A stretch of 45,395 nucleotides of DNA from an uncultured Dehalococcoidales bacterium (lineage in GTDB: Bacteria > Chloroflexota > Dehalococcoidia > Dehalococcoidales > UBA2162), in the NCBI GenBank assembly GCA_964354005.1, contig CAYGYD010000001.1, positions 1 through 45,395 on the forward strand, given 5' to 3'. The notes beneath the pieces were generated by a model that ran no database searches, had not been told where the DNA came from, and saw nothing but the letters and a program-made list of their open reading frames with translations. Below are positions 1 to 45,395 of this stretch, in pieces (positions within the stretch are counted from its first letter, which is position 1; the number at the start of each line of letters is the position of its first letter). The translations under genes were made by a program, and so were the position numbers.

Positions 1-2
1 TT

Positions 3-1202
3 TTCTACGGGTGGTGGGTACTCGTCGCCTGTGCCGTGATTCAATTCTATCTTGGTGGCACCTTTTTTCAGGGTTTCACCGCGCTTTTCAACCCTCTAGC
101 TGATGAATTCGGCTGGTCATACGCTACAGTCTCCCTGGCTTTCGCCTTCCGCGGCTTCGAGTCGGGCGTCCTGGCTCCAATCACTGGCATCCTGGTGGAC
201 AGATTTGGCGCAAGAAAGCTGCTTTTGGCTGGCACCATCGTAATGGGGGTTGGGTTCTTGCTCTTTAGCCAGGTCCATGCGCTCTGGAGCTTCTATATTG
301 TATTTCTGGTCCTTGCCCTTGGGCTTACCCTTTCCTCCGGCGTGGTCACCATGGCCGCAGTAGCTGGCTGGTTCCGGAAGCGAACAGGTCTGGCTATGGG
401 TATTCTCACCAGCGGTTTCGGGGCAAGCGGGCTTCTGGTGCCCGTGCTAGTCTGGCTCACTGACCAGTGGGGGTGGCGATGGACAGTAACCATTGCCGGC
501 ATAGGCGCATGGCTCCTCTGCGTTCCACTCTCGCTGTTGGTAAAGTCACCCCCTAGCGACAACGGCTTGATACAGAAGAAAATAGCCGCTCCGCCGGTGA
601 GCCCGACCACCAAGGTAGGGGGTGCCAAGGAAATCCTGAAGAGAAAGGAGTTCTGGTTCCTGTCACTGGCGATATTATTTGGCGGGGTGGCGGGCTCAGC
701 CGTCATAGTGCATCAGATACCGTACCTGGTCAGCATTGGCACCTCTCGTGAGACCGCTGGCCTCATGGTGGTGGTTTTCTCTTTATCGAATGTCGCTGGG
801 CGACTGGTCTTTGGTTGGCTGGGTGACTTACTTGACCGGCGGTACTGCTTCGTGATTGCCACATTAATTAAGGCGGCCGGTGTTCTGGGGTTTGCCTTGT
901 CAGGAACCATCTGGCAATTTATTCCTTCTTTAATAGCCCTGGGCATCGGCTTCGGAGGTTTGATTCCGCTCAGGCCAACTTTGCAGATTCAGCTCTTCGG
1001 TATGACCGCTTTTGCTACCGTGCAGGGGCTTTTGATGGTATTCATCACCTTGGGGACCATCATTGCTCCCCCCTTCGCTGGCTGGGTTTTCGACACTGCC
1101 GGCACTTACCGGCCGGCCTTCATCGCGCTGGCTGTAGCCACAGTGCTGGCGGTACCAATGATTCTGGCTGCCTCCGGGCGGACTCCGCGCCGGCTGGAAT
1201 AG
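3..1202 (+). CDS. MFS transporter (oxalate/formate-antiporter-like), 5' end runs off the window
   Basis: The frame is open from nt 3 (FYGWWVLVACAV...), so the GTG at 36 is probably internal. Multiple hydrophobic helices and the MFS-type loop GILVDRFGARK after the second helix. Stop at 1200-1202. Confidence 0.85.
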   Translation, partial: FYGWWVLVACAVIQFYLGGTFFQGFTALFNPLADEFGWSYATVSLAFAFRGFESGVLAPITGILVDRFGARKLLLAGTIVMGVGFLLFSQVHALWSFYIVFLVLALGLTLSSGVVTMAAVAGWFRKRTGLAMGILTSGFGASGLLVPVLVWLTDQWGWRWTVTIAGIGAWLLCVPLSLLVKSPPSDNGLIQKKIAAPPVSPTTKVGGAKEILKRKEFWFLSLAILFGGVAGSAVIVHQIPYLVSIGTSRETAGLMVVVFSLSNVAGRLVFGWLGDLLDRRYCFVIATLIKAAGVLGFALSGTIWQFIPSLIALGIGFGGLIPLRPTLQIQLFGMTAFATVQGLLMVFITLGTIIAPPFAGWVFDTAGTYRPAFIALAVATVLAVPMILAASGRTPRRLE

Positions 1203-1402
1203 TCGGCGGCAAAGCGGAGGTGGGACTCCCCGCGGGACACGGACCGCAGCTTGTCGTTATGGAGGTTGGAAACAGTCAATGACCTTCGTCAACTAAAATA
1301 TGGCTAGGACTGAAGTATGAGCTACGCCGGTACTAACGGCGCATTTACGGTGCACGACGCATGCGTTATGGTATACCCAGGCATTCCAGAAGGATAACGA
1401 TT

Positions 1403-1621
1403 ATGCCTGTGACAATAAATAGTCAGACCTATTACAGAACGACTGAAGTCTGCCGAATGGTCGGTATAAGTAGAAACACTCTCTTTCGTTGGCTTAAGGA
1501 AGGGAGCCTTACGGGGATTGAACATAGGGACTACCGAGGATGGAGACTCTTCACTCAGGCTCAAGTAGATGCCATGAAGGAAAAAACCAGCCGCGTTGTT
1601 AATATTTACCTCAGGGAATAG
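1403..1621 (+). CDS. Stand-alone MerR/excisionase-type helix-turn-helix DNA-binding protein (~72 aa)
   Basis: YYRTTEVCRMVGISRNTLFRWLKEGSL..RDYRGWRLFTQAQVDAM matches the MerR N-terminal HTH pattern with no effector domain. The internal ATG at 1403 has an AAGGA Shine-Dalgarno about 9 nt upstream; the track start at 1361 is less likely. Confidence 0.7.
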   Translation: MPVTINSQTYYRTTEVCRMVGISRNTLFRWLKEGSLTGIEHRDYRGWRLFTQAQVDAMKEKTSRVVNIYLRE

Positions 1622-1675
1622 TGGAGGAGTCGAATCTGGCTCGAACTTCCCAGGAGGCATAGAAGGTGCGCTAAT

Positions 1676-2746
1676 ATGGATATAGACGAACTTCTCAAGC
1701 GAATGGTTGATAAGGGGGCTTCCGACTTGCATCTCAAGGTGCCCAGTCCGCCGGTGTTCCGTATTGATGGCCTGCTCATACCACAGGAAGACTGGCCTAC
1801 GCTAACATCTAAAGACATTGAGCTGGTATTTGAGCATATTTCTACTCAGCAGCAACGGAGCATCTTTGGTAAGGAATTGGAACTCGATTTTGCCTATTCG
1901 ATTCCCGGGTTAGCCCGGTTTCGGGTCAACATATTGCAGCAAAGAGGCACTATGAGCCTGGCCTTCCGACGGGTGCCTTTTGAAGTGCCAACGATTGATG
2001 AACTGGGCCTGCCCCAGGTCTGCAAAGAGCTTATCCTCAAGCCCAGAGGGCTCATTCTGGTTACCGGTGCCGCCGGCAGTGGCAAGTCAACAACTCTGGC
2101 GGCGATGATTAATCATCTCAACGAGACAATGAAGCGGAATGTCATCACCATTGAAGACCCGATTGAGTTTCTTTTTCGGGATAAGAAGTGCATCATCCGT
2201 CAGCGGGATATCGGTGACGATACCAAATCCTTTGCCGTGGCCTTGGTACACGCCCTGCGCCACGACCCGGATGTCCTGGTCATCGGGGAGATGCGCGACT
2301 TGTCCACTATATCCACGGCGATGCGGGCGGCGGAGACGGGTCACCTGGTGCTGGGTACCCTGCACACATTTGATGCCGCTCAATCAATTGACCGCATCAT
2401 TGATGTCTTCCCACCCAGTCAGCAGCGCCAAATCAGGCTGCAATTATCACAGGTAATCGAGGCGGTGTTCTCCCAAGCCCTTTTGTCGCGCATTGGTGGC
2501 GGACGAATTGCTGTCTTCGAGATTATGCTGGCCAGTAGTCTTATTCGGAGGCTTGTCCGTGAAGAGAAGATCCACGAGATACCAGCGAATCTGGAGATGG
2601 GCCGACTAGAGGGGATGCAGACCCTGGACCAGGCATTAGCTGACTTGGTCAAGCATAACATAGTCACCATGGAAGAAGCCATGATGAAAAGCAGCAATCC
2701 AGCACGGCTGACCCACTGGCTCCAGTACTCAAAGCAAGCTGTCTGA
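1676..2746 (+). CDS. pilT: Type IV pilus retraction (twitching motility) ATPase PilT
   Basis: N-terminal GASDLHLKVPSPPVFRIDG, Walker A GAAGSGKSTT, Walker B/Asp box DPDVLVIGEMRD, His box TGHLVLGTLHT. Length 356 aa is typical of PilT/PilU. Confidence 0.92.
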   Translation: MDIDELLKRMVDKGASDLHLKVPSPPVFRIDGLLIPQEDWPTLTSKDIELVFEHISTQQQRSIFGKELELDFAYSIPGLARFRVNILQQRGTMSLAFRRVPFEVPTIDELGLPQVCKELILKPRGLILVTGAAGSGKSTTLAAMINHLNETMKRNVITIEDPIEFLFRDKKCIIRQRDIGDDTKSFAVALVHALRHDPDVLVIGEMRDLSTISTAMRAAETGHLVLGTLHTFDAAQSIDRIIDVFPPSQQRQIRLQLSQVIEAVFSQALLSRIGGGRIAVFEIMLASSLIRRLVREEKIHEIPANLEMGRLEGMQTLDQALADLVKHNIVTMEEAMMKSSNPARLTHWLQYSKQAV

Positions 2747-2790
2747 GGAATTCTGCCGGAGACTACTTGGCTGGGAAGGAGAGATTAGTC

Positions 2791-2922
2791 ATGATAATCC
2801 AGACAAAAATCTCTGAACCTGGCCGGGCTGAATACCACGCCTTTTCTGCTCTGGTACGCTCTACGGTGTATCAATTAGGCGGTCTATCGGCCCCAGAAAG
2901 GCAAGCCTGGTACAAAAAATAG
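2791..2922 (+). CDS. Hypothetical small protein (43 aa)
   Basis: ATG preceded by GGAAGGAGAG with ~7 nt spacing. Translation is MIIQTKISEPGRAEYHAFSALVRSTVYQLGGLSAPERQAWYKK. The stop codon lies inside the stem of the 2918-2948 hairpin. No family recognised and too short for the ORF track. Confidence 0.3.
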   Translation: MIIQTKISEPGRAEYHAFSALVRSTVYQLGGLSAPERQAWYKK

Positions 2923-2948
2923 GGTCGAGGTGAATCCTCAACCCTATT
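2918..2948 (-). terminator. Hairpin with a U-tract only on the minus strand (putative minus-strand intrinsic terminator)
   Basis: AGGGTCGAGG / TGAAT / CCTCAACCCT, 10 bp with one mismatch, extendable by 3 A:T pairs. On the minus strand the stem is followed by TTTTTTG. On the plus strand it is followed by TTACGCC, so there is no U-tract. Confidence 0.45.
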
Positions 2949-3133
2949 ACGCCGGTAAAATACTAAAACTCAAAAGTGACAGCTACTCTGTTTTTCTTCC
3001 CGCCACCTCGCTATGGCTACCTTGTCTCTCTTACGGCTACGCTTAGGCTTTGTTTCGGCTTGGGCTTCAGCTTCCGTTTGCCTGAGAGGTACGGCAAGCT
3101 CATCGAAAGGCTATACCGGGAATAGGAGAAAGG

Positions 3134-3163
3134 TTGACTTTGGTCGGAGCAGAGGTGTAGAAT
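3134..3163 (+). promoter_or_regulatory. Sigma-70-like promoter upstream of dctQM
   Basis: TTGACT (3134-3139), 18-nt spacer, TAGAAT (3158-3163). This predicts a ~155-nt leader before the dctQ ATG at 3328. Confidence 0.5.
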
Positions 3164-3327
3164 CCCCTGAAGTGCCGAAAACGAGCCGAAAAAGGGTGGT
3201 AATCTTCAAGGGATAATGGTTAAGGTGTCGGGGACAATCGTGGTCGATGGTTAGCCCCCGACAAAGAGGGTTTTTTGGGCAGTGTGTGCTATCCGGTTGC
3301 GTACTTTAAGCTGGGAGCAAAGGATAT

Positions 3328-3825
3328 ATGAGAGCGCTGGGGTATGTTCTTAAAGGCATAGACAAGCTTAGCGAGTGGACATGTAAGGTCAGTTCTCTAA
3401 GCCTGATACTGCTTATAGGCGTGGTAATCTACAATGTATTGCTGAGAAGGGTATTTCACAGCTCGGTAAGCTGGCCTTTTCAGGTAAGCTGGATGCTGTG
3501 GGCGTTTATCTCGGTGATGGCGCTGGCCTGGGCCCAGGTCAAGGGAGAACATATAAGTATGGATATTATTACCCAACGCTTTCATCCCAGAGTGAGAGCT
3601 GCCCTGGATTTAATCCTTTATGCTCTCCTGTGCTTCTTCTTTCTTACCTTCACCTTTCTGGTGTGGTACGAGAAGCATCTTACCTGGCGGTTTAGACTGA
3701 TGCTCCCCCCGCCAATGTCCTTCATCCAGGTAGCAATAACAGCGGGGATTGGTCTCCTGCTTCTCCAGTGTCTAGCCAAGTTCATCCGTGACCTGGTATT
3801 TGCTATCACGGGGAAGCAGGTGTAG
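3328..3825 (+). CDS. dctQ: TRAP transporter small permease subunit (DctQ family)
   Basis: 165 aa with four hydrophobic helices. It lies 2 nt upstream of a DctM-type large permease. AAGGA Shine-Dalgarno before the ATG. Confidence 0.85.
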   Translation: MRALGYVLKGIDKLSEWTCKVSSLSLILLIGVVIYNVLLRRVFHSSVSWPFQVSWMLWAFISVMALAWAQVKGEHISMDIITQRFHPRVRAALDLILYALLCFFFLTFTFLVWYEKHLTWRFRLMLPPPMSFIQVAITAGIGLLLLQCLAKFIRDLVFAITGKQV

Positions 3826-3827
3826 CC

Positions 3828-5150
3828 ATGGACATTAACCCGCTGTGGCTCTTCCTGCCCCTGGTTCTGTGTGTCTTCCTGGGTCATCCTCTGGCCTATG
3901 TCCTGGGTGCCGTAGGCCTGTTTTTTGGTCTTTTCTTCTGGGGTGGCTATGATTTCTCACCGATAGTATACTATCGCTTTGAGGAGATGGCACAATCATT
4001 CATCTGGGTCTGCGTCCCTTTATTTATCTTCATGGGCTACATGCTGGAAAGGTCGGGTGTTGCCGATAGACTCTACGAGGCGGCGCATGTGAGCCTGGGT
4101 GGGATAAAAGGGGGACTGGCCATAGCCACCATAATTATCAGTGCCGTGTTGGCCACTACCATCGGGGTAATCGGTGCTTCCGTTACCACCGTGGGCGTCG
4201 TTTCCCTGAAACCCATGCTCCGGCGGGGCTACGATAGGCGACTGGTGGCCGGCACAATCCTTGCCGGTGGTGGGCTGGGCGTCATTATCCCGCCCAGTAT
4301 ATTGCTGGTACTTTACTCTGAATTTACGGGGACATCGTTAGGTCGGATGTTCATGGCTGCCTTTATCTGCGGTTTAGTCCTGGCCGCTTTATATTCCATA
4401 TACATCCTCGTCAGGTGCCGTTTGAATCCCGAGCTGGGCCCTCCGGTTCCAGCGGAAGAAAGGGCCGTATCTGTGGGAAAGAAGCTACTCCTAGCATCTT
4501 CCTCTATGCTGCCAGTCGTCATTCTCATCCTTGCCGTGCTGGGAACGATATTCGCCGGCGTAGCCACGCCGACTGAGTCGGCTGCCTTCGGTGCCCTGGG
4601 CAGTATGCTCATCGCCGCGGCCAACCGCCGGCTTACCTGGTCAGTCTTCTTCCAGGCCTGCTACAACACCGCTAGAGCCAGCAGTGTAGTCTTCCTCATC
4701 GCCGCGGCCGCCCTTATCTTTAATACTGCCTTCGTCGTTGTCGGCGCCTCAGATGTGCTTCGGGGAGCACTTCTGGGGCTGGGAATCGGTTCCTGGGGGC
4801 TACTGATTCTGATGATGTTCGTTATCTTCGCCCTGGGGTGTTTCCTGGACTGGATTCCCATACTGCTCATCGTTGTTCCTATTATCGTCTCATTCGCCAC
4901 CAAGGCGGGCTTTGACCCCGTATGGCTGGGCACGCTTATCTGCATTAATTTACAGCTAGGCTACATGACACCGCCCTTTGCCCCTTCGCTTTTCTACCTG
5001 AAAGCAATCGCTCCGCCTGAGGTAACTATGTCAGATATAGTACGGTCTACCGTGCCTTTCATTATCCTTATGTTCGTGGGCATGGCGATAATTATGCTCT
5101 TCCCGCAGCTTGCCCTGTGGCTGCCCAACCTGGTCTTTGGCCATTACTAA
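3828..5150 (+). CDS. dctM: TRAP transporter large permease subunit (DctM family)
   Basis: 440-aa polytopic membrane protein with typical DctM length and helix pattern. Tightly coupled to dctQ. Confidence 0.9.
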   Translation: MDINPLWLFLPLVLCVFLGHPLAYVLGAVGLFFGLFFWGGYDFSPIVYYRFEEMAQSFIWVCVPLFIFMGYMLERSGVADRLYEAAHVSLGGIKGGLAIATIIISAVLATTIGVIGASVTTVGVVSLKPMLRRGYDRRLVAGTILAGGGLGVIIPPSILLVLYSEFTGTSLGRMFMAAFICGLVLAALYSIYILVRCRLNPELGPPVPAEERAVSVGKKLLLASSSMLPVVILILAVLGTIFAGVATPTESAAFGALGSMLIAAANRRLTWSVFFQACYNTARASSVVFLIAAAALIFNTAFVVVGASDVLRGALLGLGIGSWGLLILMMFVIFALGCFLDWIPILLIVVPIIVSFATKAGFDPVWLGTLICINLQLGYMTPPFAPSLFYLKAIAPPEVTMSDIVRSTVPFIILMFVGMAIIMLFPQLALWLPNLVFGHY

Positions 5151-5350
5151 CTCTGGTAACTCTATCCTTGCTGGCCATAGCCGGGAATGGAAAGGGCCGG
5201 TTTGCCGCTGTTATATGCTTTGGCTGTGGTGTGTGGGCAGGACGTGACGTCACACATCGCTCCTGTGAAAGAGTAATGCCGGCCTCGTTATTTCACCTGA
5301 CATTGTCACCAGGCAAGCTATCAGGCTCAGGACTAATGTCTACAGCACCG

Positions 5351-6229
5351 TCATGCGACGATGAAGAACACCACCAGAAATCCGATGAGTGAGGCAAAGC
5401 AGATCGGCGGTAAGGCGGGCATAGGCTTGCCCTTGAGGAAAAACCGCTGAATAGCGTAAGCGCTGACGAGGCCGAGCAGTGCGGAAGCGGCTACAACCAA
5501 AGACTCAGCGAGACGGTAATTGAGGAAGACCGAGGCGACTAGCAGCAGCGGAAAGCCGATGTCGCCACCCCCCAGAATGGAGAACTCCCGTTCGCCCCAC
5601 CGTGCCTGCAGCAGCCGCTTAAAACTGCCGCCCTTCAGCCCCAAATTCCAGTAAGATTGGTGTTTCGGAATGACGAAAGCGGGGAGCGCATCGGACTCGG
5701 ATAGCTTGCCAGCCAGCCACAGCATGTAACCGAAGCGGACGGACAAAATATCGTAGACGGAGAGCACCGCCAGCAGGATAAGCACCGTCCAGGGTGAGAG
5801 CAAGCGGCCAAACACGGCCCCCACGCTCACCACGGCGAAAAGCATCACCAGATTATGCAACCAGACTCGGGGCCATAAGAACCAGACCAGGCTAACCGCC
5901 ACCGCGATAATTGCCGCCAGAATTATGTGTAGAGACAGCGCCATGGCAATGAACATGCCCCAAGCGTACAGTCCCGCGAAGAGGATTTTCATTACCCACC
6001 TCAGTTTGGAGACGGGAATCAGGAAGAGGACGATACCGAGCATAAGCACTACTCCCAGGAAATAGGCCAGCGGCACCCCTGCCGATACCTGTGGCGGCGT
6101 AAACTGGGGGTTGGCCTCAAGAAACACCTTCTCCCGGGAAGCTATGTATAAGGTGGCCGCCGCGCCTAGGACGAAAATCAGGCTGCTCCAGAAAACCGGA
6201 TGCAGGCCTGTCCTCTTCCTTGTTGCCAT
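5351..6229 (-). CDS. Presenilin / signal-peptide-peptidase-like GxGD intramembrane aspartyl protease (peptidase A22-like)
   Basis: Polytopic 292-aa protein. It carries, in the right order and in hydrophobic segments, LSVYDILSV (YD, nt 5750-5755), ILGGGDIGFPLLL (GxGD, nt 5561-5572) and KPMPALPPI (PAL, nt 5411-5419). Confidence 0.75.
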   Translation of the reverse strand: MATRKRTGLHPVFWSSLIFVLGAAATLYIASREKVFLEANPQFTPPQVSAGVPLAYFLGVVLMLGIVLFLIPVSKLRWVMKILFAGLYAWGMFIAMALSLHIILAAIIAVAVSLVWFLWPRVWLHNLVMLFAVVSVGAVFGRLLSPWTVLILLAVLSVYDILSVRFGYMLWLAGKLSESDALPAFVIPKHQSYWNLGLKGGSFKRLLQARWGEREFSILGGGDIGFPLLLVASVFLNYRLAESLVVAASALLGLVSAYAIQRFFLKGKPMPALPPICFASLIGFLVVFFIVA

Positions 6230-6379
6230 GCTATTACCTTAGCAAATTCACGGCATTCGGCGCAAATAACCTGGTCTGGCGGTTACGCAACAGTCAGGTC
6301 TGACCATAACCACAAAGACTTCGGTTTTAACTAGGATTAGGGCGGGTTTATTCAGAAGCTAAACAAGACAAAATGAACT

Positions 6380-6586
6380 TTGGCGGATTATATCACCGTC
6401 ACTGTTGCCTCGGGCTGGAGTGAAAGCGATACCGCTAGCCGCGCCTGGAATGGTCTGGCCAGTTTTGGCCGGATGCTGGCGGACATCTTTATCTGGCTGG
6501 GCATTTTAAGTCCTATCTGGATTATAAACTGGCCTGTCTTGGTGCTATTGAAGCAAGGATATGAACCAGTTCAGATAGATTGGTGA
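6380..6586 (+). CDS. Hypothetical small membrane protein (68 aa, TTG start)
   Basis: One clear hydrophobic helix (IFIWLGILSPIWIINWPVLVLL). Followed ~55 nt downstream by the terminator-like hairpin at 6640-6672. Weak start context. Confidence 0.25.
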   Translation: MADYITVTVASGWSESDTASRAWNGLASFGRMLADIFIWLGILSPIWIINWPVLVLLKQGYEPVQIDW

Positions 6587-6639
6587 CACATCCTAGTATC
6601 ATGTTTGGTCGGGTTTAGCTGGTAATAACCCCATCCCCT

Positions 6640-6672
6640 GCCCCCTTCCCCACGGAAGGGGGCGTTTATTTT
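6640..6672 (+). terminator. Intrinsic-terminator-like hairpin
   Basis: GCCCCCTTCC / ccac / GGAAGGGGGC, a perfect 10-bp stem, followed by GTTTATTTT. Confidence 0.55.
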
Positions 6673-6860
6673 GGAAGGGGGTGTAAGCCCCCTTCAACCC
6701 CATTTCAAAGATTGGTCATACCTGTGGCGGCGTTTGATAGGGGCGAAGCCCCTTAGCATCCCGCGCCTCAGAGTGTTAAGCTGAAATTATCGGCGGCGTC
6801 TAAGAGGGGCTAACGCCCCTCTTTTCAATCTCTTTCCCCCTCTCCTGAAAGGAGAGGGGG
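6640..6860. repeat. Cluster of five GC-rich (G4-5/C4-5) stem-loops, REP-like
   Basis: Hairpins lie at 6640-6663, 6674-6695, 6739-6753, 6802-6823 and 6836-6860. A repeated unit GGCGGCGT-N5-AGGGGC-loop-GCCCCT occurs at 6726-6753 and 6792-6820. Confidence 0.7.
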
Positions 6861-7002
6861 CAGGGGGTGAGGTGATTTGGAATAGGCGGTGTCACTAATC
6901 GTATGAGCCAGTACAGGATATTGATAGAAAAGTGGCGGAAGGAGTACAATGAAGCAGGAATCAGAATAAGTATAGGAAGAAAAAAGAGAAAGGAGCCGAC
7001 CC

Positions 7003-7800
7003 ATGACACTACCTGATTTTTCACTAAATGGGAAGGTGGCGCTCGTAACAGGGGCAAGACGTGGAATTGGGAAAGGGATCGCCCTGACCTTTGCCAGAGC
7101 AGGGGCAGACCTGGTGATATGCAGCCGCACACTTCCTGAGTTGGAAGAGGTGGCCGAAGAGATCAGGGCGCTGGGCCGGCGTGCGCTGGCAGTCAAAACC
7201 GATGTCTCCGTTAAAAGCGAGGTACAGGACCTTGTGGCGAAAAGCGTTCGGGAATTCGGCACGATTGACGTACTGGTCAACAACGCCGTGGCTTATGCCA
7301 ACGGACGGCCTACTCTGGTTGAACTGCCGGAAGAGGAATGGGACAGAACAATCAATGTCGGACTTAAGGGTTATTATCTGTGCTGTCAGGCTGTATCCAG
7401 CGTAATGATAGAGAAACGGAAAGGTAGTATCATCAATATGGGCTCTACTGCCGGCGTCAGGCCGACGGGAAATCAGGGCGCCTACAGTGTGATCAAGGCC
7501 GGTTGTATGAAGATGACAGAGTTGCTCGCAGCAGAGCTTGGGCGATATAACATTCGTGTCAATTCCCTGGCCCCGACGAATGTGAAAACACCGGCATTTA
7601 TGAAGTTTTATAGTCGGCGTGAGGACATCCTCAAGGAGTTCCTCGCTCAGGTGCCTTTGGGCCGAGTTACCGAGCTTGGGGAGCTGACAGCGGCGGCTCT
7701 GTTTCTTGCCTCCGATGCATCAAGCTCTATCAGCGGCCACACGCTGGTTGTTGATGGGGGCCGGATTAACACATTTCCAAGACGAAGTGTCGGCACATAG
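7003..7800 (+). CDS. Short-chain dehydrogenase/reductase (FabG-like SDR)
   Basis: TGARRGIGKG cofactor motif, NNAV, catalytic S...YSVIKAG (YxxxK). AAAGGAG Shine-Dalgarno upstream. Confidence 0.9.
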   Translation: MTLPDFSLNGKVALVTGARRGIGKGIALTFARAGADLVICSRTLPELEEVAEEIRALGRRALAVKTDVSVKSEVQDLVAKSVREFGTIDVLVNNAVAYANGRPTLVELPEEEWDRTINVGLKGYYLCCQAVSSVMIEKRKGSIINMGSTAGVRPTGNQGAYSVIKAGCMKMTELLAAELGRYNIRVNSLAPTNVKTPAFMKFYSRREDILKEFLAQVPLGRVTELGELTAAALFLASDASSSISGHTLVVDGGRINTFPRRSVGT

Positions 7801-7895
7801 CGGAATCCGATGAGCGGAACTCCCTCACGCCGTCCAATAACGCTGGAACGTCGGGTGTTGCGTCAGACAGTTAAAGAAGGCTCGCGAGGAGGAAT

Positions 7896-8756
7896 ATGAA
7901 AACGGAGCGGCTTACCAAGAATGTCTTTGTGAAAACCGAAACCCGGGGATGCAATCCTGGGTATGTGGTTACTTCTGAAGGGGTTGTCCTTATAGATGCT
8001 CCAGGTGATCCCGCATACGTTGAGGAGTATGCCAAGGAGATTGCCAAGTTGGGAAAGATTCGTTACATCATAAACACCGAATATCACTTTGACCACAACA
8101 TGACCAATGGCTTCTTCGATGCACCGGTCATTGCCAGCGATATCACGAAGGCTCTAATTCCAACGAATACCGACCGCTGGATGCGGCAGGCAACAAAAGG
8201 ACTATACGCGGAACCCTTTACTGTCCCCAGCCCTGAGAAGTACCGGAAAGGGTGGCCATCCATCACCTTTTCCGACCGCATGACGCTCTGCCTTGGTAAG
8301 CATACCTTCCAGCTTATCCTCCTCCCGGGACACACCGCCGGCCAGACTGCCGTCTATATCCCTGAGGAGAAGGTAGTCTTTGCTTCCGACAATGTCTCGG
8401 CTTCGGGCGTGATTGGTGGGCTTCATGATGCCCTGCCCTACAAATGGTTGGAGTCCCTTGAGTTCTTGAAGAGGCTTGATGTACGCTGTATTCAGACCGG
8501 CCACGGTGACCTACTGACTAGTAATATCAAATCATGCTTAGACCAGCTGTCTTCTTCTCTCAAAGAGCGGGTGGAGGCAGTGGAAAAGTTCAAGGCTGAG
8601 GGTATACGTGTGCGTGAGGCGGCTGAGCTGTATGAGAAAATGTTTCCCGAAAAGCCACCGCCTGCCTCAGAGGGCTTTGCGCCTCGTGGTGCTGGCCGCA
8701 GCCGTTTTGCGCTTGCTCATTTGTACCAGGTTATCGGAGGTAATACGGGCTACTAG
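7896..8756 (+). CDS. MBL-fold metallo-hydrolase
   Basis: Variant metal motif EYHFDHN in place of HxHxDH, later LLPGHTAGQT and TGHGD. GAGGAGG Shine-Dalgarno upstream. Confidence 0.75.
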   Translation: MKTERLTKNVFVKTETRGCNPGYVVTSEGVVLIDAPGDPAYVEEYAKEIAKLGKIRYIINTEYHFDHNMTNGFFDAPVIASDITKALIPTNTDRWMRQATKGLYAEPFTVPSPEKYRKGWPSITFSDRMTLCLGKHTFQLILLPGHTAGQTAVYIPEEKVVFASDNVSASGVIGGLHDALPYKWLESLEFLKRLDVRCIQTGHGDLLTSNIKSCLDQLSSSLKERVEAVEKFKAEGIRVREAAELYEKMFPEKPPPASEGFAPRGAGRSRFALAHLYQVIGGNTGY

Positions 8757-9180
8757 CTCACGTAGGTGACATACGGTAAGTAGGAGCTTAGCTACCTGAC
8801 ACATGTAACGAAAGTCCATTTTGTTGCTGGGCATAGGTCGCTTAATATTCCTCGGTATCTCAATAGGTATGTCTTATTCCTCTCCTTGTTGTGCTAACAT
8901 GGTGGGCCTTATTTGTGGTAGAATTCGCTGACTATCAAGGGTTGCCGGTGCTGGAGAGGTGTCCGCCTTATCTGAGAAACACTGCCTGCTCAAGTGCATT
9001 GTAAGCCGGTATTCAATAGGTCGGGTCTCGCGGACATCCGAGGAAGCCCCGGGCTTTCCCCGCTACCTTGAGCGAAGTTTCCGGGTCGCGAAAGAAGATT
9101 GAGCAGATTCGGGTTTGGTTAGCATTCGGCTAGTAATCGTGTCTAATCTTCCTTTGTTTCACGTACTTCCTGCTAATAAC

Positions 9181-9209
9181 TTGTCAGAGAGCCACCGAAC
9201 GGTTATCAT
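9181..9209 (+). promoter_or_regulatory. Sigma-70-like promoter upstream of galE
   Basis: TTGTCA (9181-9186), 17-nt spacer, TATCAT (9204-9209). Confidence 0.45.
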
Positions 9210-9289
9210 AGTTAGCGTGGTAGGCCAGGATTTTTCTATTGCCTGATTTATATAACTTGGCACCAGAGTTAGACGATTTAGGACATTTC

Positions 9290-10270
9290 ATGAACATATT
9301 GGTAACCGGGGCCGCCGGATACGTCGGCAGCGTTGTCAGCGAGCGTTTGGCAGCAGAAGGTCACCACGTCATTGCCCTGGACAACCTGAAACAAGGTCAC
9401 CGGCAAGCGCTGAGCCTAGAAGCTGATTTTGTATGTGCGGATTTAGGCGACGCAGAACTACTGGATGATATCTTTGTCCACCACCAGATAGGAGCGGTAA
9501 TGCATTTTGCGGCGAATTCCATCGTCGCGCAGTCAGTGGCTGACCCTCGGGGATACTTCCGCAATAACGTAGTTTGTGGCCTCAATCTTCTAAACAGTAT
9601 GGTGCAGCACGATGTGAATAGGATTGTCTTCTCCTCAAGCGCCGCAGTCTATGGCAACCCCGATAATATCCCCATTACAGAAAACGCTCCACTGGCACCG
9701 GTTAATCCTTACGGCGAGTCCAAGGTAATTTTTGAGAAAATACTGAAATGGTACGGGGCTGCTTACGGACTTAACTCCATCTCACTGCGCTACTTTAATG
9801 CTGCCGGGGCCACCTCTCTTCACGGAGAGCATCATGAACCAGAAACTCACCTGGTTCCCAACGTGCTCAAAGTGGCTTTGGGGAAAGCCCACCACGTATC
9901 CGTTTTTGGAACCGCTTACGAGACTGAAGACGGCACCTGCATCCGAGATTATGTCCACGTAGTGGACATTGCTGACGCCCATGTAAAAGCTCTCAGCAGT
10001 CTTGACGGCGCCGGAACCCGGGCTTACAACCTGGGTAGCGAAAGGGGGTCTTCCGTGATTGAGGTGGTAAGAATGGCGGAAAGGGTGACCGGTATTCGTA
10101 TTCCAATAGTGTTTGAACCGCCCAGGGCGGGTGACCCACCAGTGCTGGTGGCTAGTTCGGAACTGGCCAGAAAAGAACTGGACTGGAGTCCGCGCTATTC
10201 CCAATTAGAAGATATTCTGAAGAGTGCTTGGGAGTGGCAGAACAGGTTCCCAGACGGGTACTCGGGCTAG
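9290..10270 (+). CDS. galE: UDP-glucose 4-epimerase
   Basis: MNILVTGAAGYVGS Rossmann start at the internal ATG 9290, catalytic YGESK (YxxxK). Typical GalE length and C-terminal region. Confidence 0.9.
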   Translation: MNILVTGAAGYVGSVVSERLAAEGHHVIALDNLKQGHRQALSLEADFVCADLGDAELLDDIFVHHQIGAVMHFAANSIVAQSVADPRGYFRNNVVCGLNLLNSMVQHDVNRIVFSSSAAVYGNPDNIPITENAPLAPVNPYGESKVIFEKILKWYGAAYGLNSISLRYFNAAGATSLHGEHHEPETHLVPNVLKVALGKAHHVSVFGTAYETEDGTCIRDYVHVVDIADAHVKALSSLDGAGTRAYNLGSERGSSVIEVVRMAERVTGIRIPIVFEPPRAGDPPVLVASSELARKELDWSPRYSQLEDILKSAWEWQNRFPDGYSG

Positions 10271-10423
10271 TAAGGATGCGGAACTTCCAGAAATGGGTCT
10301 CTGGATGGATTTCTGCCGTGGCAGCGACTCTCACCCTGCGGAACTTGGCTGCTTGTAGGCTCTACCCCATTAGTTGCCACCAATTCTGGGGCGGAAATTG
10401 CACTGAAAGTGAGAAACCGTTTT

Positions 10424-10699
10424 TTAGCTTCGGCGGTCCTCGGACCTTTCGTCACTTCTTCGGCGCTCGCCCAGTCGGTAGACCTGGATGGCAAAAACAG
10501 CCGTACCAAACAGGCATATTAGGATAGTGACCACAATTTCTATCCATAGGATGGCTGAGTTGTCCTCGACAAAATAAACCTCACCGTTGGCCGCAATCAT
10601 CACCATATGGACCGCCCAAGCTAAAGCTAGGGCGATCAGAAGGAGTTGGCTCGCTAGAACGGTTATGGCAAACTTCAGTCGTCTGCCGGGCGGTGCCAT
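10424..10699 (-). CDS. Small membrane protein (91 aa) translationally coupled to the giant surface protein
   Basis: Two hydrophobic helices and a highly charged C-tail (ERRRSDERSEDRRS). Its GGAGAG Shine-Dalgarno overlaps the TGA stop of the upstream gene (minus strand TGAGGAGAGCAGCATG, nt 10712-10697). Confidence 0.6.
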   Translation of the reverse strand: MAPPGRRLKFAITVLASQLLLIALALAWAVHMVMIAANGEVYFVEDNSAILWIEIVVTILICLFGTAVFAIQVYRLGERRRSDERSEDRRS

Positions 10700-10709
10700 G
10701 CTGCTCTCC

Positions 10710-13700
10710 TCAATTGCGGCGAACTATTCCTGATGGCGGACCGCTATCTTCTGCCCACCTCTTGACTAAGTCGCGCCGGCGCCTCAATATTATCATAATA
10801 GTGCCAGAAATTGCCACTAACATAGCACCAATTATTAGTGCCAATACGTACCAGTTGACAACCGCTGGCGATTCAGTCTTTATATCCAACACTTCTTCCG
10901 GCGCACTGTCGCTTAGAATCACGCCGGAATAGAGTTCGGCCCGGAAGGTATAGGTGCCGCTGACCCACCCCGATGATGGTACATATTCCCAGTTACCACT
11001 GGTGGCACCCACCGGCAGCACACTTCCTGAAAAGACAATGACATCCTCAAGGGGTTGTCCATTCAGACTGACCTTCAAAACGAGCTTGGTATCGGTCGAG
11101 TCCTCGCTTGCATTGACCAGCTCATAGGTTATGCTCACCGCGGTGATGTGAAGAGCTGCCGAATAGCTTGGGATGGCGCTAAAAAGGCTGATTTCTGGCT
11201 GAGGCTCGGGGGTTGTGGCCACACTGGGCTCCTCCACGACGGAGAACGAACCGGTGAGATCGTTCACACTCGCCTGGAATACCCCGGTAGTCTGCTTGGC
11301 AACGACGAAGCTTACCTCTTGGCTGGCCCCGGCGGCCAGCTGGACTGTCTGCTTCATAATCTCAGAGCCACGGCTCGAACTGACATTTAAGGTTACATCG
11401 TAGCTGCCACCGACATCGCCTATATTATTGACCGTAACCCTGACAACTACTGCTTCATTGATACGGGCCTTTGCCAGGCTAATCTTCAGGCCATTTACTG
11501 TGAAGGTGGCCGGTTGTCCCAGCGTGGTGAAAGTATATTCCTCAGACTCGGCGAGATTATTTGCCTGGTCGCGCGATATAACTGTTAAGTGATAAGTAGT
11601 ATATGGCGCGAGCCCAGTTAGTTCAACTACATGGCTGGTAACCGCCGTTTCGTCAAGAGGTGAGAGACTCTCTGGACTGGCCCAGTACTTCACTTGGCTG
11701 GTGCTTTCCTCGTTAGTTGTCCACCGGATTATCGCACTCGTTTTGGTAATATCGCTGACGATGATGCTGGAGATCACGGGCGGTGTTCCGTCACTCGGGG
11801 GCAGACCTCCACCTCCACCACCTCCGCCCGCTGGCGGGGTGGGTGCGTTGACAGTAATAGTAATGTTCTCGTAGTCGGTCAGTGAGCCATCGGACACCTC
11901 GAAGTGGACATTGGAATAAGTCCCAACCTCAGCCGTGGTTGGTGTCCAGGAAAAGGTACGGATGGCCGCGTTGAAGCTGGCGCCTTGCGGCAGGTTGGAG
12001 GCAGAGTAGGTCAAGTTGTCACCGTTGGGGTCGGTAGCTGAGATGGTGAACTGAAGTAGCTGCCCGGCGACAACCGACTTGTTGCCGATACTATTAAGGA
12101 CCGGCGGCTCATTGGTGGTAGTGGAGGTAACGGTAATGGTAATGTTCTCGTAGTCGGTCAGTGAGCCATCGGACACCTCGAAGTGGACATTAGAATAGGT
12201 GCCGACCTGACCTGATGTTGGTGTCCAGGAAAAGGTACGGATGGCCGCGTTAAAGCTGGCGCCTAACGGCAGGTTAGAGGCTGAATAGGCCAAGTTGTCG
12301 CCGTTAGGGTCAGTGGCTGAGATGGTAAACTGGAGGGACTGCCCGGCAGTAACCGACTTGTTGCCAATGGGGTCAAGCACGGGCGGTGAGTTCGGAGGTG
12401 GGACAGCGTTGACGGTGATGGTGATGTTCTCGTAGTCGGTCAGTGAGCCGTCGGAGACCTCGAAGTGGACATTGGGATAGGTGCCAACCTGACCTGATGT
12501 TGGTGTCCAGGCGAAGGTTCGGGTGGCCGTGTTGAAGCTGGCGCCTAACGGCAGGTTAGAGGCTGAATAGGCCAAGTTGTCGCCGTTAGGGTCAGTGGCC
12601 GAGATGGTGAACTGAAGTAGCTGCCCGGCAGTAACCGACTTGTTGCCGATTGCGGCAAGCACCGGCGGCTGATTGGTCCCACCCGCTGAGGTTATTTCTA
12701 TGCCGTTGATCTCCGGATTTTCAATATAGGGGGTAAAATCTATATTGAGCTGGCCGTCCTGAACCACAATAGAGTTAAACCTCTTTACCAGCGCCGTGCT
12801 GTGGCCGGCCTCGGCATATATGTCCAGGTTATCCAGTGCTAGCTGCCCTTCAATCAAGACGTCAAAGACCCTCTGCCCAGAGCCAGTTATGCCACTGTAT
12901 GTCTCAGCAAAGTGAAGAATAACCGTGTAGGTGCCATTACCCAGGTCAACGCGGTAGCCGCTGAGACTATATCTCTGGGTCTGATAAATACGGTCGTCCT
13001 CAGTTCCATTGATAGCGTAACCGGTGCCTCGGTCATCAGTGTAGTTCGGGCCGTAGAACCCCCAGCTCCCCGAGGTATATGCCCGGTCCGCTTGCCAGAT
13101 ATTGCTAGAGCTATCTGTGTACACACCACCGCCAGCCTCCACCCTTAGCGGGAGAGATGGCGATGCGGTAACGGTGATGGTGATGTCCTCGTAGTCAGTC
13201 AGCGAGCCATCCGATACCTCGAAGTGGACGTTGGAGTAGGTGCCAACCTGACCTGTGGTTGGCGTCCAGGAGAATGTCCGTGTCCCGGCATTGAAGCTTG
13301 CTCCGGATGGTAGATTGGAGGCGGAATAGGTCAGTGGGTTGCCGTCCGGGTCAGTGGCTGAGATGGTGAACTGGAGTTGACTGCCAGCCACTGTCGTCTT
13401 GTTACCTATCGGCGCAAGCACCGGCGGCTGATTGCCACCGCTCACCACGGTTATCGTGATGTTCTCGTAGTCGGTCAGTGAACCATCGGAGACCTCAAAG
13501 TGGACATTAGAATAGGTGCCAACCTGACCCGATGTTGGTGTCCAGGAAAAGGACTTGGTGCTCGTGTTAAAGCTAGCACCTTGCGGCAGGTTGGAGGCTG
13601 AATAGATCAAGTTGTCGCCGTTGGGGTCAGTTGCTGAGATGGTGAACTGAAGTAGCTGCCCGGCAGTAACCGACTTGTTGCCAATGGTGTTAAGAACTGG

Positions 13701-15602
13701 CGGCTGATTGGTAGGAGGGCCGGAGCCGTACTCAAGAGCGCCCATATCAGGAGCTGCACCTGTGTATGGCCAAGGGCTGTTGGCATCGTTGAAACCGGGG
13801 AGTATTATCCCCTTGTCTATAGCCGGCGAGGTATCTTGCAGCCTGAAGTCAGCGATGGTTGGGGAAGGGTTGACAAACTTCGGGTTGTCGAACAGTCCAT
13901 GTGCTTCCTGCCCTGATGCCGTCCGCCACGAATTGAAGGTGGTGAAAGTCCTGTAGTTAGACTCACCCGCTATCCAATAGCGATTCCACCAGCCATGGTC
14001 TCCGCCTGGGGCACCCGTGCTTTCCTCCCAGTACAGGTTGTAGTCCCAATCATTTATCGGCTCCTGGAAACCCATCCTGGCTATCAGGTCGGGATGCTCG
14101 TACTGAGCCATATTCTCGACATGTTGACGGCTGACAAGGATGTTGTTGCGGAAGTGGTGATTATAGAAGGCTCCTCCCGCCCAGTTCGTGAAGCCGCAGC
14201 CGTCCGGGTCGTAGGCGCCCGAACTCTCCCACCAATATGTCTTGTAGTAGAAGGTATTCTGATAGAAAAAGGTCTGCCCGCTTGAGTCCTTGCCGAGCTT
14301 GGTGGCCGTCCCGTTAAAGTCATAAATCAGATTCCTGAAAACATATATAGGACCGATGACCCCGCCCGGGCCAAGGCTTATGCCAACGCCACCCCGTCCC
14401 CTGCGGCAGAAATGGAGGCGGTTACTCCATATCCTAACATTGATGCCCGCACCATCCATTTCAACGATGTCATCGCCGGTATCCCAAATCTCATTTTCAT
14501 AAAGGTCGCTGTCCTTCCGCGCAGCACCCCAGTCTATGGCATCCCCCGTAAAAAAGCCGGGGAAGTTAGGTGCGCCGTAGATTCCGTCACCGGCACCGCC
14601 TGATGTGCCGGCTCGCAGAATATTTCTCCGGATGACCATGTTCCCACCAGAGTAGAGGAGACTCATTCCTCCGTTGCCCTCGCAGCCAGAGACAACATTG
14701 CCCCGCCCCAGAACAAAGCCACCGCTTCCTTCACCCGGGCCAAACATAAAGCCGGCTCCCTCATCAATGCAGTCCTCAACGCGGTTGAAATCTCCGGTAA
14801 GCTGCACCAGATAGGAGCTGGAAACCAACCTAATTTTAGAGGCTCCCGGGACATGGATTTGACCGATAAAGCGATTGTAGCTACCACTGATGCTCAGGCC
14901 CAACCAGCCAGTGAAAATAACATCGCCGTCACCATATGGTACCCACTTGATGTAATTGTTTGCCAGCCCGGTGGAAGATATGTTGTAAGTACCGGTGTAG
15001 GTTCCCCCGTGAAGATAGACAGTTGTGCCAGGCTGGGCGAGTGCCGCGGCCCGTGACGGTGTTTTTAGAGGGGCGGCTAGTGTGCCTGGGTTGCTGTCGC
15101 TACCTGTAGGCGAGACATGAAGCGAGTTACCGGTTGATGGTGGGTCTTCGTCCCACATCCTGACTACAGCGTTGTGGGATGTCGGTCCGCTCACCCCGTC
15201 GGGGTCAGAGTAGGTCACCCGAACCTCATACTCTGTGTTAGGCTGGACAAAGAGGATATTGCCTCGCCATTGCTTATAGTAGGGGTTCGTCATGTATTCT
15301 ATATTTGGACGCTCGCCCCATCCGGTGTTGGGTACCGGTATCTCCACCCTTCTGTCGACCACCATCGGTATGGGCGCTGCCTTCCAGGTACCGCCGCTAG
15401 GACGGTACTCTATTACCGCCTGGTTGTTCTTGTTGTCATCCCCAGTGAAGCTCGAATAGACACTGATTGAGGTGAAAGTCGGCACCAGTTCAATGGTTCC
15501 GACCGTAGTCGCATTTGACTGGGCAGCTACTACACCAGGGAGAGTGAAAGAGATTGATAAAGCAATTAGTAGCCCCGTTAAGCACCGGGCAAATTTCTTC
15601 AT
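10710..15602 (-). CDS. Giant secreted, membrane-anchored surface protein with beta-helix, cadherin-like, malectin, Fn3 and CARDB domains
   Basis: - Sec signal peptide (MKKFARCLTGLLIALSISFTLPGVVAAQS).
- Pectate-lyase-type right-handed beta-helix (LHVSPTGSDSNPGT.. to ..FRLQDTSPAIDKG, ~nt 13728-15125).
- Five PPVL..GNKSV..ATDPNGDNL.YSASNLP..FSWTP.. cadherin-like/Ig repeats.
- Malectin-like domain (RVEAGGGVYTDSSSNIWQADRAY.., ~12687-13154).
- Gly8 linker, Fn3 (~11523-11789) and CARDB-like domain (~11235-11510).
- C-terminal TM helix plus RRRRD stop-transfer (10785-10862). Confidence 0.9.
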   Translation of the reverse strand: MKKFARCLTGLLIALSISFTLPGVVAAQSNATTVGTIELVPTFTSISVYSSFTGDDNKNNQAVIEYRPSGGTWKAAPIPMVVDRRVEIPVPNTGWGERPNIEYMTNPYYKQWRGNILFVQPNTEYEVRVTYSDPDGVSGPTSHNAVVRMWDEDPPSTGNSLHVSPTGSDSNPGTLAAPLKTPSRAAALAQPGTTVYLHGGTYTGTYNISSTGLANNYIKWVPYGDGDVIFTGWLGLSISGSYNRFIGQIHVPGASKIRLVSSSYLVQLTGDFNRVEDCIDEGAGFMFGPGEGSGGFVLGRGNVVSGCEGNGGMSLLYSGGNMVIRRNILRAGTSGGAGDGIYGAPNFPGFFTGDAIDWGAARKDSDLYENEIWDTGDDIVEMDGAGINVRIWSNRLHFCRRGRGGVGISLGPGGVIGPIYVFRNLIYDFNGTATKLGKDSSGQTFFYQNTFYYKTYWWESSGAYDPDGCGFTNWAGGAFYNHHFRNNILVSRQHVENMAQYEHPDLIARMGFQEPINDWDYNLYWEESTGAPGGDHGWWNRYWIAGESNYRTFTTFNSWRTASGQEAHGLFDNPKFVNPSPTIADFRLQDTSPAIDKGIILPGFNDANSPWPYTGAAPDMGALEYGSGPPTNQPPVLNTIGNKSVTAGQLLQFTISATDPNGDNLIYSASNLPQGASFNTSTKSFSWTPTSGQVGTYSNVHFEVSDGSLTDYENITITVVSGGNQPPVLAPIGNKTTVAGSQLQFTISATDPDGNPLTYSASNLPSGASFNAGTRTFSWTPTTGQVGTYSNVHFEVSDGSLTDYEDITITVTASPSLPLRVEAGGGVYTDSSSNIWQADRAYTSGSWGFYGPNYTDDRGTGYAINGTEDDRIYQTQRYSLSGYRVDLGNGTYTVILHFAETYSGITGSGQRVFDVLIEGQLALDNLDIYAEAGHSTALVKRFNSIVVQDGQLNIDFTPYIENPEINGIEITSAGGTNQPPVLAAIGNKSVTAGQLLQFTISATDPNGDNLAYSASNLPLGASFNTATRTFAWTPTSGQVGTYPNVHFEVSDGSLTDYENITITVNAVPPPNSPPVLDPIGNKSVTAGQSLQFTISATDPNGDNLAYSASNLPLGASFNAAIRTFSWTPTSGQVGTYSNVHFEVSDGSLTDYENITITVTSTTTNEPPVLNSIGNKSVVAGQLLQFTISATDPNGDNLTYSASNLPQGASFNAAIRTFSWTPTTAEVGTYSNVHFEVSDGSLTDYENITITVNAPTPPAGGGGGGGGLPPSDGTPPVISSIIVSDITKTSAIIRWTTNEESTSQVKYWASPESLSPLDETAVTSHVVELTGLAPYTTYHLTVISRDQANNLAESEEYTFTTLGQPATFTVNGLKISLAKARINEAVVVRVTVNNIGDVGGSYDVTLNVSSSRGSEIMKQTVQLAAGASQEVSFVVAKQTTGVFQASVNDLTGSFSVVEEPSVATTPEPQPEISLFSAIPSYSAALHITAVSITYELVNASEDSTDTKLVLKVSLNGQPLEDVIVFSGSVLPVGATSGNWEYVPSSGWVSGTYTFRAELYSGVILSDSAPEEVLDIKTESPAVVNWYVLALIIGAMLVAISGTIMIILRRRRDLVKRWAEDSGPPSGIVRRN
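11850..13703 (-). repeat. Five ~258-bp intragenic tandem repeats (cadherin-like modules), arranged 2 + malectin insert + 3
   Basis: Units lie at 13443-13703, 13170-13427, 12411-12668, 12129-12386 and 11850-12107. They share identical runs such as AATGTTCTCGTAGTCGGTCAGTGAGCCATCGGACACCTCGAAGTGGACATT. Confidence 0.9.
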
Positions 15603-15661
15603 TATCTGCCTCCCCGTTACTCTTGGTAAGCGTCTAGCTTATCTACTAACCCCACTTGAAT

Positions 15662-15690
15662 AGCTTAAAGGCTCGGAACAGTATTGTCAA
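15662..15690 (-). promoter_or_regulatory. Candidate promoter of the giant surface-protein gene
   Basis: Reading the minus strand: TTGACA (15690-15685), 17-nt spacer, TAAGCT (15667-15662). A 9-bp inverted repeat lies immediately upstream at 15697-15723. Confidence 0.4.
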
Positions 15691-16167
15691 TGATTCCAAA
15701 GTACTTATTTCTACAGTACTTTGTACGAATTACCTAGTTCAGCCGGATGTTTCATAACTTTGGTGCCTTTGTCTAGAATCTAATCTTCACTCAAAGCATT
15801 CGGCTGAGGTTCGGCCGTTCGCCGGCTAGTTCGGCGATAGCTTACCAGGTAAGATCAGACCGGACTGCCCGTAAGATAACTTTACACAGTCTACGCAAAG
15901 TGGCATAATAAATGCACCAGAGGCATGACCATACGCTTGGGAGGCCGGATTCTCTTCAGTGCCAGTATTGGAATAGCCTCTGGTGGAGTCAAAGACGTAT
16001 TTCGTCTCATCGGTAGCTCTGTACCGTGTCGTCAGTGGGAATCCTGCCCACATAAAAAACCCAGTAAGCATGATTGACAGAAAAAAGAGACTGAGAGAAA
16101 GAGACCAGCCGGCAGGGGAACATCCTGATATTTGTGACTTGGGTGACCCGCGAGAGTCGGAAATCGC

Positions 16168-16959
16168 ATGCTAAGAGCCAAAGTGCTTTATTCAAACACT
16201 GAATTGTACGGAGTTCGCAGTGAGTATTACCAAGACATCCTAGACCATGTTGCCTGTGCGCTTTCGAGGGCTTATGGTTCCAGCCAGGTCCGTATTCTTG
16301 ATATCTTGCCTGCGGGTGGTGATTACCTTGTCGGACTGGGACAGCGTCTTGACCACGTGTCACTGACGGCTTTTGAACTGTCGCCGGGTGTCAGAGACCA
16401 CACGCTTTTGACGCTCAGGAGCTTCGACATGGAGGACCAGGTCAACTTTCTGATCATGGACGAGACTTCAGATCATTGGAAAATACCTTGCAGTGATGAA
16501 TCCTTTGACTGTATTACCTGCTTCAACCGCCTGAATCTGGTTGCTGACCCTCGGCGGCTTCTGTCAGAGATAAGCCGGGTTCTTAAAACGACTGGACTGT
16601 TGGTCGTTACCAATGTAAACAGACTTAGCCTAGTTGGCTTATACTCTGTTCACATTTCACTTAAGCAGCGACAACTCTTGTCCCGAACACAACTTGCCGC
16701 TGGTTCAGTCAGGCCAATTAGCTCGCTGGTCATGCTCCGCATGCTTCACCGGAATGGTCTGAGAGTCATGCATTTCGGTGGCCTAGGTGGCCCCAGACCG
16801 CTGTATTATGGCCTGCTGGCCCGGATATTCAGTCGGTTAGGTGACGCGGATAAAAGACTTCGCTATGAATACCGCCGGGTTTCCAGCTTGTGGGAACCTT
16901 CTTCATTCTGGTCACGTTTTGCCAATGTAAACTTCATTATGGCCACGAAGGTGAAGTAG
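16168..16959 (+). CDS. Class I SAM-dependent methyltransferase-like protein (atypical motif I)
   Basis: ILDILPAGGDY in place of the LDxGxGxG motif. Post-I/II region FDCITCFNRLNLVADPRRLLSEISRVLKTTGLLVV is typical of Methyltransf_11/25-type folds. Confidence 0.55.
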   Translation: MLRAKVLYSNTELYGVRSEYYQDILDHVACALSRAYGSSQVRILDILPAGGDYLVGLGQRLDHVSLTAFELSPGVRDHTLLTLRSFDMEDQVNFLIMDETSDHWKIPCSDESFDCITCFNRLNLVADPRRLLSEISRVLKTTGLLVVTNVNRLSLVGLYSVHISLKQRQLLSRTQLAAGSVRPISSLVMLRMLHRNGLRVMHFGGLGGPRPLYYGLLARIFSRLGDADKRLRYEYRRVSSLWEPSSFWSRFANVNFIMATKVK

Positions 16960-16960
16960 G

Positions 16961-18259
16961 ATGGACAGTGCCCTTCTTGCCCAATCCTTGGCAAATCTGG
17001 ATGCTTGGCTGGAAAGCATGAGGCAGGCTGGTGGGTATGGTGGACCGGTCACACACATGTGGCGCTCAAATTATCTCTATTGCGGACCCATGCTCGACTG
17101 GCGCTATGAGGGAATAATATTAGGATACCTGGAACTTCACAAAAAGACAGGAAAGAACCAGTGGCTGGATAAGGCAAAACGAGCCGGTCTTGACCTCGTC
17201 TCTGGGCAGTATTCCTGCGGTAACTTCAAAAACTCCTCTTTTGAGAGGGGACCGATTCCGGGAGGCACACCCCATGAGGCAAGTGCCGACGTCGCCCTGT
17301 TGAACCTAGCCAGACTACTGAAGGAAATGGAAGACCCATCGTGGAATGTCTTCTATGAAGGGGCGGCGAGGAATATCGAAGACTACCTGCTAAAGCATCT
17401 ATGGACCGGGGAATACTTCCGAAATTTGCCAGGGGATGATTTTTGGGTGGCAAATAAGAGTGCCACCATAATTGAGGCATTGCTCCTGTACCATGACTTC
17501 CTCCACAGCAAAGATCTGCTCCATGCTAGGACGATTGTACAGGTTGCCGCCCAGGCGGCCGAATCTATTCTGAAGCTCCAGCATCCAAGTGGAGGCATAG
17601 CCCAATCTTCGATAAGGGGTGATTCCCACACCCTCTACACTGCTAGGTGCATTTGGCCTTTGCTCCTGTTTCACGCAGTCACGCTTCGTCCGGAGTATCT
17701 GGAGGCAGCAAAGAAGGCAGTTGCCTTTCTGGCTACCTTGTCACGACAAGAGGGGGGATTTTACCAGGTTCAATATGAAAATGGAAACATAGGTCGATAT
17801 CCGGTATGGGTCGCTGCCTGTGGGGATATTCTTTATGGAATGTCCCGTTTGACCAAGGAGCATGATACCCTGATTGAAGTGAATACTACGTGGATGCTTC
17901 AATATCAGGACCCCTGTGGTGGCTTCCGGACGAGCTGTGGTTTTGGTGCCTGGGCCGGGGGTCGGGAGGGAGCTAGCTGTCTTGACTTCGGGGACGTACT
18001 TCATGTGTGCGGCTGGAACGACAAGGCGTTCCGTTTTCTGGCCGCGCTGTTGCCAGTAGGGAGTGACCTACCCGCGCCGTCCATACAGCCATGCCAAGTC
18101 AAATGTATGTTCCACAAGACTAAGGCAGTGTATCTGGAGGACCATCAAAGAATCTGGGTACAGGCAGTCAAGGGGGATGGGGTTCTTTACCACTGGAACA
18201 AGAATGAGAGATGGGCTAGCCTGACAAAATATCCCAAGTCCCACCGAAAGCTCACCTAA
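16961..18259 (+). CDS. Alpha/alpha-toroid repeat protein (prenyltransferase / squalene-cyclase-like repeats), function unknown
   Basis: Four spaced Q/R-x-x-GG(F/Y/I) motifs: RQAGGYGG, QHPSGGIAQ, RQEGGFYQ, QDPCGGFR. The ATG lies 1 nt after the stop of the upstream methyltransferase. Confidence 0.5.
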   Translation: MDSALLAQSLANLDAWLESMRQAGGYGGPVTHMWRSNYLYCGPMLDWRYEGIILGYLELHKKTGKNQWLDKAKRAGLDLVSGQYSCGNFKNSSFERGPIPGGTPHEASADVALLNLARLLKEMEDPSWNVFYEGAARNIEDYLLKHLWTGEYFRNLPGDDFWVANKSATIIEALLLYHDFLHSKDLLHARTIVQVAAQAAESILKLQHPSGGIAQSSIRGDSHTLYTARCIWPLLLFHAVTLRPEYLEAAKKAVAFLATLSRQEGGFYQVQYENGNIGRYPVWVAACGDILYGMSRLTKEHDTLIEVNTTWMLQYQDPCGGFRTSCGFGAWAGGREGASCLDFGDVLHVCGWNDKAFRFLAALLPVGSDLPAPSIQPCQVKCMFHKTKAVYLEDHQRIWVQAVKGDGVLYHWNKNERWASLTKYPKSHRKLT

Positions 18260-19191
18260 GCGAAGCGACTCTTTACTTGCCTTCCCCAGAGTCCGACTTT
18301 CGCGATAAGGCGGCTGTCGAGAAGAGAGGCCACCAGGTAAGGGTAGACCCGCATATAGCAAGGGTTAAGTCGAGCGCAGGCTAGCAGTTTTGTTCTTCCC
18401 TCCTGGGTTCTTCCCTTGAGTACCAGATATCGGCCATGCTCGTAGTAGACGATAGACAGATTCCTCTCAAGAAGCTTGAGGTCGTCAGGATTCAAGGCGA
18501 GAGTGCGTGCCGCTTTGTTCATCACTATGGCTCTTCCTTGCCATACCTTCTCCCAGTTCTTTGATACGTTTGTGGCATGGCTTCTCACCTTTACCAGAGG
18601 CATATCTATCCCCTCAAGGTCAAACTGACGGGCAATGCGCAGCCACATGTCCCGGTCTTGGACTTCCCTGATCGATTCGTCGAAATAGCCTACGGTCTCG
18701 AAAACGCTTCGCCTAATGACCGCCGTGCTCGGCTTGATAAACTGGATTGATAACAGATGTCTCAGCACCTTTCCTGAGAAGACACCCTTTCCATCCAGGA
18801 ACCTACCTGTGATGGTGCCGGTCTGGTCGTCAAACAGGTAAGCGTCTGAATAGACAAGAGCTGCCGCGGGATGAGAATCAAGAAGTCCTACCTGTAGCTC
18901 GAGCTTCCGAGGAAGCCATATATCATCAGAATCCAGCAAAGCAATATACTCACCAGCCGAGGCATGTATCCCGGTGTTCCTGGCCGCTGAAAGACCGCGG
19001 TTCTCTTGGTAGAGGTACTTGATTTTGGGGTCCCGGAAGATGTTGACCACTTGCCTGGTATTATCAGTGGAACCGTCATCCACCACGACGAGCTCGAAGT
19101 CTTGATAAGTCTGCGCTAGAACGCTATTAACAGTCTCACTCAGAAAACGGCCATGGTTATATGCGGGTATTATCACGCTTACCTTAGGCAT
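18256..19191 (-). CDS. GT2 family glycosyltransferase
   Basis: KVSVIIPAYNHGRFL...VVVDDGSTDNT...LDSDD (DxD). The start at the internal ATG 19191 overlaps the upstream gene by 8 nt. Its stop overlaps the stop of the convergent gene (CTAA at 18256-18259). Confidence 0.9.
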   Translation of the reverse strand: MPKVSVIIPAYNHGRFLSETVNSVLAQTYQDFELVVVDDGSTDNTRQVVNIFRDPKIKYLYQENRGLSAARNTGIHASAGEYIALLDSDDIWLPRKLELQVGLLDSHPAAALVYSDAYLFDDQTGTITGRFLDGKGVFSGKVLRHLLSIQFIKPSTAVIRRSVFETVGYFDESIREVQDRDMWLRIARQFDLEGIDMPLVKVRSHATNVSKNWEKVWQGRAIVMNKAARTLALNPDDLKLLERNLSIVYYEHGRYLVLKGRTQEGRTKLLACARLNPCYMRVYPYLVASLLDSRLIAKVGLWGRQVKSRFA

Positions 19192-20176
19192 CGCTTTCCT
19201 CCGTAAATCCGCCTGTCTGAACAAAACACTTTCTGAGGCTGTGTAACGTCAGCCATAGCTTATCTGGTAGGAGGGACTTGGCATACACAAAGGTAAGAGC
19301 TATGCCTTCGCTCCTGAGCAAGATTTGGGGATAGGCCCTGAAAGCCTGGTGCACATACCGGCGAGCCAGCTTCATATTTCGACCATAAGTGAAAAATGCC
19401 CTTCTGCGATAAAAGTTGTAGTAAGCCTGGTTCTTCCAAGGCTGCAACTGGGTAGCAAAATCCGGGTCCTCAAATACTTCTCGTATTATCAGGGAAAAAG
19501 CCTTTTCTGCCGATTCCGGGGTCGGACCGTGGCTAAGTGAATCGGGGTGAACCCGGTACTTCTCCACCGGCTCGGCTATGTAGGCCGCCGGGTACCGCTT
19601 AGCCAGGCGAATCCACATAAGACGGTCTTCTGTAATCCTCAATTCCTCATGAAATCTGCCTACCTCATCAAGGCAACTTCGCCTCACGATCACTGAGGAC
19701 GTGGGGACGGTGTTGGCCAATAGTAACTGCTTGACCTGCTCTTTGGTATCTACAATGGTAGACTGATTCAAAAAGCGGGATTTCATCACTCCGGATACAT
19801 GCCCATTATCGTCAATCACGTAAGCTTGGCCGTAGCTGAAACCGACTTCAGGGTGCCTATCCAGCACTGCCACTCCTTTCTGAAGAGCGTTTTGCAGGAG
19901 AACGTCATCGGAGTCCAAAAAGGCGATATACTCACCACCGGCAAGCTCAATACCTCTGTTACGGGCAGATGCCACCCCTCGGTTTTCTTGCCGGATATAT
20001 CTTATGGGGAAGCTGCGGACCAACTCAGGTGTACTGTCCGTGGACCCATCGTCAACGACAATGACTTCAATGCCCTCGTCGAGGGTTTGGTCAAGAGCGC
20101 TGTGGACGGCAGCCGCCAAGTATCGGGATTGATTATAAGTCGGGATAATTACACTTACCTTGGGCACTTTCCCCAT
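19184..20176 (-). CDS. GT2 family glycosyltransferase (paralog of 26253-27305)
   Basis: PKVSVIIPTYN...VIVVDDGSTDST...FLDSDD. Shares EVGFSYGQ, VRRSCL.EVG.F and AAYIAEP blocks with the 26253-27305 product. Confidence 0.9.
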   Translation of the reverse strand: MGKVPKVSVIIPTYNQSRYLAAAVHSALDQTLDEGIEVIVVDDGSTDSTPELVRSFPIRYIRQENRGVASARNRGIELAGGEYIAFLDSDDVLLQNALQKGVAVLDRHPEVGFSYGQAYVIDDNGHVSGVMKSRFLNQSTIVDTKEQVKQLLLANTVPTSSVIVRRSCLDEVGRFHEELRITEDRLMWIRLAKRYPAAYIAEPVEKYRVHPDSLSHGPTPESAEKAFSLIIREVFEDPDFATQLQPWKNQAYYNFYRRRAFFTYGRNMKLARRYVHQAFRAYPQILLRSEGIALTFVYAKSLLPDKLWLTLHSLRKCFVQTGGFTEESDA

Positions 20177-20256
20177 TTTATCACCAGTTCCTCATTATCT
20201 CGTTTAGCATGAAGGTCACCGGCGGCTTTGAAATACTCTAGCGATACGGGTGATTC

Positions 20257-21801
20257 TCATGAGCTGGCCTCTTCATGTGATTTCCCGGTACCGTGCACAG
20301 CCATTTTCTGAACTGGGTGTATCTTCGTCACCGCTACCCTTACGTACGATGTGATTATCTCCAGAAAGAGGGCGACCATTTCATCAAAGATTTTGACACG
20401 GGCCACCTTCATTGCCACGAAATAAATAGCGGCGCCAAGAAGAACCGAGCCAGCTAGGACTCCGGCATCGGGCACAACAGTCAGACTCCGTAACCCATAC
20501 TGAAAGCCGAGAACGGCAACAGCCATTACTGCAGAACCGAACGCGGCTGGCCCTAGTGAGACGAAGTAATCCCTCATGCTCAAATTGATGAGGCGGTTAG
20601 CAAATATCTGACGAATTAGCCACAGAATAGTTGCGGCCGCTGATACCCCCAACGCAACACCTACTGTTCCGAATCTGATTCCGACAAGCAGGCCCGGAAC
20701 CAGCACAACCACATTTAACAGGCTGAACTTCAGGTCAATATCAGGTCGGCCCTTCGCCTGGAAGAGCGGCGTATTCGTCCTGCCGATTATGGTAACGGCC
20801 CCCATGATGCACAATATCTGCATTGGCAGGGTAGCCGAAATCCATTTCTCGCCGAAAACCACCTTGACTAGCTCAGGAGTCACTAGAACTAGGCCAGTAA
20901 ACATAGGCAGCCCTACCAGGGACAGAAAAGCCACACTCTTTATGAATCCACGGCGCAATCGTTCGTCTTCATCTTGAACCATCGAGAAAGCCGGGAGAAT
21001 GACTCTACTCAGCGACAGCCGTATCACATCTGCAGGCTGCGCCACTGTTCTGTACCCTAGATTATAGAATCCGACTGCTGCCGAAGACATGAATTTCCCG
21101 ACAATCAGATTGTCCAATCTTACTGTACCAAAGTAGACCAGTTTAGCCGCCATTACATTAAAGCCAAATTTCCACAAATCCTTCAAACTCTTCAGGCTGA
21201 ACTGTATGGACGGATGCCAGCGACATAAAATCCACCTCAAGGTGACATAGCCAATGTCGCCTGCCACTCTACCCAGCACAAGGCTCCATACCCCGAGTCC
21301 GGCAAAGGCCATAGACACTGCCGTCACAAGATAAGTGGCGTTCCCCCCCAGTTCGGCACTTGAGAATCTGAAAAACTCCATTCTCCTTCTGAGCAGGGCG
21401 CCATGAACCGCGCCTAAAGACGTAATTACAAAGGATAGGGAGGAAAGTCTCAACACTGGGCCGACCAACTCGCTCCTGAAAAAATGCGCTACGAGGGGGG
21501 AAATAGCTATGGTGATGATACAGAGCGTAGCGCCCATCGCGCAGATAACCCAAAACGCTGTTGAAAGATGAGCCGGCGTGATTTCCTTTCGCTGGATGAC
21601 AGCCTCGTTAAAGCCTAGGTCGATTGCGGCATATGCCAAGACACTTACAACCGCCGCCATTGCGATGACGCCGAAGTCTTCCGGCATCAGCAAACGCGCC
21701 AGAATAACCATGCTGCCAACACTCAATCCTTGACTCAGGATCTCTGACAACGCTACCCAAACCGCTCCCCGCGCCGCTGACTTAGTAAGAGAGCTCTTCA
21801 T
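20257..21801 (-). CDS. wzx: Wzx-type polysaccharide flippase (MOP/MATE superfamily)
   Basis: 514-aa protein with ~14 predicted helices and the typical N-terminal region (AARGAVWVALSEILSQGLS..ILARLL.PEDFG). Its ATG overlaps the stop of the upstream GT4 (ATGA). Confidence 0.85.
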   Translation of the reverse strand: MKSSLTKSAARGAVWVALSEILSQGLSVGSMVILARLLMPEDFGVIAMAAVVSVLAYAAIDLGFNEAVIQRKEITPAHLSTAFWVICAMGATLCIITIAISPLVAHFFRSELVGPVLRLSSLSFVITSLGAVHGALLRRRMEFFRFSSAELGGNATYLVTAVSMAFAGLGVWSLVLGRVAGDIGYVTLRWILCRWHPSIQFSLKSLKDLWKFGFNVMAAKLVYFGTVRLDNLIVGKFMSSAAVGFYNLGYRTVAQPADVIRLSLSRVILPAFSMVQDEDERLRRGFIKSVAFLSLVGLPMFTGLVLVTPELVKVVFGEKWISATLPMQILCIMGAVTIIGRTNTPLFQAKGRPDIDLKFSLLNVVVLVPGLLVGIRFGTVGVALGVSAAATILWLIRQIFANRLINLSMRDYFVSLGPAAFGSAVMAVAVLGFQYGLRSLTVVPDAGVLAGSVLLGAAIYFVAMKVARVKIFDEMVALFLEIITSYVRVAVTKIHPVQKMAVHGTGKSHEEASS

Positions 21802-22961
21802 ACGGCTAGCTCGCTTTTCTTCCCCCGTCTCTGCTTCAGAGCCGTTTCATATAGAGACTCGTACTGGTTAACCATATTTTCAAGGCTGAACCGGTGGATA
21901 GTCCTTTCCTTGGCCCTCTCACCTATCATCCGGGCTAGCACCGGGTCACGGAGCAGCCGTATGATGGCCTCAGACAGAGCCTTAGGGTCTCCGAAAGGGA
22001 CCAGGAAGCCAGTTTCCCCATTGTCTATCAGTTCTCGGTTACCGCCTACGTCTGTAGCTACCACCGGTTTTCCCACTGCCATAGCCTCGAGCACTGAATT
22101 CGAACAGCCTTCCGTTTCCGAAGTCAATGCGGCTACATCAAAGGCGGCTAAGTAAGGTCCTACCTCTCGTTGTTCACCTAAGAAGGCCACCTTTGATTCT
22201 AGACCTAGCTTCTGGCTCAACGCCTCTAGGTAGCTGCGCCATGGGCCATCACCAACAATGGCAAACCTTGTCTCCGGGATGGCCTGGTTTACCAAAGCCG
22301 CTGCCTGCAGGAAGATGTCATGGCGCTTCACTGGGAACAAGCGGGCCATTATGCCTACCACTTGGCCGCCGGTCGGCAGACCCAGCGCTTGTCTTATGCG
22401 CTCCACATCTTTGCCATTGCTGTTAAGGCGAGTCACGTTGAGCCCGTTGTAAATCACTTTAACACGCTCAGGCGCAATCCCACGCTTGATAAGATATTCC
22501 CTTCCGGCCTCGCTATTCGCTACGACAATATCAGCGTAGCGGGTAAGGAAGTCCTCCGCTCTAAGGTACAGGCGATAGCCGAGCGGGGCATTCCTCAGAC
22601 CAATACCAGACCTCTCGGTTACAATCTTGACTGGCGTATGGGACAGGAGTGCTGGGATAAGTCCATAAAATGTAGCCGGAGTCAAAAAAGGCTGCACGAC
22701 GTCTGCCTCCAAGCGCCGGAGGAGACGTAAGACCTTAAAGACGTATAGGAAGTCGCTTTTTTTCTTTCGTTCCAAGGAAATAAGCCGGACACGAGGAATC
22801 GCTTTGAATTCCGCCTCCATCGAGCCTCCCGAACGAAAGGTGAGGACAACAGGGCGGAAACGCTTCTTGTCAAGACCCTTCACCAGCTCAAGTAACTGGC
22901 GCTGCGCCCCGTCCCTGGGCAGGTCAGTTATCGGAAAGAGTAAGGTCATCCGCTCGTTCAT
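21798..22961 (-). CDS. GT4 family glycosyltransferase
   Basis: C-terminal GT-B motif SETEGCSNSVLEAMAVGKPVVATDVGGNRELI (E-x7-E). Confidence 0.9.
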   Translation of the reverse strand: MNERMTLLFPITDLPRDGAQRQLLELVKGLDKKRFRPVVLTFRSGGSMEAEFKAIPRVRLISLERKKKSDFLYVFKVLRLLRRLEADVVQPFLTPATFYGLIPALLSHTPVKIVTERSGIGLRNAPLGYRLYLRAEDFLTRYADIVVANSEAGREYLIKRGIAPERVKVIYNGLNVTRLNSNGKDVERIRQALGLPTGGQVVGIMARLFPVKRHDIFLQAAALVNQAIPETRFAIVGDGPWRSYLEALSQKLGLESKVAFLGEQREVGPYLAAFDVAALTSETEGCSNSVLEAMAVGKPVVATDVGGNRELIDNGETGFLVPFGDPKALSEAIIRLLRDPVLARMIGERAKERTIHRFSLENMVNQYESLYETALKQRRGKKSELAV

Positions 22962-22980
22962 CAGTATTATCCTAATGGGT

Positions 22981-24414
22981 TCAACCCTGAATTATCTTGG
23001 CGGCCTCTTGGTTTTGCCTACCCGCCGCCAGTCTAGCTACGGCGGCAGAGAAACCAACGAGTACCCAGAGAAGAGGCAGGGTGGCGAACCCGTTGTGATA
23101 GAAGGCGTTTACCGCGTAGGATATCAGCCCCGCTGCTAAACCCAGAGAGAGCCCCTTAATGAAGCGCTTATCCGACGCTCGATAAGAATCAAAGAGGTTC
23201 CGCATGGTAGCCATGAAAAGCCACAAAAAGGCCACCAGAGCCATCACTCCATAACTAATCGACATCGTCAGAAAATCATTGTGTGGTTCCAAAGCACCCA
23301 AGGTTCTGTAACCCCAGTAGCTTTTCTGCTCCCACCTTAATAGGGTCGGGTCCACACTGGAGGCATATTGCGGCGAGACGGTCTTAAACTGGTCGCCACC
23401 GATTCCCAGGATTGGGTTGTCCTGGACGATGGCAAATCCTGCCTGCCACAGTATCTTCCGCGAAATAGAACTCTCTTGCTGGGTAGCTATGTCTCTGCCG
23501 CCAAGGTATTGGTCGCTCATAAATCCCGATACCTCAATAAAGCCCACCCCTGCGAGTATAATGACCAGTATGATTTCGCCTCTAATCCGTCTTAAAAGGA
23601 ATATGACCAGCGCTATTACCCCGAGGGCTAGAGCCAGAAGAGCTGAACGTGTATAAGTGAAGTACAAGGCCAGCCCCATCATCACCACTGATATCCCCAG
23701 CAGGGGTCTCATCCGTTTTGCGCCTCCGTACAGCAAAACGCCCAACACTGCCAAGATTACCACCGGCAGAACGAGCATTAGTTCAAGCTTGCTCTCACTT
23801 ATCCCTGACACACGGGAAACGAGTCCCCCCAGAAACTGGTAATGTTGCAGCACTCCGATGATAGCCGAGACGGTTACCGTGATAAAGGCTACTCCACAAA
23901 GTGTTTTCAGGTCCTTGAGGTTCCTGACTACAGCCGCTAAAAAGATAACAATCAAAAGGCCAGCCAGCATATTACGGAAATCTTTGAAAGCAAAGTCAAA
24001 GTTTGAGTTAGTCATATTGGCAATCGTGCTTATAACCAGCAGGACCAGAGTTGGAATGATGACTCGTCTGGCCTTCGGGCCCAGTTCGATTTGCTTTCGG
24101 AAGCGCCACACGATTAGCCCAATCGCCAGCAATATCAAAAGACGCAGGCTGATAGCAATACCGAAAGGGGTATCAACCATATGACTGGGGAACGTTAGCT
24201 GGCTGACGACAACGGCAGCCATGGCCCACACTGGACTTTTCAGGCCAAGAAACAGCAAAACCAGCACCGTTAAGAGCACAACCATGAGATGGCCTGCCGG
24301 CTCTAGGATCCATCCGATTGTTAACAAGAGAATGGCCAGCCCGACTCCGACTGGATGGTATAGCAGACTAGGTTGTCGAGTGGTAATTTCCATCTTCTTA
24401 GCGGTAATTTCCAT
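22981..24414 (-). CDS. wzy: O-antigen ligase/polymerase family protein (Wzy-like)
   Basis: Polytopic 477-aa protein with a Wzy_C-like core (YTYTRSALLALALG..., EPHNDFLTMSISYG). Two in-frame ATGs (24414, 24393) were created by a 21-bp tandem duplication. Confidence 0.8.
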   Translation of the reverse strand: MEITAKKMEITTRQPSLLYHPVGVGLAILLLTIGWILEPAGHLMVVLLTVLVLLFLGLKSPVWAMAAVVVSQLTFPSHMVDTPFGIAISLRLLILLAIGLIVWRFRKQIELGPKARRVIIPTLVLLVISTIANMTNSNFDFAFKDFRNMLAGLLIVIFLAAVVRNLKDLKTLCGVAFITVTVSAIIGVLQHYQFLGGLVSRVSGISESKLELMLVLPVVILAVLGVLLYGGAKRMRPLLGISVVMMGLALYFTYTRSALLALALGVIALVIFLLRRIRGEIILVIILAGVGFIEVSGFMSDQYLGGRDIATQQESSISRKILWQAGFAIVQDNPILGIGGDQFKTVSPQYASSVDPTLLRWEQKSYWGYRTLGALEPHNDFLTMSISYGVMALVAFLWLFMATMRNLFDSYRASDKRFIKGLSLGLAAGLISYAVNAFYHNGFATLPLLWVLVGFSAAVARLAAGRQNQEAAKIIQG

Positions 24415-24532
24415 CTTCTTGTTCTATCGCAGCAATTCTGCGTATACTTTGAGGTAATAGTATCTTAGGGTAGAGCAGTGGTATGCTCCTAGCCGAGTAC
24501 ATTTACCCGAAGGTTCAGGGTCTCAGAAAAAC

Positions 24533-25921
24533 TCAGAACCTTCGTGAGTTCGGTGTTACGGCATCGCTTTCTCCTAATGGTTGTTCCCCTTCTTTCTCTT
24601 CTTTCTCTTGTTCTGCTCCAGAAATAAGCGGTGATGAGCGTACCTGTTGAACCAGCGCTCTGAAGTTAAGCACCAGCCAGGCCCCGAACAGACCCAGAAG
24701 CGTGCCCATTATCAGCGCATATCGTCCCTTGATTCTGTCTGGAGCGAGCGGTACCGGAGCTGAAGGGCTGTCCAAGGCTAGGGTGGCAATCAGGTCTAAC
24801 TGCTCAAGGTACTCACTGTTCAACGAGGTAAGGCTCCTGATAAGGTTGCTGCGCTCATATTCAAGGGCCGATTGCTTGGCAGTGAGAGTGATATAAGCCG
24901 GGGTCGTCTTGAACTCCTCAGCATTGCTTCCGGAATTCAAGGCGTCTATATCCTTTCGTATTAGTACGTACTCCAGGCTGATATCAGCCATTTCCCGGGT
25001 TATATATAAATACTCGTCAGAATCAAGGTCAAGCGCCATTTGAGCAAGGGACAGTTCGCTCAATCTTCCAGATAGCGCAGTAGCCTTCGTCTGGAGGACA
25101 ATGTAGTCCGGGTTTAGCGTAGGGTCCCCGGCGTCGGTGTCCTGCCCCGCAGTAAAGACAGCCAGTTCCGTGTCTACTTCCACCAAGTCGACACTGTTCT
25201 TGTCTAGCTTCTGTAAGAGGCGCTGGTACTGCTCAGACCGCGCTACTCCGGCCTGCTCATCCAGGTAAGATGGGAAAATTCGCGCAATCAGGTCGGCAAC
25301 AGCGTTCGACTCTTCAGGGTCATAGCTCGTCACCAGTACCCGCACATAGTGCTCAGCGTACCTATAACTGGCAGTCACCATCTCATCCAGCTCCTCCGGG
25401 CTTCGCTGATACTTGACGTTTGCCTTAGCTAGCTCCTCGCTAAGATATGTCATAAAAAGGGAAGTATTCAACGTAGCTTCGGAGTACTCACCAAAGGTCT
25501 CAAGCCTTTCCCTTTCTGCGCCACGTGTCCACCAACCTACGATGTTGACAAGAACTCTGCTTTCATAGACGGTAGGACGAGGCGCGGTTAGACCCGCCAC
25601 TTTGATAAGCGGCCACTCTCCGCTAAACCCGACCTGGACAGGGCTGATGGCCCAGTAACCGAGTCCTAGGCAGATTCCCAGAACAAGTCCTATGCTCAAA
25701 AAGACGATGGAGCGGCGGCTGAGAAGTGGCACGATGGTTGCTGTTGGTTTGTGTCTCTCTACCTTAACCTTCAGAATGGCCTCAAGACCATTACCTCCCC
25801 TCGCTGAGTTGGTAGCACGTTTTCTGCGGAATCGGCTAATCAAGTAGTCGATAAGCAAACCCGTAGCTGCTCCGATAGCAATAGCCACTAAGCATATCAC
25901 CACTATTTGCCACCATATCAT
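24533..25921 (-). CDS. Polysaccharide co-polymerase / chain-length determinant-like protein (Wzz/GumC-like), no kinase domain
   Basis: N-terminal TM helices, a long predicted helical/coiled extracytoplasmic region and a C-terminal TM helix (ALIMGTLLGLFGAWLVLNF). It sits next to wzy. This is a topology-based call. Confidence 0.5.
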   Translation of the reverse strand: MIWWQIVVICLVAIAIGAATGLLIDYLISRFRRKRATNSARGGNGLEAILKVKVERHKPTATIVPLLSRRSIVFLSIGLVLGICLGLGYWAISPVQVGFSGEWPLIKVAGLTAPRPTVYESRVLVNIVGWWTRGAERERLETFGEYSEATLNTSLFMTYLSEELAKANVKYQRSPEELDEMVTASYRYAEHYVRVLVTSYDPEESNAVADLIARIFPSYLDEQAGVARSEQYQRLLQKLDKNSVDLVEVDTELAVFTAGQDTDAGDPTLNPDYIVLQTKATALSGRLSELSLAQMALDLDSDEYLYITREMADISLEYVLIRKDIDALNSGSNAEEFKTTPAYITLTAKQSALEYERSNLIRSLTSLNSEYLEQLDLIATLALDSPSAPVPLAPDRIKGRYALIMGTLLGLFGAWLVLNFRALVQQVRSSPLISGAEQEKEEKEGEQPLGESDAVTPNSRRF

Positions 25922-25964
25922 ATCTCAACCTCCTATAAGATTGTCAGAAGTGCTCCAATCGGTT

Positions 25965-26246
25965 TCAATACAGCACTCCGATTCTATTTCGCCCGTCTCG
26001 CTCGTCTTTCTTACTAGGCAACGTCAACACTTCACTCATAACGGGGCTGAGCGAAGTCTCAGAAGCTGCTCCATGCAAATTTCCTTCAGCCATTGACATC
26101 ACCTTCCCATACAGGTGATACCGGCTTTTCTCCTGTTGACCGCTGGCAAGATGGCCCAGCATGACAACCTGATTGAGACCTGCGAAGGTATCTACCAGGC
26201 AAGTCCCGGTGAACGGCCCTGCGGGTAACCAACACTTTCTTTCCAC
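25965..26246 (-). pseudogene. Probable decayed remnant of a DegT-type aminotransferase gene
   Basis: nt 25971-26058 are homologous to 33380-33469, the 3' end plus downstream flank of the intact aminotransferase. By eye the core of ~60 nt is roughly 85 percent identical. The 93-aa ORF keeps LVD..(24 aa)..HLYG...HGA spacing resembling LVD..(27 aa)..HLYGHP..HGAEY of the intact genes. Confidence 0.4.
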
Positions 26247-26252
26247 ACAGTC

Positions 26253-27305
26253 TCATCGCTCTTCTCCTTGACCTTCTCTCCCGCTTCGCGTCAGGTAGGA
26301 GGGAAACGCCTCCGGCCGCAGCTTTTCCGGCTTACCGACGAAGAGGTAGGTGCCCACTCTAAGGTAGTGCCGGCAGGCGCGAGCTGAAGTCAGGACGGGT
26401 GACGGAGCCCATGTTTTGGCTAGGAGAACGGCAAGGGGTAGCCCGAGGCCTTTGAAGAATACCGAAGGGGAGGTCTTCATGGCCTTGAACAGGTATCCCC
26501 GTGCAGTTTTCATTTCTCCTTGGCTGTAGGCATGTTCTGCCACATGCAAGTAGAGGTACGAATAGGCTCTAGGCCTCTGAGCAGAAAGGAAGTAGCCCAG
26601 CTCTTTGTCATTGAAGATGCTTTCCAGAATGAGAGTGTGAGTCTGCTCTATTTCCTCCGGTGTTCGAGAAGATGTTATTGAATGGGCATGAACCCGGAAT
26701 TTGGCCAGCGGTTCAGCGATGTAGGCTACAGCATACTTCTTGGCCAGGCGTACCCACAGCTCAAGATCCTGAGAGCCAAACCGGAAAGCGGGGTTAAATC
26801 CACCTACCTCCTCAAGGCAACTTCGGCGAATCATAACGGTCGAAGGCGGAATGTAATTGCCAAAGATAAGGTCGGCAATTTCCTCTTTACCCTGTCGGAC
26901 ATAGGAAGACGTCAAGCGGTTCTTTCTTAGCCCTAGAATGCGTCCCTTTTCGTCGGTGACGTACCACTGACCGTAGCTGAACCCGACCTCAGGATACTTC
27001 TCCAGAGCCGCTACCCCTTTGTCCAAGGCACTCTGAATAATAACGTCATCCGAGTCCAGGAAAGTAAGGTATTTACCCCGGGCTAACCTGAGCCCTTTGT
27101 TACGTGCCGCCGGCGCCCCCTCGTTTTCCTGGTAGATGTATCTCACCGGGAGGCTAGAGACTACCAGCCGGGTATTATCTATTGAGCCATCATCAACGAC
27201 AATAACCTCGAAATCCCGGAAGGACTGTGCCAGGACGCTCAGGATGCACTCCCGGAGTAAGTGAGCCCGGTTATACGTGGGGATAATCACGCTTACCTTT
27301 GGCAC
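26253..27305 (-). CDS. GT2 family glycosyltransferase
   Basis: MPKVSVIIPTYNRAHLL...VIVVDDGSIDNT...FLDSDD. GTG start overlapping the upstream methyltransferase by 13 nt. Confidence 0.9.
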   Translation of the reverse strand: MPKVSVIIPTYNRAHLLRECILSVLAQSFRDFEVIVVDDGSIDNTRLVVSSLPVRYIYQENEGAPAARNKGLRLARGKYLTFLDSDDVIIQSALDKGVAALEKYPEVGFSYGQWYVTDEKGRILGLRKNRLTSSYVRQGKEEIADLIFGNYIPPSTVMIRRSCLEEVGGFNPAFRFGSQDLELWVRLAKKYAVAYIAEPLAKFRVHAHSITSSRTPEEIEQTHTLILESIFNDKELGYFLSAQRPRAYSYLYLHVAEHAYSQGEMKTARGYLFKAMKTSPSVFFKGLGLPLAVLLAKTWAPSPVLTSARACRHYLRVGTYLFVGKPEKLRPEAFPSYLTRSGREGQGEER

Positions 27306-28234
27306 GTTCTCACCTCCTTTCCTGGAGTACTCTCCGACCGTGATACGGTATTTGACTGTCGAGCTGTCCCGTTCCGGAAATCTTTGAATCTAGAATTGAA
27401 TCCAGTTGGCCGATCAATTTGTTCCATTATGAACAGGACACTGGAACGCAATCCAAACCTAGTGAGAAACCTGTTCGTGGGAATGATCGGCCATTCCGAA
27501 GCGCCGTATAGTAGCAGGGGTTCGATCCGCAACACCCTAAACCCGTGGCTCTGGAATAAGTCCCGCCAATGTTTCACTCTAAAAGACCTCAGGCAATCGA
27601 GGAAGCCAGTATAGCAACCATGACCACTAGGCAACAAAAGTCTTAGTGTTCCGGGGATCGAGCGATTCTCAGCCTGTTGCCTAGCATTCAGCGAAGAAGA
27701 TAGTCGTTTGCCCTTGGTAATGGTAATCTGGGCGTCGTTCTTATTGATTATGCCCAGCAGCCTTTTCATCAGCTTTGTTCCCTTGTTGTAATAGTCAGCA
27801 GGTACCGAAAGGAGAAGCCACAATGCGGTAGGAACTGAAAAAGCGTAGAGGCAGTTCGCCTTTCCAATCCTTCTAAGTTCCTGTAAGGCGCCATCCAGGT
27901 TCTCAATATGCTCAATGACATGATTGGAAAAAATGATGTCAAACTCGTTCGACTCAAAGGGGGCCGCGGTAATATTGCATTTGACAAACTCGATTCCGGT
28001 ATAGTTCTTGACGTTATCACTCTCGTACAAATCGCAAGCAATGACGTGGCCGAGGGTCTGCAAGTAAGGAATCTGAAATCCGTCGCCCGCACCGAATTCT
28101 AGAATCTCAGTCTCAGGTACGACACTCGAATCCGTCGCCCGCAGTTGTCTGATGCAGTCCAAGACGAGTTTGACCTCAGCAGACCGCTTGTTCTGGCGAT
28201 GTTTTCTCTCACCACTTAATGTTCTTGGCCACAT
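27293..28234 (-). CDS. Class I SAM-dependent methyltransferase
   Basis: ILEFGAGDGFQ (motif I) and FDIIFSNHVIEHIENL...LRRIGKANCLYAFSVP, typical of the Methyltransf_11/23 type. Confidence 0.8.
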   Translation of the reverse strand: MWPRTLSGERKHRQNKRSAEVKLVLDCIRQLRATDSSVVPETEILEFGAGDGFQIPYLQTLGHVIACDLYESDNVKNYTGIEFVKCNITAAPFESNEFDIIFSNHVIEHIENLDGALQELRRIGKANCLYAFSVPTALWLLLSVPADYYNKGTKLMKRLLGIINKNDAQITITKGKRLSSSLNARQQAENRSIPGTLRLLLPSGHGCYTGFLDCLRSFRVKHWRDLFQSHGFRVLRIEPLLLYGASEWPIIPTNRFLTRFGLRSSVLFIMEQIDRPTGFNSRFKDFRNGTARQSNTVSRSESTPGKEVRTCQR

Positions 28235-28583
28235 ATTCTCTCCGACTGATGAAAGTCTCCTTGCTTAAGCTGCTTACCGGTAGCAGCCATGGCCCACACG
28301 GGTCTCCTTCACTTTTCGTCGAGCACCTGTCCCTAGTCAAGTCACTTGAGCGATAGAGCATCGTCTTATGCTCCCTCACTTCGTCGTACTCTCGCCTATG
28401 CATCGGCAAACTTCTCACTGCTGGTGCTACCTCGCTAGAATCTGTCGGTGATCAATAACTCGGCGGTTAATTTGGTCGCGATCGGTGCCCAGACTCATTT
28501 TTGCTCCCCTTTCCGCGTATCCACGTCTCCTATCTCCGTTAAAGATGCCAGGGAAATATGCTGGGTTTGATGAGGGTGGTTAC

Positions 28584-29717
28584 TTATCTCCTTTTGCTCT
28601 GTTGGATTTCTTTCATGGTGTCACAGATATAGGTTTTCTGGTCGAGTGTTAAACCGGTACTTGAGGGCAAAAATAGGCCTCGTCTTCCCAGCTCTTCAGC
28701 TATCGGGTAGCTTTCCCCCACAAACAAGCCCATGTTTCGGAAACAGGGCTGAAGATGCATAGGAATAAAGAAAGCCCGGGTTTCAATCCCTTTTTCGGCC
28801 AGCCTAGCCATCAGCTCGTCCCGGGATAGGCCAAACTCATCCCTTATTACGATGGCATACATCCAGTAAACATTCTTTGCCCACTTTTTCTCTGGGGGTG
28901 GAGTTATGCCCGGCAACTCCTGCAATCGTCGATTATAAAACATAGCATTTTGCCGTCTCATTTCAACAAACTCATCAATTCGTTCCAGTTGAGCCAGCCC
29001 CATACCAGCCTGGATGTTAGTCATTCGGTAATTGAAGCCGATATCTGTATGTAAAAATCTCTTTTGAGGGGAGTGAGCCAGGTCTTTGAGGCGCCTAGCT
29101 CGGTCGGCCAACTTTTCATCGTTGGTGACAACCATTCCGCCTTCACCGGTCGTGATAATCTTATTTGCATAGAAGCTGAAGCAGCCCATGTCTCCGATGC
29201 TGCCGGCTTTTCTTCCTTTGTATTCGGCACCATGGACTTCAGCAGCATCTTCAACTATATATAGACTGTATCTCTTGGCAATTTCAATTATGGGGTCCAT
29301 ATCGCAGGGATGTCCATAGAGATGGACGGGCATTATGGCCTTTGTCTTCGGTGTTATCTTCTCCTCAATCTTGGTGACATCAATATTCCAGGTTTCCGGC
29401 TCCGAGTCGACGAGGACTGGCTTGGCGCCAGTGTAAACAATGGGGAAGAGCGAAGCCGACATGGTGAGGGTGGGTACAATCACCTCATCCCCCTCACCGA
29501 TGCCAAGAGACGCCAAAGCCAAATGGAGTGCAGTGGTGCCACTGGTCGTGGTTACCCCGTACTTACAGCCGCAGTAACGAGCAAACTTATCCTCAAATTC
29601 CTCAATGTACTTGCCCTTCGATGAAATCCAGTTAGTCTTAATGCATTCGGTAATGTATTCAAGTTCTCTTTCCCCGGTTAACGGCTCACACACTGAAATC
29701 ATTTGTTTCTTCCTCAT
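28584..29717 (-). CDS. DegT/DnrJ/EryC1/StrS family PLP-dependent sugar aminotransferase (copy 1)
   Basis: TSGTTALHLAL, VHLYGHPCDM, VEDAAEVHGAEYKG and SFYANKIITTGEGG (PLP-lysine region). Start at the internal ATG 29717, because the track start would overlap the upstream gene. Confidence 0.9.
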   Translation of the reverse strand: MRKKQMISVCEPLTGERELEYITECIKTNWISSKGKYIEEFEDKFARYCGCKYGVTTTSGTTALHLALASLGIGEGDEVIVPTLTMSASLFPIVYTGAKPVLVDSEPETWNIDVTKIEEKITPKTKAIMPVHLYGHPCDMDPIIEIAKRYSLYIVEDAAEVHGAEYKGRKAGSIGDMGCFSFYANKIITTGEGGMVVTNDEKLADRARRLKDLAHSPQKRFLHTDIGFNYRMTNIQAGMGLAQLERIDEFVEMRRQNAMFYNRRLQELPGITPPPEKKWAKNVYWMYAIVIRDEFGLSRDELMARLAEKGIETRAFFIPMHLQPCFRNMGLFVGESYPIAEELGRRGLFLPSSTGLTLDQKTYICDTMKEIQQSKRR

Positions 29718-29748
29718 GTTTAATTCCAGTCGTATCTTAACGTTATCC

Positions 29749-31089
29749 TTAGCTACGGTTGGATTTCCGATAATATGGTTGCCTTTCAATTGGAATCCCA
29801 TATCTTAGGTCGCTCTCCAGCCTGCCCAGAGTTATGTTCAATCCATACTCATGGGCCTGGCACAGTGGACAGGTTGGGGGATATTTGAAAATATGTCGGC
29901 GTAGTATATCGCCCAGACTTTCTTCTTTGACACTGCCCAGTCGAAGATGCTTGGAATCGGTCTGAAACCGTGGGTGGGAGGAGAACTCACAATAATACAG
30001 CGCGCCGTAGGGGTTCAGTCCTCTCTTTAACAAGCCGGCGCGGCAAAGAGTCGGTCTTCTCAATCTAGGCAGAAACTGGCTCGACCGTGATTCAAACTCG
30101 CCCTCAGCCATGCCCCGAATATCCAGTTCAACGCTGTCCTTGTTTTGGGTCAGTTCGACAATTTCGGTGCGGATAGCCTCCTTTTCATAGGTGGTGAAGT
30201 CTCTGACCATGCCCATAGCCTCCAGTCTGAAGTGTACCGAGTCCACTTTGAGGTGGCGTCCCAGGTTAACAAAGGCTGCCATTTCATCGTAGTTATCCGG
30301 TTGCAGTATCTGGCTTATGCCTATTTTGACGCTTTTATTCTTTGCCTTCTTCAAGCTCACCAGACTGGCGATATTATCAAGCACCCCGTCGTAGACACCG
30401 TCTGCCTGGGCTCCCTTCGCTTTGGGAAACTGAATATCACTATAGGTTGAAGGATTAGCCCCGTTCACACTGATCCTTATTTGATAGCAATCTAAGATGC
30501 TCTCCTGAGCTTCTTTGTTCATGGCGATGCCGTTGGTATAAAGCCTGGTTCTAAACCCCATTTCATTAGCCCTACGGATATACTCCGGCGTCAGGGGGTT
30601 AATGAAGGGCTCCTTGCCACCGGAGAACCATACCTCTTCGACACCGTTCTGCCGGCATTCATCAAATACTTCTACCACCCTCTCTAGGCTGACCGGCTTT
30701 TCTGCCTTGGTTAATTCAGCATAGTGCCAGCCATCACTGAAGCAGAACTTGCACTGGCACTGGCAGACTGGGCCGGGATGAAACTCGAGGATCAACGGGT
30801 AAACCTCGCTGCCTGAGAGTATCCTGGTCAAGTAATCTTGGTAGTGGGTCATCAAGTCACTGGCTAGAATGGTAAGCCTGGGTGATTTGGAATCCTCGAC
30901 GATGATGCGCTGTAGCCGGCTATCGTCTTGAATAATATCGTAATATGCCAGTAACTCTTCCTTGGGTAGCCCCAGCTTGCTGGCGATTTCCTCGCTAGTG
31001 AAGTCAGGATGGTCGACGAGCTCCTGGACAACGGAGACAAGGCTAGAATGGTATTGCTCCTTGAGATCCGCAAATGTGGTTGCTTTCAT
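29749..31089 (-). CDS. Radical SAM enzyme with N-terminal wHTH-like extension and C-terminal Cys-rich region
   Basis: CQCQCKFC at nt 30742-30765 gives CX3CX2C. FSGGKEPFINP is a GGE-like SAM motif. About 100 aa N-terminal to the core include TSEEIASKLGLPKEEL. There are four C-terminal cysteines (LCRAG, YYCEF, PTCPLC). Its ATG at 31089 overlaps the stop of the upstream GT4 (ATGA). Confidence 0.85.
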   Translation of the reverse strand: MKATTFADLKEQYHSSLVSVVQELVDHPDFTSEEIASKLGLPKEELLAYYDIIQDDSRLQRIIVEDSKSPRLTILASDLMTHYQDYLTRILSGSEVYPLILEFHPGPVCQCQCKFCFSDGWHYAELTKAEKPVSLERVVEVFDECRQNGVEEVWFSGGKEPFINPLTPEYIRRANEMGFRTRLYTNGIAMNKEAQESILDCYQIRISVNGANPSTYSDIQFPKAKGAQADGVYDGVLDNIASLVSLKKAKNKSVKIGISQILQPDNYDEMAAFVNLGRHLKVDSVHFRLEAMGMVRDFTTYEKEAIRTEIVELTQNKDSVELDIRGMAEGEFESRSSQFLPRLRRPTLCRAGLLKRGLNPYGALYYCEFSSHPRFQTDSKHLRLGSVKEESLGDILRRHIFKYPPTCPLCQAHEYGLNITLGRLESDLRYGIPIERQPYYRKSNRS

Positions 31090-32282
31090 CTTGCTACCCC
31101 TTTCTTCTGTTTCGGTGGCTGTTGAAGCGCCAAACATTTCTCGAAGACTTTAAGATACTCATACTTCATAATTTGCCACTGGCAGTTACGGTAGAACTCG
31201 TGGGCGCGTGCAGCCAACGAAACTCTCTTTTCTGGATTTTGGTATAGTTCCACAATTCGGTCAGCCAATGCTTTCTCATCCCCTGGTGGATAGTAGAGAA
31301 TACAGTCATCACTAAAGGTAGCCGTGAGACTGGGGAGAGCACTGGCCACAGAAGTGGTGCCCATGGCAGCATATTCAAACAGTTTGGTGGACACGCCTAT
31401 GTCAAATAACATAGGAGCTATCCCAACATGGGCTCGAGCGATTTTGGAGATAAGTTCTTCGTAGGGGATCAGACCGGTGAAATTGATGTACTCTGTGACT
31501 CTCATATTGCGAGCCAATCTCTCGAGTTCTGGTCGGTATTCTCCCGTCCCGGTCACATCCACTCGTAGCTCCGGGATACTAGGTAACAGCAAAGGGATAG
31601 CCCTGATGACTGTCTGCACTCCATACCTTTCCGTGAGAGTCGTGGCAACGATCAAGCGGAAGTGGTTCTCGTCCTTGGCGGTACCAAGCCGATCAAGGTT
31701 GAAGGAGGTGCTATTGGGTACGTTCAAAATGATGCTCATCTTCTCAACCGGCACGCCGCGGCTGGCCAGCACCTGTTTATAGGGAGCACCATCAGCGACG
31801 ATAACATGATGGGCATATTGGGCGCTTGCCCTCTCAACGAGGCGCAGCAGCCGGGCGCTGATGTGACCGTCATTTATCTTATAGGTCGAGGCAAAAAGCT
31901 GGGGCATATTCTCAAACATGTAGAGGATAACCTTGCAGCCCAGCAGCCTGGGGAAGAGAGTGGCGAAGACTAGGAAGTCAGGCATCGTGTCCACCTCGAT
32001 CACATCGTAGCGCTTCTTCAAAGAGAGCCAGGATAGTGCCAATGAAGCCGCGACGAAGAAGTAGCTGTATTCAAAAAGCTGTCTCAGGATACCCCGCCGG
32101 TGGTGCTCGCCGGGGAGACGGTAGACATTTACCCCACCAATGGTCTCTCTTGCCTTTTCGCCCTTCCTTCTAAGGCAAAGCATGTCCACCTGAAAACCCT
32201 CGCTGACCAGAGTCTCAGCATTCCTTTTCGGGTGCATTAGCCCGGGGTAATGGCTCAGCTTAACAATGCACACTTTTTTCAT
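31086..32282 (-). CDS. GT4 family glycosyltransferase
   Basis: GT-B fold pattern; C-terminal ...GVSTKLFEYAAMGTTSVAS... ATG at 32282 overlaps the upstream stop (ATGA). Confidence 0.8.
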   Translation of the reverse strand: MKKVCIVKLSHYPGLMHPKRNAETLVSEGFQVDMLCLRRKGEKARETIGGVNVYRLPGEHHRRGILRQLFEYSYFFVAASLALSWLSLKKRYDVIEVDTMPDFLVFATLFPRLLGCKVILYMFENMPQLFASTYKINDGHISARLLRLVERASAQYAHHVIVADGAPYKQVLASRGVPVEKMSIILNVPNSTSFNLDRLGTAKDENHFRLIVATTLTERYGVQTVIRAIPLLLPSIPELRVDVTGTGEYRPELERLARNMRVTEYINFTGLIPYEELISKIARAHVGIAPMLFDIGVSTKLFEYAAMGTTSVASALPSLTATFSDDCILYYPPGDEKALADRIVELYQNPEKRVSLAARAHEFYRNCQWQIMKYEYLKVFEKCLALQQPPKQKKGVAR

Positions 32283-33280
32283 GGATTCCTCGGCAAAGTG
32301 GCCTTCCACAGGCCAAGACGTCCCCACCCGTGTGCTGTTTTGTCTCGAACCAGCTCTTCGTAAACCGAGATGATTCTTCGACCGATTTGCCCGGCCTCCA
32401 TATGAGCGATTCTTCCGCGGCCATCAGTCCTCTGTCCCCAACGCACGGCCAGTTCTAGCTTCCGGGCGGCGTCTTCTGGGTCTTGCGAACATAGATAGCA
32501 TCCCGGGGTGTTGCCGATAACTTGAGGCACATCTCCAACTGGCACAGAAACAATCGGTAGGTTGCAAGCCATAGCTTCTTTGATAACCATAGGGGAGCCT
32601 TCCGCATCAGAGACTAGCAGCAATACGTCACAGGCATTCATGTATTTCGGCACCGCCGAAAGTGGCTTGCCCGAAACCAGAATCAGCTCTGCCTCAGGCA
32701 CTCTCGTCTTCAGGTGAGCTATCGCCTCCTGTACAATGTCAAACCTCTTCTCTGGTCGGAAATACTCTCCAGCCCAAAGTACCAGTTTCTTCTCCTGTGG
32801 GAGGTCAAGTTCCTCTCGCGCCTGCTTCTGGGGCATCGGCTTGAAAAGGTCGAAGTCAATCCCACAGGGGATGACGATGGCTTGGCTAAACCGGGCTTTT
32901 TCCTTCATCTCCTCCGACACCACAATCGTTCGGTCGACCAGAGGTGTGATTATCCGGCAGACACGCGCCTGATAGGTGGTGCGGAATACCTCCGGACCGT
33001 GGTGAGTAAGAACCACCGGGTGCAGGAACTGGGCCCGGGCGATCAGTCCGGAAAACGCATAGTGGGCGTGGAGCAGGTCATAGCGCTTCGTCAAAAGCCG
33101 GGCCCAAAGTCGGGGGAATGCCCATAGATAATTAAGAGTGTTTTTTCTACCGTTAACGAAGAATACCTCTAACTCCACGCCTTGCTTTCGCAGGGCTTCC
33201 GCTTGTTCTCGGACAAAGGTACCAAAAGATGGCATCTCGGGTATGGGATACATATTGGTAACAACCAAGACTTTCACCAT
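32279..33280 (-). CDS. GT4 family glycosyltransferase
   Basis: SDAEGSPMVIKEAMACNLPIVSVPVGDVPQVI (E-x7-E region). Confidence 0.85.
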   Translation of the reverse strand: MVKVLVVTNMYPIPEMPSFGTFVREQAEALRKQGVELEVFFVNGRKNTLNYLWAFPRLWARLLTKRYDLLHAHYAFSGLIARAQFLHPVVLTHHGPEVFRTTYQARVCRIITPLVDRTIVVSEEMKEKARFSQAIVIPCGIDFDLFKPMPQKQAREELDLPQEKKLVLWAGEYFRPEKRFDIVQEAIAHLKTRVPEAELILVSGKPLSAVPKYMNACDVLLLVSDAEGSPMVIKEAMACNLPIVSVPVGDVPQVIGNTPGCYLCSQDPEDAARKLELAVRWGQRTDGRGRIAHMEAGQIGRRIISVYEELVRDKTAHGWGRLGLWKATLPRNP

Positions 33281-33406
33281 CTCACTCCTGTCTTATTGAT
33301 ACTCCGGTCATTTCAGACGCAGGGTCTCTGTGCTTCTGACACTCTGGCGACTCTGCTTTCAGGTCTCCTTATTTTCCTCACAGCACTCCGGTTCTATTTC
33401 ACCCGG

Positions 33407-34552
33407 CTAGCTCGTTTTTTCTTGATAGGCAACGTCAACATTTAACTCGCCCCGAGACCGAGTGAAGTCCCGAATGGAATCACAAATGTAGCTCACTTCC
33501 TCCTCAGTCAGCTCGGGGTACATGGGAAGGGAGATTATCTCCTTTGTTATTCTTTCGGTAATTGGCAACCAAGCGTTGCCTCCGTCATACTGGCGCCAGG
33601 CTTCCTGAAGGTGAATGGGGAAGGGATAATGCATCCCGGTGCCGACACCTTTAGTCTCCAGCCAAGCCCGAAGTTCGTCTCGGTACGCAGTTCTGATGAC
33701 ATAGAGATGATAGACATGCTTCGCCCATGACATCTCCTGCGGTGGCACCATTGATGGAGGCAGTAGAGCATCGTAGGCCCTAGCCAGGCTTCGCCGCTTT
33801 TCAATCCACTCATCAAGATGGGGAAGCTTTACCTTTAAAACAGCTGCCTGGATTTCATCGAGGCGACCGTTGATTCCCATGACAGCGTGAACATACTTTG
33901 TGTCTTGGCCATGGTCTCGCAACATCCGGCACCGCTTGGCTATATCAGGGTCGGAAGTGGTAATCATACCCCCCTCACCATAAGCACCTAGGTTCTTGGT
34001 GAAGTAGAAACTAAAGCAACCAGCATCCCCGAGCGAGCCGGTACGCTGTCCCTTGTATTCAGCACCATGAGCTTGGCAGGCATCCTCGATAACCCTCAGG
34101 CGATAGGACCTGGCTAATTCTAGTATTGGGGTCATATCGGCCGGGTGTCCGTAGAGATGCACGGGGATGATGGCTTTAGTCCTCTTGTTTATCATTCTTT
34201 CTACTTGAGAAGGGTCTATGTTATAGGTATTAAGGTCAATGTCAACCAGTACCGGCCGGGCGCCTGTCAGAACAATAGCCTCGACGGTAGCAATGAAGGT
34301 ATGAGAAACCGTAATTACCTCGTCGCCCGGTCCAACCCCACAGGCGAGGAGAGCCAAGTGCAGAGCATCGGTACCTGAGCCTACACCAATGGCAGACTTA
34401 GTGCCACAGTAAGCAGCGAAATCTGATTCAAAGGTCTGAACGTTCTTGCCCAGGAATAGCTGCATACCGTCCAGTGCCTTGCCTATCTCAGCCAGCACTT
34501 CTTCCTTTATACCCTGATATTGTTTTTTCAGGTCAACCAATGGTATACGCAT
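33407..34552 (-). CDS. DegT/DnrJ/EryC1/StrS family PLP-dependent sugar aminotransferase (copy 2, WbpE/WlbC-like context)
   Basis: GSGTDALHLAL, VHLYGHPADM, IEDACQAHGAEYKG and SFYFTKNLGAYGEGG. Overlaps the upstream acetyltransferase by 20 nt. Confidence 0.9.
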   Translation of the reverse strand: MRIPLVDLKKQYQGIKEEVLAEIGKALDGMQLFLGKNVQTFESDFAAYCGTKSAIGVGSGTDALHLALLACGVGPGDEVITVSHTFIATVEAIVLTGARPVLVDIDLNTYNIDPSQVERMINKRTKAIIPVHLYGHPADMTPILELARSYRLRVIEDACQAHGAEYKGQRTGSLGDAGCFSFYFTKNLGAYGEGGMITTSDPDIAKRCRMLRDHGQDTKYVHAVMGINGRLDEIQAAVLKVKLPHLDEWIEKRRSLARAYDALLPPSMVPPQEMSWAKHVYHLYVIRTAYRDELRAWLETKGVGTGMHYPFPIHLQEAWRQYDGGNAWLPITERITKEIISLPMYPELTEEEVSYICDSIRDFTRSRGELNVDVAYQEKTS

Positions 34553-35210
34553 TTGTTATTCTCCCTATCAGGTCACTGTATGGTTTGTCTCTGAGACCGG
34601 TGGTACAGATTAGGTCTCCTATTTTGCAGGCAACCTGTGCCGGATTACCATAGGCAACCACACCAGGTGGGATGTCTTTAGTCACTACACTTCCGGCACC
34701 GATTACCGAGTATTCACCGATGACTACGCGGGGAAGCACGCAGCAGCTGATACCGATCTGAGCCCCCTTCTTGATGCGCGGGCCTTGCATGCACTCTATG
34801 GCATCGGGGCAGCCGGGGTGAACGTCATTAGCTAAGGTAACCCCAGGACCCAGGAAAACATCATCTTCGACGATTGTGAATTGGGTGACATAAACATTGT
34901 TGTGAATCTTGACGTTATTTCCAATTATGCAGCCGTAGTCGATAATGGAGTTACTCCAGATGCGCAAGTTGTTTCCGATAATATTCTCCTCCCTGATAAT
35001 CACATTGTGGCCGGTCTCCAGATTTTGTCCAATGCGGCTACCCCGGTAGATAACGGTGCCAGAACGAATGTGAGCACCGGCACCAATAACCAGCGGGTGA
35101 CCGTCACCGCGACTTGGGGTATAGCCAAGACGTACACCATCGTCAATTATGGCTTTCCCCCCCAGTCTCACTATCTGACTATTATCTTCTGGTTCGATAA
35201 AAGACTCCAT
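34533..35210 (-). CDS. Left-handed beta-helix (hexapeptide-repeat) sugar N-acetyltransferase (WbpD/WlbB/QdtC-like)
   Basis: Repeated [LIV]G-x4 hexapeptides (IGNNLRIWSNSIIDYGCIIGNNVKIHNNVYV...). Start at the internal ATG 35210, downstream of the upstream gene's stop at 35218. Confidence 0.85.
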   Translation of the reverse strand: MESFIEPEDNSQIVRLGGKAIIDDGVRLGYTPSRGDGHPLVIGAGAHIRSGTVIYRGSRIGQNLETGHNVIIREENIIGNNLRIWSNSIIDYGCIIGNNVKIHNNVYVTQFTIVEDDVFLGPGVTLANDVHPGCPDAIECMQGPRIKKGAQIGISCCVLPRVVIGEYSVIGAGSVVTKDIPPGVVAYGNPAQVACKIGDLICTTGLRDKPYSDLIGRITNAYTIG

Positions 35211-35217
35211 TTTTCCC

Positions 35218-36276
35218 TCACTTCTCAACGAATTGTGGTTGTCCTCGCTTGATATCGTCCGCGAGTGATTTTGTCTTAACTCGCTGCCCACCGTTCGCCA
35301 GTGATATATCGGCTGCTTCCAGAATGCTGACTACTTTAAATCCAGCCCGGCCGTCACTCCTTGGTCTCTTACCTTTGACTATACACTCTAGGAAATGGCT
35401 GCATTCCAGCTTGAGAGGCTCAGCGTTGGAGATAAAGGGTATGGTCACATCGCCATAGCGGTAGTTGGGCGGCCAAGCCGAGAACCCATTGCTGCCATCG
35501 CTGGATATAACGAGTCCCTTATCGTAGATATGTATTTTCTCCGTTTCGGAAACATCATCATATACCGCCATTTTTTCGCTACCGACGATGGTGATCTCTC
35601 GGATCTTGCGTGGGTGGAGCCAGCTCACATGTATGTGACCCATGGTGCCGTTAGCGAACAGCAACTCGAGGTAAGCTATATCACAGACCTTGGGGTCTAC
35701 ATGGTGACTACCGCGGGCACTTACGGCGATAGGCTCCTTGTTCAACAACGAAAGCATAATGCTTATATCATGGGGAGCTAGGTCCCAAAGAACGTTTACA
35801 TCAGGCCGGAACAGGCCAAGGTTAAGTCGGTGGGCATCAATGCTATAAATCTCGCCCAGCTCACCACTGTCCACCAGTTTTCTCAGTAAATCCACCGCCG
35901 GATGATATTCATAAGTGTGTCCCACCATGAGCACCAGGTTCCGCTTCTCCGCCAGTTCAATAAGTTCCCAAGCTTTATGGCTATTGGTAGTCATCGGTTT
36001 TTCTATCAGGACATGCTTATTACGGAGTAACGCCTCCTTTGCCAGTTTATAGTGTGTATCGACCGGAGTGACTATTACCACCGCATCCACGCCCTCCTCT
36101 AGGAGGTCTCCGAAATCGGTGGTTGTTTGTACATAGGGATATTGAGTTCGAACCTGCTGAAGCTTATGCTCATCAAGGTCACAAACTGTGGTCAGCTTGG
36201 CCTCAGACAACTCGTGATAGTTCCTGATGTGCTTTGGCCCCCAGTAACCACAACCCACAACGCCAATATTAACCAT
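35218..36276 (-). CDS. Gfo/Idh/MocA family NAD-dependent sugar oxidoreductase (WbpB/WlbA-like)
   Basis: MVNIGVVGCGYWGPKH Rossmann N-terminus and EKP motif (VLIEKPM). The internal ATG 36276 is preceded by GGAAGGAGGAG. Confidence 0.85.
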   Translation of the reverse strand: MVNIGVVGCGYWGPKHIRNYHELSEAKLTTVCDLDEHKLQQVRTQYPYVQTTTDFGDLLEEGVDAVVIVTPVDTHYKLAKEALLRNKHVLIEKPMTTNSHKAWELIELAEKRNLVLMVGHTYEYHPAVDLLRKLVDSGELGEIYSIDAHRLNLGLFRPDVNVLWDLAPHDISIMLSLLNKEPIAVSARGSHHVDPKVCDIAYLELLFANGTMGHIHVSWLHPRKIREITIVGSEKMAVYDDVSETEKIHIYDKGLVISSDGSNGFSAWPPNYRYGDVTIPFISNAEPLKLECSHFLECIVKGKRPRSDGRAGFKVVSILEAADISLANGGQRVKTKSLADDIKRGQPQFVEK

Positions 36277-36298
36277 CTTGCTCCTCCTTCCCGATTTG

Positions 36299-36997
36299 TC
36301 AGCTGCCATCTTGGCTGAGAATCGTGCGCACAGTTAGCAGTGCAATCTTCGCATCCAAGAGTGCTGACTGCCTGTTTATGTAGTCAATATCAAGACGTAC
36401 CATGTCCTCAAAAGAGAGACTCTTCCGCCCGGAGACCTGCCAAAGGCCGGTGATACCTGGTTTGACACGAAGCCTCTCCCGATGCCAGTCCTTATACATT
36501 CGCACCGCAAAAGGGATATCCGGTCGGGGACCAATGAATGACATCTCTCCCTTCAGTATATTGAATAGTTGTGGAAGCTCATCCAGATTAGTCTTCCTCA
36601 GCAGAGTGCCAAACCTCGTCACCGACATCCCATCAGCTTTGTAGATGCTCTGTCCATTCTCGTCCACTCGGTAAGGCGCATTTTCGAGGATGTACCGGCA
36701 GAGATATGACTTATATTCACCGTCGTCATTATCTATAGGCATGCACCGAAACTTGTAACATTTGAAGCGGTGCCCGTCCTTCCCAACTCGCTCTTGTACA
36801 AATATCGGATTTCCCGGCGAATCCACCCTGATCACGACGGCAATCAGGATCAGGATGGGGAGGGAAGCAGCTATGGCCAGGAGTGCCAGCAGGCGGTCCA
36901 GAATTCCCTTCCAGTTGGGATAGCCGAACTGGTGATAGCCCCTTTCCCTCTCCCTTGCCTCCCTAGCAACCGGAATCTGCTTCTCGGCCAGTTTCAT
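36299..36997 (-). CDS. Initiating polyprenyl-phosphate sugar-phosphate transferase (small PglC/WbaP-C-type bacterial sugar transferase)
   Basis: One N-terminal re-entrant helix; RVGKDGHRFKCYKFRCM, DELPQLFNILKGEMSFIGPRP, PGITGLWQVSGR. Its ATG overlaps the upstream stop (ATGA at 36994-36997). Confidence 0.9.
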   Translation of the reverse strand: MKLAEKQIPVAREARERERGYHQFGYPNWKGILDRLLALLAIAASLPILILIAVVIRVDSPGNPIFVQERVGKDGHRFKCYKFRCMPIDNDDGEYKSYLCRYILENAPYRVDENGQSIYKADGMSVTRFGTLLRKTNLDELPQLFNILKGEMSFIGPRPDIPFAVRMYKDWHRERLRVKPGITGLWQVSGRKSLSFEDMVRLDIDYINRQSALLDAKIALLTVRTILSQDGS

Positions 36998-38328
36998 CGC
37001 ACCCCCACACTCTGTTTGGCCAATACCTCCGGCCCATGGCGACCAATGCCCTCGTAAACGATATTTGCCTCAGTCACTTTGTCGGGGTCAAGAAGGTTAC
37101 GACCATCGATAAGAATGGGATGCTTCATTGAAGAGGCTATCCTTACCATGTCCAGTTCTTTGAATTCATCCCAGTCAGTAACGAGTATCAAGGCATCGCT
37201 CCCGACAGCTACCTGATAAGCGTCAGAAAAGTAGGTCACCTGAGGCATGAGTCTAGCTGCCATCGGCATAGCCAATGGATCGTAGGCTTTAACTTGGCAG
37301 CCTTCCTGCTGCAAAAGGGAGATGATTGATAGTGAAGTCGCCTCCCGCATATCATCCGAATTCGGCTTAAAGGAGAGACCGAGAATACCGATAGTCTTGC
37401 CCTTCAGGGAACCGAGCAGCCGGCGCAGTTTTCCTATGGCTATGTGCGGCTGGCGCTGGTTAATCTTCTGTACAGCACGGACCAATGGCAATGGAACCCG
37501 CCGGCTCTTGGCCATATGGATGAGCCCCCTGACATCCTTGGGAAGGCAACTGCCTCCCCAACCTAATCCAGCACCTAGACAGCCCTCACCACACCGAGGG
37601 TCCATCCCCATTACCTTAGCTATTGTCGTAACGTCGACGCCATATGCGTCGCAAAGCAAGGCTATTTCATTGATGAAGCTGATTCTGGTGGCGAGGAAAA
37701 CATTCGAAGCGTACTTTGACATCTCGGCGGTTTTGTTGTCACATATGATTGTCGGGGAATCCAGTGGCGCGTAGAGTTCAGCCACTGCCTTGCCCACGTT
37801 TCGGTCGGATGACCCGACTACGATCCTAGCAGGATGCATGAAGTCAAAGACGGCTATGCCTTCGCGCAGAAATTCAGGGTTAGACGCCACAGGGAAAAGG
37901 TGACTGCTACGACCGGAACAGGCAAGTATTTTGGATACGAGGTCGGCGGTGCCTACTGGCACTGTGCTCTTGATGGCAACAACCATCGGCTCACTGGCGG
38001 CTTCGGCGATGCTTCTGGCTGCTGAGCGTACGTATTTCAAGTCGGGTTTTCCGTTGGTGCTGGATGGCGTACCTACAGTTATAAAAGCAAACTCAGCACC
38101 CGATAACCCCTGTGCATAGTCGCTAGTTATGCTTAATCTTCCCTTCGCCCAGTTGCTCTGCCAAAGCTCAGGAAGGTCTTGCTCACTAACCGGCATTATC
38201 CCGCCTTCCAGAGCGTTCAACTTGTCCGAATCAATCTCCACCAGAGTTACCTTATTACCAAGCTCGGCAAAACAAACTGCCGTAACTAAGCCCACATATC
38301 CAGCCCCGATAACACTAATATTTCTCAT
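36994..38328 (-). CDS. UDP-glucose/GDP-mannose dehydrogenase family nucleotide-sugar 6-dehydrogenase
   Basis: MRNISVIGAGYVGLVTAVCFAELG and the catalytic-Cys motif GGSCLPKD. 444 aa. Confidence 0.9.
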   Translation of the reverse strand: MRNISVIGAGYVGLVTAVCFAELGNKVTLVEIDSDKLNALEGGIMPVSEQDLPELWQSNWAKGRLSITSDYAQGLSGAEFAFITVGTPSSTNGKPDLKYVRSAARSIAEAASEPMVVAIKSTVPVGTADLVSKILACSGRSSHLFPVASNPEFLREGIAVFDFMHPARIVVGSSDRNVGKAVAELYAPLDSPTIICDNKTAEMSKYASNVFLATRISFINEIALLCDAYGVDVTTIAKVMGMDPRCGEGCLGAGLGWGGSCLPKDVRGLIHMAKSRRVPLPLVRAVQKINQRQPHIAIGKLRRLLGSLKGKTIGILGLSFKPNSDDMREATSLSIISLLQQEGCQVKAYDPLAMPMAARLMPQVTYFSDAYQVAVGSDALILVTDWDEFKELDMVRIASSMKHPILIDGRNLLDPDKVTEANIVYEGIGRHGPEVLAKQSVGVR

Positions 38329-38366
38329 GAATCTGCATGCCTCCTACCTACCATTCAAGCTATCTA

Positions 38367-40940
38367 CTACTCTTCACTCCCCTGTGCATGGGCGAAAGCA
38401 CTCACCACATGGGGGTCAAAACGCTGCCCTGAATCGGCAATAAGCTTCTGTACTGCCATTTCAGGGTCTATTGTTCCTTGAGGTGATGGTCCTGAAGTCA
38501 TGGCGTCGAAGGTATCAGCGACAGCCAGTATTCTCGCTCCTAATGGGATGTTGTCACCACTGGCGCTAAAGAGGCAATCGGCACCGTCATATCTCTCATA
38601 TCTGTGCAAAATCAAGATTAACGCTGGTGAAAGAAATTCAATCGCTGACAACGCTTTCCACACCAGGTTGAAGCGCGCTCTAAGGACGATGGCTTTATCA
38701 AGAGTGGGTGCTACCATTTGCTCCATCGCGTCCTCAGGAGATAAAACAAGCCCTAGGTCTTTGAGCAGGGCCGCGTAGTGAAGTGCCTGCCGTTCATTTC
38801 TTGTTAGCCCAAGTTTGTCGGCAATAACCAGAGCATACCTGGCCACTCGTTGGGCACTATCTATGTCAAAGAGGTATCGGAGATGCATCGACCGGGCAAT
38901 CTCCCGGCTAATGGCTAGAATAGCCTCCAATGTGGCGAACTGGGCAACTTCTTGCCGCAGCAGTTGGTCTTGTTGAGTTTCTAGCCGGTTGCTAAGGTCA
39001 TCTGCTAGGAACAGAGAACGGTTGCAGAGCACCCGGAGTTCCTGGATTTTGTAACCAAGGTTCTCCAGACTCTCCCGAATGGCCATCGGCATTTGCTTGA
39101 AAGTCGACGATAACAGCTGGCGCGTGCTGTCAAGCTGTGCCTGCGCCTCCTGCTTACTGGTCTCTGCCGCAGACAGCAGGGCATTGATCTCCTCCCCCGA
39201 ACTCTGCCATCTCCTCGGGATAGATATTGAGAAGGTAGTACCCTGCCCTACCTCGCTCTCAATACTCAGCCTGCCTCCTAGGCCTTGAACCAGTACCTTG
39301 GCCAGGTAGAGGTCGTTCCGCTTTTCGCTGGCGAGCATTCCTTCCAGTTGACCCTGGAAGAGCATACTCAGCTCCCGGTGGGCGATAATGTGGTTGCGGT
39401 TAATCAGTTCTATGGTTACGAAGCTTTTACTCTTCTCGTATACACGTATATGTACCCTGTCACCCGGCATGCTGCCCTCGATTTCGCTTCTCAAGGCGTA
39501 GAATAGAGCCTGAGTAAGGCCCCTTCCGTCCACCACGAGCTGGCCCACGTCTTCAACCCCCTCGCTGTCAACCTCAATTCTTCGCTGTATTGCCAGCTCT
39601 TTTGTCTGCTTCATAATCCAGTCAACTGTGTTTCTGAGGTCTACTTCATCGATAATAGCACTGCCGGTGACCCACTCATCTCTTGTCAGACGACGGAGCT
39701 CCTCTGCGACACCCACCAGCTGACTCATGTTTTCCTTAAAGGTTTTCAGTTTGTTGCGTTGTTCAGCAGTAAAATCCTCCGCCTGCACCGGGTCTACCCC
39801 GTCCAGGTAATCCTTTATTCCGGTGATGGGAATCTCAAGTTCTCTGGCGAGGAAGGTAACCCAGGCTAACACTCCCTGCAAAGTTTTCTGCTCTTCCCGG
39901 TGTGCCTGGAGTACTCCACGGGCTAGACTGAGTTCTGGTTCAAGGTCATTTTGGCCAAGGTCAAAACAATAGTTACTTCCTGGGAAGTGTCTCAGGTGAC
40001 TCATCTGTTCAGCAGCAGCCTCACTGACTTCAACGTGATGGCGAAACTTTCGCCTTGTGTTAGAAACTACCGCCGCGCGAATGCTCATGATTGGACTTGG
40101 TTCCTTCTGGCCCAATTGACTTTCATATTCTATGTAACCTCTCTCTAGGTCTTCGCGTTTGTACAGGGTCCTTATTCGACTATCAAAATCAGTGATGAGC
40201 CTCTGGCAAAGAAGTCTTGCCTTCGGACTTGTACTGATAATCACGAAATTATCGCCACCAATATGTCCTACCAAATCGTCTGGATTACCGAATAATCGGA
40301 CTGATTCACACAGTATCGCAGCAACAAGCCGAATAGCGCGGTCGCCCTGAGCGAAACCATACACCTTGTTGAAAGTCTTAAGATTATCCAGGTCAACATA
40401 GATAGCGGCGAAGGTCCCGTTCCGCTCAATTAGGTTCGTAATCTCACTATTTACCTGGCTCAGGTTCGATAATCCGGTTAGCGGATTTACGTTTTCAACC
40501 CGTTCTCTTTGCTTCAAGCAAGTCTCGACCAGAGCCACAACCTCCTTGGGATCGAAGGGTTTTGTAACATAATTATCAGGCCCATCGACGCCTTCAGCTG
40601 TCCTTTTCTTGCTCTCAGTACCGACAACTATGAGTGGAATATGACTCGCTTGTTGCAACTCCTTCAGCCGCCAGCAGATATCAGTGTTTTCGAGGTCAAA
40701 AACTTCGTCGTCAAGAAGAATTATGTCGGGTCTCTCTGTGGAGGCCTTTATAAGTGCTTCAAGCCCGTTCCGCGCTGTTATGACGCCGAGATTGGCATGA
40801 GCCAAGTTAACCTCCAGAATGCCAAGCACCTCTGGGTCATGGTCGATCACCAGTACAGTTCTTTTCCTCGGCGTCGATGGTTCGCCCGCACTTGCTATCA
40901 TTCTTGCCCTAGGTCCAGTCTGAGGTATTGTAATAATCAT
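38367..40940 (-). CDS. Multidomain signalling protein: REC - degenerate GGDEF (GGDNF) - pseudo-histidine-kinase (no phospho-His) - degenerate HD-GYP
   Basis: - REC (aa ~27-147): VLVIDHD, ILLDD, YVTKPF.
- GGDEF fold (aa ~150-320): the signature reads GGDNF (nt 40245-40259) and there is no RxxD I-site.
- DHp-like helix FLARELEIPITGI has Arg where the H-box His should be.
- HATPase-like region lacks the N and G1 boxes but keeps GLGGRLSIESEVGQGTTFSISIP.
- HD-GYP-like C-terminus reads SAQRVA (not HSxRVA), LKDLG (not LHDIGK) and HRYERYDGADC (no GYP). Confidence 0.8.
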   Translation of the reverse strand: MIITIPQTGPRARMIASAGEPSTPRKRTVLVIDHDPEVLGILEVNLAHANLGVITARNGLEALIKASTERPDIILLDDEVFDLENTDICWRLKELQQASHIPLIVVGTESKKRTAEGVDGPDNYVTKPFDPKEVVALVETCLKQRERVENVNPLTGLSNLSQVNSEITNLIERNGTFAAIYVDLDNLKTFNKVYGFAQGDRAIRLVAAILCESVRLFGNPDDLVGHIGGDNFVIISTSPKARLLCQRLITDFDSRIRTLYKREDLERGYIEYESQLGQKEPSPIMSIRAAVVSNTRRKFRHHVEVSEAAAEQMSHLRHFPGSNYCFDLGQNDLEPELSLARGVLQAHREEQKTLQGVLAWVTFLARELEIPITGIKDYLDGVDPVQAEDFTAEQRNKLKTFKENMSQLVGVAEELRRLTRDEWVTGSAIIDEVDLRNTVDWIMKQTKELAIQRRIEVDSEGVEDVGQLVVDGRGLTQALFYALRSEIEGSMPGDRVHIRVYEKSKSFVTIELINRNHIIAHRELSMLFQGQLEGMLASEKRNDLYLAKVLVQGLGGRLSIESEVGQGTTFSISIPRRWQSSGEEINALLSAAETSKQEAQAQLDSTRQLLSSTFKQMPMAIRESLENLGYKIQELRVLCNRSLFLADDLSNRLETQQDQLLRQEVAQFATLEAILAISREIARSMHLRYLFDIDSAQRVARYALVIADKLGLTRNERQALHYAALLKDLGLVLSPEDAMEQMVAPTLDKAIVLRARFNLVWKALSAIEFLSPALILILHRYERYDGADCLFSASGDNIPLGARILAVADTFDAMTSGPSPQGTIDPEMAVQKLIADSGQRFDPHVVSAFAHAQGSEE

Positions 40941-41458
40941 AATTTGGTCAAGTTAAAACAAGGTCAGAGCCTGGTTAGAAAAAGGTTAGAATCACCCACC
41001 GCGTTGAAGAATGGTCCTCGAAAAGCAGGGAGGGGGTTAGTTCGTCTACAGCAACGATGGACGCTTCGGAACTATGAACCCTACCAAAAGACGATTCAGG
41101 TTTGATTCCTTCTGACTTCTTCTCCCGTGTCTTCCGCGTGCCGTGGGCTGTCCAAGAACTACGTGGGATTGCCGCTAGAATTAAGTAGACTTACTTATTG
41201 ACCCACCTGCTGAACATCAGGATAATCCTTATAGAAACACGATTTTCAGCCGTTCTCTTGGTTCATAGGCTCACCGGTAGATATCAGGGAAGATTGTTGG
41301 CCGCCGATAAAGGGCTTCATCTCTGCTCTTTCTGACACCGCGTTGAATCGCGGTTAGAACATTGTTCTAGAAAATGGAACCTTCTCAAGGTTGCTTTAAT
41401 GGTGTAATATCGCGGTACCGAACTTCACAAATTGAGAGGAAAAGGTAAGAAAAGTCAC

Positions 41459-41487
41459 TTGACAGTGATTATTCGACACGTTAACCT
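41459..41487 (+). promoter_or_regulatory. Sigma-70-like promoter in the gene-free region
   Basis: TTGACA (41459-41464), 17-nt spacer, TAACCT (41482-41487). Confidence 0.4.
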
Positions 41488-41494
41488 TAGATAA

Positions 41495-41637
41495 AGAGCC
41501 TGTAGCGGTGGTTTGCTGACAGACGGGAAGATAATTAGTGGTGTTAAAAGCGGCGCGGTGGCCTTAGCTACATTGGCGTACGTTGGTGGATTTGAAAGCC
41601 AACTGTAGTGGTTGGTGGGAGACCACTAAGGTTTTTT
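41495..41637 (+). ncRNA. Candidate small RNA 1 (promoter-to-terminator unit, ~140 nt, GGUGG-rich)
   Basis: Bounded by the 41459 promoter and the hairpin plus T6 at 41606-41637. Contains six GTGG cores, four of them GGTGG and three in a TAG(C/T)GGTG context. No ORF with a Shine-Dalgarno sequence. Confidence 0.35.
41606..41637 (+). terminator. Terminator-like hairpin + T6
   Basis: TAGTGGT / 9-nt loop / ACCACTA, then AGG and TTTTTT (41632-41637). Confidence 0.5.
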
Positions 41638-41678
41638 CTAGAGTACGAAGTACATTAATAAATGTGTGCGGGTGAGTT

Positions 41679-41700
41679 TTTGTCTTGAATTTGTCTTGAA
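41679..41700 (+). promoter_or_regulatory. Perfect tandem 11-bp direct repeat (TTTGTCTTGAA x2), candidate winged-helix response-regulator box
   Basis: Two exact copies at 41679-41689 and 41690-41700, giving one helical turn of periodicity. A TATAGG -10-like hexamer lies at 41716-41721. It sits ~200 bp upstream of the OmpR-family regulator gene. Confidence 0.4.
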
Positions 41701-41838
41701 AAAGTAGGTCTGGTCTATAGGAAGGAGAAGCGGCATAGAGCCAAGTCGTTAGACTATTATCGACATTGTTAGGTTAGCAGGGGAGCTTTGAACTATTATC
41801 CGTAAGTGGTCACTTGGGTAATAGGGAGCTAGTAGTGA

Positions 41839-41869
41839 AACCGACCTCTGAAGGTCGGTTTTTTCTTTT
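41839..41869 (+). terminator. Strong intrinsic terminator immediately 5' of the response-regulator gene
   Basis: AACCGACC / tctgaa / GGTCGGTT followed by TTTTCTTTT, with an A-tract upstream of the stem. Confidence 0.8.
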
Positions 41870-41904
41870 GCTAAGCGAGTGGGAGTCGGAGTGGAGGTAA
41901 TACG

Positions 41905-42600
41905 ATCAAAGAGAAGATACTGGTTATCGATGACGACACTGAGTTCTTAAATTTGACCAAGATATGGCTTGAAAATGCTGGCTATGAAGTGATGACGGCA
42001 CAGGACGGGATTGTCGGTTTGCGTTGTGCTTATAGCTCTCGCCCAAAGCTGGTGCTACTCGATGTCAATATGCCCGAGGCAAACGGATGGGAAGTCTCTC
42101 GCCGGATTCGGGAGATGAGTGATGTTGCTATCATCATGGTAACCGTTAACCGGCAGAAAGATGACATCCTAAGAGGATTTGGTGCTGGTGCTGATGACTA
42201 TGTTATCAAGCCAATTGACTTCCCTGTTTTGCTCGCCCGGGTGGGTGCTGTCCTGCGCCGGTGCCAAGATGCTGCTGAAGATAGTGACCCTGGCGTTTTC
42301 CATCAGGGTGAAATAACTGTAGATTGGAAAAGCCGCCAGGTTTACGCCAGGCAACAATTAGTAAAGCTTTCGCCGACCGAGTTTAGGCTCCTGTCATGCT
42401 TGATCAAGAACCGTGGCTGGGTGGTGACTCACGAACAGCTTCTGCGCAAGGCGTGGGGACCAAACTACGTTGGTGACCGGTCTTTTGTCAAGCTGTACGT
42501 CAGATATCTGCGTCAGAAGTTAGAGAAGGACCCGCAGCATCCGAAGTTGATTGTGACCGAGCGAGGCATTGGTTATCGCTTTTCAATAGAGTCGAACTAG
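41905..42600 (+). CDS. OmpR/PhoB-family response regulator (REC + winged helix); start codon apparently non-canonical (ATC)
   Basis: The track ORF (TTG 41953) lacks the beta1 strand. The same frame is open from 41875 and encodes IKEKILVIDDDTEFLN upstream. GGAGG (41893-41897) lies 7 nt before ATC 41905, and no in-frame ATG/GTG/TTG exists between 41875 and 41953. C-terminal LSPTEFRLL...ERGIGYRF winged helix. Confidence 0.8.
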   Translation: MKEKILVIDDDTEFLNLTKIWLENAGYEVMTAQDGIVGLRCAYSSRPKLVLLDVNMPEANGWEVSRRIREMSDVAIIMVTVNRQKDDILRGFGAGADDYVIKPIDFPVLLARVGAVLRRCQDAAEDSDPGVFHQGEITVDWKSRQVYARQQLVKLSPTEFRLLSCLIKNRGWVVTHEQLLRKAWGPNYVGDRSFVKLYVRYLRQKLEKDPQHPKLIVTERGIGYRFSIESN

Positions 42601-42635
42601 ACAGTAACTTGGGCTAGGGATAGCGGAGTAAACGA

Positions 42636-44063
42636 ATGTCATCAACTGAGCGAGTGTCCAGCCCAAATAGAGCGCAAAGCCTGGCCATAGACTCTCGGCT
42701 GAAGCAGGACCCGGTGGATTCCGTTTGGTCTGAGGATTCTAATTCATTCGGGGCAAAGAATGATGTTGCCCCAGAGTTAGCCCTGCTTAGAAGCATTGCC
42801 ACTCGGACAATCAGTGGCAGCTCAGTTGAACAAGTGACATCAACGGTTTCTATCCTAAATGACCTCATCCCTGGTATTGAGGGTTGCCTCATACTGCTTT
42901 TTACCCCCACTGAGCATCAGCTTAAGCCGCACGTAGCATTGAACCTCTCTCGGGAGTTCATTATTGCCTTGGAGCGGAATGAGCAGAAAACACACATCAT
43001 GGCTACTGTCATCCGGCACATAAAGCCAACCACTCAGCTCTATATCCCCGGTAATAAGCAGTTCAGGTTCCTCTGGAGCGCAGCCGAGAGGGAAGGTATC
43101 CGGACATTGTGGTTTATTCCGTGGCACGACCGGGATGGTAGTCTTCTAGGCCTGTTCCTATTCACCTCCAGCCAACATTTTTCTCCCACTAGGCAGGCAG
43201 TTGCCTCGGTGACGCTCCTGATTGACTGGTTATCAATGGCAGTACGTGAAACACGAGCGGCAGGACAGTACCGTGACCAGTCTTATTCTCCTGCCACCAA
43301 TAAAGATACCTCGTTGCCGCCCAAGTCGATAGGGTACACTGAACCAAATGTCGTTTCGGTGCTATCTCATGAGTTACTTTCGCCACTGACACTGATAAAA
43401 GGCTATGCCGCCACCATGCTGCAGCTTTCAGACGTTATCACTGGAGCCCAAAGGGAGCACTATTGTCAAGGTATTGAATCGGCAACCAATAAGGTTATTC
43501 GGTTGTTGGAGAACCTCCGAGACATCTCTCAACTTGAAGAGAGCAATCCTAGGCTGCTTGTTGAGAGAACACCTCTGGCTGACCTACTTCGTGAGGCCAC
43601 ATCGGAAATACAAAACCAGACAACGAAGCATGTTCTTAAACTGCGTCTTACTCGTACGCTGCCAGCGCTTGAAATTGACCGCCAGAAGATATTTCAGGTG
43701 GTGACTAATCTGCTGGGTAACGCCGTAAAATACTCGCCACAGGGGGGCGATATTGAGGTAACCGCCAGACAGGTGCAAAGTGAAGAGAAGCTGAGGGAAG
43801 TTTTGGGAGAAGCATTTGCGCTCAAGACCCCCTGCGTTATCGTAAACGTTTCTGATCGTGGAGCAGGTATACCGGAGGGGGACTTGGAGCGGATCTTTGA
43901 CAAGTTCTATCGAGTGGATAGCAGACTGACACGGGCTACCCCGGGAGCTGGCCTCGGTCTGTATATTTGCAAGATGATTGTGGCGGCTCATGGCGGTCAT
44001 ATCTGGGCGAGGAGCACGCCGGGGAGCGGCAGCACATTTTTCTTCTCCCTGCCTCTATACTGA
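42636..44063 (+). CDS. Cytoplasmic sensor histidine kinase (GAF-like N-terminal domain, HisKA, HATPase_c)
   Basis: No TM helices. H-box SVLSHELLSPLTLIKGY, N-box LLGNAVKYSP, G-boxes SDRGAGIP and GAGLGLYICKMIVAAHGG. Confidence 0.9.
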   Translation: MSSTERVSSPNRAQSLAIDSRLKQDPVDSVWSEDSNSFGAKNDVAPELALLRSIATRTISGSSVEQVTSTVSILNDLIPGIEGCLILLFTPTEHQLKPHVALNLSREFIIALERNEQKTHIMATVIRHIKPTTQLYIPGNKQFRFLWSAAEREGIRTLWFIPWHDRDGSLLGLFLFTSSQHFSPTRQAVASVTLLIDWLSMAVRETRAAGQYRDQSYSPATNKDTSLPPKSIGYTEPNVVSVLSHELLSPLTLIKGYAATMLQLSDVITGAQREHYCQGIESATNKVIRLLENLRDISQLEESNPRLLVERTPLADLLREATSEIQNQTTKHVLKLRLTRTLPALEIDRQKIFQVVTNLLGNAVKYSPQGGDIEVTARQVQSEEKLREVLGEAFALKTPCVIVNVSDRGAGIPEGDLERIFDKFYRVDSRLTRATPGAGLGLYICKMIVAAHGGHIWARSTPGSGSTFFFSLPLY

Positions 44064-44209
44064 CCATCATTTACCATTAGAGTCTAATACCTAGTCTTAG
44101 AACAACCTTTCAAACCGACTTGCCGTGCTGTCTCCGATAACTATACCCCGAGTCTATCACTTACCATTAGGAGGTCAGTCTGGACGGATTGCGTACTGCC
44201 CTTCTCTTT

Positions 44210-45007
44210 TCATAACTCACCTCTGTGGCACTTAACCTGCCCATAAGCGCCCAGAACGGCAACGAGGAAATAGATGCTGCCAATATACTGAGAGGCTCTC
44301 CCAAGCCAGGCAATTCGGCTGTCGACTGCGCCCTGTGACATGAAGATTAGGCCAAAGGCAAAGAGCATCAGGCCCAGGGAATACCAATAAAGAGAATCTG
44401 TCCGCGACTTGAAGTACAATCTAAGGTAGATGGAGGATGAAGCAAGGAAAAAGACTGCCGCTGTTCCTCGGACAGTATCTCTGAGCAGAGTAGAGCTCTC
44501 CTCAGGCACATAAAATGGGGGAATCACGCCTCGAAACGCAAGCAGGGTGACTAAGGCCATACTCGCCAATGTAAAGAGGTAGTAGGAGAGGATAATCCTT
44601 GGTTTACGCCTGAACTCCGACTGAGGTATACGCAGTTTGGCCATGCTTAAGCTGGCTCCAGTCAAATGCAGAACCGAAGCGATCAAGACTGTACTGTCAT
44701 ATATGGTGATAGGCACATTCAGCCCTTTACCTCCTAGCCACCCTCTAAGCAGAGTGCCAACCCCGAAAGCCAGTGCGCCGCAGCCCAGCCACAACATCTG
44801 ACGCGAACCCATGATTACAGAATTCCTCGCCGCAATGTAGACCACAGGTACAGCAAAACCAGAAATGAACGCTGTGTTGAGTATGGAAGTCGGCAAATGA
44901 ATTCTGAAATCCTCTTCAATGTCGAAGATATCGAGGCCGATAAGGATTATGCCGAGAATTGCAGTGACAAGAACTATTGCGAGTCCGAATCGCTTGGGCA
45001 TTTGCAT
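44210..45007 (-). CDS. Polytopic membrane protein (about 7-8 TM helices), unknown function
   Basis: 265 aa, hydrophobic throughout, no recognisable catalytic motif. A 16-bp perfect palindrome lies 45-60 bp upstream of its start. Confidence 0.6.
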   Translation of the reverse strand: MQMPKRFGLAIVLVTAILGIILIGLDIFDIEEDFRIHLPTSILNTAFISGFAVPVVYIAARNSVIMGSRQMLWLGCGALAFGVGTLLRGWLGGKGLNVPITIYDSTVLIASVLHLTGASLSMAKLRIPQSEFRRKPRIILSYYLFTLASMALVTLLAFRGVIPPFYVPEESSTLLRDTVRGTAAVFFLASSSIYLRLYFKSRTDSLYWYSLGLMLFAFGLIFMSQGAVDSRIAWLGRASQYIGSIYFLVAVLGAYGQVKCHRGEL

Positions 45008-45395
45008 CTCCTGTAAATTCTAGCACAAATCGCAGATAGGCGCAGTAATTCCACCAGCTAGCTGGTGTCCCTTTCGAGCAAACTGCGGACATTTGTGTTT
45101 GCCCAGTTCTTCAGCAGAGATTGGATTAGACGCTAGGAATGACCTGAAATAGGGTAGATGTGCAAGGCCGGAGCGAAATTGATGCTCGCAAGCTTATCAA
45201 CTGCGGAAATTGATAAATGAGTGACGATTCTTGGTAGTGTCCTGAAAGTGGTGGAAAAAGGTACCAAACGCCTGAATCTCCTCGTCAGAACGCGCCTGCA
45301 CCAGCCTCATCATTCTTTTCAACTGGTTAGGTCGTTGCTGAGTGTATTCTGACTGTCCCCACTGGCTCAGACATGGATACCCACACTAGTTGTCC

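Follow-up and report, generated by a model that had tools for sequence, protein, structure and literature searches.

A membrane-anchored beta-helix and malectin protein encoded beside a glycan-assembly operon in Dehalococcoidia, and its possible role in holding and trimming the polymer of that operon

Several organisms that produce extracellular polysaccharides encode enzymes that cut their own polymer, as known for RbmB, WceF and disaggregatase (PMC12993940, PMC11637428; PMC7949094; PMC12369344). The gene for RbmB of Vibrio cholerae, a beta-helix lyase with a Lys general base and Ca2+ assistance, lies in the vps-I / rbm / vps-II region beside the operons for its polymer (PMC11637428, PMC12993940), and the same region encodes matrix lectin proteins. 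WceF of Pantoea stewartii, a relative in kind of AmsF and of Escherichia coli WcaM, is a beta-helix glycanase encoded within a Wzx/Wzy exopolysaccharide cluster, and it acts on the anionic polymer of its producer by altering chain length (PMC7949094). Disaggregatase of Methanosarcina mazei acts extracellularly on methanochondroitin, the acidic, uronate-containing outer polymer of an S-layered cell without peptidoglycan, and thereby changes the state of the cell; linkage of its gene to the polymer genes is not described in the accessible part of that report (PMC12369344). In the pectate lyase Pel9A (CAZy PL9, PDB 1ru4), the roles of the active-site residues are described, including Lys273 as the catalytic base (PMC10992409). 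S-layers are present and peptidoglycan is absent in the order of Dehalococcoidia considered here (PMC10284905).

The window, which means the whole analyzed stretch of 45,395 nucleotides, comes from such an uncultured, S-layered Dehalococcoidia bacterium without peptidoglycan, and the region described here is an accessory cell-surface island. It encodes a giant protein of 1630 amino acids (10710-15602, minus strand) near a glycan operon (18256-38328, minus strand). What is new is that this juxtaposition is conserved among related genomes, and because the pairing recurs, the giant protein probably holds and trims the polymer of the adjoining operon. Stated in full, the membrane-anchored protein might be a surface-displayed lyase/lectin that both holds and processes that polymer, a reading to which we give a probability of about 0.5. 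The gene content, the domain identities and the gene linkage are established, and the open reading frames listed in a preliminary description of the locus were all recovered with the domains named there (Table 1). A chimeric assembly is disfavored because short contigs from public sediment runs of several studies span the GalE/small-TM/giant, giant/methyltransferase/toroid and toroid/GT2 junctions, the best match among these runs possibly being the window's own source sample. Of the public runs listed as containing the stretch, none was an RNA run.

Table 1. Features of the window around the giant protein and the glycan operon
Feature	Coordinates	Strand	Basis or remark
GalE-like NAD-dependent sugar epimerase	9239..10270	+	Pfam Epimerase, 203 bits; convergent with small-TM gene
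91-aa two-TM protein, no known family	10424..10699	-	10 nt 3' of the giant's stop codon
Giant: C-terminal anchor (Trp at about residue 1584, TM helix, RRRR, cytoplasmic tail)	10713..10871	-	alignment A4
Giant: Ig/CARDB-like beta-sandwich region before anchor, residues ~1365-1580	10863..11510	-	conserved terminal motif
Giant: fn3 / purple-acid-phosphatase-N-like domain, residues 1278-1360	11523..11771	-	Pfam fn3 25.3 bits, Pur_ac_phosph_N 33.5 bits
Giant: three He_PIG Ig-like repeats, residues ~976-1262	11817..12677	-	Pfam He_PIG
Giant: malectin (CBM57-type) carbohydrate-binding domain, residues 819-962	12717..13148	-	Pfam Malectin, 105 bits
Giant: two He_PIG Ig-like repeats, residues ~636-815	13158..13697	-	Pfam He_PIG; repeat sequence read
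Giant: right-handed beta-helix, Pel9A-like, putative polysaccharide lyase, residues ~155-630	13713..15140	-	profile and fold matches
Giant: N-terminal beta-sandwich fused to helix, residues ~30-150	15153..15515	-	all-beta in model
Giant: signal peptide	15522..15602	-	by reading: basic N-terminus, hydrophobic core, VVAAQS
Divergent intergenic region giant/methyltransferase, 565 bp, presumed promoters	15603..16167	.	sigma-70-like sites on both strands
Class I SAM methyltransferase, divergent from giant	16168..16959	+	Pfam Methyltransf_11/23/25
Cytoplasmic (alpha/alpha)6-barrel "toroid" with C-terminal beta-sandwich	16961..18259	+	model pLDDT 92.6
Two GT2 glycosyltransferases (18256-19224, 19184-20176)	18256..20176	-	Pfam Glycos_transf_2, 132 and 127 bits
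Wzx-type flippase	20257..21801	-	Pfam Polysacc_synt_3, 274 bits; nine hydrophobic segments in a rough hydropathy scan
GT4 glycosyltransferase	21798..22961	-	Pfam Glycos_transf_1, 149 bits
Wzy_C-family polymerase	22981..24414	-	Pfam Wzy_C, 69 bits; 11 TM segments
462-aa probable polysaccharide co-polymerase (Wzz/PCP-like)	24533..25921	-	TM helices at both ends, ectodomain of ~320 aa
GT2 (26253-27305) and second SAM methyltransferase (27293-28234)	26253..28234	-	Pfam
DegT aminotransferase (28584-29801) and radical-SAM enzyme (29749-31137)	28584..31137	-	DegT 431 bits, Radical_SAM 40 bits
Two GT4 glycosyltransferases	31086..33280	-	Pfam
DegT aminotransferase, hexapeptide acetyltransferase, GFO/IDH/MocA oxidoreductase	33407..36309	-	Pfam
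Small monotopic phosphoglycosyl transferase (priming enzyme)	36299..36997	-	Pfam Bac_transf, 192 bits; one TM segment
UDP-sugar 6-dehydrogenase, uronic-acid source	36994..38328	-	three UDPG_MGDP_dh domains
REC-GGDEF-HATPase-HD_5 (HD-GYP-type) signaling protein	38367..40940	-	Pfam; 38 bp upstream of operon

From the N to the C terminus, the giant protein is composed of a signal peptide, a beta-sandwich, a right-handed beta-helix, two He_PIG repeats, a malectin domain, three more He_PIG repeats, an fn3 domain, a TM helix and the RRRR stretch. The beta-sandwich contains many invariant columns between residues 32 and 139 (alignments A1 and A2), and the top Foldseek match, 2uve, likewise has an N-terminal Ig-like domain. 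The He_PIG matches sum to 242 bits across five stretches in Pfam, and the profile of the malectin domain matches the PDB malectin entries 2jwp/2k46 with an E value of 2e-18. The terminal motif GW..G.Y.F.AEL is kept in all homologues linked to the small-TM gene, and CARDB (PF07705) is on record for the proteins P0003 and P0004 and for the anchor protein of genome G017. In alignment A4, Trp is the sole invariant column; the TM helix comes next, and then an Arg-rich stop-transfer sequence. PEP, PGF and LPXTG motifs were absent from the giant by reading, and no sorting-signal model was present among its NCBIfam matches. The signal peptide would direct export of the protein, and the C-terminal Trp-TM-RRRR anchor would keep it in the membrane.

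Species-representative genomes, mostly Dehalococcoidia MAGs, contain 20 full-length homologues of the N-terminal domain of the giant, and 11 of these have two or more genes for a glycosyltransferase (GT), Wzx, Wzy or phosphoglycosyl transferase (PGT) within 10 kb, whereas in the bacterium's own genome of 2.07 Mb, only 2.4% of the sequence is that close to two or more core glycan genes. The linkage is therefore beyond chance, in a count where related genomes are not independent samples. Two further homologues have just one or two cluster-type genes, and for seven, no glycan genes were detectable over the same distance. Such a GT, Wzx, Wzy or PGT gene is found directly upstream on the same strand at L011/L085, L013, L014, L025/L092, L028/L095, L034, L036, L047, L086, L087, L089, L098 and L099, and in another arrangement at L020/L023, L027, L041, L044, L091, L097 and L101. 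The usual order at related loci, with which the window agrees, is the operon, the giant, the 91-aa two-TM protein and a convergent GalE, and the giant is usually the last large gene on the operon strand, with short gaps. In the window, the giant is the next transcription unit on the operon strand, but a divergent gene pair stands between the two, so the giant presumably has its own promoter; sigma-70-like sites occur, for example, at 15881-15909 on the plus strand (10/12) and at 15992-15964 on the minus strand, as mere consensus matches. The helix domains are 31-42% identical to that of the window, apart from two close homologues at about 60%, and the GT sets vary from locus to locus, so the linkage persists through helix divergence and GT-set turnover. 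The preliminary description would have taken a consistent lack of linkage in homologous genomes as evidence against its proposal; instead, the giant gene and a Wzx/Wzy operon are linked in many Dehalococcoidia genomes. The distant family f78 has the helix/small-TM pair without detectable glycan genes, and 56 of 60 relatives yielded no match to the giant.

Two observations support the glycan-active role proposed earlier for the helix and together suggest a lyase: its sequence is homologous to Pel9A, and its fold matches those of lyases that act on self-made polymers. The helix family profile A2 matches Pel9A with an E value of 2.4e-15, with the invariant K435 (TKLG) aligned on Lys273 (FKLGG) and D339 on Asp234, in an HMM alignment that has two overlapping registers and places only the Lys and one Asp directly. 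In our own reading by eye, the DDGIE motif of the family may be equated with the DDGFD motif of Pel9A. All 22 members of the family retain D339, D378, D/E383, R423, N424 and K435, apart from a single conservative exchange, D378E. The structure model of the helix is of moderate quality (pLDDT 67, pTM 0.75), and its best fold matches by VIA are alginate lyase 6kfn (Z 20.8) and RbmB 9ozl (Z 20.4, rmsd 2.6, 291 residues aligned, structural identity 13%), with AlgE epimerases, PL6 lyases and Pel9A (Z 17.9) following at Z 17-19; hydrolases (GH28, GH136) and C5-epimerases share the fold too, at Z values no more than about 3 below the best. The Pel9A-like Pfam family PF22842 is on record for the giant, and hmmscan at E 0.01 did not return it.

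The operon encodes a UDP-sugar 6-dehydrogenase, a PGT, a GFO oxidoreductase, an acetyltransferase, two DegT aminotransferases, a radical-SAM enzyme, a methyltransferase, three GT4, three GT2, Wzx and a Wzy_C protein, the last of which may alternatively be an O-antigen ligase or an O-oligosaccharyltransferase (O-OTase). The 462-aa gene, absent from the genes named in the preliminary description, has no Pfam or NCBIfam match, and its nearest Atlas clusters bear Wzz/GNVR with a score of 0.95, which serves as a lead. By homology, the Wzx/Wzy operon and the probable co-polymerase make a repeat-unit polysaccharide on undecaprenyl phosphate, and the polymer probably contains hexuronic acid and a 3-acetamido amino sugar. 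The UDP-sugar 6-dehydrogenase, which matches an NCBIfam NDP-sugar dehydrogenase model with 450 bits (cut-off 190) and is also encoded near the module in G017, G313 and G350, makes plausible a uronic-acid polymer, the substrate that lyases need. The DegT/acetyltransferase/GFO trio, also near the module in G017 and G313, resembles a WbpB/E/D-like set for a 3-acetamido sugar, given NCBIfam matches to UDP-GlcNAc 3-dehydrogenase (209 bits, under the cut-off) and a NeuD/PglB/VioB acetyltransferase. The other DegT enzyme and the radical-SAM enzyme, which is distantly DesII-like (TIGR04426, 85 bits, far under the cut-off of 450), are likely to tailor an amino sugar. Orthologues of the adjacent GT4 pair are found at L047, L098 and L099 with E values of 1e-114 to 1e-155.

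The coupled small membrane protein noted earlier is real and strongly conserved. It has TM segments at residues 19-37 and 43-61 and no Pfam match, and its 287 homologues share invariant Q18, W28, M32, G39, F43, E45 and E54 and an RLGERR tail. Just 8 of the 400 genomes sampled from the class have its gene, which lies directly 3' of a surface protein with the Trp-TM-Arg anchor at every locus with a readable neighbor, the adjacency not being shown in G436 and G042 being too short. We infer from this adjacency that the protein is the conserved genetic partner of the giant's anchor, with physical contact only putative. In G017, a 749-aa protein with helix, He_PIG and dockerin is followed by a 533-aa protein with cohesin, CARDB and TM anchor and then by the small-TM gene; in G313, a helix-He_PIG-dockerin protein precedes a short anchored protein, for which no cohesin call was made, and the small-TM gene; and the giant of L011/L085 has a dockerin at its end. 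These fused and split forms suggest that the helix and the anchor act together as a single device at the surface.

The flanking genes narrow the module. GalE travels with it: homologues are convergent after the giant and small-TM genes at L011, L025, L089 and L092 (E 1e-157 to 1e-169), and four of the five near relatives have no close orthologue. A methyltransferase homologue is divergent from the giant solely at the two closest homologues, L006 (E 2e-81) and L007. The toroid gene, one base from the methyltransferase gene, was found beside the giant's homologues at none of the related loci; the model suggests a carbohydrate-active superfamily member, with VIA Z of 27-31 in a tie among cellobiose/GlcNAc 2-epimerases, GH76 and GH88/GH105 unsaturated uronyl hydrolases, and among its 662 homologues the source-named ones are all from Chloroflexota (Anaerolineae, Thermoflexales) except one from Phycisphaerae. 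The regulator, described earlier as a receiver-domain pseudo-enzyme, has degenerate catalytic motifs: by reading, it has GGDNF for GGDEF and KD for HD and lacks GYP. No orthologue was found in five near relatives, only partial domain matches, and none was seen beside the related loci; it is not a conserved part of the module. Thus, the earlier idea of one module stands for the giant and the Wzx/Wzy operon, but not for the regulator, methyltransferase and toroid, and the roughly 30 kb is not a self-contained conserved unit.

Is the giant perhaps only a neighbor of the operon? Dockerin/cohesin display is classically a feature of foreign-polymer degraders, and the giant might be an adhesin or a scavenging lyase for foreign sediment polymers (pectin, alginate-like), sharing with the operon a hypervariable surface island without biochemical interaction, where both are exchanged and diversified together as accessory surface genes, for example, under phage pressure. 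Consistent with this idea, the same-genus genome G001 yielded no strong match to the giant N-domain and no Wzy, regulator, GalE, HK or SPP, the homologues differ in their C-terminal domains, which appear in shuffled sets (malectin, dockerin, CARDB, cadherin-like, PKD), and both the rarity of the small-TM gene in the class and the seven homologues without glycan neighbors agree with it. However, the linkage outlasts helix divergence to about 31% identity, the giant is typically the last operon gene, the window has no accompanying sugar transporter or catabolic genes, and among the nearest structural analogues are lyases and epimerases whose substrate is the polymer of their own producer. We therefore regard mere co-residence as possible but rather unlikely.

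In Bacillota, S-layer glycosylation clusters adjoining the S-layer gene are known, and the giant could similarly be an acceptor, an S-layer-like glycoprotein that bears the operon glycan via a Wzy_C O-OTase or STT3 and whose helix is structural. The S-layered, peptidoglycan-free state of the host order (PMC10284905), the failure to find FtsW/RodA in the genome, two STT3 genes with WWDYG in the genome, the breadth of Pfam Wzy_C, which spans ligases and O-OTases too, and 1.17 N-X-S/T per 100 aa in the giant against a genome mean of 0.31 would fit. This S-layer-glycoprotein reading, raised already in the preliminary description, is nevertheless improbable: the failure to find the giant in 56 of 60 relatives means that it is not the main S-layer protein of the lineage, its 19 sequons equal the 19.5 +/- 3.8 of a composition shuffle and are not conserved, with only 2 in the closest homologue, the STT3 genes are accompanied by GT genes of their own on contigs C26 and C44, the PCP-like gene points to a long polymer, and the strictly kept lyase-type Lys/Asp set is unexpected in a purely structural helix. 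Epimerases and lyases share their first step, C5 proton abstraction, and the helix might modify rather than cleave, as a post-export uronate C5-epimerase (AlgE/AlgG-like) or other polymer-level tailoring enzyme tethered at the export site. The mannuronan C5-epimerases AlgE4 and AlgE6 and a bifunctional alginate epimerase/lyase indeed match at Z 18.4-18.8, no more than about 2 below the best, but in sequence the helix is homologous to PL9, PL6 and GH120-type proteins rather than to AlgE/AlgG, and the conserved Lys aligns with the PL9 base, so modification without cleavage seems very unlikely.

If the giant is a lyase/lectin for the operon's polymer, its stalk of Ig-like domains would keep the malectin domain and the Pel9A-like helix clear of the membrane, the malectin domain would grip the polymer chain, and the helix would cut the acidic polymer that the cell itself makes, through a beta-elimination in which Ca2+ assists and Lys435 serves as the base. 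The joint effect of the two domains would be to trim, release or remodel the coat, in the way that RbmB, WceF and Methanosarcina disaggregatase act on the polymers of their producers. Here, we infer the lyase chemistry, the substrate identity and the anchor/small-protein pairing.

The locus can be compared with systems that it resembles in part. Like the RbmB region with its matrix lectins, it joins a beta-helix to a lectin, the malectin domain; RbmB, however, is a small, secreted protein of a diderm, whereas in this monoderm, which lacks peptidoglycan, the giant's helix shares one chain with the lectin, the Ig repeats and the membrane anchor, and its sequence homology is to PL9, not to RbmB. 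WceF, likened here by description rather than by sequence, is a tailspike-like trimeric hydrolase, periplasmic or secreted, without lectin or anchor modules. The likeness to Pel9A is one of sequence homology across the whole helix, with the Lys273 position and at least one Ca2+-site Asp conserved, but identity is 19% over the structural alignment, the giant adds the N-terminal beta-sandwich and about 1000 residues, and pectate is unlikely to be its substrate. Disaggregatase is archaeal and belongs to Disaggr Pfam families; the window's giant showed no match to these, and only the G313 homologue has a weak one (0.003). The dockerin-bearing helix enzyme and cohesin-bearing anchored protein of G017 recall cellulosome-type display, but the window's giant is one fused chain that uses a TM helix and a small partner instead of an SLH domain or sortase signal, and its cargo is tied to biosynthesis, not to catabolism.

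The 1630-aa giant protein is best explained as a membrane-anchored, lectin-bearing, PL9-like putative lyase that would trim or release the acidic polymer of its own cell, a reading to which we assign a probability of about one half. From the N terminus to the C terminus, the protein is composed of a signal peptide, a beta-sandwich, a right-handed beta-helix, two He_PIG domains, a malectin domain, three further He_PIG domains, and an fn3 domain, after which come two unassigned beta-sandwich domains, a TM helix, and an RRRR cluster. The malectin/CBM57 domain scored 105 bits on PF11721, whose cut-off is 23, and matched malectin in the PDB with an E-value of 2e-18. The AlphaFold model of the helix, which is of moderate confidence (pLDDT 67, pTM 0.75), is a right-handed parallel beta-helix that resembles pectate lyase Pel9A (1ru4; Foldseek E 1.7e-7; VIA Z 17.9 with 306 residues aligned), and the profile of the 22-member family reached Pel9A with an E-value of 2.4e-15. 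The invariant K435 of the family, in the motif TKLG, falls on the FKLGG of Pel9A at chain index 248, which with the 25-residue offset corresponds to Lys273, the catalytic base of PL9 (PMC10992409). The invariant D339 coincides with Asp234 of Pel9A in one aligned stretch, the two HMM stretches using different registers, and when counterparts of the PL9 Ca2+ ligands Asp209, Asp233, and Asp237 were sought, the family motif D377-D378-x-x-E381-x-D/E383 (DDGIExE) was found to resemble the DDGFD of Pel9A across those differing registers. All 22 members retain D339, D378, D/E383, R423, N424, and K435, apart from a single conservative D378E replacement. The family to which the N-terminal domain belongs, comprising 194 clusters at E below 1e-30, is large and uncharacterized and may contain new lyase specificities.

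The neighboring operon could provide a substrate for such an enzyme. Profile searches recovered every gene listed in the preliminary description, in its place and with the domains assigned there. Encoded on the minus strand are a priming PGT (Bac_transf, 192 bits), six glycosyltransferases (three GT2 and three GT4), Wzx (Polysacc_synt_3, 274 bits), a Wzy_C protein with 11 TM segments (69 bits), and nucleotide-sugar genes, which include the core set of a Wzx/Wzy pathway. The PCP-like protein found no match in Pfam or NCBIfam, and its topology of two TM segments and a long ectodomain is that of Wzz/PCP co-polymerases; its closest Atlas clusters carry Wzz/GNVR. Together with the Wzx/Wzy set, this gene suggests that the assembly line is plausibly complete and yields a polymer, not a short oligosaccharide. 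A UDP-sugar 6-dehydrogenase is also encoded in the operon and would supply the uronic acid required for beta-elimination; the same enzyme is encoded near the related modules of three other genomes (G017, G313, and G350). A radical-SAM enzyme with distant similarity to DesII (85 bits, cut-off 450) is encoded in overlap with, or directly next to, a DegT aminotransferase, and the pair may catalyze a deamination or rearrangement step on an amino sugar.

Coordinates of the features discussed, in the window, elsewhere in its genome (G000), and at related loci on public contigs
Location	Feature	Coordinates	Strand	Length (aa)
Window	Presenilin/SPP-type intramembrane aspartyl protease	5351-6229		
Window	GalE	9239-10270	+	
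Window	Segment skipped in sediment contigs (GalE/small TM intergenic)	10276-10337		
Window	Small TM gene	10424-10699	-	91
Window	Giant protein gene	10710-15602	-	1630
Window	Methyltransferase	16168-16959	+	
Window	Toroid protein	16961-18259	+	
Window	Glycan operon	18256-38328	-	
Window	PCP-like gene (within operon)	24533-25921	-	462
Window	Radical-SAM/DegT pair	28584-31137		
Window	Regulator	38367-40940	-	
Window	Two-component genes (OmpR-type regulator, histidine kinase)	41953-44063		
G000, contig C44	STT3-family frame	5520-8072	-	851
G000, contig C26	STT3-family frame	3082-5514	-	811
L008	GalE flanked by two giant-family genes	2-5317		
L087	OmpR-type regulator and histidine kinase	11713-13671		
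L091	Tandem small TM genes	12764-13769		
L124 (G011:C12)	Tandem small TM genes	9745-10750		
L126	Tandem small TM genes	1490-2476		
L122 (G017, C4)	Dockerin-bearing helix protein and adjacent cohesin-bearing anchored protein	10040-13908 (locus)		
L143 (G313, C12)	Dockerin-bearing helix protein and short anchored protein	11787-14248 (locus)		

Whether this neighborhood is conserved in relatives had been named as a check in the preliminary description, and the linkage between the giant gene and glycan genes does recur. Using the proteins of the window as queries, we searched the stop-to-stop frames of public contigs encoding homologs of the N-terminal domain, and a locus was counted as linked when two or more core glycan genes (GT2, GT4, Wzx, Wzy, or PGT) lay within 10 kb. 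This holds for 11 of the 20 full-length giant homologs in species-representative genomes, and two further full-length homologs lie at a contig edge with one or two cluster-type genes; in the window's own genome the baseline is 2.4% of positions, or 0.8% outside the window's contig. We attach no p-value to these counts because related genomes are non-independent samples. The helix domains at the related loci share only 31–42% identity with that of the window and the glycosyltransferase sets differ between loci, so the linkage has outlived much divergence. The common order runs from the operon through the giant gene and the small TM gene to a convergent GalE, which is the order of the window except for the inserted divergent methyltransferase/toroid pair. 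On one short contig (L008), GalE is flanked by two giant-family genes, one of which ends with the anchor and the small TM gene, and the other begins across GalE.

The single module of about 30 kb proposed earlier stands for the giant gene, the glycan operon, and the small TM gene, and is to be reduced by the regulator and the toroid gene, which were seen beside none of the homologs surveyed. The methyltransferase accompanies the giant gene only at L006 and L007, the loci of the two closest homologs. The toroid model (pLDDT 92.6) shows an (alpha/alpha)6 barrel to which a small beta-sandwich is appended at the C terminus. Its first Foldseek matches were GH88 unsaturated glucuronyl hydrolases, which would suit a lyase pathway, a link that was dropped when VIA placed sugar 2-epimerases, GH76, and GH88/GH105 in a tie, which means that the superfamily alone can be named. 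The toroid family includes more than 660 unnamed proteins, whose source-named members are all from Chloroflexota with one exception, and its invariant polar residues include H32, D46, R48, E50, H105, E106, K166, D354, and K355. The regulator has the domains REC-GGDEF-HATPase-HD_5, and its earlier description as a receiver-domain pseudo-enzyme is borne out by degenerate signature motifs: GGDNF replaces GG(D/E)EF, LLKDLG stands where HD would be, and ERYDG is not followed by GYP. In these motifs it does not match the signatures of active GGDEF or HD-GYP c-di-GMP enzymes. At another locus (L087), an OmpR-type response regulator and a histidine kinase directly follow the giant and small TM genes, and they are close homologs of the two-component genes of the window (E 4e-57 and 4e-102); the window pair may be the real regulator of the module or a mere syntenic neighbor.

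The mode of anchoring and the small TM protein form a second conserved element. The giant protein ends in SPAVVNW, the TM helix, RRRR, and 19 more residues, and Trp is the sole invariant position of the anchor alignment. PEP-CTERM, PGF-CTERM, LPXTG, and MYXO-CTERM signals were considered and rejected, the signature motif before the TM helix being absent and 19 residues following RRRR; no sorting-signal model was among the NCBIfam matches of the giant protein. The small TM gene starts 10 nt past the stop codon of the giant gene, and its product, with two TM helices, is one of at least 287 family members, for which there is neither a Pfam model nor a consistent name. Polar residues within the membrane segments and an RLGERR tail are strikingly conserved in this family. 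At every locus where it could be read, the upstream neighbor ends in the invariant Trp, a TM helix, and an Arg-rich cluster; in G436 no such neighbor was resolved, and in G042 the contig is too short. Giant homologs that end in a dockerin, as does the L011/L085 giant, or that have no TM tail are not directly followed by the small TM gene. Tandem duplicates of the small TM gene behind one anchored protein occur at three loci.

The small TM family is rare, occurring in eight of the 400 genomes sampled from the class. In distant genomes its neighbor is a protein of about 730 aa that ends in the same type of anchor; a beta-helix of a different type and PKD domains were also present in two of four that were scanned. 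One of the eight genomes, G350, is complete and belongs to the same order; its anchored protein of about 730 aa has no Pfam match, and glycosyltransferase and dehydrogenase genes lie nearby. If G350 came from a culture, testing would be possible before the organism of the present MAG is isolated. In G017, the gene for a 749-aa protein with a Pel9A-like helix, He_PIG, and a dockerin precedes that for a 533-aa protein with a cohesin, CARDB, and the Trp-TM-Arg anchor, and the small TM gene comes next. G313 encodes a helix-He_PIG-dockerin protein, a 229-aa anchored protein in which no cohesin was called, and the small TM protein. The single chain of the window thus corresponds to a docked enzyme on an anchored scaffold elsewhere, which suggests that helix and anchor are tied into one surface device. 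The helices of G017, G313, and G350, and of f78, a distant family with the helix/small TM pair, gave no usable register when added to the alignment of the N-terminal/helix family, and belong to other beta-helix families. We would also raise, as an improbable idea, that in peptidoglycan-less Dehalococcoidia the small TM protein and the Trp-TM-Arg tail constitute a new display or sorting system dedicated to glycan-active beta-helix proteins, either fused or docked through cohesin-dockerin, physically coupling them to the Wzx/Wzy export site, where the nascent polymer would be measured, cut, or handed over, and standing in for the LCP or Wza steps absent from wall-less monoderms.

Other explanations have to be weighed against a PL9-like lyase acting on the cell's own polymer. 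The helix is structurally closest to an alginate lyase (Z 20.8) and Vibrio cholerae RbmB (Z 20.4); AlgE epimerases, PL6 lyases, and Pel9A come next, and glycoside hydrolases with this fold reach scores not far below. An epimerase acting at the polymer level, as the presence of AlgE among these lyases might suggest, seems to us very improbable. It is somewhat less unlikely, though still doubtful, that the linked genes are accessory surface genes that travel together without direct interaction. The window region is accessory: queries with the regulator, Wzy, GalE, the histidine kinase, and the SPP-type protease found no orthologs in the same-genus genome (82% complete), and the N-terminal 640 residues of the giant protein gave weak partial matches in four of 60 related genomes and none in that genome.

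The same patchy distribution tells against the S-layer-glycoprotein-like arrangement suggested as one option in the preliminary description, as the giant protein is not a lineage-wide lattice protein, and also weighs on the wider proposal that it is the acceptor of the glycan. An acceptor role gains some plausibility from two open frames of the STT3/AglB/PglB family outside the window, both of which score above the Pfam cut-off, carry WWDYG, and adjoin glycosyltransferase genes, and the Wzy_C protein of the operon could in principle be an O-OTase. However, sequon enrichment as an argument for N-glycosylation was uninformative, the giant protein having 19 sequons against 19.5 ± 3.8 in shuffles and its closest homolog 2, and we consider the acceptor role unlikely. 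Among 14 control genomes, STT3 was found in the four archaea only, and a literature search for STT3 in Dehalococcoides gave nothing relevant; N-glycosylation machinery in a Dehalococcoidia bacterium merits its own study.

In Dehalococcoidales, peptidoglycan is reported to be absent and an S-layer present (PMC10284905). No member of the FtsW/RodA/SpoVE family (PF01098) was detected in the window's own genome, a 2.07-Mb MAG of 303 contigs and 76% completeness in which the window is the entire contig C1, a result consistent with the peptidoglycan loss reported for the order. Named records encoding giant homologs are mostly Dehalococcoidia, Dehalococcoidales, or Dehalococcoidaceae MAGs, and DNA nearly identical to the window region is present in sediment metagenomes of several studies, no RNA run being among those listed as containing it. 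The main gene junctions are bridged by short contigs from four of these public runs, none of which contigs spans the whole 20 kb, and this bridging argues against a chimeric assembly. In contigs from three sediment runs (X1, X2, and X6), 60 bp between GalE and the small TM gene are skipped, which is a population indel variant. Also encoded in the window, as flagged earlier, is an intramembrane aspartyl protease of the presenilin/SPP type (Pfam SPP, 52 bits).

Dehalococcoidia abound in sediments and aquifers, and the class includes the organohalide respirers employed in bioremediation. Little is understood of their envelope, which consists of a membrane and an S-layer and lacks peptidoglycan. 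The coat matters for aggregation, attachment, and phage recognition; the conserved three-part module of glycan operon, anchored putative lyase/lectin protein, and small membrane partner offers a testable handle on how that coat is built and remodeled. Exopolysaccharide clusters carrying a gene for an enzyme that acts on the cluster's own product are already known. The proposed action of the giant protein would resemble that of RbmB (PMC11637428, PMC12993940), WceF (PMC7949094), and the disaggregatase of Methanosarcina (PMC12369344). The novelty lies in an architecture that unites the helix with a lectin domain and an anchor in one chain, in the split cohesin-dockerin forms with which it alternates, in a conserved small membrane partner and an unrecognized anchor signal, and in the setting in the peptidoglycan-less Dehalococcoidia.

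Follow-up and report, generated by a model that had tools for sequence, protein, structure and literature searches.

A radical SAM enzyme and a C4-type aminotransferase that probably build an unusual amino sugar in Dehalococcoidia cell-surface glycan clusters

In butirosin biosynthesis, the radical SAM dehydrogenase BtrN acts before the DegT-family aminotransferase BtrS, and viperin is a radical SAM CTP dehydratase that abstracts H-4' and then expels the 3'-OH. DesII of Streptomyces venezuelae (8HZV), a TDP-4-amino-4,6-dideoxy-D-glucose deaminase, has three domains: six helices at the N-terminus, the radical SAM core, and a beta-hairpin with helices at the C-terminus. It binds a single cluster and has no auxiliary one, D456 is an essential residue, and the enzyme also accepts TDP-quinovose, which it dehydrogenates, and TDP-fucose, which it partly dehydrates (PMC11434129). 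In the twitch domain of BtrN, four cysteines ligate an auxiliary [4Fe-4S] cluster, and in BtrN and anSME such a fully ligated cluster is the proposed oxidant of the substrate radical (PMC6231123, PMC10337720). In apramycin biosynthesis, the radical SAM 1,2-diol dehydratase AprD4 works with an NADPH reductase partner, AprD3, and the keto-deoxy sugar is then reduced (PMC5461906).

We analysed a 45,395-nucleotide stretch of DNA (hereafter the window) from an uncultured Dehalococcoidales bacterium, in which a rare radical SAM enzyme of 446 aa, from a family uncharacterised to date, is encoded directly upstream of a DegT-family aminotransferase (Table 1).

The radical SAM gene and its glycan locus

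The 446-aa protein starts at an internal ATG (31089) of the open reading frame 29749–31137 (−). This ATG (31089–31087), with a Shine-Dalgarno-like AAAGGGG on its 5' side, shares bases with the TGA (31088–31086) of the GT4 gene, while the TAA stop (29751–29749) lies 31 nt from the next ATG, at 29717. The frame, the ATGA overlap and the 31-nt spacing had all been described in a first-pass annotation and are seen in the sequence; the translational coupling to GT4 proposed there is suggested by the overlap. An alternative DegT ATG at 29702 may be the real start of that gene because it has a better ribosome-binding site (GAGGAAG) and aligns with position 1 of the LegC-family profile. Promoter-like and terminator-like matches across 27800–33600 are at chance level.

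The presence of Wzx and Wzy_C proteins bears out the initial description of a Wzx/Wzy cell-surface glycan locus. The gene at 24533–25921 has no Pfam match and is termed Wzz-like from two terminal hydrophobic segments in its translation. A Pfam scan of 27 proteins from the main long open reading frames of the window (leaving out small ones that overlap longer ones) found neither a 4,6-dehydratase nor a nucleotidyltransferase, as the annotation had reported, and the sole extended SDR among the scanned frames is GalE (9239–10270).

Table 1. Features of the radical SAM gene and the surrounding glycan locus
Feature	Position	Strand	Evidence or closest match
DegT-family PLP aminotransferase, C4 type	28584..29717	(-)	Pfam, NCBIfam LegC, PDB match 3BN1, synteny
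Radical SAM gene, 446 aa	29749..31089	(-)	ORF and sequence; Pfam PF04055; AF2 model; Foldseek
N-terminal all-helical domain, ~residues 1-95	30805..31089	(-)	DSSP on AF2 model
CX3CX2C motif (C109, C113, C116), SAM-cleaving [4Fe-4S] cluster	30742..30765	(-)	Sequence; invariant in alignment
Twitch-type motif C349-x12-G362-x4-C367 ... C407-x2-C410	29860..30045	(-)	Family alignment; AF2 model
ATGA overlap, radical SAM start / upstream GT4 stop	31086..31089	(-)	Sequence
GT4 glycosyltransferase directly 5' of radical SAM gene	31086..32327	(-)	Pfam; synteny
Second GT4 of syntenic block	32279..33280	(-)	Pfam; synteny
C3-amination module, separate	33407..36309	(-)	Pfam and NCBIfam
C3-type DegT	33407-34552	(-)	Closest to QdtB, DesV, WbpE
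Hexapeptide acetyltransferase	34533-35291	(-)	Pfam, NCBIfam
Gfo/Idh/MocA 3-dehydrogenase-like gene	35218-36309	(-)	Closest: 7BVJ, archaeal UDP-GlcNAc 3-dehydrogenase model
Operon head	36299..38328	(-)	Pfam, NCBIfam
Initiating polyprenyl-phosphate sugar-phosphate transferase	36299-36997	(-)	Pfam, NCBIfam
NDP-sugar 6-dehydrogenase	36994-38328	(-)	Pfam, NCBIfam
Remaining glycan locus	18256..28234	(-)	Pfam
Class I methyltransferase	27293-28234	(-)	Pfam
GT2	26253-27305	(-)	Pfam
Protein with Wzz-like topology	24533-25921	(-)	Two terminal hydrophobic segments
Wzy_C protein	22981-24414	(-)	Pfam
GT4	21798-22961	(-)	Pfam
Wzx	20257-21801	(-)	Pfam
Two GT2 genes	18256-20176	(-)	Pfam

Kinship with DesII and iron–sulphur cysteines

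When assigned by HMM, the protein matches Pfam Radical_SAM (PF04055) at 40.4 bits (gathering score 29.5) and, as its best but sub-threshold NCBIfam family, DesII (TIGR04426, alignment beginning at residue 11) at 83.9 bits versus a cut-off of 450, a score that rules out a DesII orthologue. DesII is also the top PDB sequence match (E 2e-11 with the single sequence, 3e-20 with a family profile), and a Foldseek search with the AF2 model (pLDDT 90) returns 8HZV as the top structural match across all three domains (TMq 0.73, 465 columns, 18% identity). The motifs PGPxC..C.FC, FSGG.EP..NP and YTN, which had been likened to DesII in the first-pass annotation, are common to both proteins. Sequence and model support a distant relationship to DesII over the full length. 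A prokaryotic viperin model reaches 48.9 bits (family cut-off 180), viperin is among the fold matches, and the second-tier fold and sequence matches are the SPASM/twitch peptide maturases SkfB, SuiB, CteB and PqqE. BtrN appears neither among the PDB sequence matches at E ≤ 1 nor among the first 50 fold matches, i.e. homology to BtrN is not detectable.

The N-terminal extension had been described as winged-helix-like and ∼100 aa long, with PqqD-like RREs suggested for comparison. It spans ∼95 aa and is not a winged helix because it is all-helical in the model: DSSP assigns seven helices (residues 6–12, 15–26, 32–39, 43–55, 57–65, 70–82 and 84–92) and no strand, which excludes an RRE as well. 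It superposes on the helical domain of DesII and, as modelled, is equivalent to that six-helix domain (PMC11434129). This bears directly on an earlier reading of the protein as a RiPP maturase, in which a peptide-recognition domain at the N-terminus would precede the radical SAM core and a Cys-rich tail. Although the second-tier matches are of that kind, the reading is highly improbable: the N-terminal domain has no beta-sheet, the SkfB match spans only 314 columns, no precursor-like gene is conserved beside the radical SAM gene, and the conserved neighbours and fusion partners are all sugar enzymes.

The CX3CX2C motif lies where it had first been placed and is invariant in the family alignment, while the additional C111 is not kept. 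The four C-terminal cysteines (C349, C367, C407 and C410) are invariant in 19/19 family members and are retained by nearly all full-length members among the 150 best representatives. In the model, C349 precedes a beta-hairpin (355–358/363–365), C367 follows the hairpin and C407/C410 follow a helix, an order that agrees with the described twitch layout (PMC6231123); the Pfam SPASM match is weak (18 bits versus 21.5). Judged by sequence, the four cysteines probably ligate a second, fully ligated auxiliary Fe-S cluster of twitch type. The first-pass annotation had raised this possibility; of its BtrN/twitch reading, the twitch part is supported by the cysteine motif, and homology to BtrN is not detectable.

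Outside these three and four cluster cysteines there is no invariant cysteine. As far as we know, the radical SAM sugar epimerases described so far carry a twitch domain, and an epimerase or other redox-neutral tailoring enzyme (HygY, NeoN or AbmJ type) would change the stereochemistry of the DegT-made amino sugar or of another NDP-sugar and leave no ketone. We consider this unlikely, as a conserved eighth cysteine that could give back the hydrogen atom is missing.

The DegT partner, related loci and the order of steps

The downstream protein matches Pfam DegT_DnrJ_EryC1 at 431.8 bits and the LegC family profile at 370.5 bits (cut-off 420); in the PDB it best matches 3BN1, the perosamine synthase of Caulobacter (379 bits, 353 residues). 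It is ∼50% identical to a bona fide GDP-perosamine synthase, retains the PLP lysine K186 (FSFYANK) and, by sequence, resembles C4-type aminotransferases such as GDP-perosamine synthase and LegC.

Related loci show the order GT4b–GT4a–radical SAM–DegT–Wzy. A C4-type DegT lies immediately 3' of the radical SAM gene in every Chloroflexota-type locus with downstream sequence (the window plus L001/L012, L002, L003/L013, L005, L006, L011/L018, L015/L019, L020, L021 and L022), and these DegT orthologues are 75–82% identical. A DegT is also present in four lineages that are distant and largely phage-like (L007, L008/L009, L016 and L026), here 0.6–3.5 kb 3' of the radical SAM gene. Neither the roughly eight distinct loci from Chloroflexota nor the phage-like ones yielded a 4,6-dehydratase (up to ∼10 kb on each side), and a GMD probe search of the fetched related loci returned nothing. 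The SDR of L001-type loci, in which the motif reads SSSSVYG, is similar to UDP-hexuronate and HexNAc 4-epimerases. In L003, which lacks the C3-amination module, an RMD-like SDR flanks the radical SAM gene upstream and a perosamine-synthase-like DegT downstream; the top PDB match of this SDR is the GDP-6-deoxy-D-lyxo-4-hexulose reductase 2PK3 (294 bits versus ∼170 for GMDs). Within the same signature clade, the radical SAM protein is truly fused to a Gfo/Idh/MocA protein in ten or more representative clusters, with neither stop codon nor methionine at the junction, and KijD10-type sugar 3-ketoreductase is among the matches of the fusion partners. One fusion has a UDP-sugar pyrophosphorylase domain as well; its neighbours are housekeeping genes, with no aminotransferase among them. 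DegT fusions are found in more distant relatives.

Beyond the motifs, fold relationship, invariant cysteines, synteny and fusions, which are observed directly, we infer the substrate, regiochemistry, step order and chemistry as follows. Using radical chemistry, either a diol dehydration or a dehydrogenation, the radical SAM enzyme would produce a 4-keto sugar for the aminotransferase to aminate, a reading to which we give a probability of about 0.5. The substrate would be a nucleotide sugar and most likely a GDP-hexose. After SAM cleavage at the CX3CX2C cluster, the 5'-deoxyadenosyl radical would abstract hydrogen at a carbinol position; the C4 type of the partner aminotransferase makes C4 the probable site. 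The resulting alpha-hydroxyalkyl radical could lose the adjacent hydroxyl, as in the 1,2-diol dehydration of AprD4 and viperin, to give a 4-keto-3-deoxy sugar. Alternatively, it could be oxidized to a 4-keto sugar by BtrN-like dehydrogenation. On either route the Cys4 auxiliary cluster would handle the electron. Dehydration is slightly favoured because the radical chemistry then has a non-redundant role, whereas a plain dehydrogenase would duplicate the cheap work of NAD-dependent enzymes. DegT (PLP, K186) would convert the ketone into a 4-amino sugar, which the adjoining GT4 enzymes would place on the Wzx/Wzy-type surface glycan.

Radical SAM action before transamination was not among the three readings of the first-pass annotation, and the wider evidence favours it. 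The minimal conserved unit, radical SAM plus DegT, yields a stable sugar only in this order, and both kinds of partner are explained since the ketone may be either reduced (Gfo/Idh/MocA) or transaminated (DegT). The conserved DegT pairing, the missing 4,6-dehydratase and the auxiliary-cluster motif that DesII lacks point the same way, with precedents in the side reactions of DesII on TDP-quinovose and TDP-fucose and in the AprD4/AprD3 pair. In L003 the RMD-like SDR and DegT are both of types that consume GDP-4-keto sugars, which puts the radical SAM enzyme at the position of GMD; it would stand in for this 4,6-dehydratase of the classical perosamine and rhamnose pathways. Against this order, DesII, the closest characterized relative, works after its C4-aminotransferase, and DegT could use GDP-4-keto-6-deoxymannose made by a GMD whose gene lies in another part of the genome, as the dehydratase search covers 45 kb of the source genome and at most ∼10 kb on each side in relatives. 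Also, an SDR that carries the motif SSSEAYG is encoded ∼9 kb upstream of the radical SAM gene in L015, and in L004, L010 and L027 neither a DegT nor a reductase lies near it. The latter three loci would suit a partner-free enzyme such as an epimerase, which would leave the strict DegT pairing and the recurrent Gfo/Idh/MocA and DegT fusions unexplained.

The opposite order would be a DesI/DesII-type C4 deoxygenation of a GDP-sugar. A 4,6-dehydratase elsewhere would supply an NDP-4-keto-6-deoxyhexose, DegT would make a 4-amino sugar (e.g. GDP-perosamine), and the radical SAM enzyme would abstract H-3 and expel ammonia, leaving a 3-keto-4,6-dideoxy sugar. Completion of this sugar would fall to a ketoreductase or to the operon's own C3 aminotransferase and acetyltransferase. 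DesII is the nearest characterized relative in sequence, profile and full-length fold, and the DegT partner is C4-type, like DesI. D427, which is invariant across the whole superfamily, would correspond in approximate position to the essential D456 of DesII, a placement inferred rather than aligned (PMC11434129). Moreover, the window also encodes an acetyltransferase and a C3 aminotransferase similar to DesV and QdtB, and the Gfo/Idh/MocA fusion partners could be C3 ketoreductases. This order is a serious alternative, though less probable than the first. The dehydratase is missing from the loci searched, the L003 SDR is nearest to a 4-ketoreductase rather than a dehydratase, and the C3 module (Gfo, acetyltransferase and DegT) looks self-contained, of GnnA/WbpB type, and is dispensed with in L003. 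Furthermore, the radical SAM–Gfo(–UDPGP) fusions come with neither aminotransferase nor dehydratase, and the protein falls far below the DesII equivalog cut-off and has an auxiliary-cluster motif that DesII does not have. In the earlier DesI/DesII reading, kinship with DesII is supported as distant homology and not as orthology, and the gene context gives the complete scheme no support.

The enzyme might also act after glycosyl transfer, on a lipid-linked repeat unit or the polymer, or on a non-sugar substrate. A GT-B glycosyltransferase is encoded directly 5' in the window and the Chloroflexota loci, and L010 has a GT on each side, but this remains very unlikely given that DesII, the sole characterized relative, uses an NDP-sugar, that one homologue includes a fused UDP-sugar pyrophosphorylase domain, and that the partners resemble nucleotide-sugar enzymes (perosamine synthase, RMD and Gfo).

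Comparison with known systems

Radical formation of the ketone followed by transamination would be a route to an amino sugar that is uncharacterized so far, and it borrows features from several known systems. With DesII, the radical SAM protein shares the three-domain layout and a gene adjoining that of a C4-type sugar aminotransferase. It differs in (i) a C-terminal domain that cannot be aligned at the sequence level; (ii) its four invariant auxiliary-cluster cysteines, where DesII has one cluster; (iii) a locus without 4,6-dehydratase; (iv) a partner that resembles a GDP-sugar rather than a TDP-sugar enzyme; (v) its setting, a cell-surface glycan instead of a macrolide sugar; and (vi) a step order that is probably reversed.

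BtrN and BtrS follow the logic proposed here, carbinol radical oxidation and then transamination. BtrN, however, lacks detectable homology outside the radical SAM core, has no helical domain at the N-terminus and acts on an aminocyclitol rather than on a nucleotide sugar. Viperin shows weak core similarity and fold matches, and its H-4' abstraction and 3'-OH loss are the kind of chemistry that we propose for the dehydration here, but it lacks the N-terminal helical domain and the twitch cysteines and acts on a nucleotide ribose. AprD4/AprD3, with AprD4 compared by description, is the model for the dehydratase variant and parallels the Gfo/Idh/MocA fusions and the RMD-like neighbour in L003; its substrate is a pseudodisaccharide instead of an NDP-sugar, and the main partner here is an aminotransferase.

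Finally, the DegT aligns with Caulobacter perosamine synthase of the GDP-perosamine pathway, and the upstream SDR of L003 is closest to the RMD 2PK3 of the GDP-D-rhamnose pathway. Both pathways begin with GMD, which is followed by Per or RMD, respectively. In contrast to both pathways, GMD was not found and the radical SAM enzyme occupies its position, so the keto-sugar would differ from GDP-4-keto-6-deoxymannose in retaining the 6-OH and possibly in being 3-deoxy.

The radical SAM gene and its kinship to DesII

The radical SAM gene starts at the ATG at 31089, inside a minus-strand ORF of 29749-31137, and encodes a protein of 446 aa. A purine-rich AAAGGGG stretch lies 5' of the ATG (31089-31087), which overlaps the stop codon of the GT4 gene before it (TGA, 31088-31086), and the stop codon (29751-29749) is separated by 31 nt from the next ATG (29717); ORF and sequence thus bear out the gene length, ATGA overlap and gap given in the first-pass annotation. 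The position of the CX3CX2C motif was also exact: C109-x3-C113-x2-C116 is encoded at 30765-30742, all members of the family alignment have these three cysteines, and C111, a fourth cysteine within the motif, is not conserved. The protein matches Pfam Radical_SAM (PF04055) with 40.4 bits (gathering threshold 29.5). Its SAM-binding GGE motif is present in FSGGKEP, with W154-E160 invariant, and aligns with FSGGLEP of DesII, where the motif is G187-E190 (PMC11434129). The adjoining 3' gene, described earlier as a DegT aminotransferase, is indeed one (Pfam DegT_DnrJ_EryC1, 431.8 bits). A later ATG of this gene, at 29702, follows a better ribosome-binding site (GAGGAAG) and corresponds to position 1 of the LegC-family profile; if this is the true start, the gap is 46 nt rather than 31. 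Promoter-like and terminator-like matches in 27800-33600 of the window are at chance level only, so nothing in them speaks against co-transcription.

By every measure used (i.e. NCBIfam, PDB sequence and structure), the nearest characterised relative of the protein is DesII, a radical SAM sugar deaminase (PDB 8HZV, NCBIfam TIGR04426). The PDB entry matches at E 2e-11 with the single sequence and at 3e-20 with the family profile. In Foldseek, the full-length AF2 model (pLDDT 90, pTM 0.89) aligns with it at TMq 0.73 over 465 columns and 18% identity. The predicted structure matches the three-domain architecture of DesII, i.e. a helical N-terminal domain, a radical SAM core and a C-terminal hairpin followed by helices; the C-terminal domain shows no sequence-level alignment with DesII. 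On the DesII equivalog model, the score is 83.9 bits (E 1e-23, residues 11-306, including the N-terminal extension), which is far under the cut-off of 450 and indicates a relative of DesII rather than DesII itself. The DesII-like reading proposed earlier therefore holds for kinship but not for equivalence.

Neither this protein nor ten other members checked reached the cut-off of any curated family model. In the HMM-based subgroup check, the DesII model was the best match, below threshold, and Pfam SPASM (PF13186) was likewise sub-threshold (18.0 bits versus a gathering value of 21.5, E 0.0036, residues 357-399). None of ten members spot-checked among the 150 best representatives exceeded 100 bits on TIGR04426. 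Membership of the prokaryotic viperins (NF038283) was rejected at 48.9 bits versus a cut-off of 180. The protein falls within the DesII superfamily, in a branch that is uncharacterised.

The N-terminal extension had been read as a winged-helix-like domain, possibly a PqqD-like RRE, which would carry a three-stranded sheet. In the AF2 model, residues 1-95 instead form seven helices and no strand, similar to the six-helix N-terminal domain in the published domain layout of DesII (PMC11434129). The idea of a RiPP maturase loses support with it: the fold matches to SkfB and SuiB span only the radical SAM core and twitch domain, and the conserved neighbours of the gene encode GT4, DegT and Wzy proteins, a sugar-gene context with no precursor-like peptide gene among these neighbours. 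N-terminal fold and gene context together speak strongly against this reading, and we regard a RiPP role as having a negligible chance of being correct.

A putative auxiliary cluster

The C-terminal domain contains the motif C349-x12-G362-x4-C367, a 39-residue gap and C407-x2-C410. This resembles the CX9-15GX4C...CX2C signature of SPASM domains, which have seven cysteines, and of twitch domains, their truncated form with one auxiliary cluster (PMC6231123). Since a further CX5CX3C is absent after C410 in the sequence, the domain is of twitch rather than SPASM type. The predicted topology agrees: in the twitch layout one cysteine precedes a beta-hairpin, one follows it and two follow the next helix (PMC6231123), and in the model strands 355-358 and 363-365 lie between C349 and C367, followed by helices 373-378 and 392-397 and then by C407 and C410. 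The four cysteines are invariant in 19/19 family members, down to 33% identity, and are kept in almost all full-length members among the 150 best representatives. The auxiliary-cluster cysteines noticed in the first-pass annotation are thus upheld as a twitch-type motif, the cluster itself being putative.

DesII coordinates a single [4Fe-4S] cluster (PMC11434129), in contrast to the four additional invariant cysteines found here. Together with the near-universal presence of these cysteines, this makes the radical SAM protein a DesII-fold enzyme with a probable Cys4 auxiliary cluster. Among the 150 best representatives, the four twitch cysteines are missing from only three (P0081, P0092 and P0134), which suggests that the family mostly has two clusters and that forms without the auxiliary cluster, DesII among them, are uncommon offshoots. 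The NCBIfam model identifies none of the three as a true DesII; all score below 100 bits, and they were rejected in a search among these representatives for a true DesII orthologue that would allow alignment of the DesII catalytic residues E408 and D456. D427 of the radical SAM protein may correspond to D456.

In BtrN, the presumed auxiliary-cluster ligands are C169, C187, C232 and C235. BtrN (PDB 4M7T) is neither among the PDB sequence matches at E <= 1, by single sequence or profile, nor among the 50 best fold matches of the model. Membership of the BtrN family was therefore rejected, as no homology is detectable by sequence, profile or top-50 fold. That the enzyme acts as an epimerase, as had been suggested beside a BtrN-type dehydrogenase, or in some other tailoring role appears improbable.

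Gene neighbourhoods, relatives and fusions

The main long ORFs of the window were scanned with Pfam, and the resulting glycan locus is listed in the table with features of the related loci. As stated in the first-pass annotation, no NDP-hexose 4,6-dehydratase or nucleotidyltransferase is found among these ORFs; the only extended SDR in the window is a bona fide GalE (390 bits versus a cut-off of 262).

Features of the glycan locus, its surroundings and related loci and proteins
Feature	Source	Coordinates	Strand	Remarks
Glycan locus	window	38328 to 18256	-	gene order read along the minus strand (Pfam/NCBIfam)
Gene 1, NDP-sugar 6-dehydrogenase	window		-	
Gene 2, small polyprenyl-phosphate sugar-phosphate transferase	window		-	
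Genes 3 and 4, Gfo/Idh/MocA oxidoreductase (Gfo) and hexapeptide acetyltransferase	window		-	
Gene 5, DegT aminotransferase	window	33407-34552	-	closest to QdtB, DesV, WbpE
Genes 6 and 7, two GT4 glycosyltransferases	window	31086-32327	-	coordinates of the GT4 gene upstream of gene 8
Gene 8, radical SAM protein	window	29749-31089	-	
Gene 9, second DegT aminotransferase	window	28584-29717	-	radical SAM partner
Genes 10 and 11, class I methyltransferase and GT2 glycosyltransferase	window		-	
Gene 12, protein of Wzz-like topology	window	24533-25921	-	462 aa
Gene 13, Wzy_C protein	window	22981-24414	-	
Genes 14 and 15, GT4 glycosyltransferase and Wzx	window		-	
Genes 16 and 17, two GT2 glycosyltransferases	window		-	
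Signalling-domain protein	window	38367-40940	-	857 aa
Multidomain protein	window	10710-15602	-	1630 aa
GalE	window	9239-10270		
Extended SDR	L015	252-1253		
ThiF-family gene	L006	9553-10506		3' of Wzy
ThiF-family gene	L011	14113-15006		3' of Wzy
ThiF-family gene	L015	14113-15012		3' of Wzy
Phage-like radical SAM relative	L004	4072-5385		
Phage-like radical SAM relative	L007	10001-12331		P0021
Phage-like radical SAM relative	L008/L009	9977-11281		
Phage-like radical SAM relative	L016	7973-9256		
Phage-like radical SAM relative	L027	9986-11218		
Radical SAM-Gfo/Idh/MocA fusion	L017	10001-15025		
Radical SAM-Gfo/Idh/MocA fusions	P0025, P0027, P0028, P0030-P0033, P0037, P0041, P0044			
Giant proteins with radical SAM domain	P0046, P0048, P0054, P0073, P0103, P0162			5,700-7,840 aa

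Several other genes of the window bear on the envelope. The 462-aa protein, encoded between GT2 and Wzy genes, has no Pfam match; a hydrophobic segment at both ends and a long coiled-coil-like middle give it the topology of a Wzz chain-length regulator. The 1630-aa protein contains He_PIG, malectin, cadherin-like, PKD and fibronectin-III domains. It is a candidate surface or S-layer-type protein and might accept the glycan, in which case the Wzy_C protein could be an O-oligosaccharyltransferase rather than a polymerase. Directly 5' of the operon head, the 857-aa protein combines receiver, GGDEF, HATPase_c and HD-GYP-like (HD_5) domains, and its domains and position suggest a link between c-di-GMP and envelope synthesis.

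The two DegT aminotransferases differ in type. DegT 33407-34552 is nearest to C3 aminotransferases, and the Gfo gene is nearest to 7BVJ and an archaeal UDP-GlcNAc 3-dehydrogenase model; with the acetyltransferase, they appear to form a module of their own that would oxidise, aminate and acetylate C3. A single desosamine-like pathway joining this module to the radical SAM-DegT pair was set aside, because the module looks self-contained (GnnA/WbpB-WbpE-WbpD type) and is absent from the related locus L003. The partner DegT, by contrast, is of C4 type by its sequence matches. It gives 379 bits over 353 residues against Caulobacter GDP-perosamine synthase (3BN1) and 370.5 bits (cut-off 420) on the LegC-family model TIGR04181, and keeps the PLP lysine (K186 in FSFYANK). 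GDP-perosamine synthase and the LegC family are C4 aminotransferases of GDP-sugars.

These matches bear on an order as in DesI/DesII, DesI being the C4 aminotransferase that acts before DesII. The partner DegT would then supply a 4-amino-4,6-dideoxy sugar for deamination by the radical SAM enzyme; this is the main alternative to the order proposed below. In its favour, the radical SAM protein has no closer characterised relative than DesII, and the partner is a C4 aminotransferase that, being highly similar to a true perosamine synthase, could use GDP-4-keto-6-deoxymannose from a GDP-sugar 4,6-dehydratase (GMD) encoded elsewhere.

A word-indexed search of 5.8 billion proteins returned only 24 relatives, and a scan of 185,579 species genomes returned five loci, all in Dehalococcoidia or Chloroflexota MAGs. 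An exhaustive profile search returned 235 representative clusters at E < 1e-30. In all Chloroflexota-type loci with downstream sequence (L001/L012, L002, L003/L013, L005, L006, L011/L018, L015/L019, L020, L021 and L022), the same C4-type DegT gene lies directly 3' of the radical SAM gene, at 75-82% identity, and the usual block is GT4-GT4-radical SAM-DegT-Wzy. Several related loci also contain a ThiF-family (E1-like adenylyltransferase) gene after Wzy, which is not present in the window. The recurrent glycosyltransferase genes might suggest that the radical SAM enzyme acts after glycosyl transfer, which we consider very improbable.

A 4,6-dehydratase was found neither in the window nor in any related locus inspected, and probes for GMD (from E. 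coli) and for ManB/ManC gave no match in the fetched loci. NCBIfam matches of neighbouring SDRs were mixed and all below cut-off, so these proteins were classed by motif inspection and PDB searches. The SDRs of L001, L005 and L006 have SSSSVYG at the catalytic position and are nearest to UDP-glucuronate and UDP-HexNAc 4-epimerases. L015 encodes an extended SDR with the catalytic-site motif SSSEAYG, the Glu type as in UXS, GMD and RMD (GDP-4-keto-sugar reductase). It heads its locus, where other loci have the 6-dehydrogenase, and is the one neighbour that might, in principle, make a 4-keto sugar. In L003, the SDR directly 5' of the radical SAM gene is nearest to the RMD 2PK3 (GDP-6-deoxy-D-lyxo-4-hexulose reductase, 294 bits), ahead of heptose 4,6-dehydratase (245 bits) and GMDs (about 170 bits). 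Both flanking enzymes of L003, RMD-like SDR and DegT, are of types that consume GDP-4-keto sugars, and the radical SAM gene thus stands where GMD does in classical rhamnose and perosamine clusters. Consistent absence of an upstream dehydratase and a dedicated downstream reductase from the loci, and the presence in L003 of a neighbour nearest to a reductase, argue against the DesI/DesII order.

Relatives with 33-43% identity occur on contigs that resemble large uncultured phages, with closely packed small ORFs in one direction, ThyX, Dam methylase, Band_7, YAcAr and a PHROG DNA polymerase match; PHROGs gave only two informative matches for these contigs. A C4-like DegT gene lies 0.6-3.5 kb downstream of the radical SAM gene in L007, L008/L009, L016 and L026, and none was seen near it in L004, L010 and L027. 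Inteins occur inside the radical SAM gene on such contigs. Two family members, P0021 and P0029, are interrupted by inteins (Pfam Intein_splicing; P0021 also PT-HINT), with one of them inserted near the CX3CX2C region. The L008 gene 5' of the radical SAM gene was rejected as a homologue of the GT4 of the window, with no significant similarity and no Pfam match. Family patterns found no relative in IMG/VR viral contigs, and BFVD viral structures gave no full-length match (best TMq ~0.5, generic radical SAM proteins).

At least ten representative clusters are true fusions: a single polypeptide continues directly from the end of the radical SAM domain into a Gfo/Idh/MocA domain with its Rossmann fold. 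They share the extended signature of the family (K159, E160, R205, R288, R325, K355, R356, H372, Q411, E414, N418, D427 and Q437). One fusion, P0031 (1674 aa), has an added UDP-sugar pyrophosphorylase domain and is a near-complete pathway within one polypeptide; it is encoded without an aminotransferase on an archaeon-like contig, amid housekeeping genes (tRNA-synthetase, GatD/GatE-type). Such fusions without an aminotransferase are a further argument against the DesI/DesII order, which we consider rather unlikely overall. In more distant relatives, the fusion partner is DegT (P0145 and P0052) or a PIG-L deacetylase, HAD or methyltransferase domain. P0052 (1631 aa) has the order radical SAM-DegT-radical SAM, and the best model for the DegT domain of P0145 (784 aa) is DesI, at 184 bits and far under the cut-off. 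Several fusions have lengths between 1,400 and 7,840 aa, and both clusters looked up, including the giant P0046 (Candidatus Omnitrophota), are from Omnitrophota. A 2026 preprint on "multi-enzyme" giant proteins of Omnitrophota is in line with this, naming radical SAM as one of their sugar-metabolism domains (bioRxiv 10.64898/2026.06.07.730766).

Proposed chemistry and comparison with known enzymes

We propose that the radical SAM enzyme would form a keto-sugar from a hydroxylated nucleotide sugar, and that this ketone would then be transaminated (in the window) or reduced (in the Gfo fusions and perhaps L003). Ketone formation as the first step would account at once for the aminotransferase and reductase partners and for the lack of a dehydratase. 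The ketone could arise by (i) 1,2-diol dehydration, as in AprD4 or viperin, or (ii) BtrN-like dehydrogenation. AprD4 dehydrates a 1,2-diol and its product is reduced by AprD3 (PMC5461906), and the Cys4 auxiliary cluster of BtrN is proposed to accept the electron (PMC10337720, PMC6231123). DesII can dehydrogenate TDP-quinovose and, in part, dehydrate TDP-fucose (PMC11434129), so that both reactions lie within reach of the scaffold. Dehydration is slightly favoured here, since plain oxidation would duplicate NAD-dependent enzymes. Likeness of the partners to perosamine synthase, LegC and RMD suggests that the substrate may be a GDP-hexose, with chemistry at C4.

In this proposal, a two-cluster DesII-fold enzyme would stand in the place of GMD, before perosamine-synthase-like, RMD-like and Gfo/Idh/MocA enzymes, and the module would also be common to the fusion proteins from the archaeon-like contig. 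Its products would lie outside the classical pathway, as 4-amino-3,4-dideoxy or 3-deoxy sugars, or 4-amino-4-deoxy sugars that retain the 6-OH. We give a probability of about 40% to this reading, i.e. a dehydratase-independent radical entry to 4-keto, 4-amino or 3-deoxy nucleotide sugars that is common to Dehalococcoidia, phages and Omnitrophota fusion proteins. If it is true, it would be a new amino- and deoxy-sugar entry point that bypasses the 4,6-dehydratase, it would predict unusual sugars on the Dehalococcoidia envelope, and it would suggest that a much larger family gave rise to DesII as an offshoot lacking the auxiliary cluster.

Literature searches on DesII with polysaccharide, radical SAM with O-antigen epimerase, radical SAM dehydrogenase with aminotransferase, and DegT with twitch found nothing relevant. 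What emerges is an uncharacterised family with a predicted DesII fold and a putative auxiliary-cluster domain, encoded in surface-glycan loci of uncultured Dehalococcoidia, whose sugar-ketone-processing partners (C4 aminotransferase, RMD-like reductase and fused Gfo/Idh/MocA) make its chemistry testable. To our knowledge, few sugar-tailoring radical SAM enzymes have been characterised (DesII, BtrN, AprD4, BlsE and a few epimerases), nearly all from antibiotic pathways. If the DesI/DesII order were true instead, the pair would be the first DesII-type C4 deoxygenation we know of outside secondary metabolism, on a probable GDP-sugar.

Follow-up and report, generated by a model that had tools for sequence, protein, structure and literature searches.

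A putative non-catalytic signalling adaptor built from degenerate domains heads a Wzx/Wzy glycan operon in an uncultured Dehalococcoidales bacterium

PelD, YdaK and PssE carry dead GGDEF domains, are encoded in exopolysaccharide operons and act in post-translational control; all three use an RxxD I-site and are membrane proteins. The adaptor BcsE from Escherichia coli, a regulator of cellulose secretion described in work that also cites PelD, combines a degenerate receiver with a degenerate GGDEF domain (the ‘GIL’ module), and its gene comes first in a polysaccharide operon (PMC7439463). Its c-di-GMP site is an RxxD I-site, and both the substrate P-loop and the alpha1 helix have been lost. A degenerate HD-GYP domain serves as a c-di-GMP receptor in the membrane protein DvhD of Desulfovibrio vulgaris (PDB 9RBZ and 9RC0), in which stalk helices transmit the binding signal (PMC13090378). 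DivL of Caulobacter and RetS of Pseudomonas, the latter a regulator of exopolysaccharide, have a DHp-CA fold whose phospho-acceptor is replaced or unused. Finally, the CmrRST two-component system of Clostridioides difficile is controlled by a c-di-GMP riboswitch (PMC8844915).

The locus described here places a dead four-domain protein first in a surface-sugar operon, whose promoter is apparently driven by a two-component system that, in this lineage, itself lies behind a c-di-GMP riboswitch. The window, that is, the whole stretch of DNA analysed, comprises 45,395 nucleotides from an uncultured Dehalococcoidales bacterium. Within it, an open reading frame of 857 codons at 38367..40940 on the minus strand was confirmed, although M14 (ATG at 40901) is probably the true start, since this is where the N-termini of the homologues fall in the alignment, and the ATG at 40940 shares nucleotides with the conserved -10 box. 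Residues are numbered on the 857-aa ORF throughout. The protein and its modules are as follows:

38367..40901 (-), coding sequence of the four-domain protein, 844 aa from M14, or 857 aa if read from 40940, the start of the longest ORF
40494..40859 (-), atypical receiver, residues 28-149, with D33-H34-D35, acceptor D77, G107-T108 and K127
39963..40493 (-), GGDEF fold without cyclase chemistry, residues 150-326, with GGDNF, no RxxD, and conserved N191 and D200
39684..39908 (-), DHp-like helical hairpin, residues 345-419, with R366 at the phospho-acceptor His position; AF2 helices 345-381 and 392-419
39210..39650 (-), CA/HATPase-like domain, residues 431-577, without N, G1 or G2 boxes; Pfam 26.5 bits, Foldseek matches DivL and HK853
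38889..39194 (-), long coiled-coil stalk, residues 583-684; AF2 helices 583-610 and 619-684
38379..38864 (-), HD-GYP fold without metal ligands, residues 693-854, with S695, K727-D728, R780-Y781-E782 and D788-C789-L790

Pfam matches to Response_reg (29-138, 40.6 bits), GGDEF (152-241, 54 bits), HATPase_c (472-576, 26.5 bits against a cut-off of 26.4) and HD_5 (PF13487; 695-845, 79 bits) bear out the REC-GGDEF-HK-HD-GYP order proposed in the sequence-only reading. Its statement that the GGDEF, HK and HD-GYP catalytic motifs are all degenerate was confirmed by alignment to PleD, HK853, V-cGAP3, PA4781 and DvhD and by the family columns, and its remark that no characterised protein has this arrangement agrees with a literature search, which found no description of the architecture. 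No transmembrane segment was found in the protein, which is therefore taken to be soluble, and no DNA-binding domain was found in it. The family, of about 100 members, occurs in Dehalococcoidia only; the same substitutions recur across 94 homologues of 38-71% identity, and about 100 lineages, at 38-72% identity, have kept the ORF whole.

The (beta/alpha)5 receiver fold is present (PF00072, 40.6 bits against a cut-off of 30.2; AF2 pLDDT ~90) and most resembles OmpR-family receivers (PhoP, E 1.7e-17). It had been described as apparently intact, which does not hold, as two of the five residues of the phosphorylation chemistry are substituted: H34 stands for the Mg-binding Asp, and G107, aligned with the Thr of PhoP, for the Thr/Ser that ends beta4. 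The acidic pair after beta1 (D12/D13 of CheY) reads D33-H34 here; in the family, the first position is occupied by N (41 members) or D (39) and the second by S (34), A (16), H (15) or D (15). T108 lies next to G107, a position that is G in 48 members and S in 37. Considering the acidic pocket, acceptor, Thr and Lys, only D77 (84/94) and K127 (93/94) can be called canonical. The full quintet is kept in 13-14 of 92 members, which mostly also carry xGDDF, so that about 85% of the family lacks at least one residue, and the earlier proposal of control by phosphorylation is not supported.

The GGDEF-like domain is the best-conserved module of the protein, with a complete fold over residues 150-326 in the AF2 model and top Foldseek matches to WspR, DgcR and PleD. 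Its GGDNF (G228-F232, nt 40245-40259) aligns to the GGEEF of PleD, and the fourth motif position is K in 41, N in 35, D in 16 and E in 1 of the members, amounting to K, N or D in 92/94. The I-site position reads NPDD rather than RxxD, in a loop (RLFGNPDD) four residues longer; both the signature and the missing I-site had been recognised from the sequence and stand in the PleD alignment. The equivalent of PleD R446 is Ser (GSN for GRN, read from sequence), and of the metal-binding residues D183 and D185, both present in the window protein, D183 is kept in just 51/94. The substrate P-loop region is kept, and the equivalents of the guanine-contact residues N335 and D344 of PleD are retained as N191 (93/94) and D200 (92/94), about 98%.

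These features set the protein apart from its closest counterparts. PleD, WspR and DgcR share the REC-GGDEF fold and domain order, but their GG(D/E)EF motif, RxxD I-site and full receiver quintet have no equivalent here. BcsE is alike in its tandem of degenerate receiver and GGDEF domains, its position as leader cistron and its role as a non-catalytic adaptor, whereas the window protein shows the opposite pattern of retention, with no I-site and with strongly conserved P-loop region and guanine-contact residues; it also adds a pseudo-HK, a coiled coil and a pseudo-HD-GYP domain, and no sequence relationship to BcsE is detectable. Unlike PelD, YdaK and PssE, it has neither an RxxD I-site nor transmembrane segments. 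The nearest relatives of its N-terminal half, at 33-38% identity, form an uncharacterised REC-GGDDF clade (P0102-P0120) from Myxococcota, Elusimicrobiota, Chloroflexota and Desantisbacteria. Members of this clade share the NPLTGLPG motif, the ERGYI insert and the GH-GGD-F context and are likewise fused to HD-GYP or HisKA-HATPase domains, but they have canonical receivers, a conserved GGDDF, the metal Asp residues and, in those examined, a recognisable HisKA or HD. Relative to the REC-GGDDF clade, the window family is a further-decayed offshoot.

In the HK-like module, R366 aligns to H260 of HK853 and to the Tyr of DivL; this position is R in 37, G in 15, K in 12 and E in 12 family members and is never His, and Pfam HisKA was not detected in the protein. 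The N-box Asn is E486, the G1 box (DxGxG) reads N514-R-N-H-I and the G2 box (GxGxG) reads N-D-L-Y-L, none of the glycines being present. The replacement of the phospho-acceptor His by Arg and the absence of the N and G1 boxes, as first read, thus hold in alignments to HK853 and DivL and in the family columns. The DHp-CA fold is present, with Foldseek matches to DivL (4q20; target-normalised TM-score 0.59) and HK853 (0.58). RetS is also among the matches, and DivL and RetS are the top structural and sequence matches of the module. They differ in that DivL has Tyr at the acceptor position and the window protein Arg (R/G/K/E in the family), and in that the window protein has no ATP-lid box at all and its HK-like module is the least conserved of its folds. 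E367 and P371 of the H-box helix are conserved, as is W360, and L638, N640 and R641 are invariant in the coiled coil that follows. The neighbouring histidine kinase is no paralogue of this pseudo-kinase; the match between them is of 32 bits and covers the C-terminal segment only.

The HD-GYP fold is equally recognisable (PF13487, 79 bits; pLDDT ~90), and its catalytic positions are occupied by S695 (first His), K727-D728 (HD), R780-Y781 (HH) and D788-C789-L790 (GYP). Alignment to V-cGAP3, PA4781 and DvhD, together with the family columns, shows that the metal ligands, including four His, and the GYP motif are gone, in agreement with the lack of an HD dyad and GYP motif reported at the outset. 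DvhD is the best PDB sequence match of this domain (E 1.3e-09) and resembles it in the replacement of the HD and HH metal ligands and in the helical stalk that precedes the domain. In contrast, its c-di-GMP site is not shared: seven of the eight contacts of the canonical DvhD site can be mapped, Y523 falling outside the aligned block, and L577, K582, Y621, M646, R650, Y652 and E668 correspond to P745, A750, C789, M814, P818, P820 and S837. The Met alone is kept (M646 = M814), and the family consensus lacks the rest. DvhD is moreover a membrane receptor and the window protein is soluble. With the I-site absent and one of the seven mappable DvhD-site residues retained, the suggestion of a cyclic-dinucleotide receptor finds no support.

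Pairwise identity is 0.58 for the GGDEF-like domain, 0.53 for the receiver, 0.53 for the HD-GYP-like domain and 0.52 for the coiled coil, and falls to 0.41 for the CA-like domain, 0.38 for the DHp-like hairpin and 0.24-0.31 for the N-terminus and linker. Conservation extends to the replacement residues, as seen for K727 (89/94), whose neighbour D728 is kept in 94/94, S837 (86/94) and the FGNPDD loop. Since the degeneracies are family-wide and the replacements themselves are conserved, the protein is, on this pattern, a selected pseudoenzyme and not a product of decay, and its dead modules appear to be under purifying selection; chance and sequencing error are excluded as sources of the degeneracy because identical substitutions recur in 94 homologues. 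The view that it is not an enzyme is supported by the family-wide loss of catalytic motifs in folds that are kept.

Downstream of this gene, on the same strand, lie:

38329..38366 (-), 38-bp junction to the UDP-sugar dehydrogenase gene, with a GGAGG ribosome-binding site and no terminator
18256..38328 (-), glycan cluster

The cluster encodes the UDP-sugar dehydrogenase, a polyprenyl glycosylphosphotransferase, a WbpB-like 3-dehydrogenase, an acetyltransferase, DegT aminotransferases, GT4 and GT2 transferases, a radical SAM enzyme, a methyltransferase, a Wzy-like polymerase and a Wzx-like flippase. The gene stops 38 bp before the dehydrogenase gene with no visible terminator, as had been noted, and a search of the coding strand in the spacer found no terminator-like site. 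Same-strand sugar genes follow the homologue in 11/11 complete homologous loci, and no terminator-like structure was found in any of the 11 equivalent junctions, which upholds the proposed tie to the glycan locus. The downstream gene sets vary between loci (L002, L005 and L008), so that there is no single conserved glycan partner.

Two box clusters lie upstream of the gene:

40939..40991 (-), conserved promoter with four direct repeats in 11-bp phasing and a -10 box
41342..41370 (-), second, weaker TTCTAAC-like cluster, about 400 nt upstream of the gene

The promoter boxes, with the consensus TTCTAACY in four copies, are TTCTAACC (40984-40991), TTCTAACC (40973-40980), CTCTGACC (40962-40969) and TTTTAACT (40951-40958), and the -10 box AATTAT (40939-40944) follows 6 nt past the last of them. 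A nine-locus alignment has 27 invariant columns, with the four boxes, N6 and TAYTAT in 9/9, and the ~11-bp direct repeats overlap the -35 region, as expected of an OmpR/PhoB-type promoter. Clusters similar to the upstream one occur in L002, L007 and L013. When metagenomes were scanned with the promoter motif in an unbiased manner, the homologue lay downstream in 30/35 arrays; the array stands directly ahead of a UDP-sugar dehydrogenase gene in L099 and L122 and of a sugar nucleotidyltransferase gene in L089, and two array-bearing loci are without the four-domain gene.

Divergent to the gene are:

41773..41855 (+), c-di-GMP-II riboswitch aptamer in the leader of the RR-HK operon (Rfam RF01786)
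41837..41872 (+), intrinsic terminator hairpin and U-run; the 3' portion of the aptamer forms the 5' arm of the hairpin
41905..42600 (+), canonical OmpR-family response regulator (DDD pocket, D, T, K, winged helix), with an apparent ATC start
42636..44063 (+), canonical soluble histidine kinase (H-box SHELLSPLT, intact HATPase)

Orthologues of the response regulator (RR), at 63-67% identity, are divergent to the gene in 8/8 loci with upstream flank, and a divergent RR and histidine kinase (HK) accompany 16/22 arrays of the metagenome scan. This adjacency is not universal, as a secreted protein takes the place of the system in L092 and L100 has the HK only, and L099, the sole array locus with long flanks that lacks the gene, also lacks an adjacent two-component system. 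The sequence-only reading had proposed the four-domain protein as the dedicated regulator of the operon. This is not supported, given the absence of a DNA-binding domain, the OmpR-type four-box promoter, the divergent OmpR-family RR and the fact that the same promoter drives sugar genes directly where the four-domain gene is missing. For this gene, leader cistron of a regulated operon is a more fitting description than transcriptional regulator, a role for which the neighbouring RR is the candidate, its predicted binding to the boxes following from its adjacency, conservation and OmpR-family membership.

The aptamer scores 65.3 bits against a gathering score of 53.5 (E 1.7e-12, model positions 1-84), and nine further syntenic copies score 58-68 bits, with compensatory changes at 9/24 aptamer pairs. 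At these ten loci, drawn from 10/40 scanned sources, the riboswitch lies in the divergent leader, ahead of the RR gene in 7/10, and in all ten the terminator shares sequence with the 3' end of the aptamer, a platform predicted to act as an ON switch. CmrRST is similar in that its operon, which encodes OmpR-type regulator(s) and a kinase, has a c-di-GMP riboswitch in its leader; it differs in belonging to another phylum, in being phase-variable and in having no link to a pseudoenzyme or a four-box-promoter glycan operon.

Most probably, the protein is an adaptor that senses a nucleotide, has no catalytic activity and is expressed together with the glycan genes, and the entire reading, a soluble, probably dimeric signalling adaptor as leader cistron of a Wzx/Wzy glycan operon, is one to which we give an even chance. 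In this scheme, c-di-GMP would bind the riboswitch and let transcription read through, so that RR and HK are made, and phosphorylated RR would bind the four boxes, leading to co-transcription of the adaptor with the glycan genes. The adaptor would neither make nor degrade c-di-GMP nor autophosphorylate, but would act by binding: its GGDEF fold would most likely bind a guanine nucleotide through the kept P-loop region and N191/D200, and the signal would travel along a dimeric stalk of DHp-like, CA-like and coiled-coil modules to the conserved HD-GYP-like domain, which may contact a partner. By analogy with BcsE and PelD, this partner may tentatively be sought in the glycan-assembly or nucleotide-sugar machinery, although no single glycan partner is conserved across L002, L005 and L008. 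The neighbouring HK or RR, in a feedback like that of DivL, RetS or CpxP, is a slightly less likely candidate; the weakly conserved DHp-like module argues against a specific docking site for a well-conserved RR. Against the adaptor reading as a whole stand the missing c-di-GMP sites (NPDD at the I-site; one of seven mappable residues, of eight, at the DvhD site), the loci without an adjacent two-component system (L092) or RR (L100), and the restriction of the riboswitch to 10/40 sources. Moreover, part of the family may be enzymatic, as the 13-14/92 members with a full quintet mostly have xGDDF, a motif shown to be active elsewhere in the GGDDF variant of GSU1937 (PMC8835794).

Among the competing explanations, an auxiliary role in the two-component system is rather unlikely. 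Here, the RR would induce the protein, which would in turn act on the neighbouring HK or RR in a feedback. Its pseudo-kinase would pair with the HK, after the pattern of the RetS-GacS DHp heterodimer, or with the RR receiver, after that of DivL-DivK~P; alternatively, its receiver would compete for phosphoryl groups and so set the RR~P level. The divergent RR and HK (8/8 flanked loci, 16/22 arrays), the joint absence of gene and system in L099, the likeness of the HK-like module to DivL above all and also to RetS, and the conserved E367, P371 and W360 are consistent with it, and the first product of an RR-dependent promoter fits a feedback design. Yet this very module is the least conserved (0.38 and 0.41) despite an RR of 63-67% identity between loci, the pseudo-kinase is no paralogue of the neighbouring HK, L092 has the gene with no system beside it and L100 with no RR, and most members have an incomplete quintet. 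The model of the sequence-only reading, in which a scaffold or cyclic-dinucleotide receptor switches the operon on, its receiver taking a phosphoryl group at D77 (from the neighbouring HK, for instance) and a dead c-di-GMP domain binding the messenger, is improbable. It draws on the conserved D77 and K127, the presence of D33, D35 and T108, the PhoP-like receiver, the adjacency to both HK and operon, a riboswitch showing that the messenger is used in the same locus, and the precedents of DvhD (PMC13090378) and BcsE (PMC7439463) as degenerate receptors. It is opposed by H34 and G107, the rarity of the full quintet, the lack of a DNA-binding domain and I-site, the family-wide change of six of the seven mappable DvhD contacts (eight in all), and an OmpR-type promoter that has an OmpR-type RR beside it and drives sugar genes without this gene.

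Residual catalysis, with the GGDNF domain or another module keeping a low or altered activity such as formation of a different nucleotide product, which would make the protein a true second-messenger enzyme, is very improbable. The window protein retains D183, D185, N191 and D200, the GGDDF variant of GSU1937 is active (PMC8835794), and the wider clade combines a conserved GHIGGDDF with canonical receivers; against this, the fourth motif position is Asn and not an acid (K41/N35 in the family), D183 is kept in 51/94, the R446 equivalent is Ser, the kinase has lost its His and all ATP-lid boxes and the HD-GYP domain four His ligands. Least credible, to the point of being negligible, is a functionless relic, a decaying multi-domain gene carried at the operon head. 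The loss of every catalytic motif and the two array-bearing loci without the gene would suit such a relic, but the ORF is intact at full length in about 100 lineages of 38-72% identity, the dead domains are conserved as much as, or more than, the receiver, and the replacement residues, such as K727, S837 and the FGNPDD loop, are conserved in their turn.

The gene upstream of the glycan cluster, here called the adaptor gene, is an ORF of 857 codons (38367..40940, minus strand) whose product combines an atypical receiver with three enzyme folds that have lost their catalytic residues. Pfam searches recovered the four domains proposed in the sequence-only reading, whose coordinates were all correct, and no NCBIfam equivalog matched the protein at cut-off. 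An AlphaFold2 model (input 94 homologues, mean pLDDT 76.8) comprises six modules, among them a complete GGDEF fold whose β-hairpin insert explains the truncated Pfam match. Numbered along the 857-aa ORF, the domains are:

Residues 28-149: REC (AlphaFold2)
Residues 29-138: Response_reg (Pfam, 40.6 bits)
Residues 150-326: complete GGDEF fold with β-hairpin insert (AlphaFold2)
Residues 152-241: GGDEF (Pfam, 54 bits; first 93 of 161 profile positions only)
Residues 345-419: DHp-like helical hairpin (AlphaFold2)
Residues 431-577: CA domain (AlphaFold2)
Residues 472-576: HATPase_c (Pfam, 26.5 bits, barely above the cut-off of 26.4)
Residues 583-684: long coiled coil (AlphaFold2)
Residues 693-854: HD-GYP fold (AlphaFold2)
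Residues 695-845: HD_5, HD-GYP (Pfam, 79 bits)

Foldseek comparison with the PDB relates the N-terminal half to WspR, DgcR and PleD, and the kinase-like part to DivL and HK853. Neither the adaptor nor the neighbouring histidine kinase has transmembrane segments. The start codon assumed earlier is probably not the true one: since homologue N-termini meet at M14 and the -10 box of the conserved promoter overlaps the ATG at 40940, translation probably begins at 40901 (M14), giving a product of 844 residues.

Residue-level alignment bears out the earlier diagnosis of degenerate GGDEF, kinase and HD-GYP motifs. The signature GGDNF lies opposite PleD GGEEF, and the I-site position reads N-P-D-D instead of RxxD. 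R366 aligns with H260 of HK853 and with the Tyr of DivL, E486 replaces the N-box Asn, and the G1 and G2 boxes are without glycines. The HD-GYP fold carries S695 at the first His, K727-D728 at the HD dyad, R780-Y781 at HH and D788-C789-L790 at GYP. The receiver had been described as intact and is not. D33-H34 stands for the acidic pair and G107, beside T108, for the conserved Thr/Ser, which leaves D77 and K127 as the only canonical residues.

Among 5.8 billion proteins searched there are about 100 full-length homologues (829-912 aa, 40-72% identity), and those carrying a source name belong to Chloroflexota, Dehalococcoidia or Dehalococcoidales MAGs. Across 94 aligned members, position 4 of the GGDEF motif is Lys in 41, Asn in 35, Asp in 16 and Glu in one; the H-box position holds Arg, Gly, Lys or Glu and never His, and the N-box position is Glu in 75 and never Asn. 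K727 is present in 89/94 and D728 in 94/94, and HHE has become (H/Y)-R-Y-E, so that the replacement residues at lost catalytic positions are themselves conserved. Mean pairwise identity is 0.58 for the GGDEF module, 0.53 for both the receiver and the HD-GYP module, 0.52 for the coiled coil, 0.41 for CA, 0.38 for DHp, 0.31 for the linker and 0.24 for the N-terminus; by this measure the dead GGDEF and HD-GYP modules are conserved equally to, or above, the receiver. Family-wide conservation of dead modules and replacement residues indicates that purifying selection, rather than decay, acts on non-catalytic folds, and it supports the scaffold role suggested earlier. Phosphorylation control, suggested alongside it, gains no such support, as the receiver quintet is complete in only 13-14 of 92 members, mostly those with xGDDF.

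A wider REC-GGDDF clade, in which receivers are canonical, is the closest outgroup, and GGDDF is active in GSU1937 (PMC8835794); on these grounds the Dehalococcoidia family seems to have branched from a possibly enzymatic clade and decayed further. The wider clade itself (P0102-P0120, alignment A2), uncharacterised and widespread in Myxococcota, Elusimicrobiota, Chloroflexota and Desantisbacteria, shares conserved GHIGGDDF, NPLTGLPG and an ERGYI β-hairpin insert, has its modules fused to HD-GYP or PAS/GAF-HisKA-HATPase, and may be a family of active variant cyclases. Eisenbacteria and Gemmatimonadales have HK-GAF-HD-GYP proteins whose motifs are intact. The genome-contig search yielded six true family members only, the rest being mostly generic HD-GYP matches; three distant long matches (L015, L017, L022) were rejected as the same architecture, being GAF-HK-GAF-HD-GYP proteins with motifs intact. 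Descent of the pseudo-kinase from a recent duplication of the neighbouring histidine kinase was likewise rejected (BLASTP 32 bits, last 32 residues only).

By sequence, the HD-GYP-like domain matches DvhD best among PDB entries; DvhD is a degenerate HD-GYP protein characterised as a c-di-GMP receptor by crystallography and biochemistry (PMC13090378). Its canonical-site residues were mapped onto the adaptor through an ungapped alignment, in which Y523 was unmappable. Among those mapped, M646 alone is kept (as M814); K582, Y621, R650, Y652 and E668 correspond to A750, C789, P818, P820 and S837, and L577 to P745. The family consensus also lacks the DvhD c-di-GMP-site residues. With the I-site absent as well, the earlier proposal of cyclic-dinucleotide reception is left unsupported as far as known sites are concerned. 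The GGDEF guanine contacts N191 (PleD N335) and D200 (PleD D344), in contrast, are kept in 93/94 and 92/94 members, and the P-loop and α1 region around the substrate site is highly conserved. This pattern is the opposite of that in BcsE and PelD, where the I-site survives and the P-loop and α1 are gone (PMC7439463). Because the I-site is missing and the substrate-site residues are near-invariant, the most probable ligand site, judging by sequence, would be the GGDEF substrate half-site.

The adaptor gene lies between a glycan cluster and a divergent two-component system:

18256-38328, minus strand: 20-kb glycan cluster, with a UDP-sugar 6-dehydrogenase (36994-38328); a polyprenyl glycosylphosphotransferase (36299-36997); a WbpB-like 3-dehydrogenase, hexapeptide acetyltransferase and DegT aminotransferase; GT4 and GT2 transferases, a radical SAM enzyme and a methyltransferase; and a Wzy-like polymerase and Wzx-like flippase
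40939-40944: -10 box of the promoter upstream of the adaptor gene
40951-40991: four boxes of the same promoter
41773-41855, plus strand: c-di-GMP-II aptamer
41905-42600, plus strand: OmpR-family response regulator (RR)
42636-44063, plus strand: histidine kinase (HK)

The set of WbpB-like dehydrogenase, acetyltransferase and DegT enzyme points to a 2,3-diacetamido uronic acid sugar (WbpA/B/E/D pathway). The 38-bp junction between the adaptor and dehydrogenase genes contains a GGAGG ribosome-binding site and no terminator. Sugar genes follow the adaptor gene on the same strand in 11 homologous loci, most with the same dehydrogenase, transferase and WbpB/D/E-like block, and no terminator-like structure appears at any of these junctions, which upholds the link to the glycan operon made in the sequence-only reading. 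Upstream, a divergent RR (63-67% identical) and HK are present in 8/8 loci with flank, and both window proteins have canonical motifs. In the RR gene, none of the start codons ATG, GTG and TTG occurs from the upstream stop (41872) as far as the DDD acidic pocket. The ATG/GTG position of the orthologues (MKEKILV...) is occupied by ATC at 41905 (plus strand; region 41893-41907), 7 nt past a GGAGG; this codon is either a non-canonical start or a base error.

All nine intergenic regions between RR and adaptor genes share TTCTAACCTTTTTC. Four direct repeats, TTCTAACC, TTCTAACT, CTCTGACA and TTCTAACT, stand at exact 11-bp phasing, followed six nucleotides past the last box by TAYTAT, 56-135 nt 5' of the start codon. 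The promoter alignment has 27 invariant columns, although the identity of the encoded proteins to that of the window is only 43-61%. An array of phased direct repeats across the -35 region is the hallmark of OmpR/PhoB-type activation, which makes the conserved, divergent RR the obvious candidate for binding the four boxes.

As an unbiased test, metagenome contigs were scanned with the array alone, yielding 42 loci; where at least 600 bp of downstream sequence was available, 30 of 35 arrays had an adaptor homologue within 80-300 bp. A UDP-sugar dehydrogenase comes directly after the array in L099 and L122, and a sugar nucleotidyltransferase in L089. Since the array precedes sugar genes directly in these exceptional loci, it appears to be the promoter of the glycan operon, with the four-domain gene as its usual but dispensable leader cistron; the earlier view of that gene as the dedicated regulator of the operon finds no support here. 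A five-box array stands before a secreted repeat protein in L128 (1467-1506) and a four-box array before groES-groEL in L129 (2409-2448), which suggests that the RR regulon reaches past the glycan operon in some lineages.

Further sites in the window resemble the boxes. An exact 12-nt repeat, CACCGCGTTGAA, occurs at 40997-41008 and 41336-41347, 339 nt apart, each copy adjoining GGTTAGAA-type boxes, and a second RR-like box cluster (41342-41370) lies about 400 nt upstream of the adaptor gene; these sites may act in autoregulation or as enhancer-like elements. A perfect tandem repeat, TTTGTCTTGAA x2 (41679-41700), was rejected as the RR site in favour of the TTCTAACY array because it is confined to the window and absent upstream of other loci's aptamers.

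The leader of the divergent RR/HK operon contains, unremarked in the sequence-only reading, a full-length c-di-GMP-II aptamer (Rfam 65.3 bits, gathering score 53.5), 50 nt 5' of the RR start. A perfect 10-bp hairpin with a U-run behind it (41837-41872) takes its 5' arm from the 3' segment of the aptamer. Nine more family loci carry such an element at the same intergenic position (58-68 bits); aptamer and terminator overlap in all 10 riboswitch loci, and 9 of the 24 pairs of the aptamer helices show compensatory changes. The two structures cannot form together, which predicts an ON switch. CmrRST, in which a c-di-GMP riboswitch controls a two-component system (PMC8844915), provides a precedent for this arrangement.

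The gene behind the riboswitch is RR in seven loci and HK alone in L100, and the L091 contig ends; in L092 (8407-10541) the element precedes a 635-aa secreted right-handed β-helix protein, still divergent from the four-domain gene, so an invariable position 5' of RR was rejected. Universality was rejected too (10 of 40 sources): L001, L004 and L005 have no match even at E<=1, and most other family loci have none at the gathering score. The riboswitch is thus a subclade feature. The GYP Tyr is kept in 5/7 riboswitch-positive against 0/13 riboswitch-negative full-length proteins, counts that ignore phylogeny (loci contrasted with the 13: L092, L094, L100, L123, L009). Because the loci are phylogenetically non-independent and the riboswitch-positive window protein has lost this Tyr, the association is a lead only, and a less-decayed subclade may be the simple explanation.

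Most riboswitch-positive loci have a conserved TTGACA-N17-TATnAT promoter 75-100 nt 5' of the aptamer. The window has a matching TTGACA at 41459 (plus strand) and an extra segment of about 280 nt before the aptamer (41459-41772), which contains a second terminator-like hairpin and U-run (41606-41640) as well as the TTTGTCTTGAA repeat, and which has no match in Rfam.

Taken as a circuit, c-di-GMP would bind the riboswitch and allow RR and HK expression, and phosphorylated RR would bind the four boxes so that the adaptor and glycan genes are transcribed together. The adaptor would then work through binding, its GGDEF substrate half-site being a likely guanine-nucleotide sensor, with the signal passing along a dimeric stalk with invariant N640-R641 to the HD-GYP-like domain as contact surface. 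Its partner may, tentatively, be the glycan machinery, by a logic like that of BcsE and PelD: leader position, co-transcription and these precedents favour it, but downstream gene sets vary, the adaptor is soluble and the I-site is missing. Feedback on the two-component system, as in DivL, RetS or CpxP, is nearly as likely; adjacency and the pseudo-kinase module speak for it, although that module is the least conserved part of the adaptor and L092 and L100 lack a complete adjacent system.

A bolder and quite improbable proposal is that the adaptor represents a new type of receptor for GTP, (p)ppGpp or c-di-GMP, which binds by the dead-GGDEF substrate half-site and relays the signal along a stalk of pseudo-kinase and coiled coil to a dead HD-GYP domain as output. 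All GGDEF-type receptors known to us use the I-site, and such use of the substrate half-site would reverse their mode. Together with the riboswitch on the neighbouring two-component system, it would place cell-envelope glycan production in Dehalococcoidia under two tiers of control, one exerted by RNA at transcription and the other by protein, either post-translationally or through feedback.

Dehalococcoidia are abundant in subsurface and sediment, mostly uncultured, and have unusual cell envelopes; to our knowledge, almost nothing is known of their surface-glycan regulation or c-di-GMP use. Literature searches found no description of the adaptor architecture or the circuit, and nothing relevant on c-di-GMP in Dehalococcoidia or c-di-GMP-II riboswitches in Chloroflexi. 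Both pseudoenzyme signalling adaptors and riboswitch-controlled two-component systems have been described before. What is new is the union of three dead enzyme folds and an atypical receiver in one chain, and its conservation across a class, with four signalling modules turned into non-enzymatic parts; this extends to a single chain the pseudoenzyme theme of BcsE, PelD, DvhD, DivL and RetS. The conservation pattern also points to a ligand site unlike those of known GGDEF-type receptors, and substrate-site retention with I-site loss would imply a binding mode not seen among them. The adaptor belongs to a precisely delimited circuit of riboswitch, two-component system, four-box promoter and glycan operon, which makes the locus concretely testable, and promoter and riboswitch can serve as annotation markers for glycan loci in metagenome-assembled genomes.

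Neighbouring genes add minor observations. Within the glycan cluster, a radical SAM enzyme, a second DegT aminotransferase and a methyltransferase (28584-31137, minus strand) suggest an unusual modified sugar. Near the cluster, the window encodes a 1630-aa protein (10710-15602, minus strand) with five He_PIG Ig-like repeats and malectin, cadherin-like, PKD and purple-acid-phosphatase N-terminal domains; this large protein is probably located on the cell surface or associated with an S-layer. Directly after the HK gene, on the opposite strand, lies a stand-alone 265-aa ORF (44210-45007, minus strand) whose sole match is to the MASE3 membrane sensor domain, at 27.2 bits, below the Pfam cut-off of 31.
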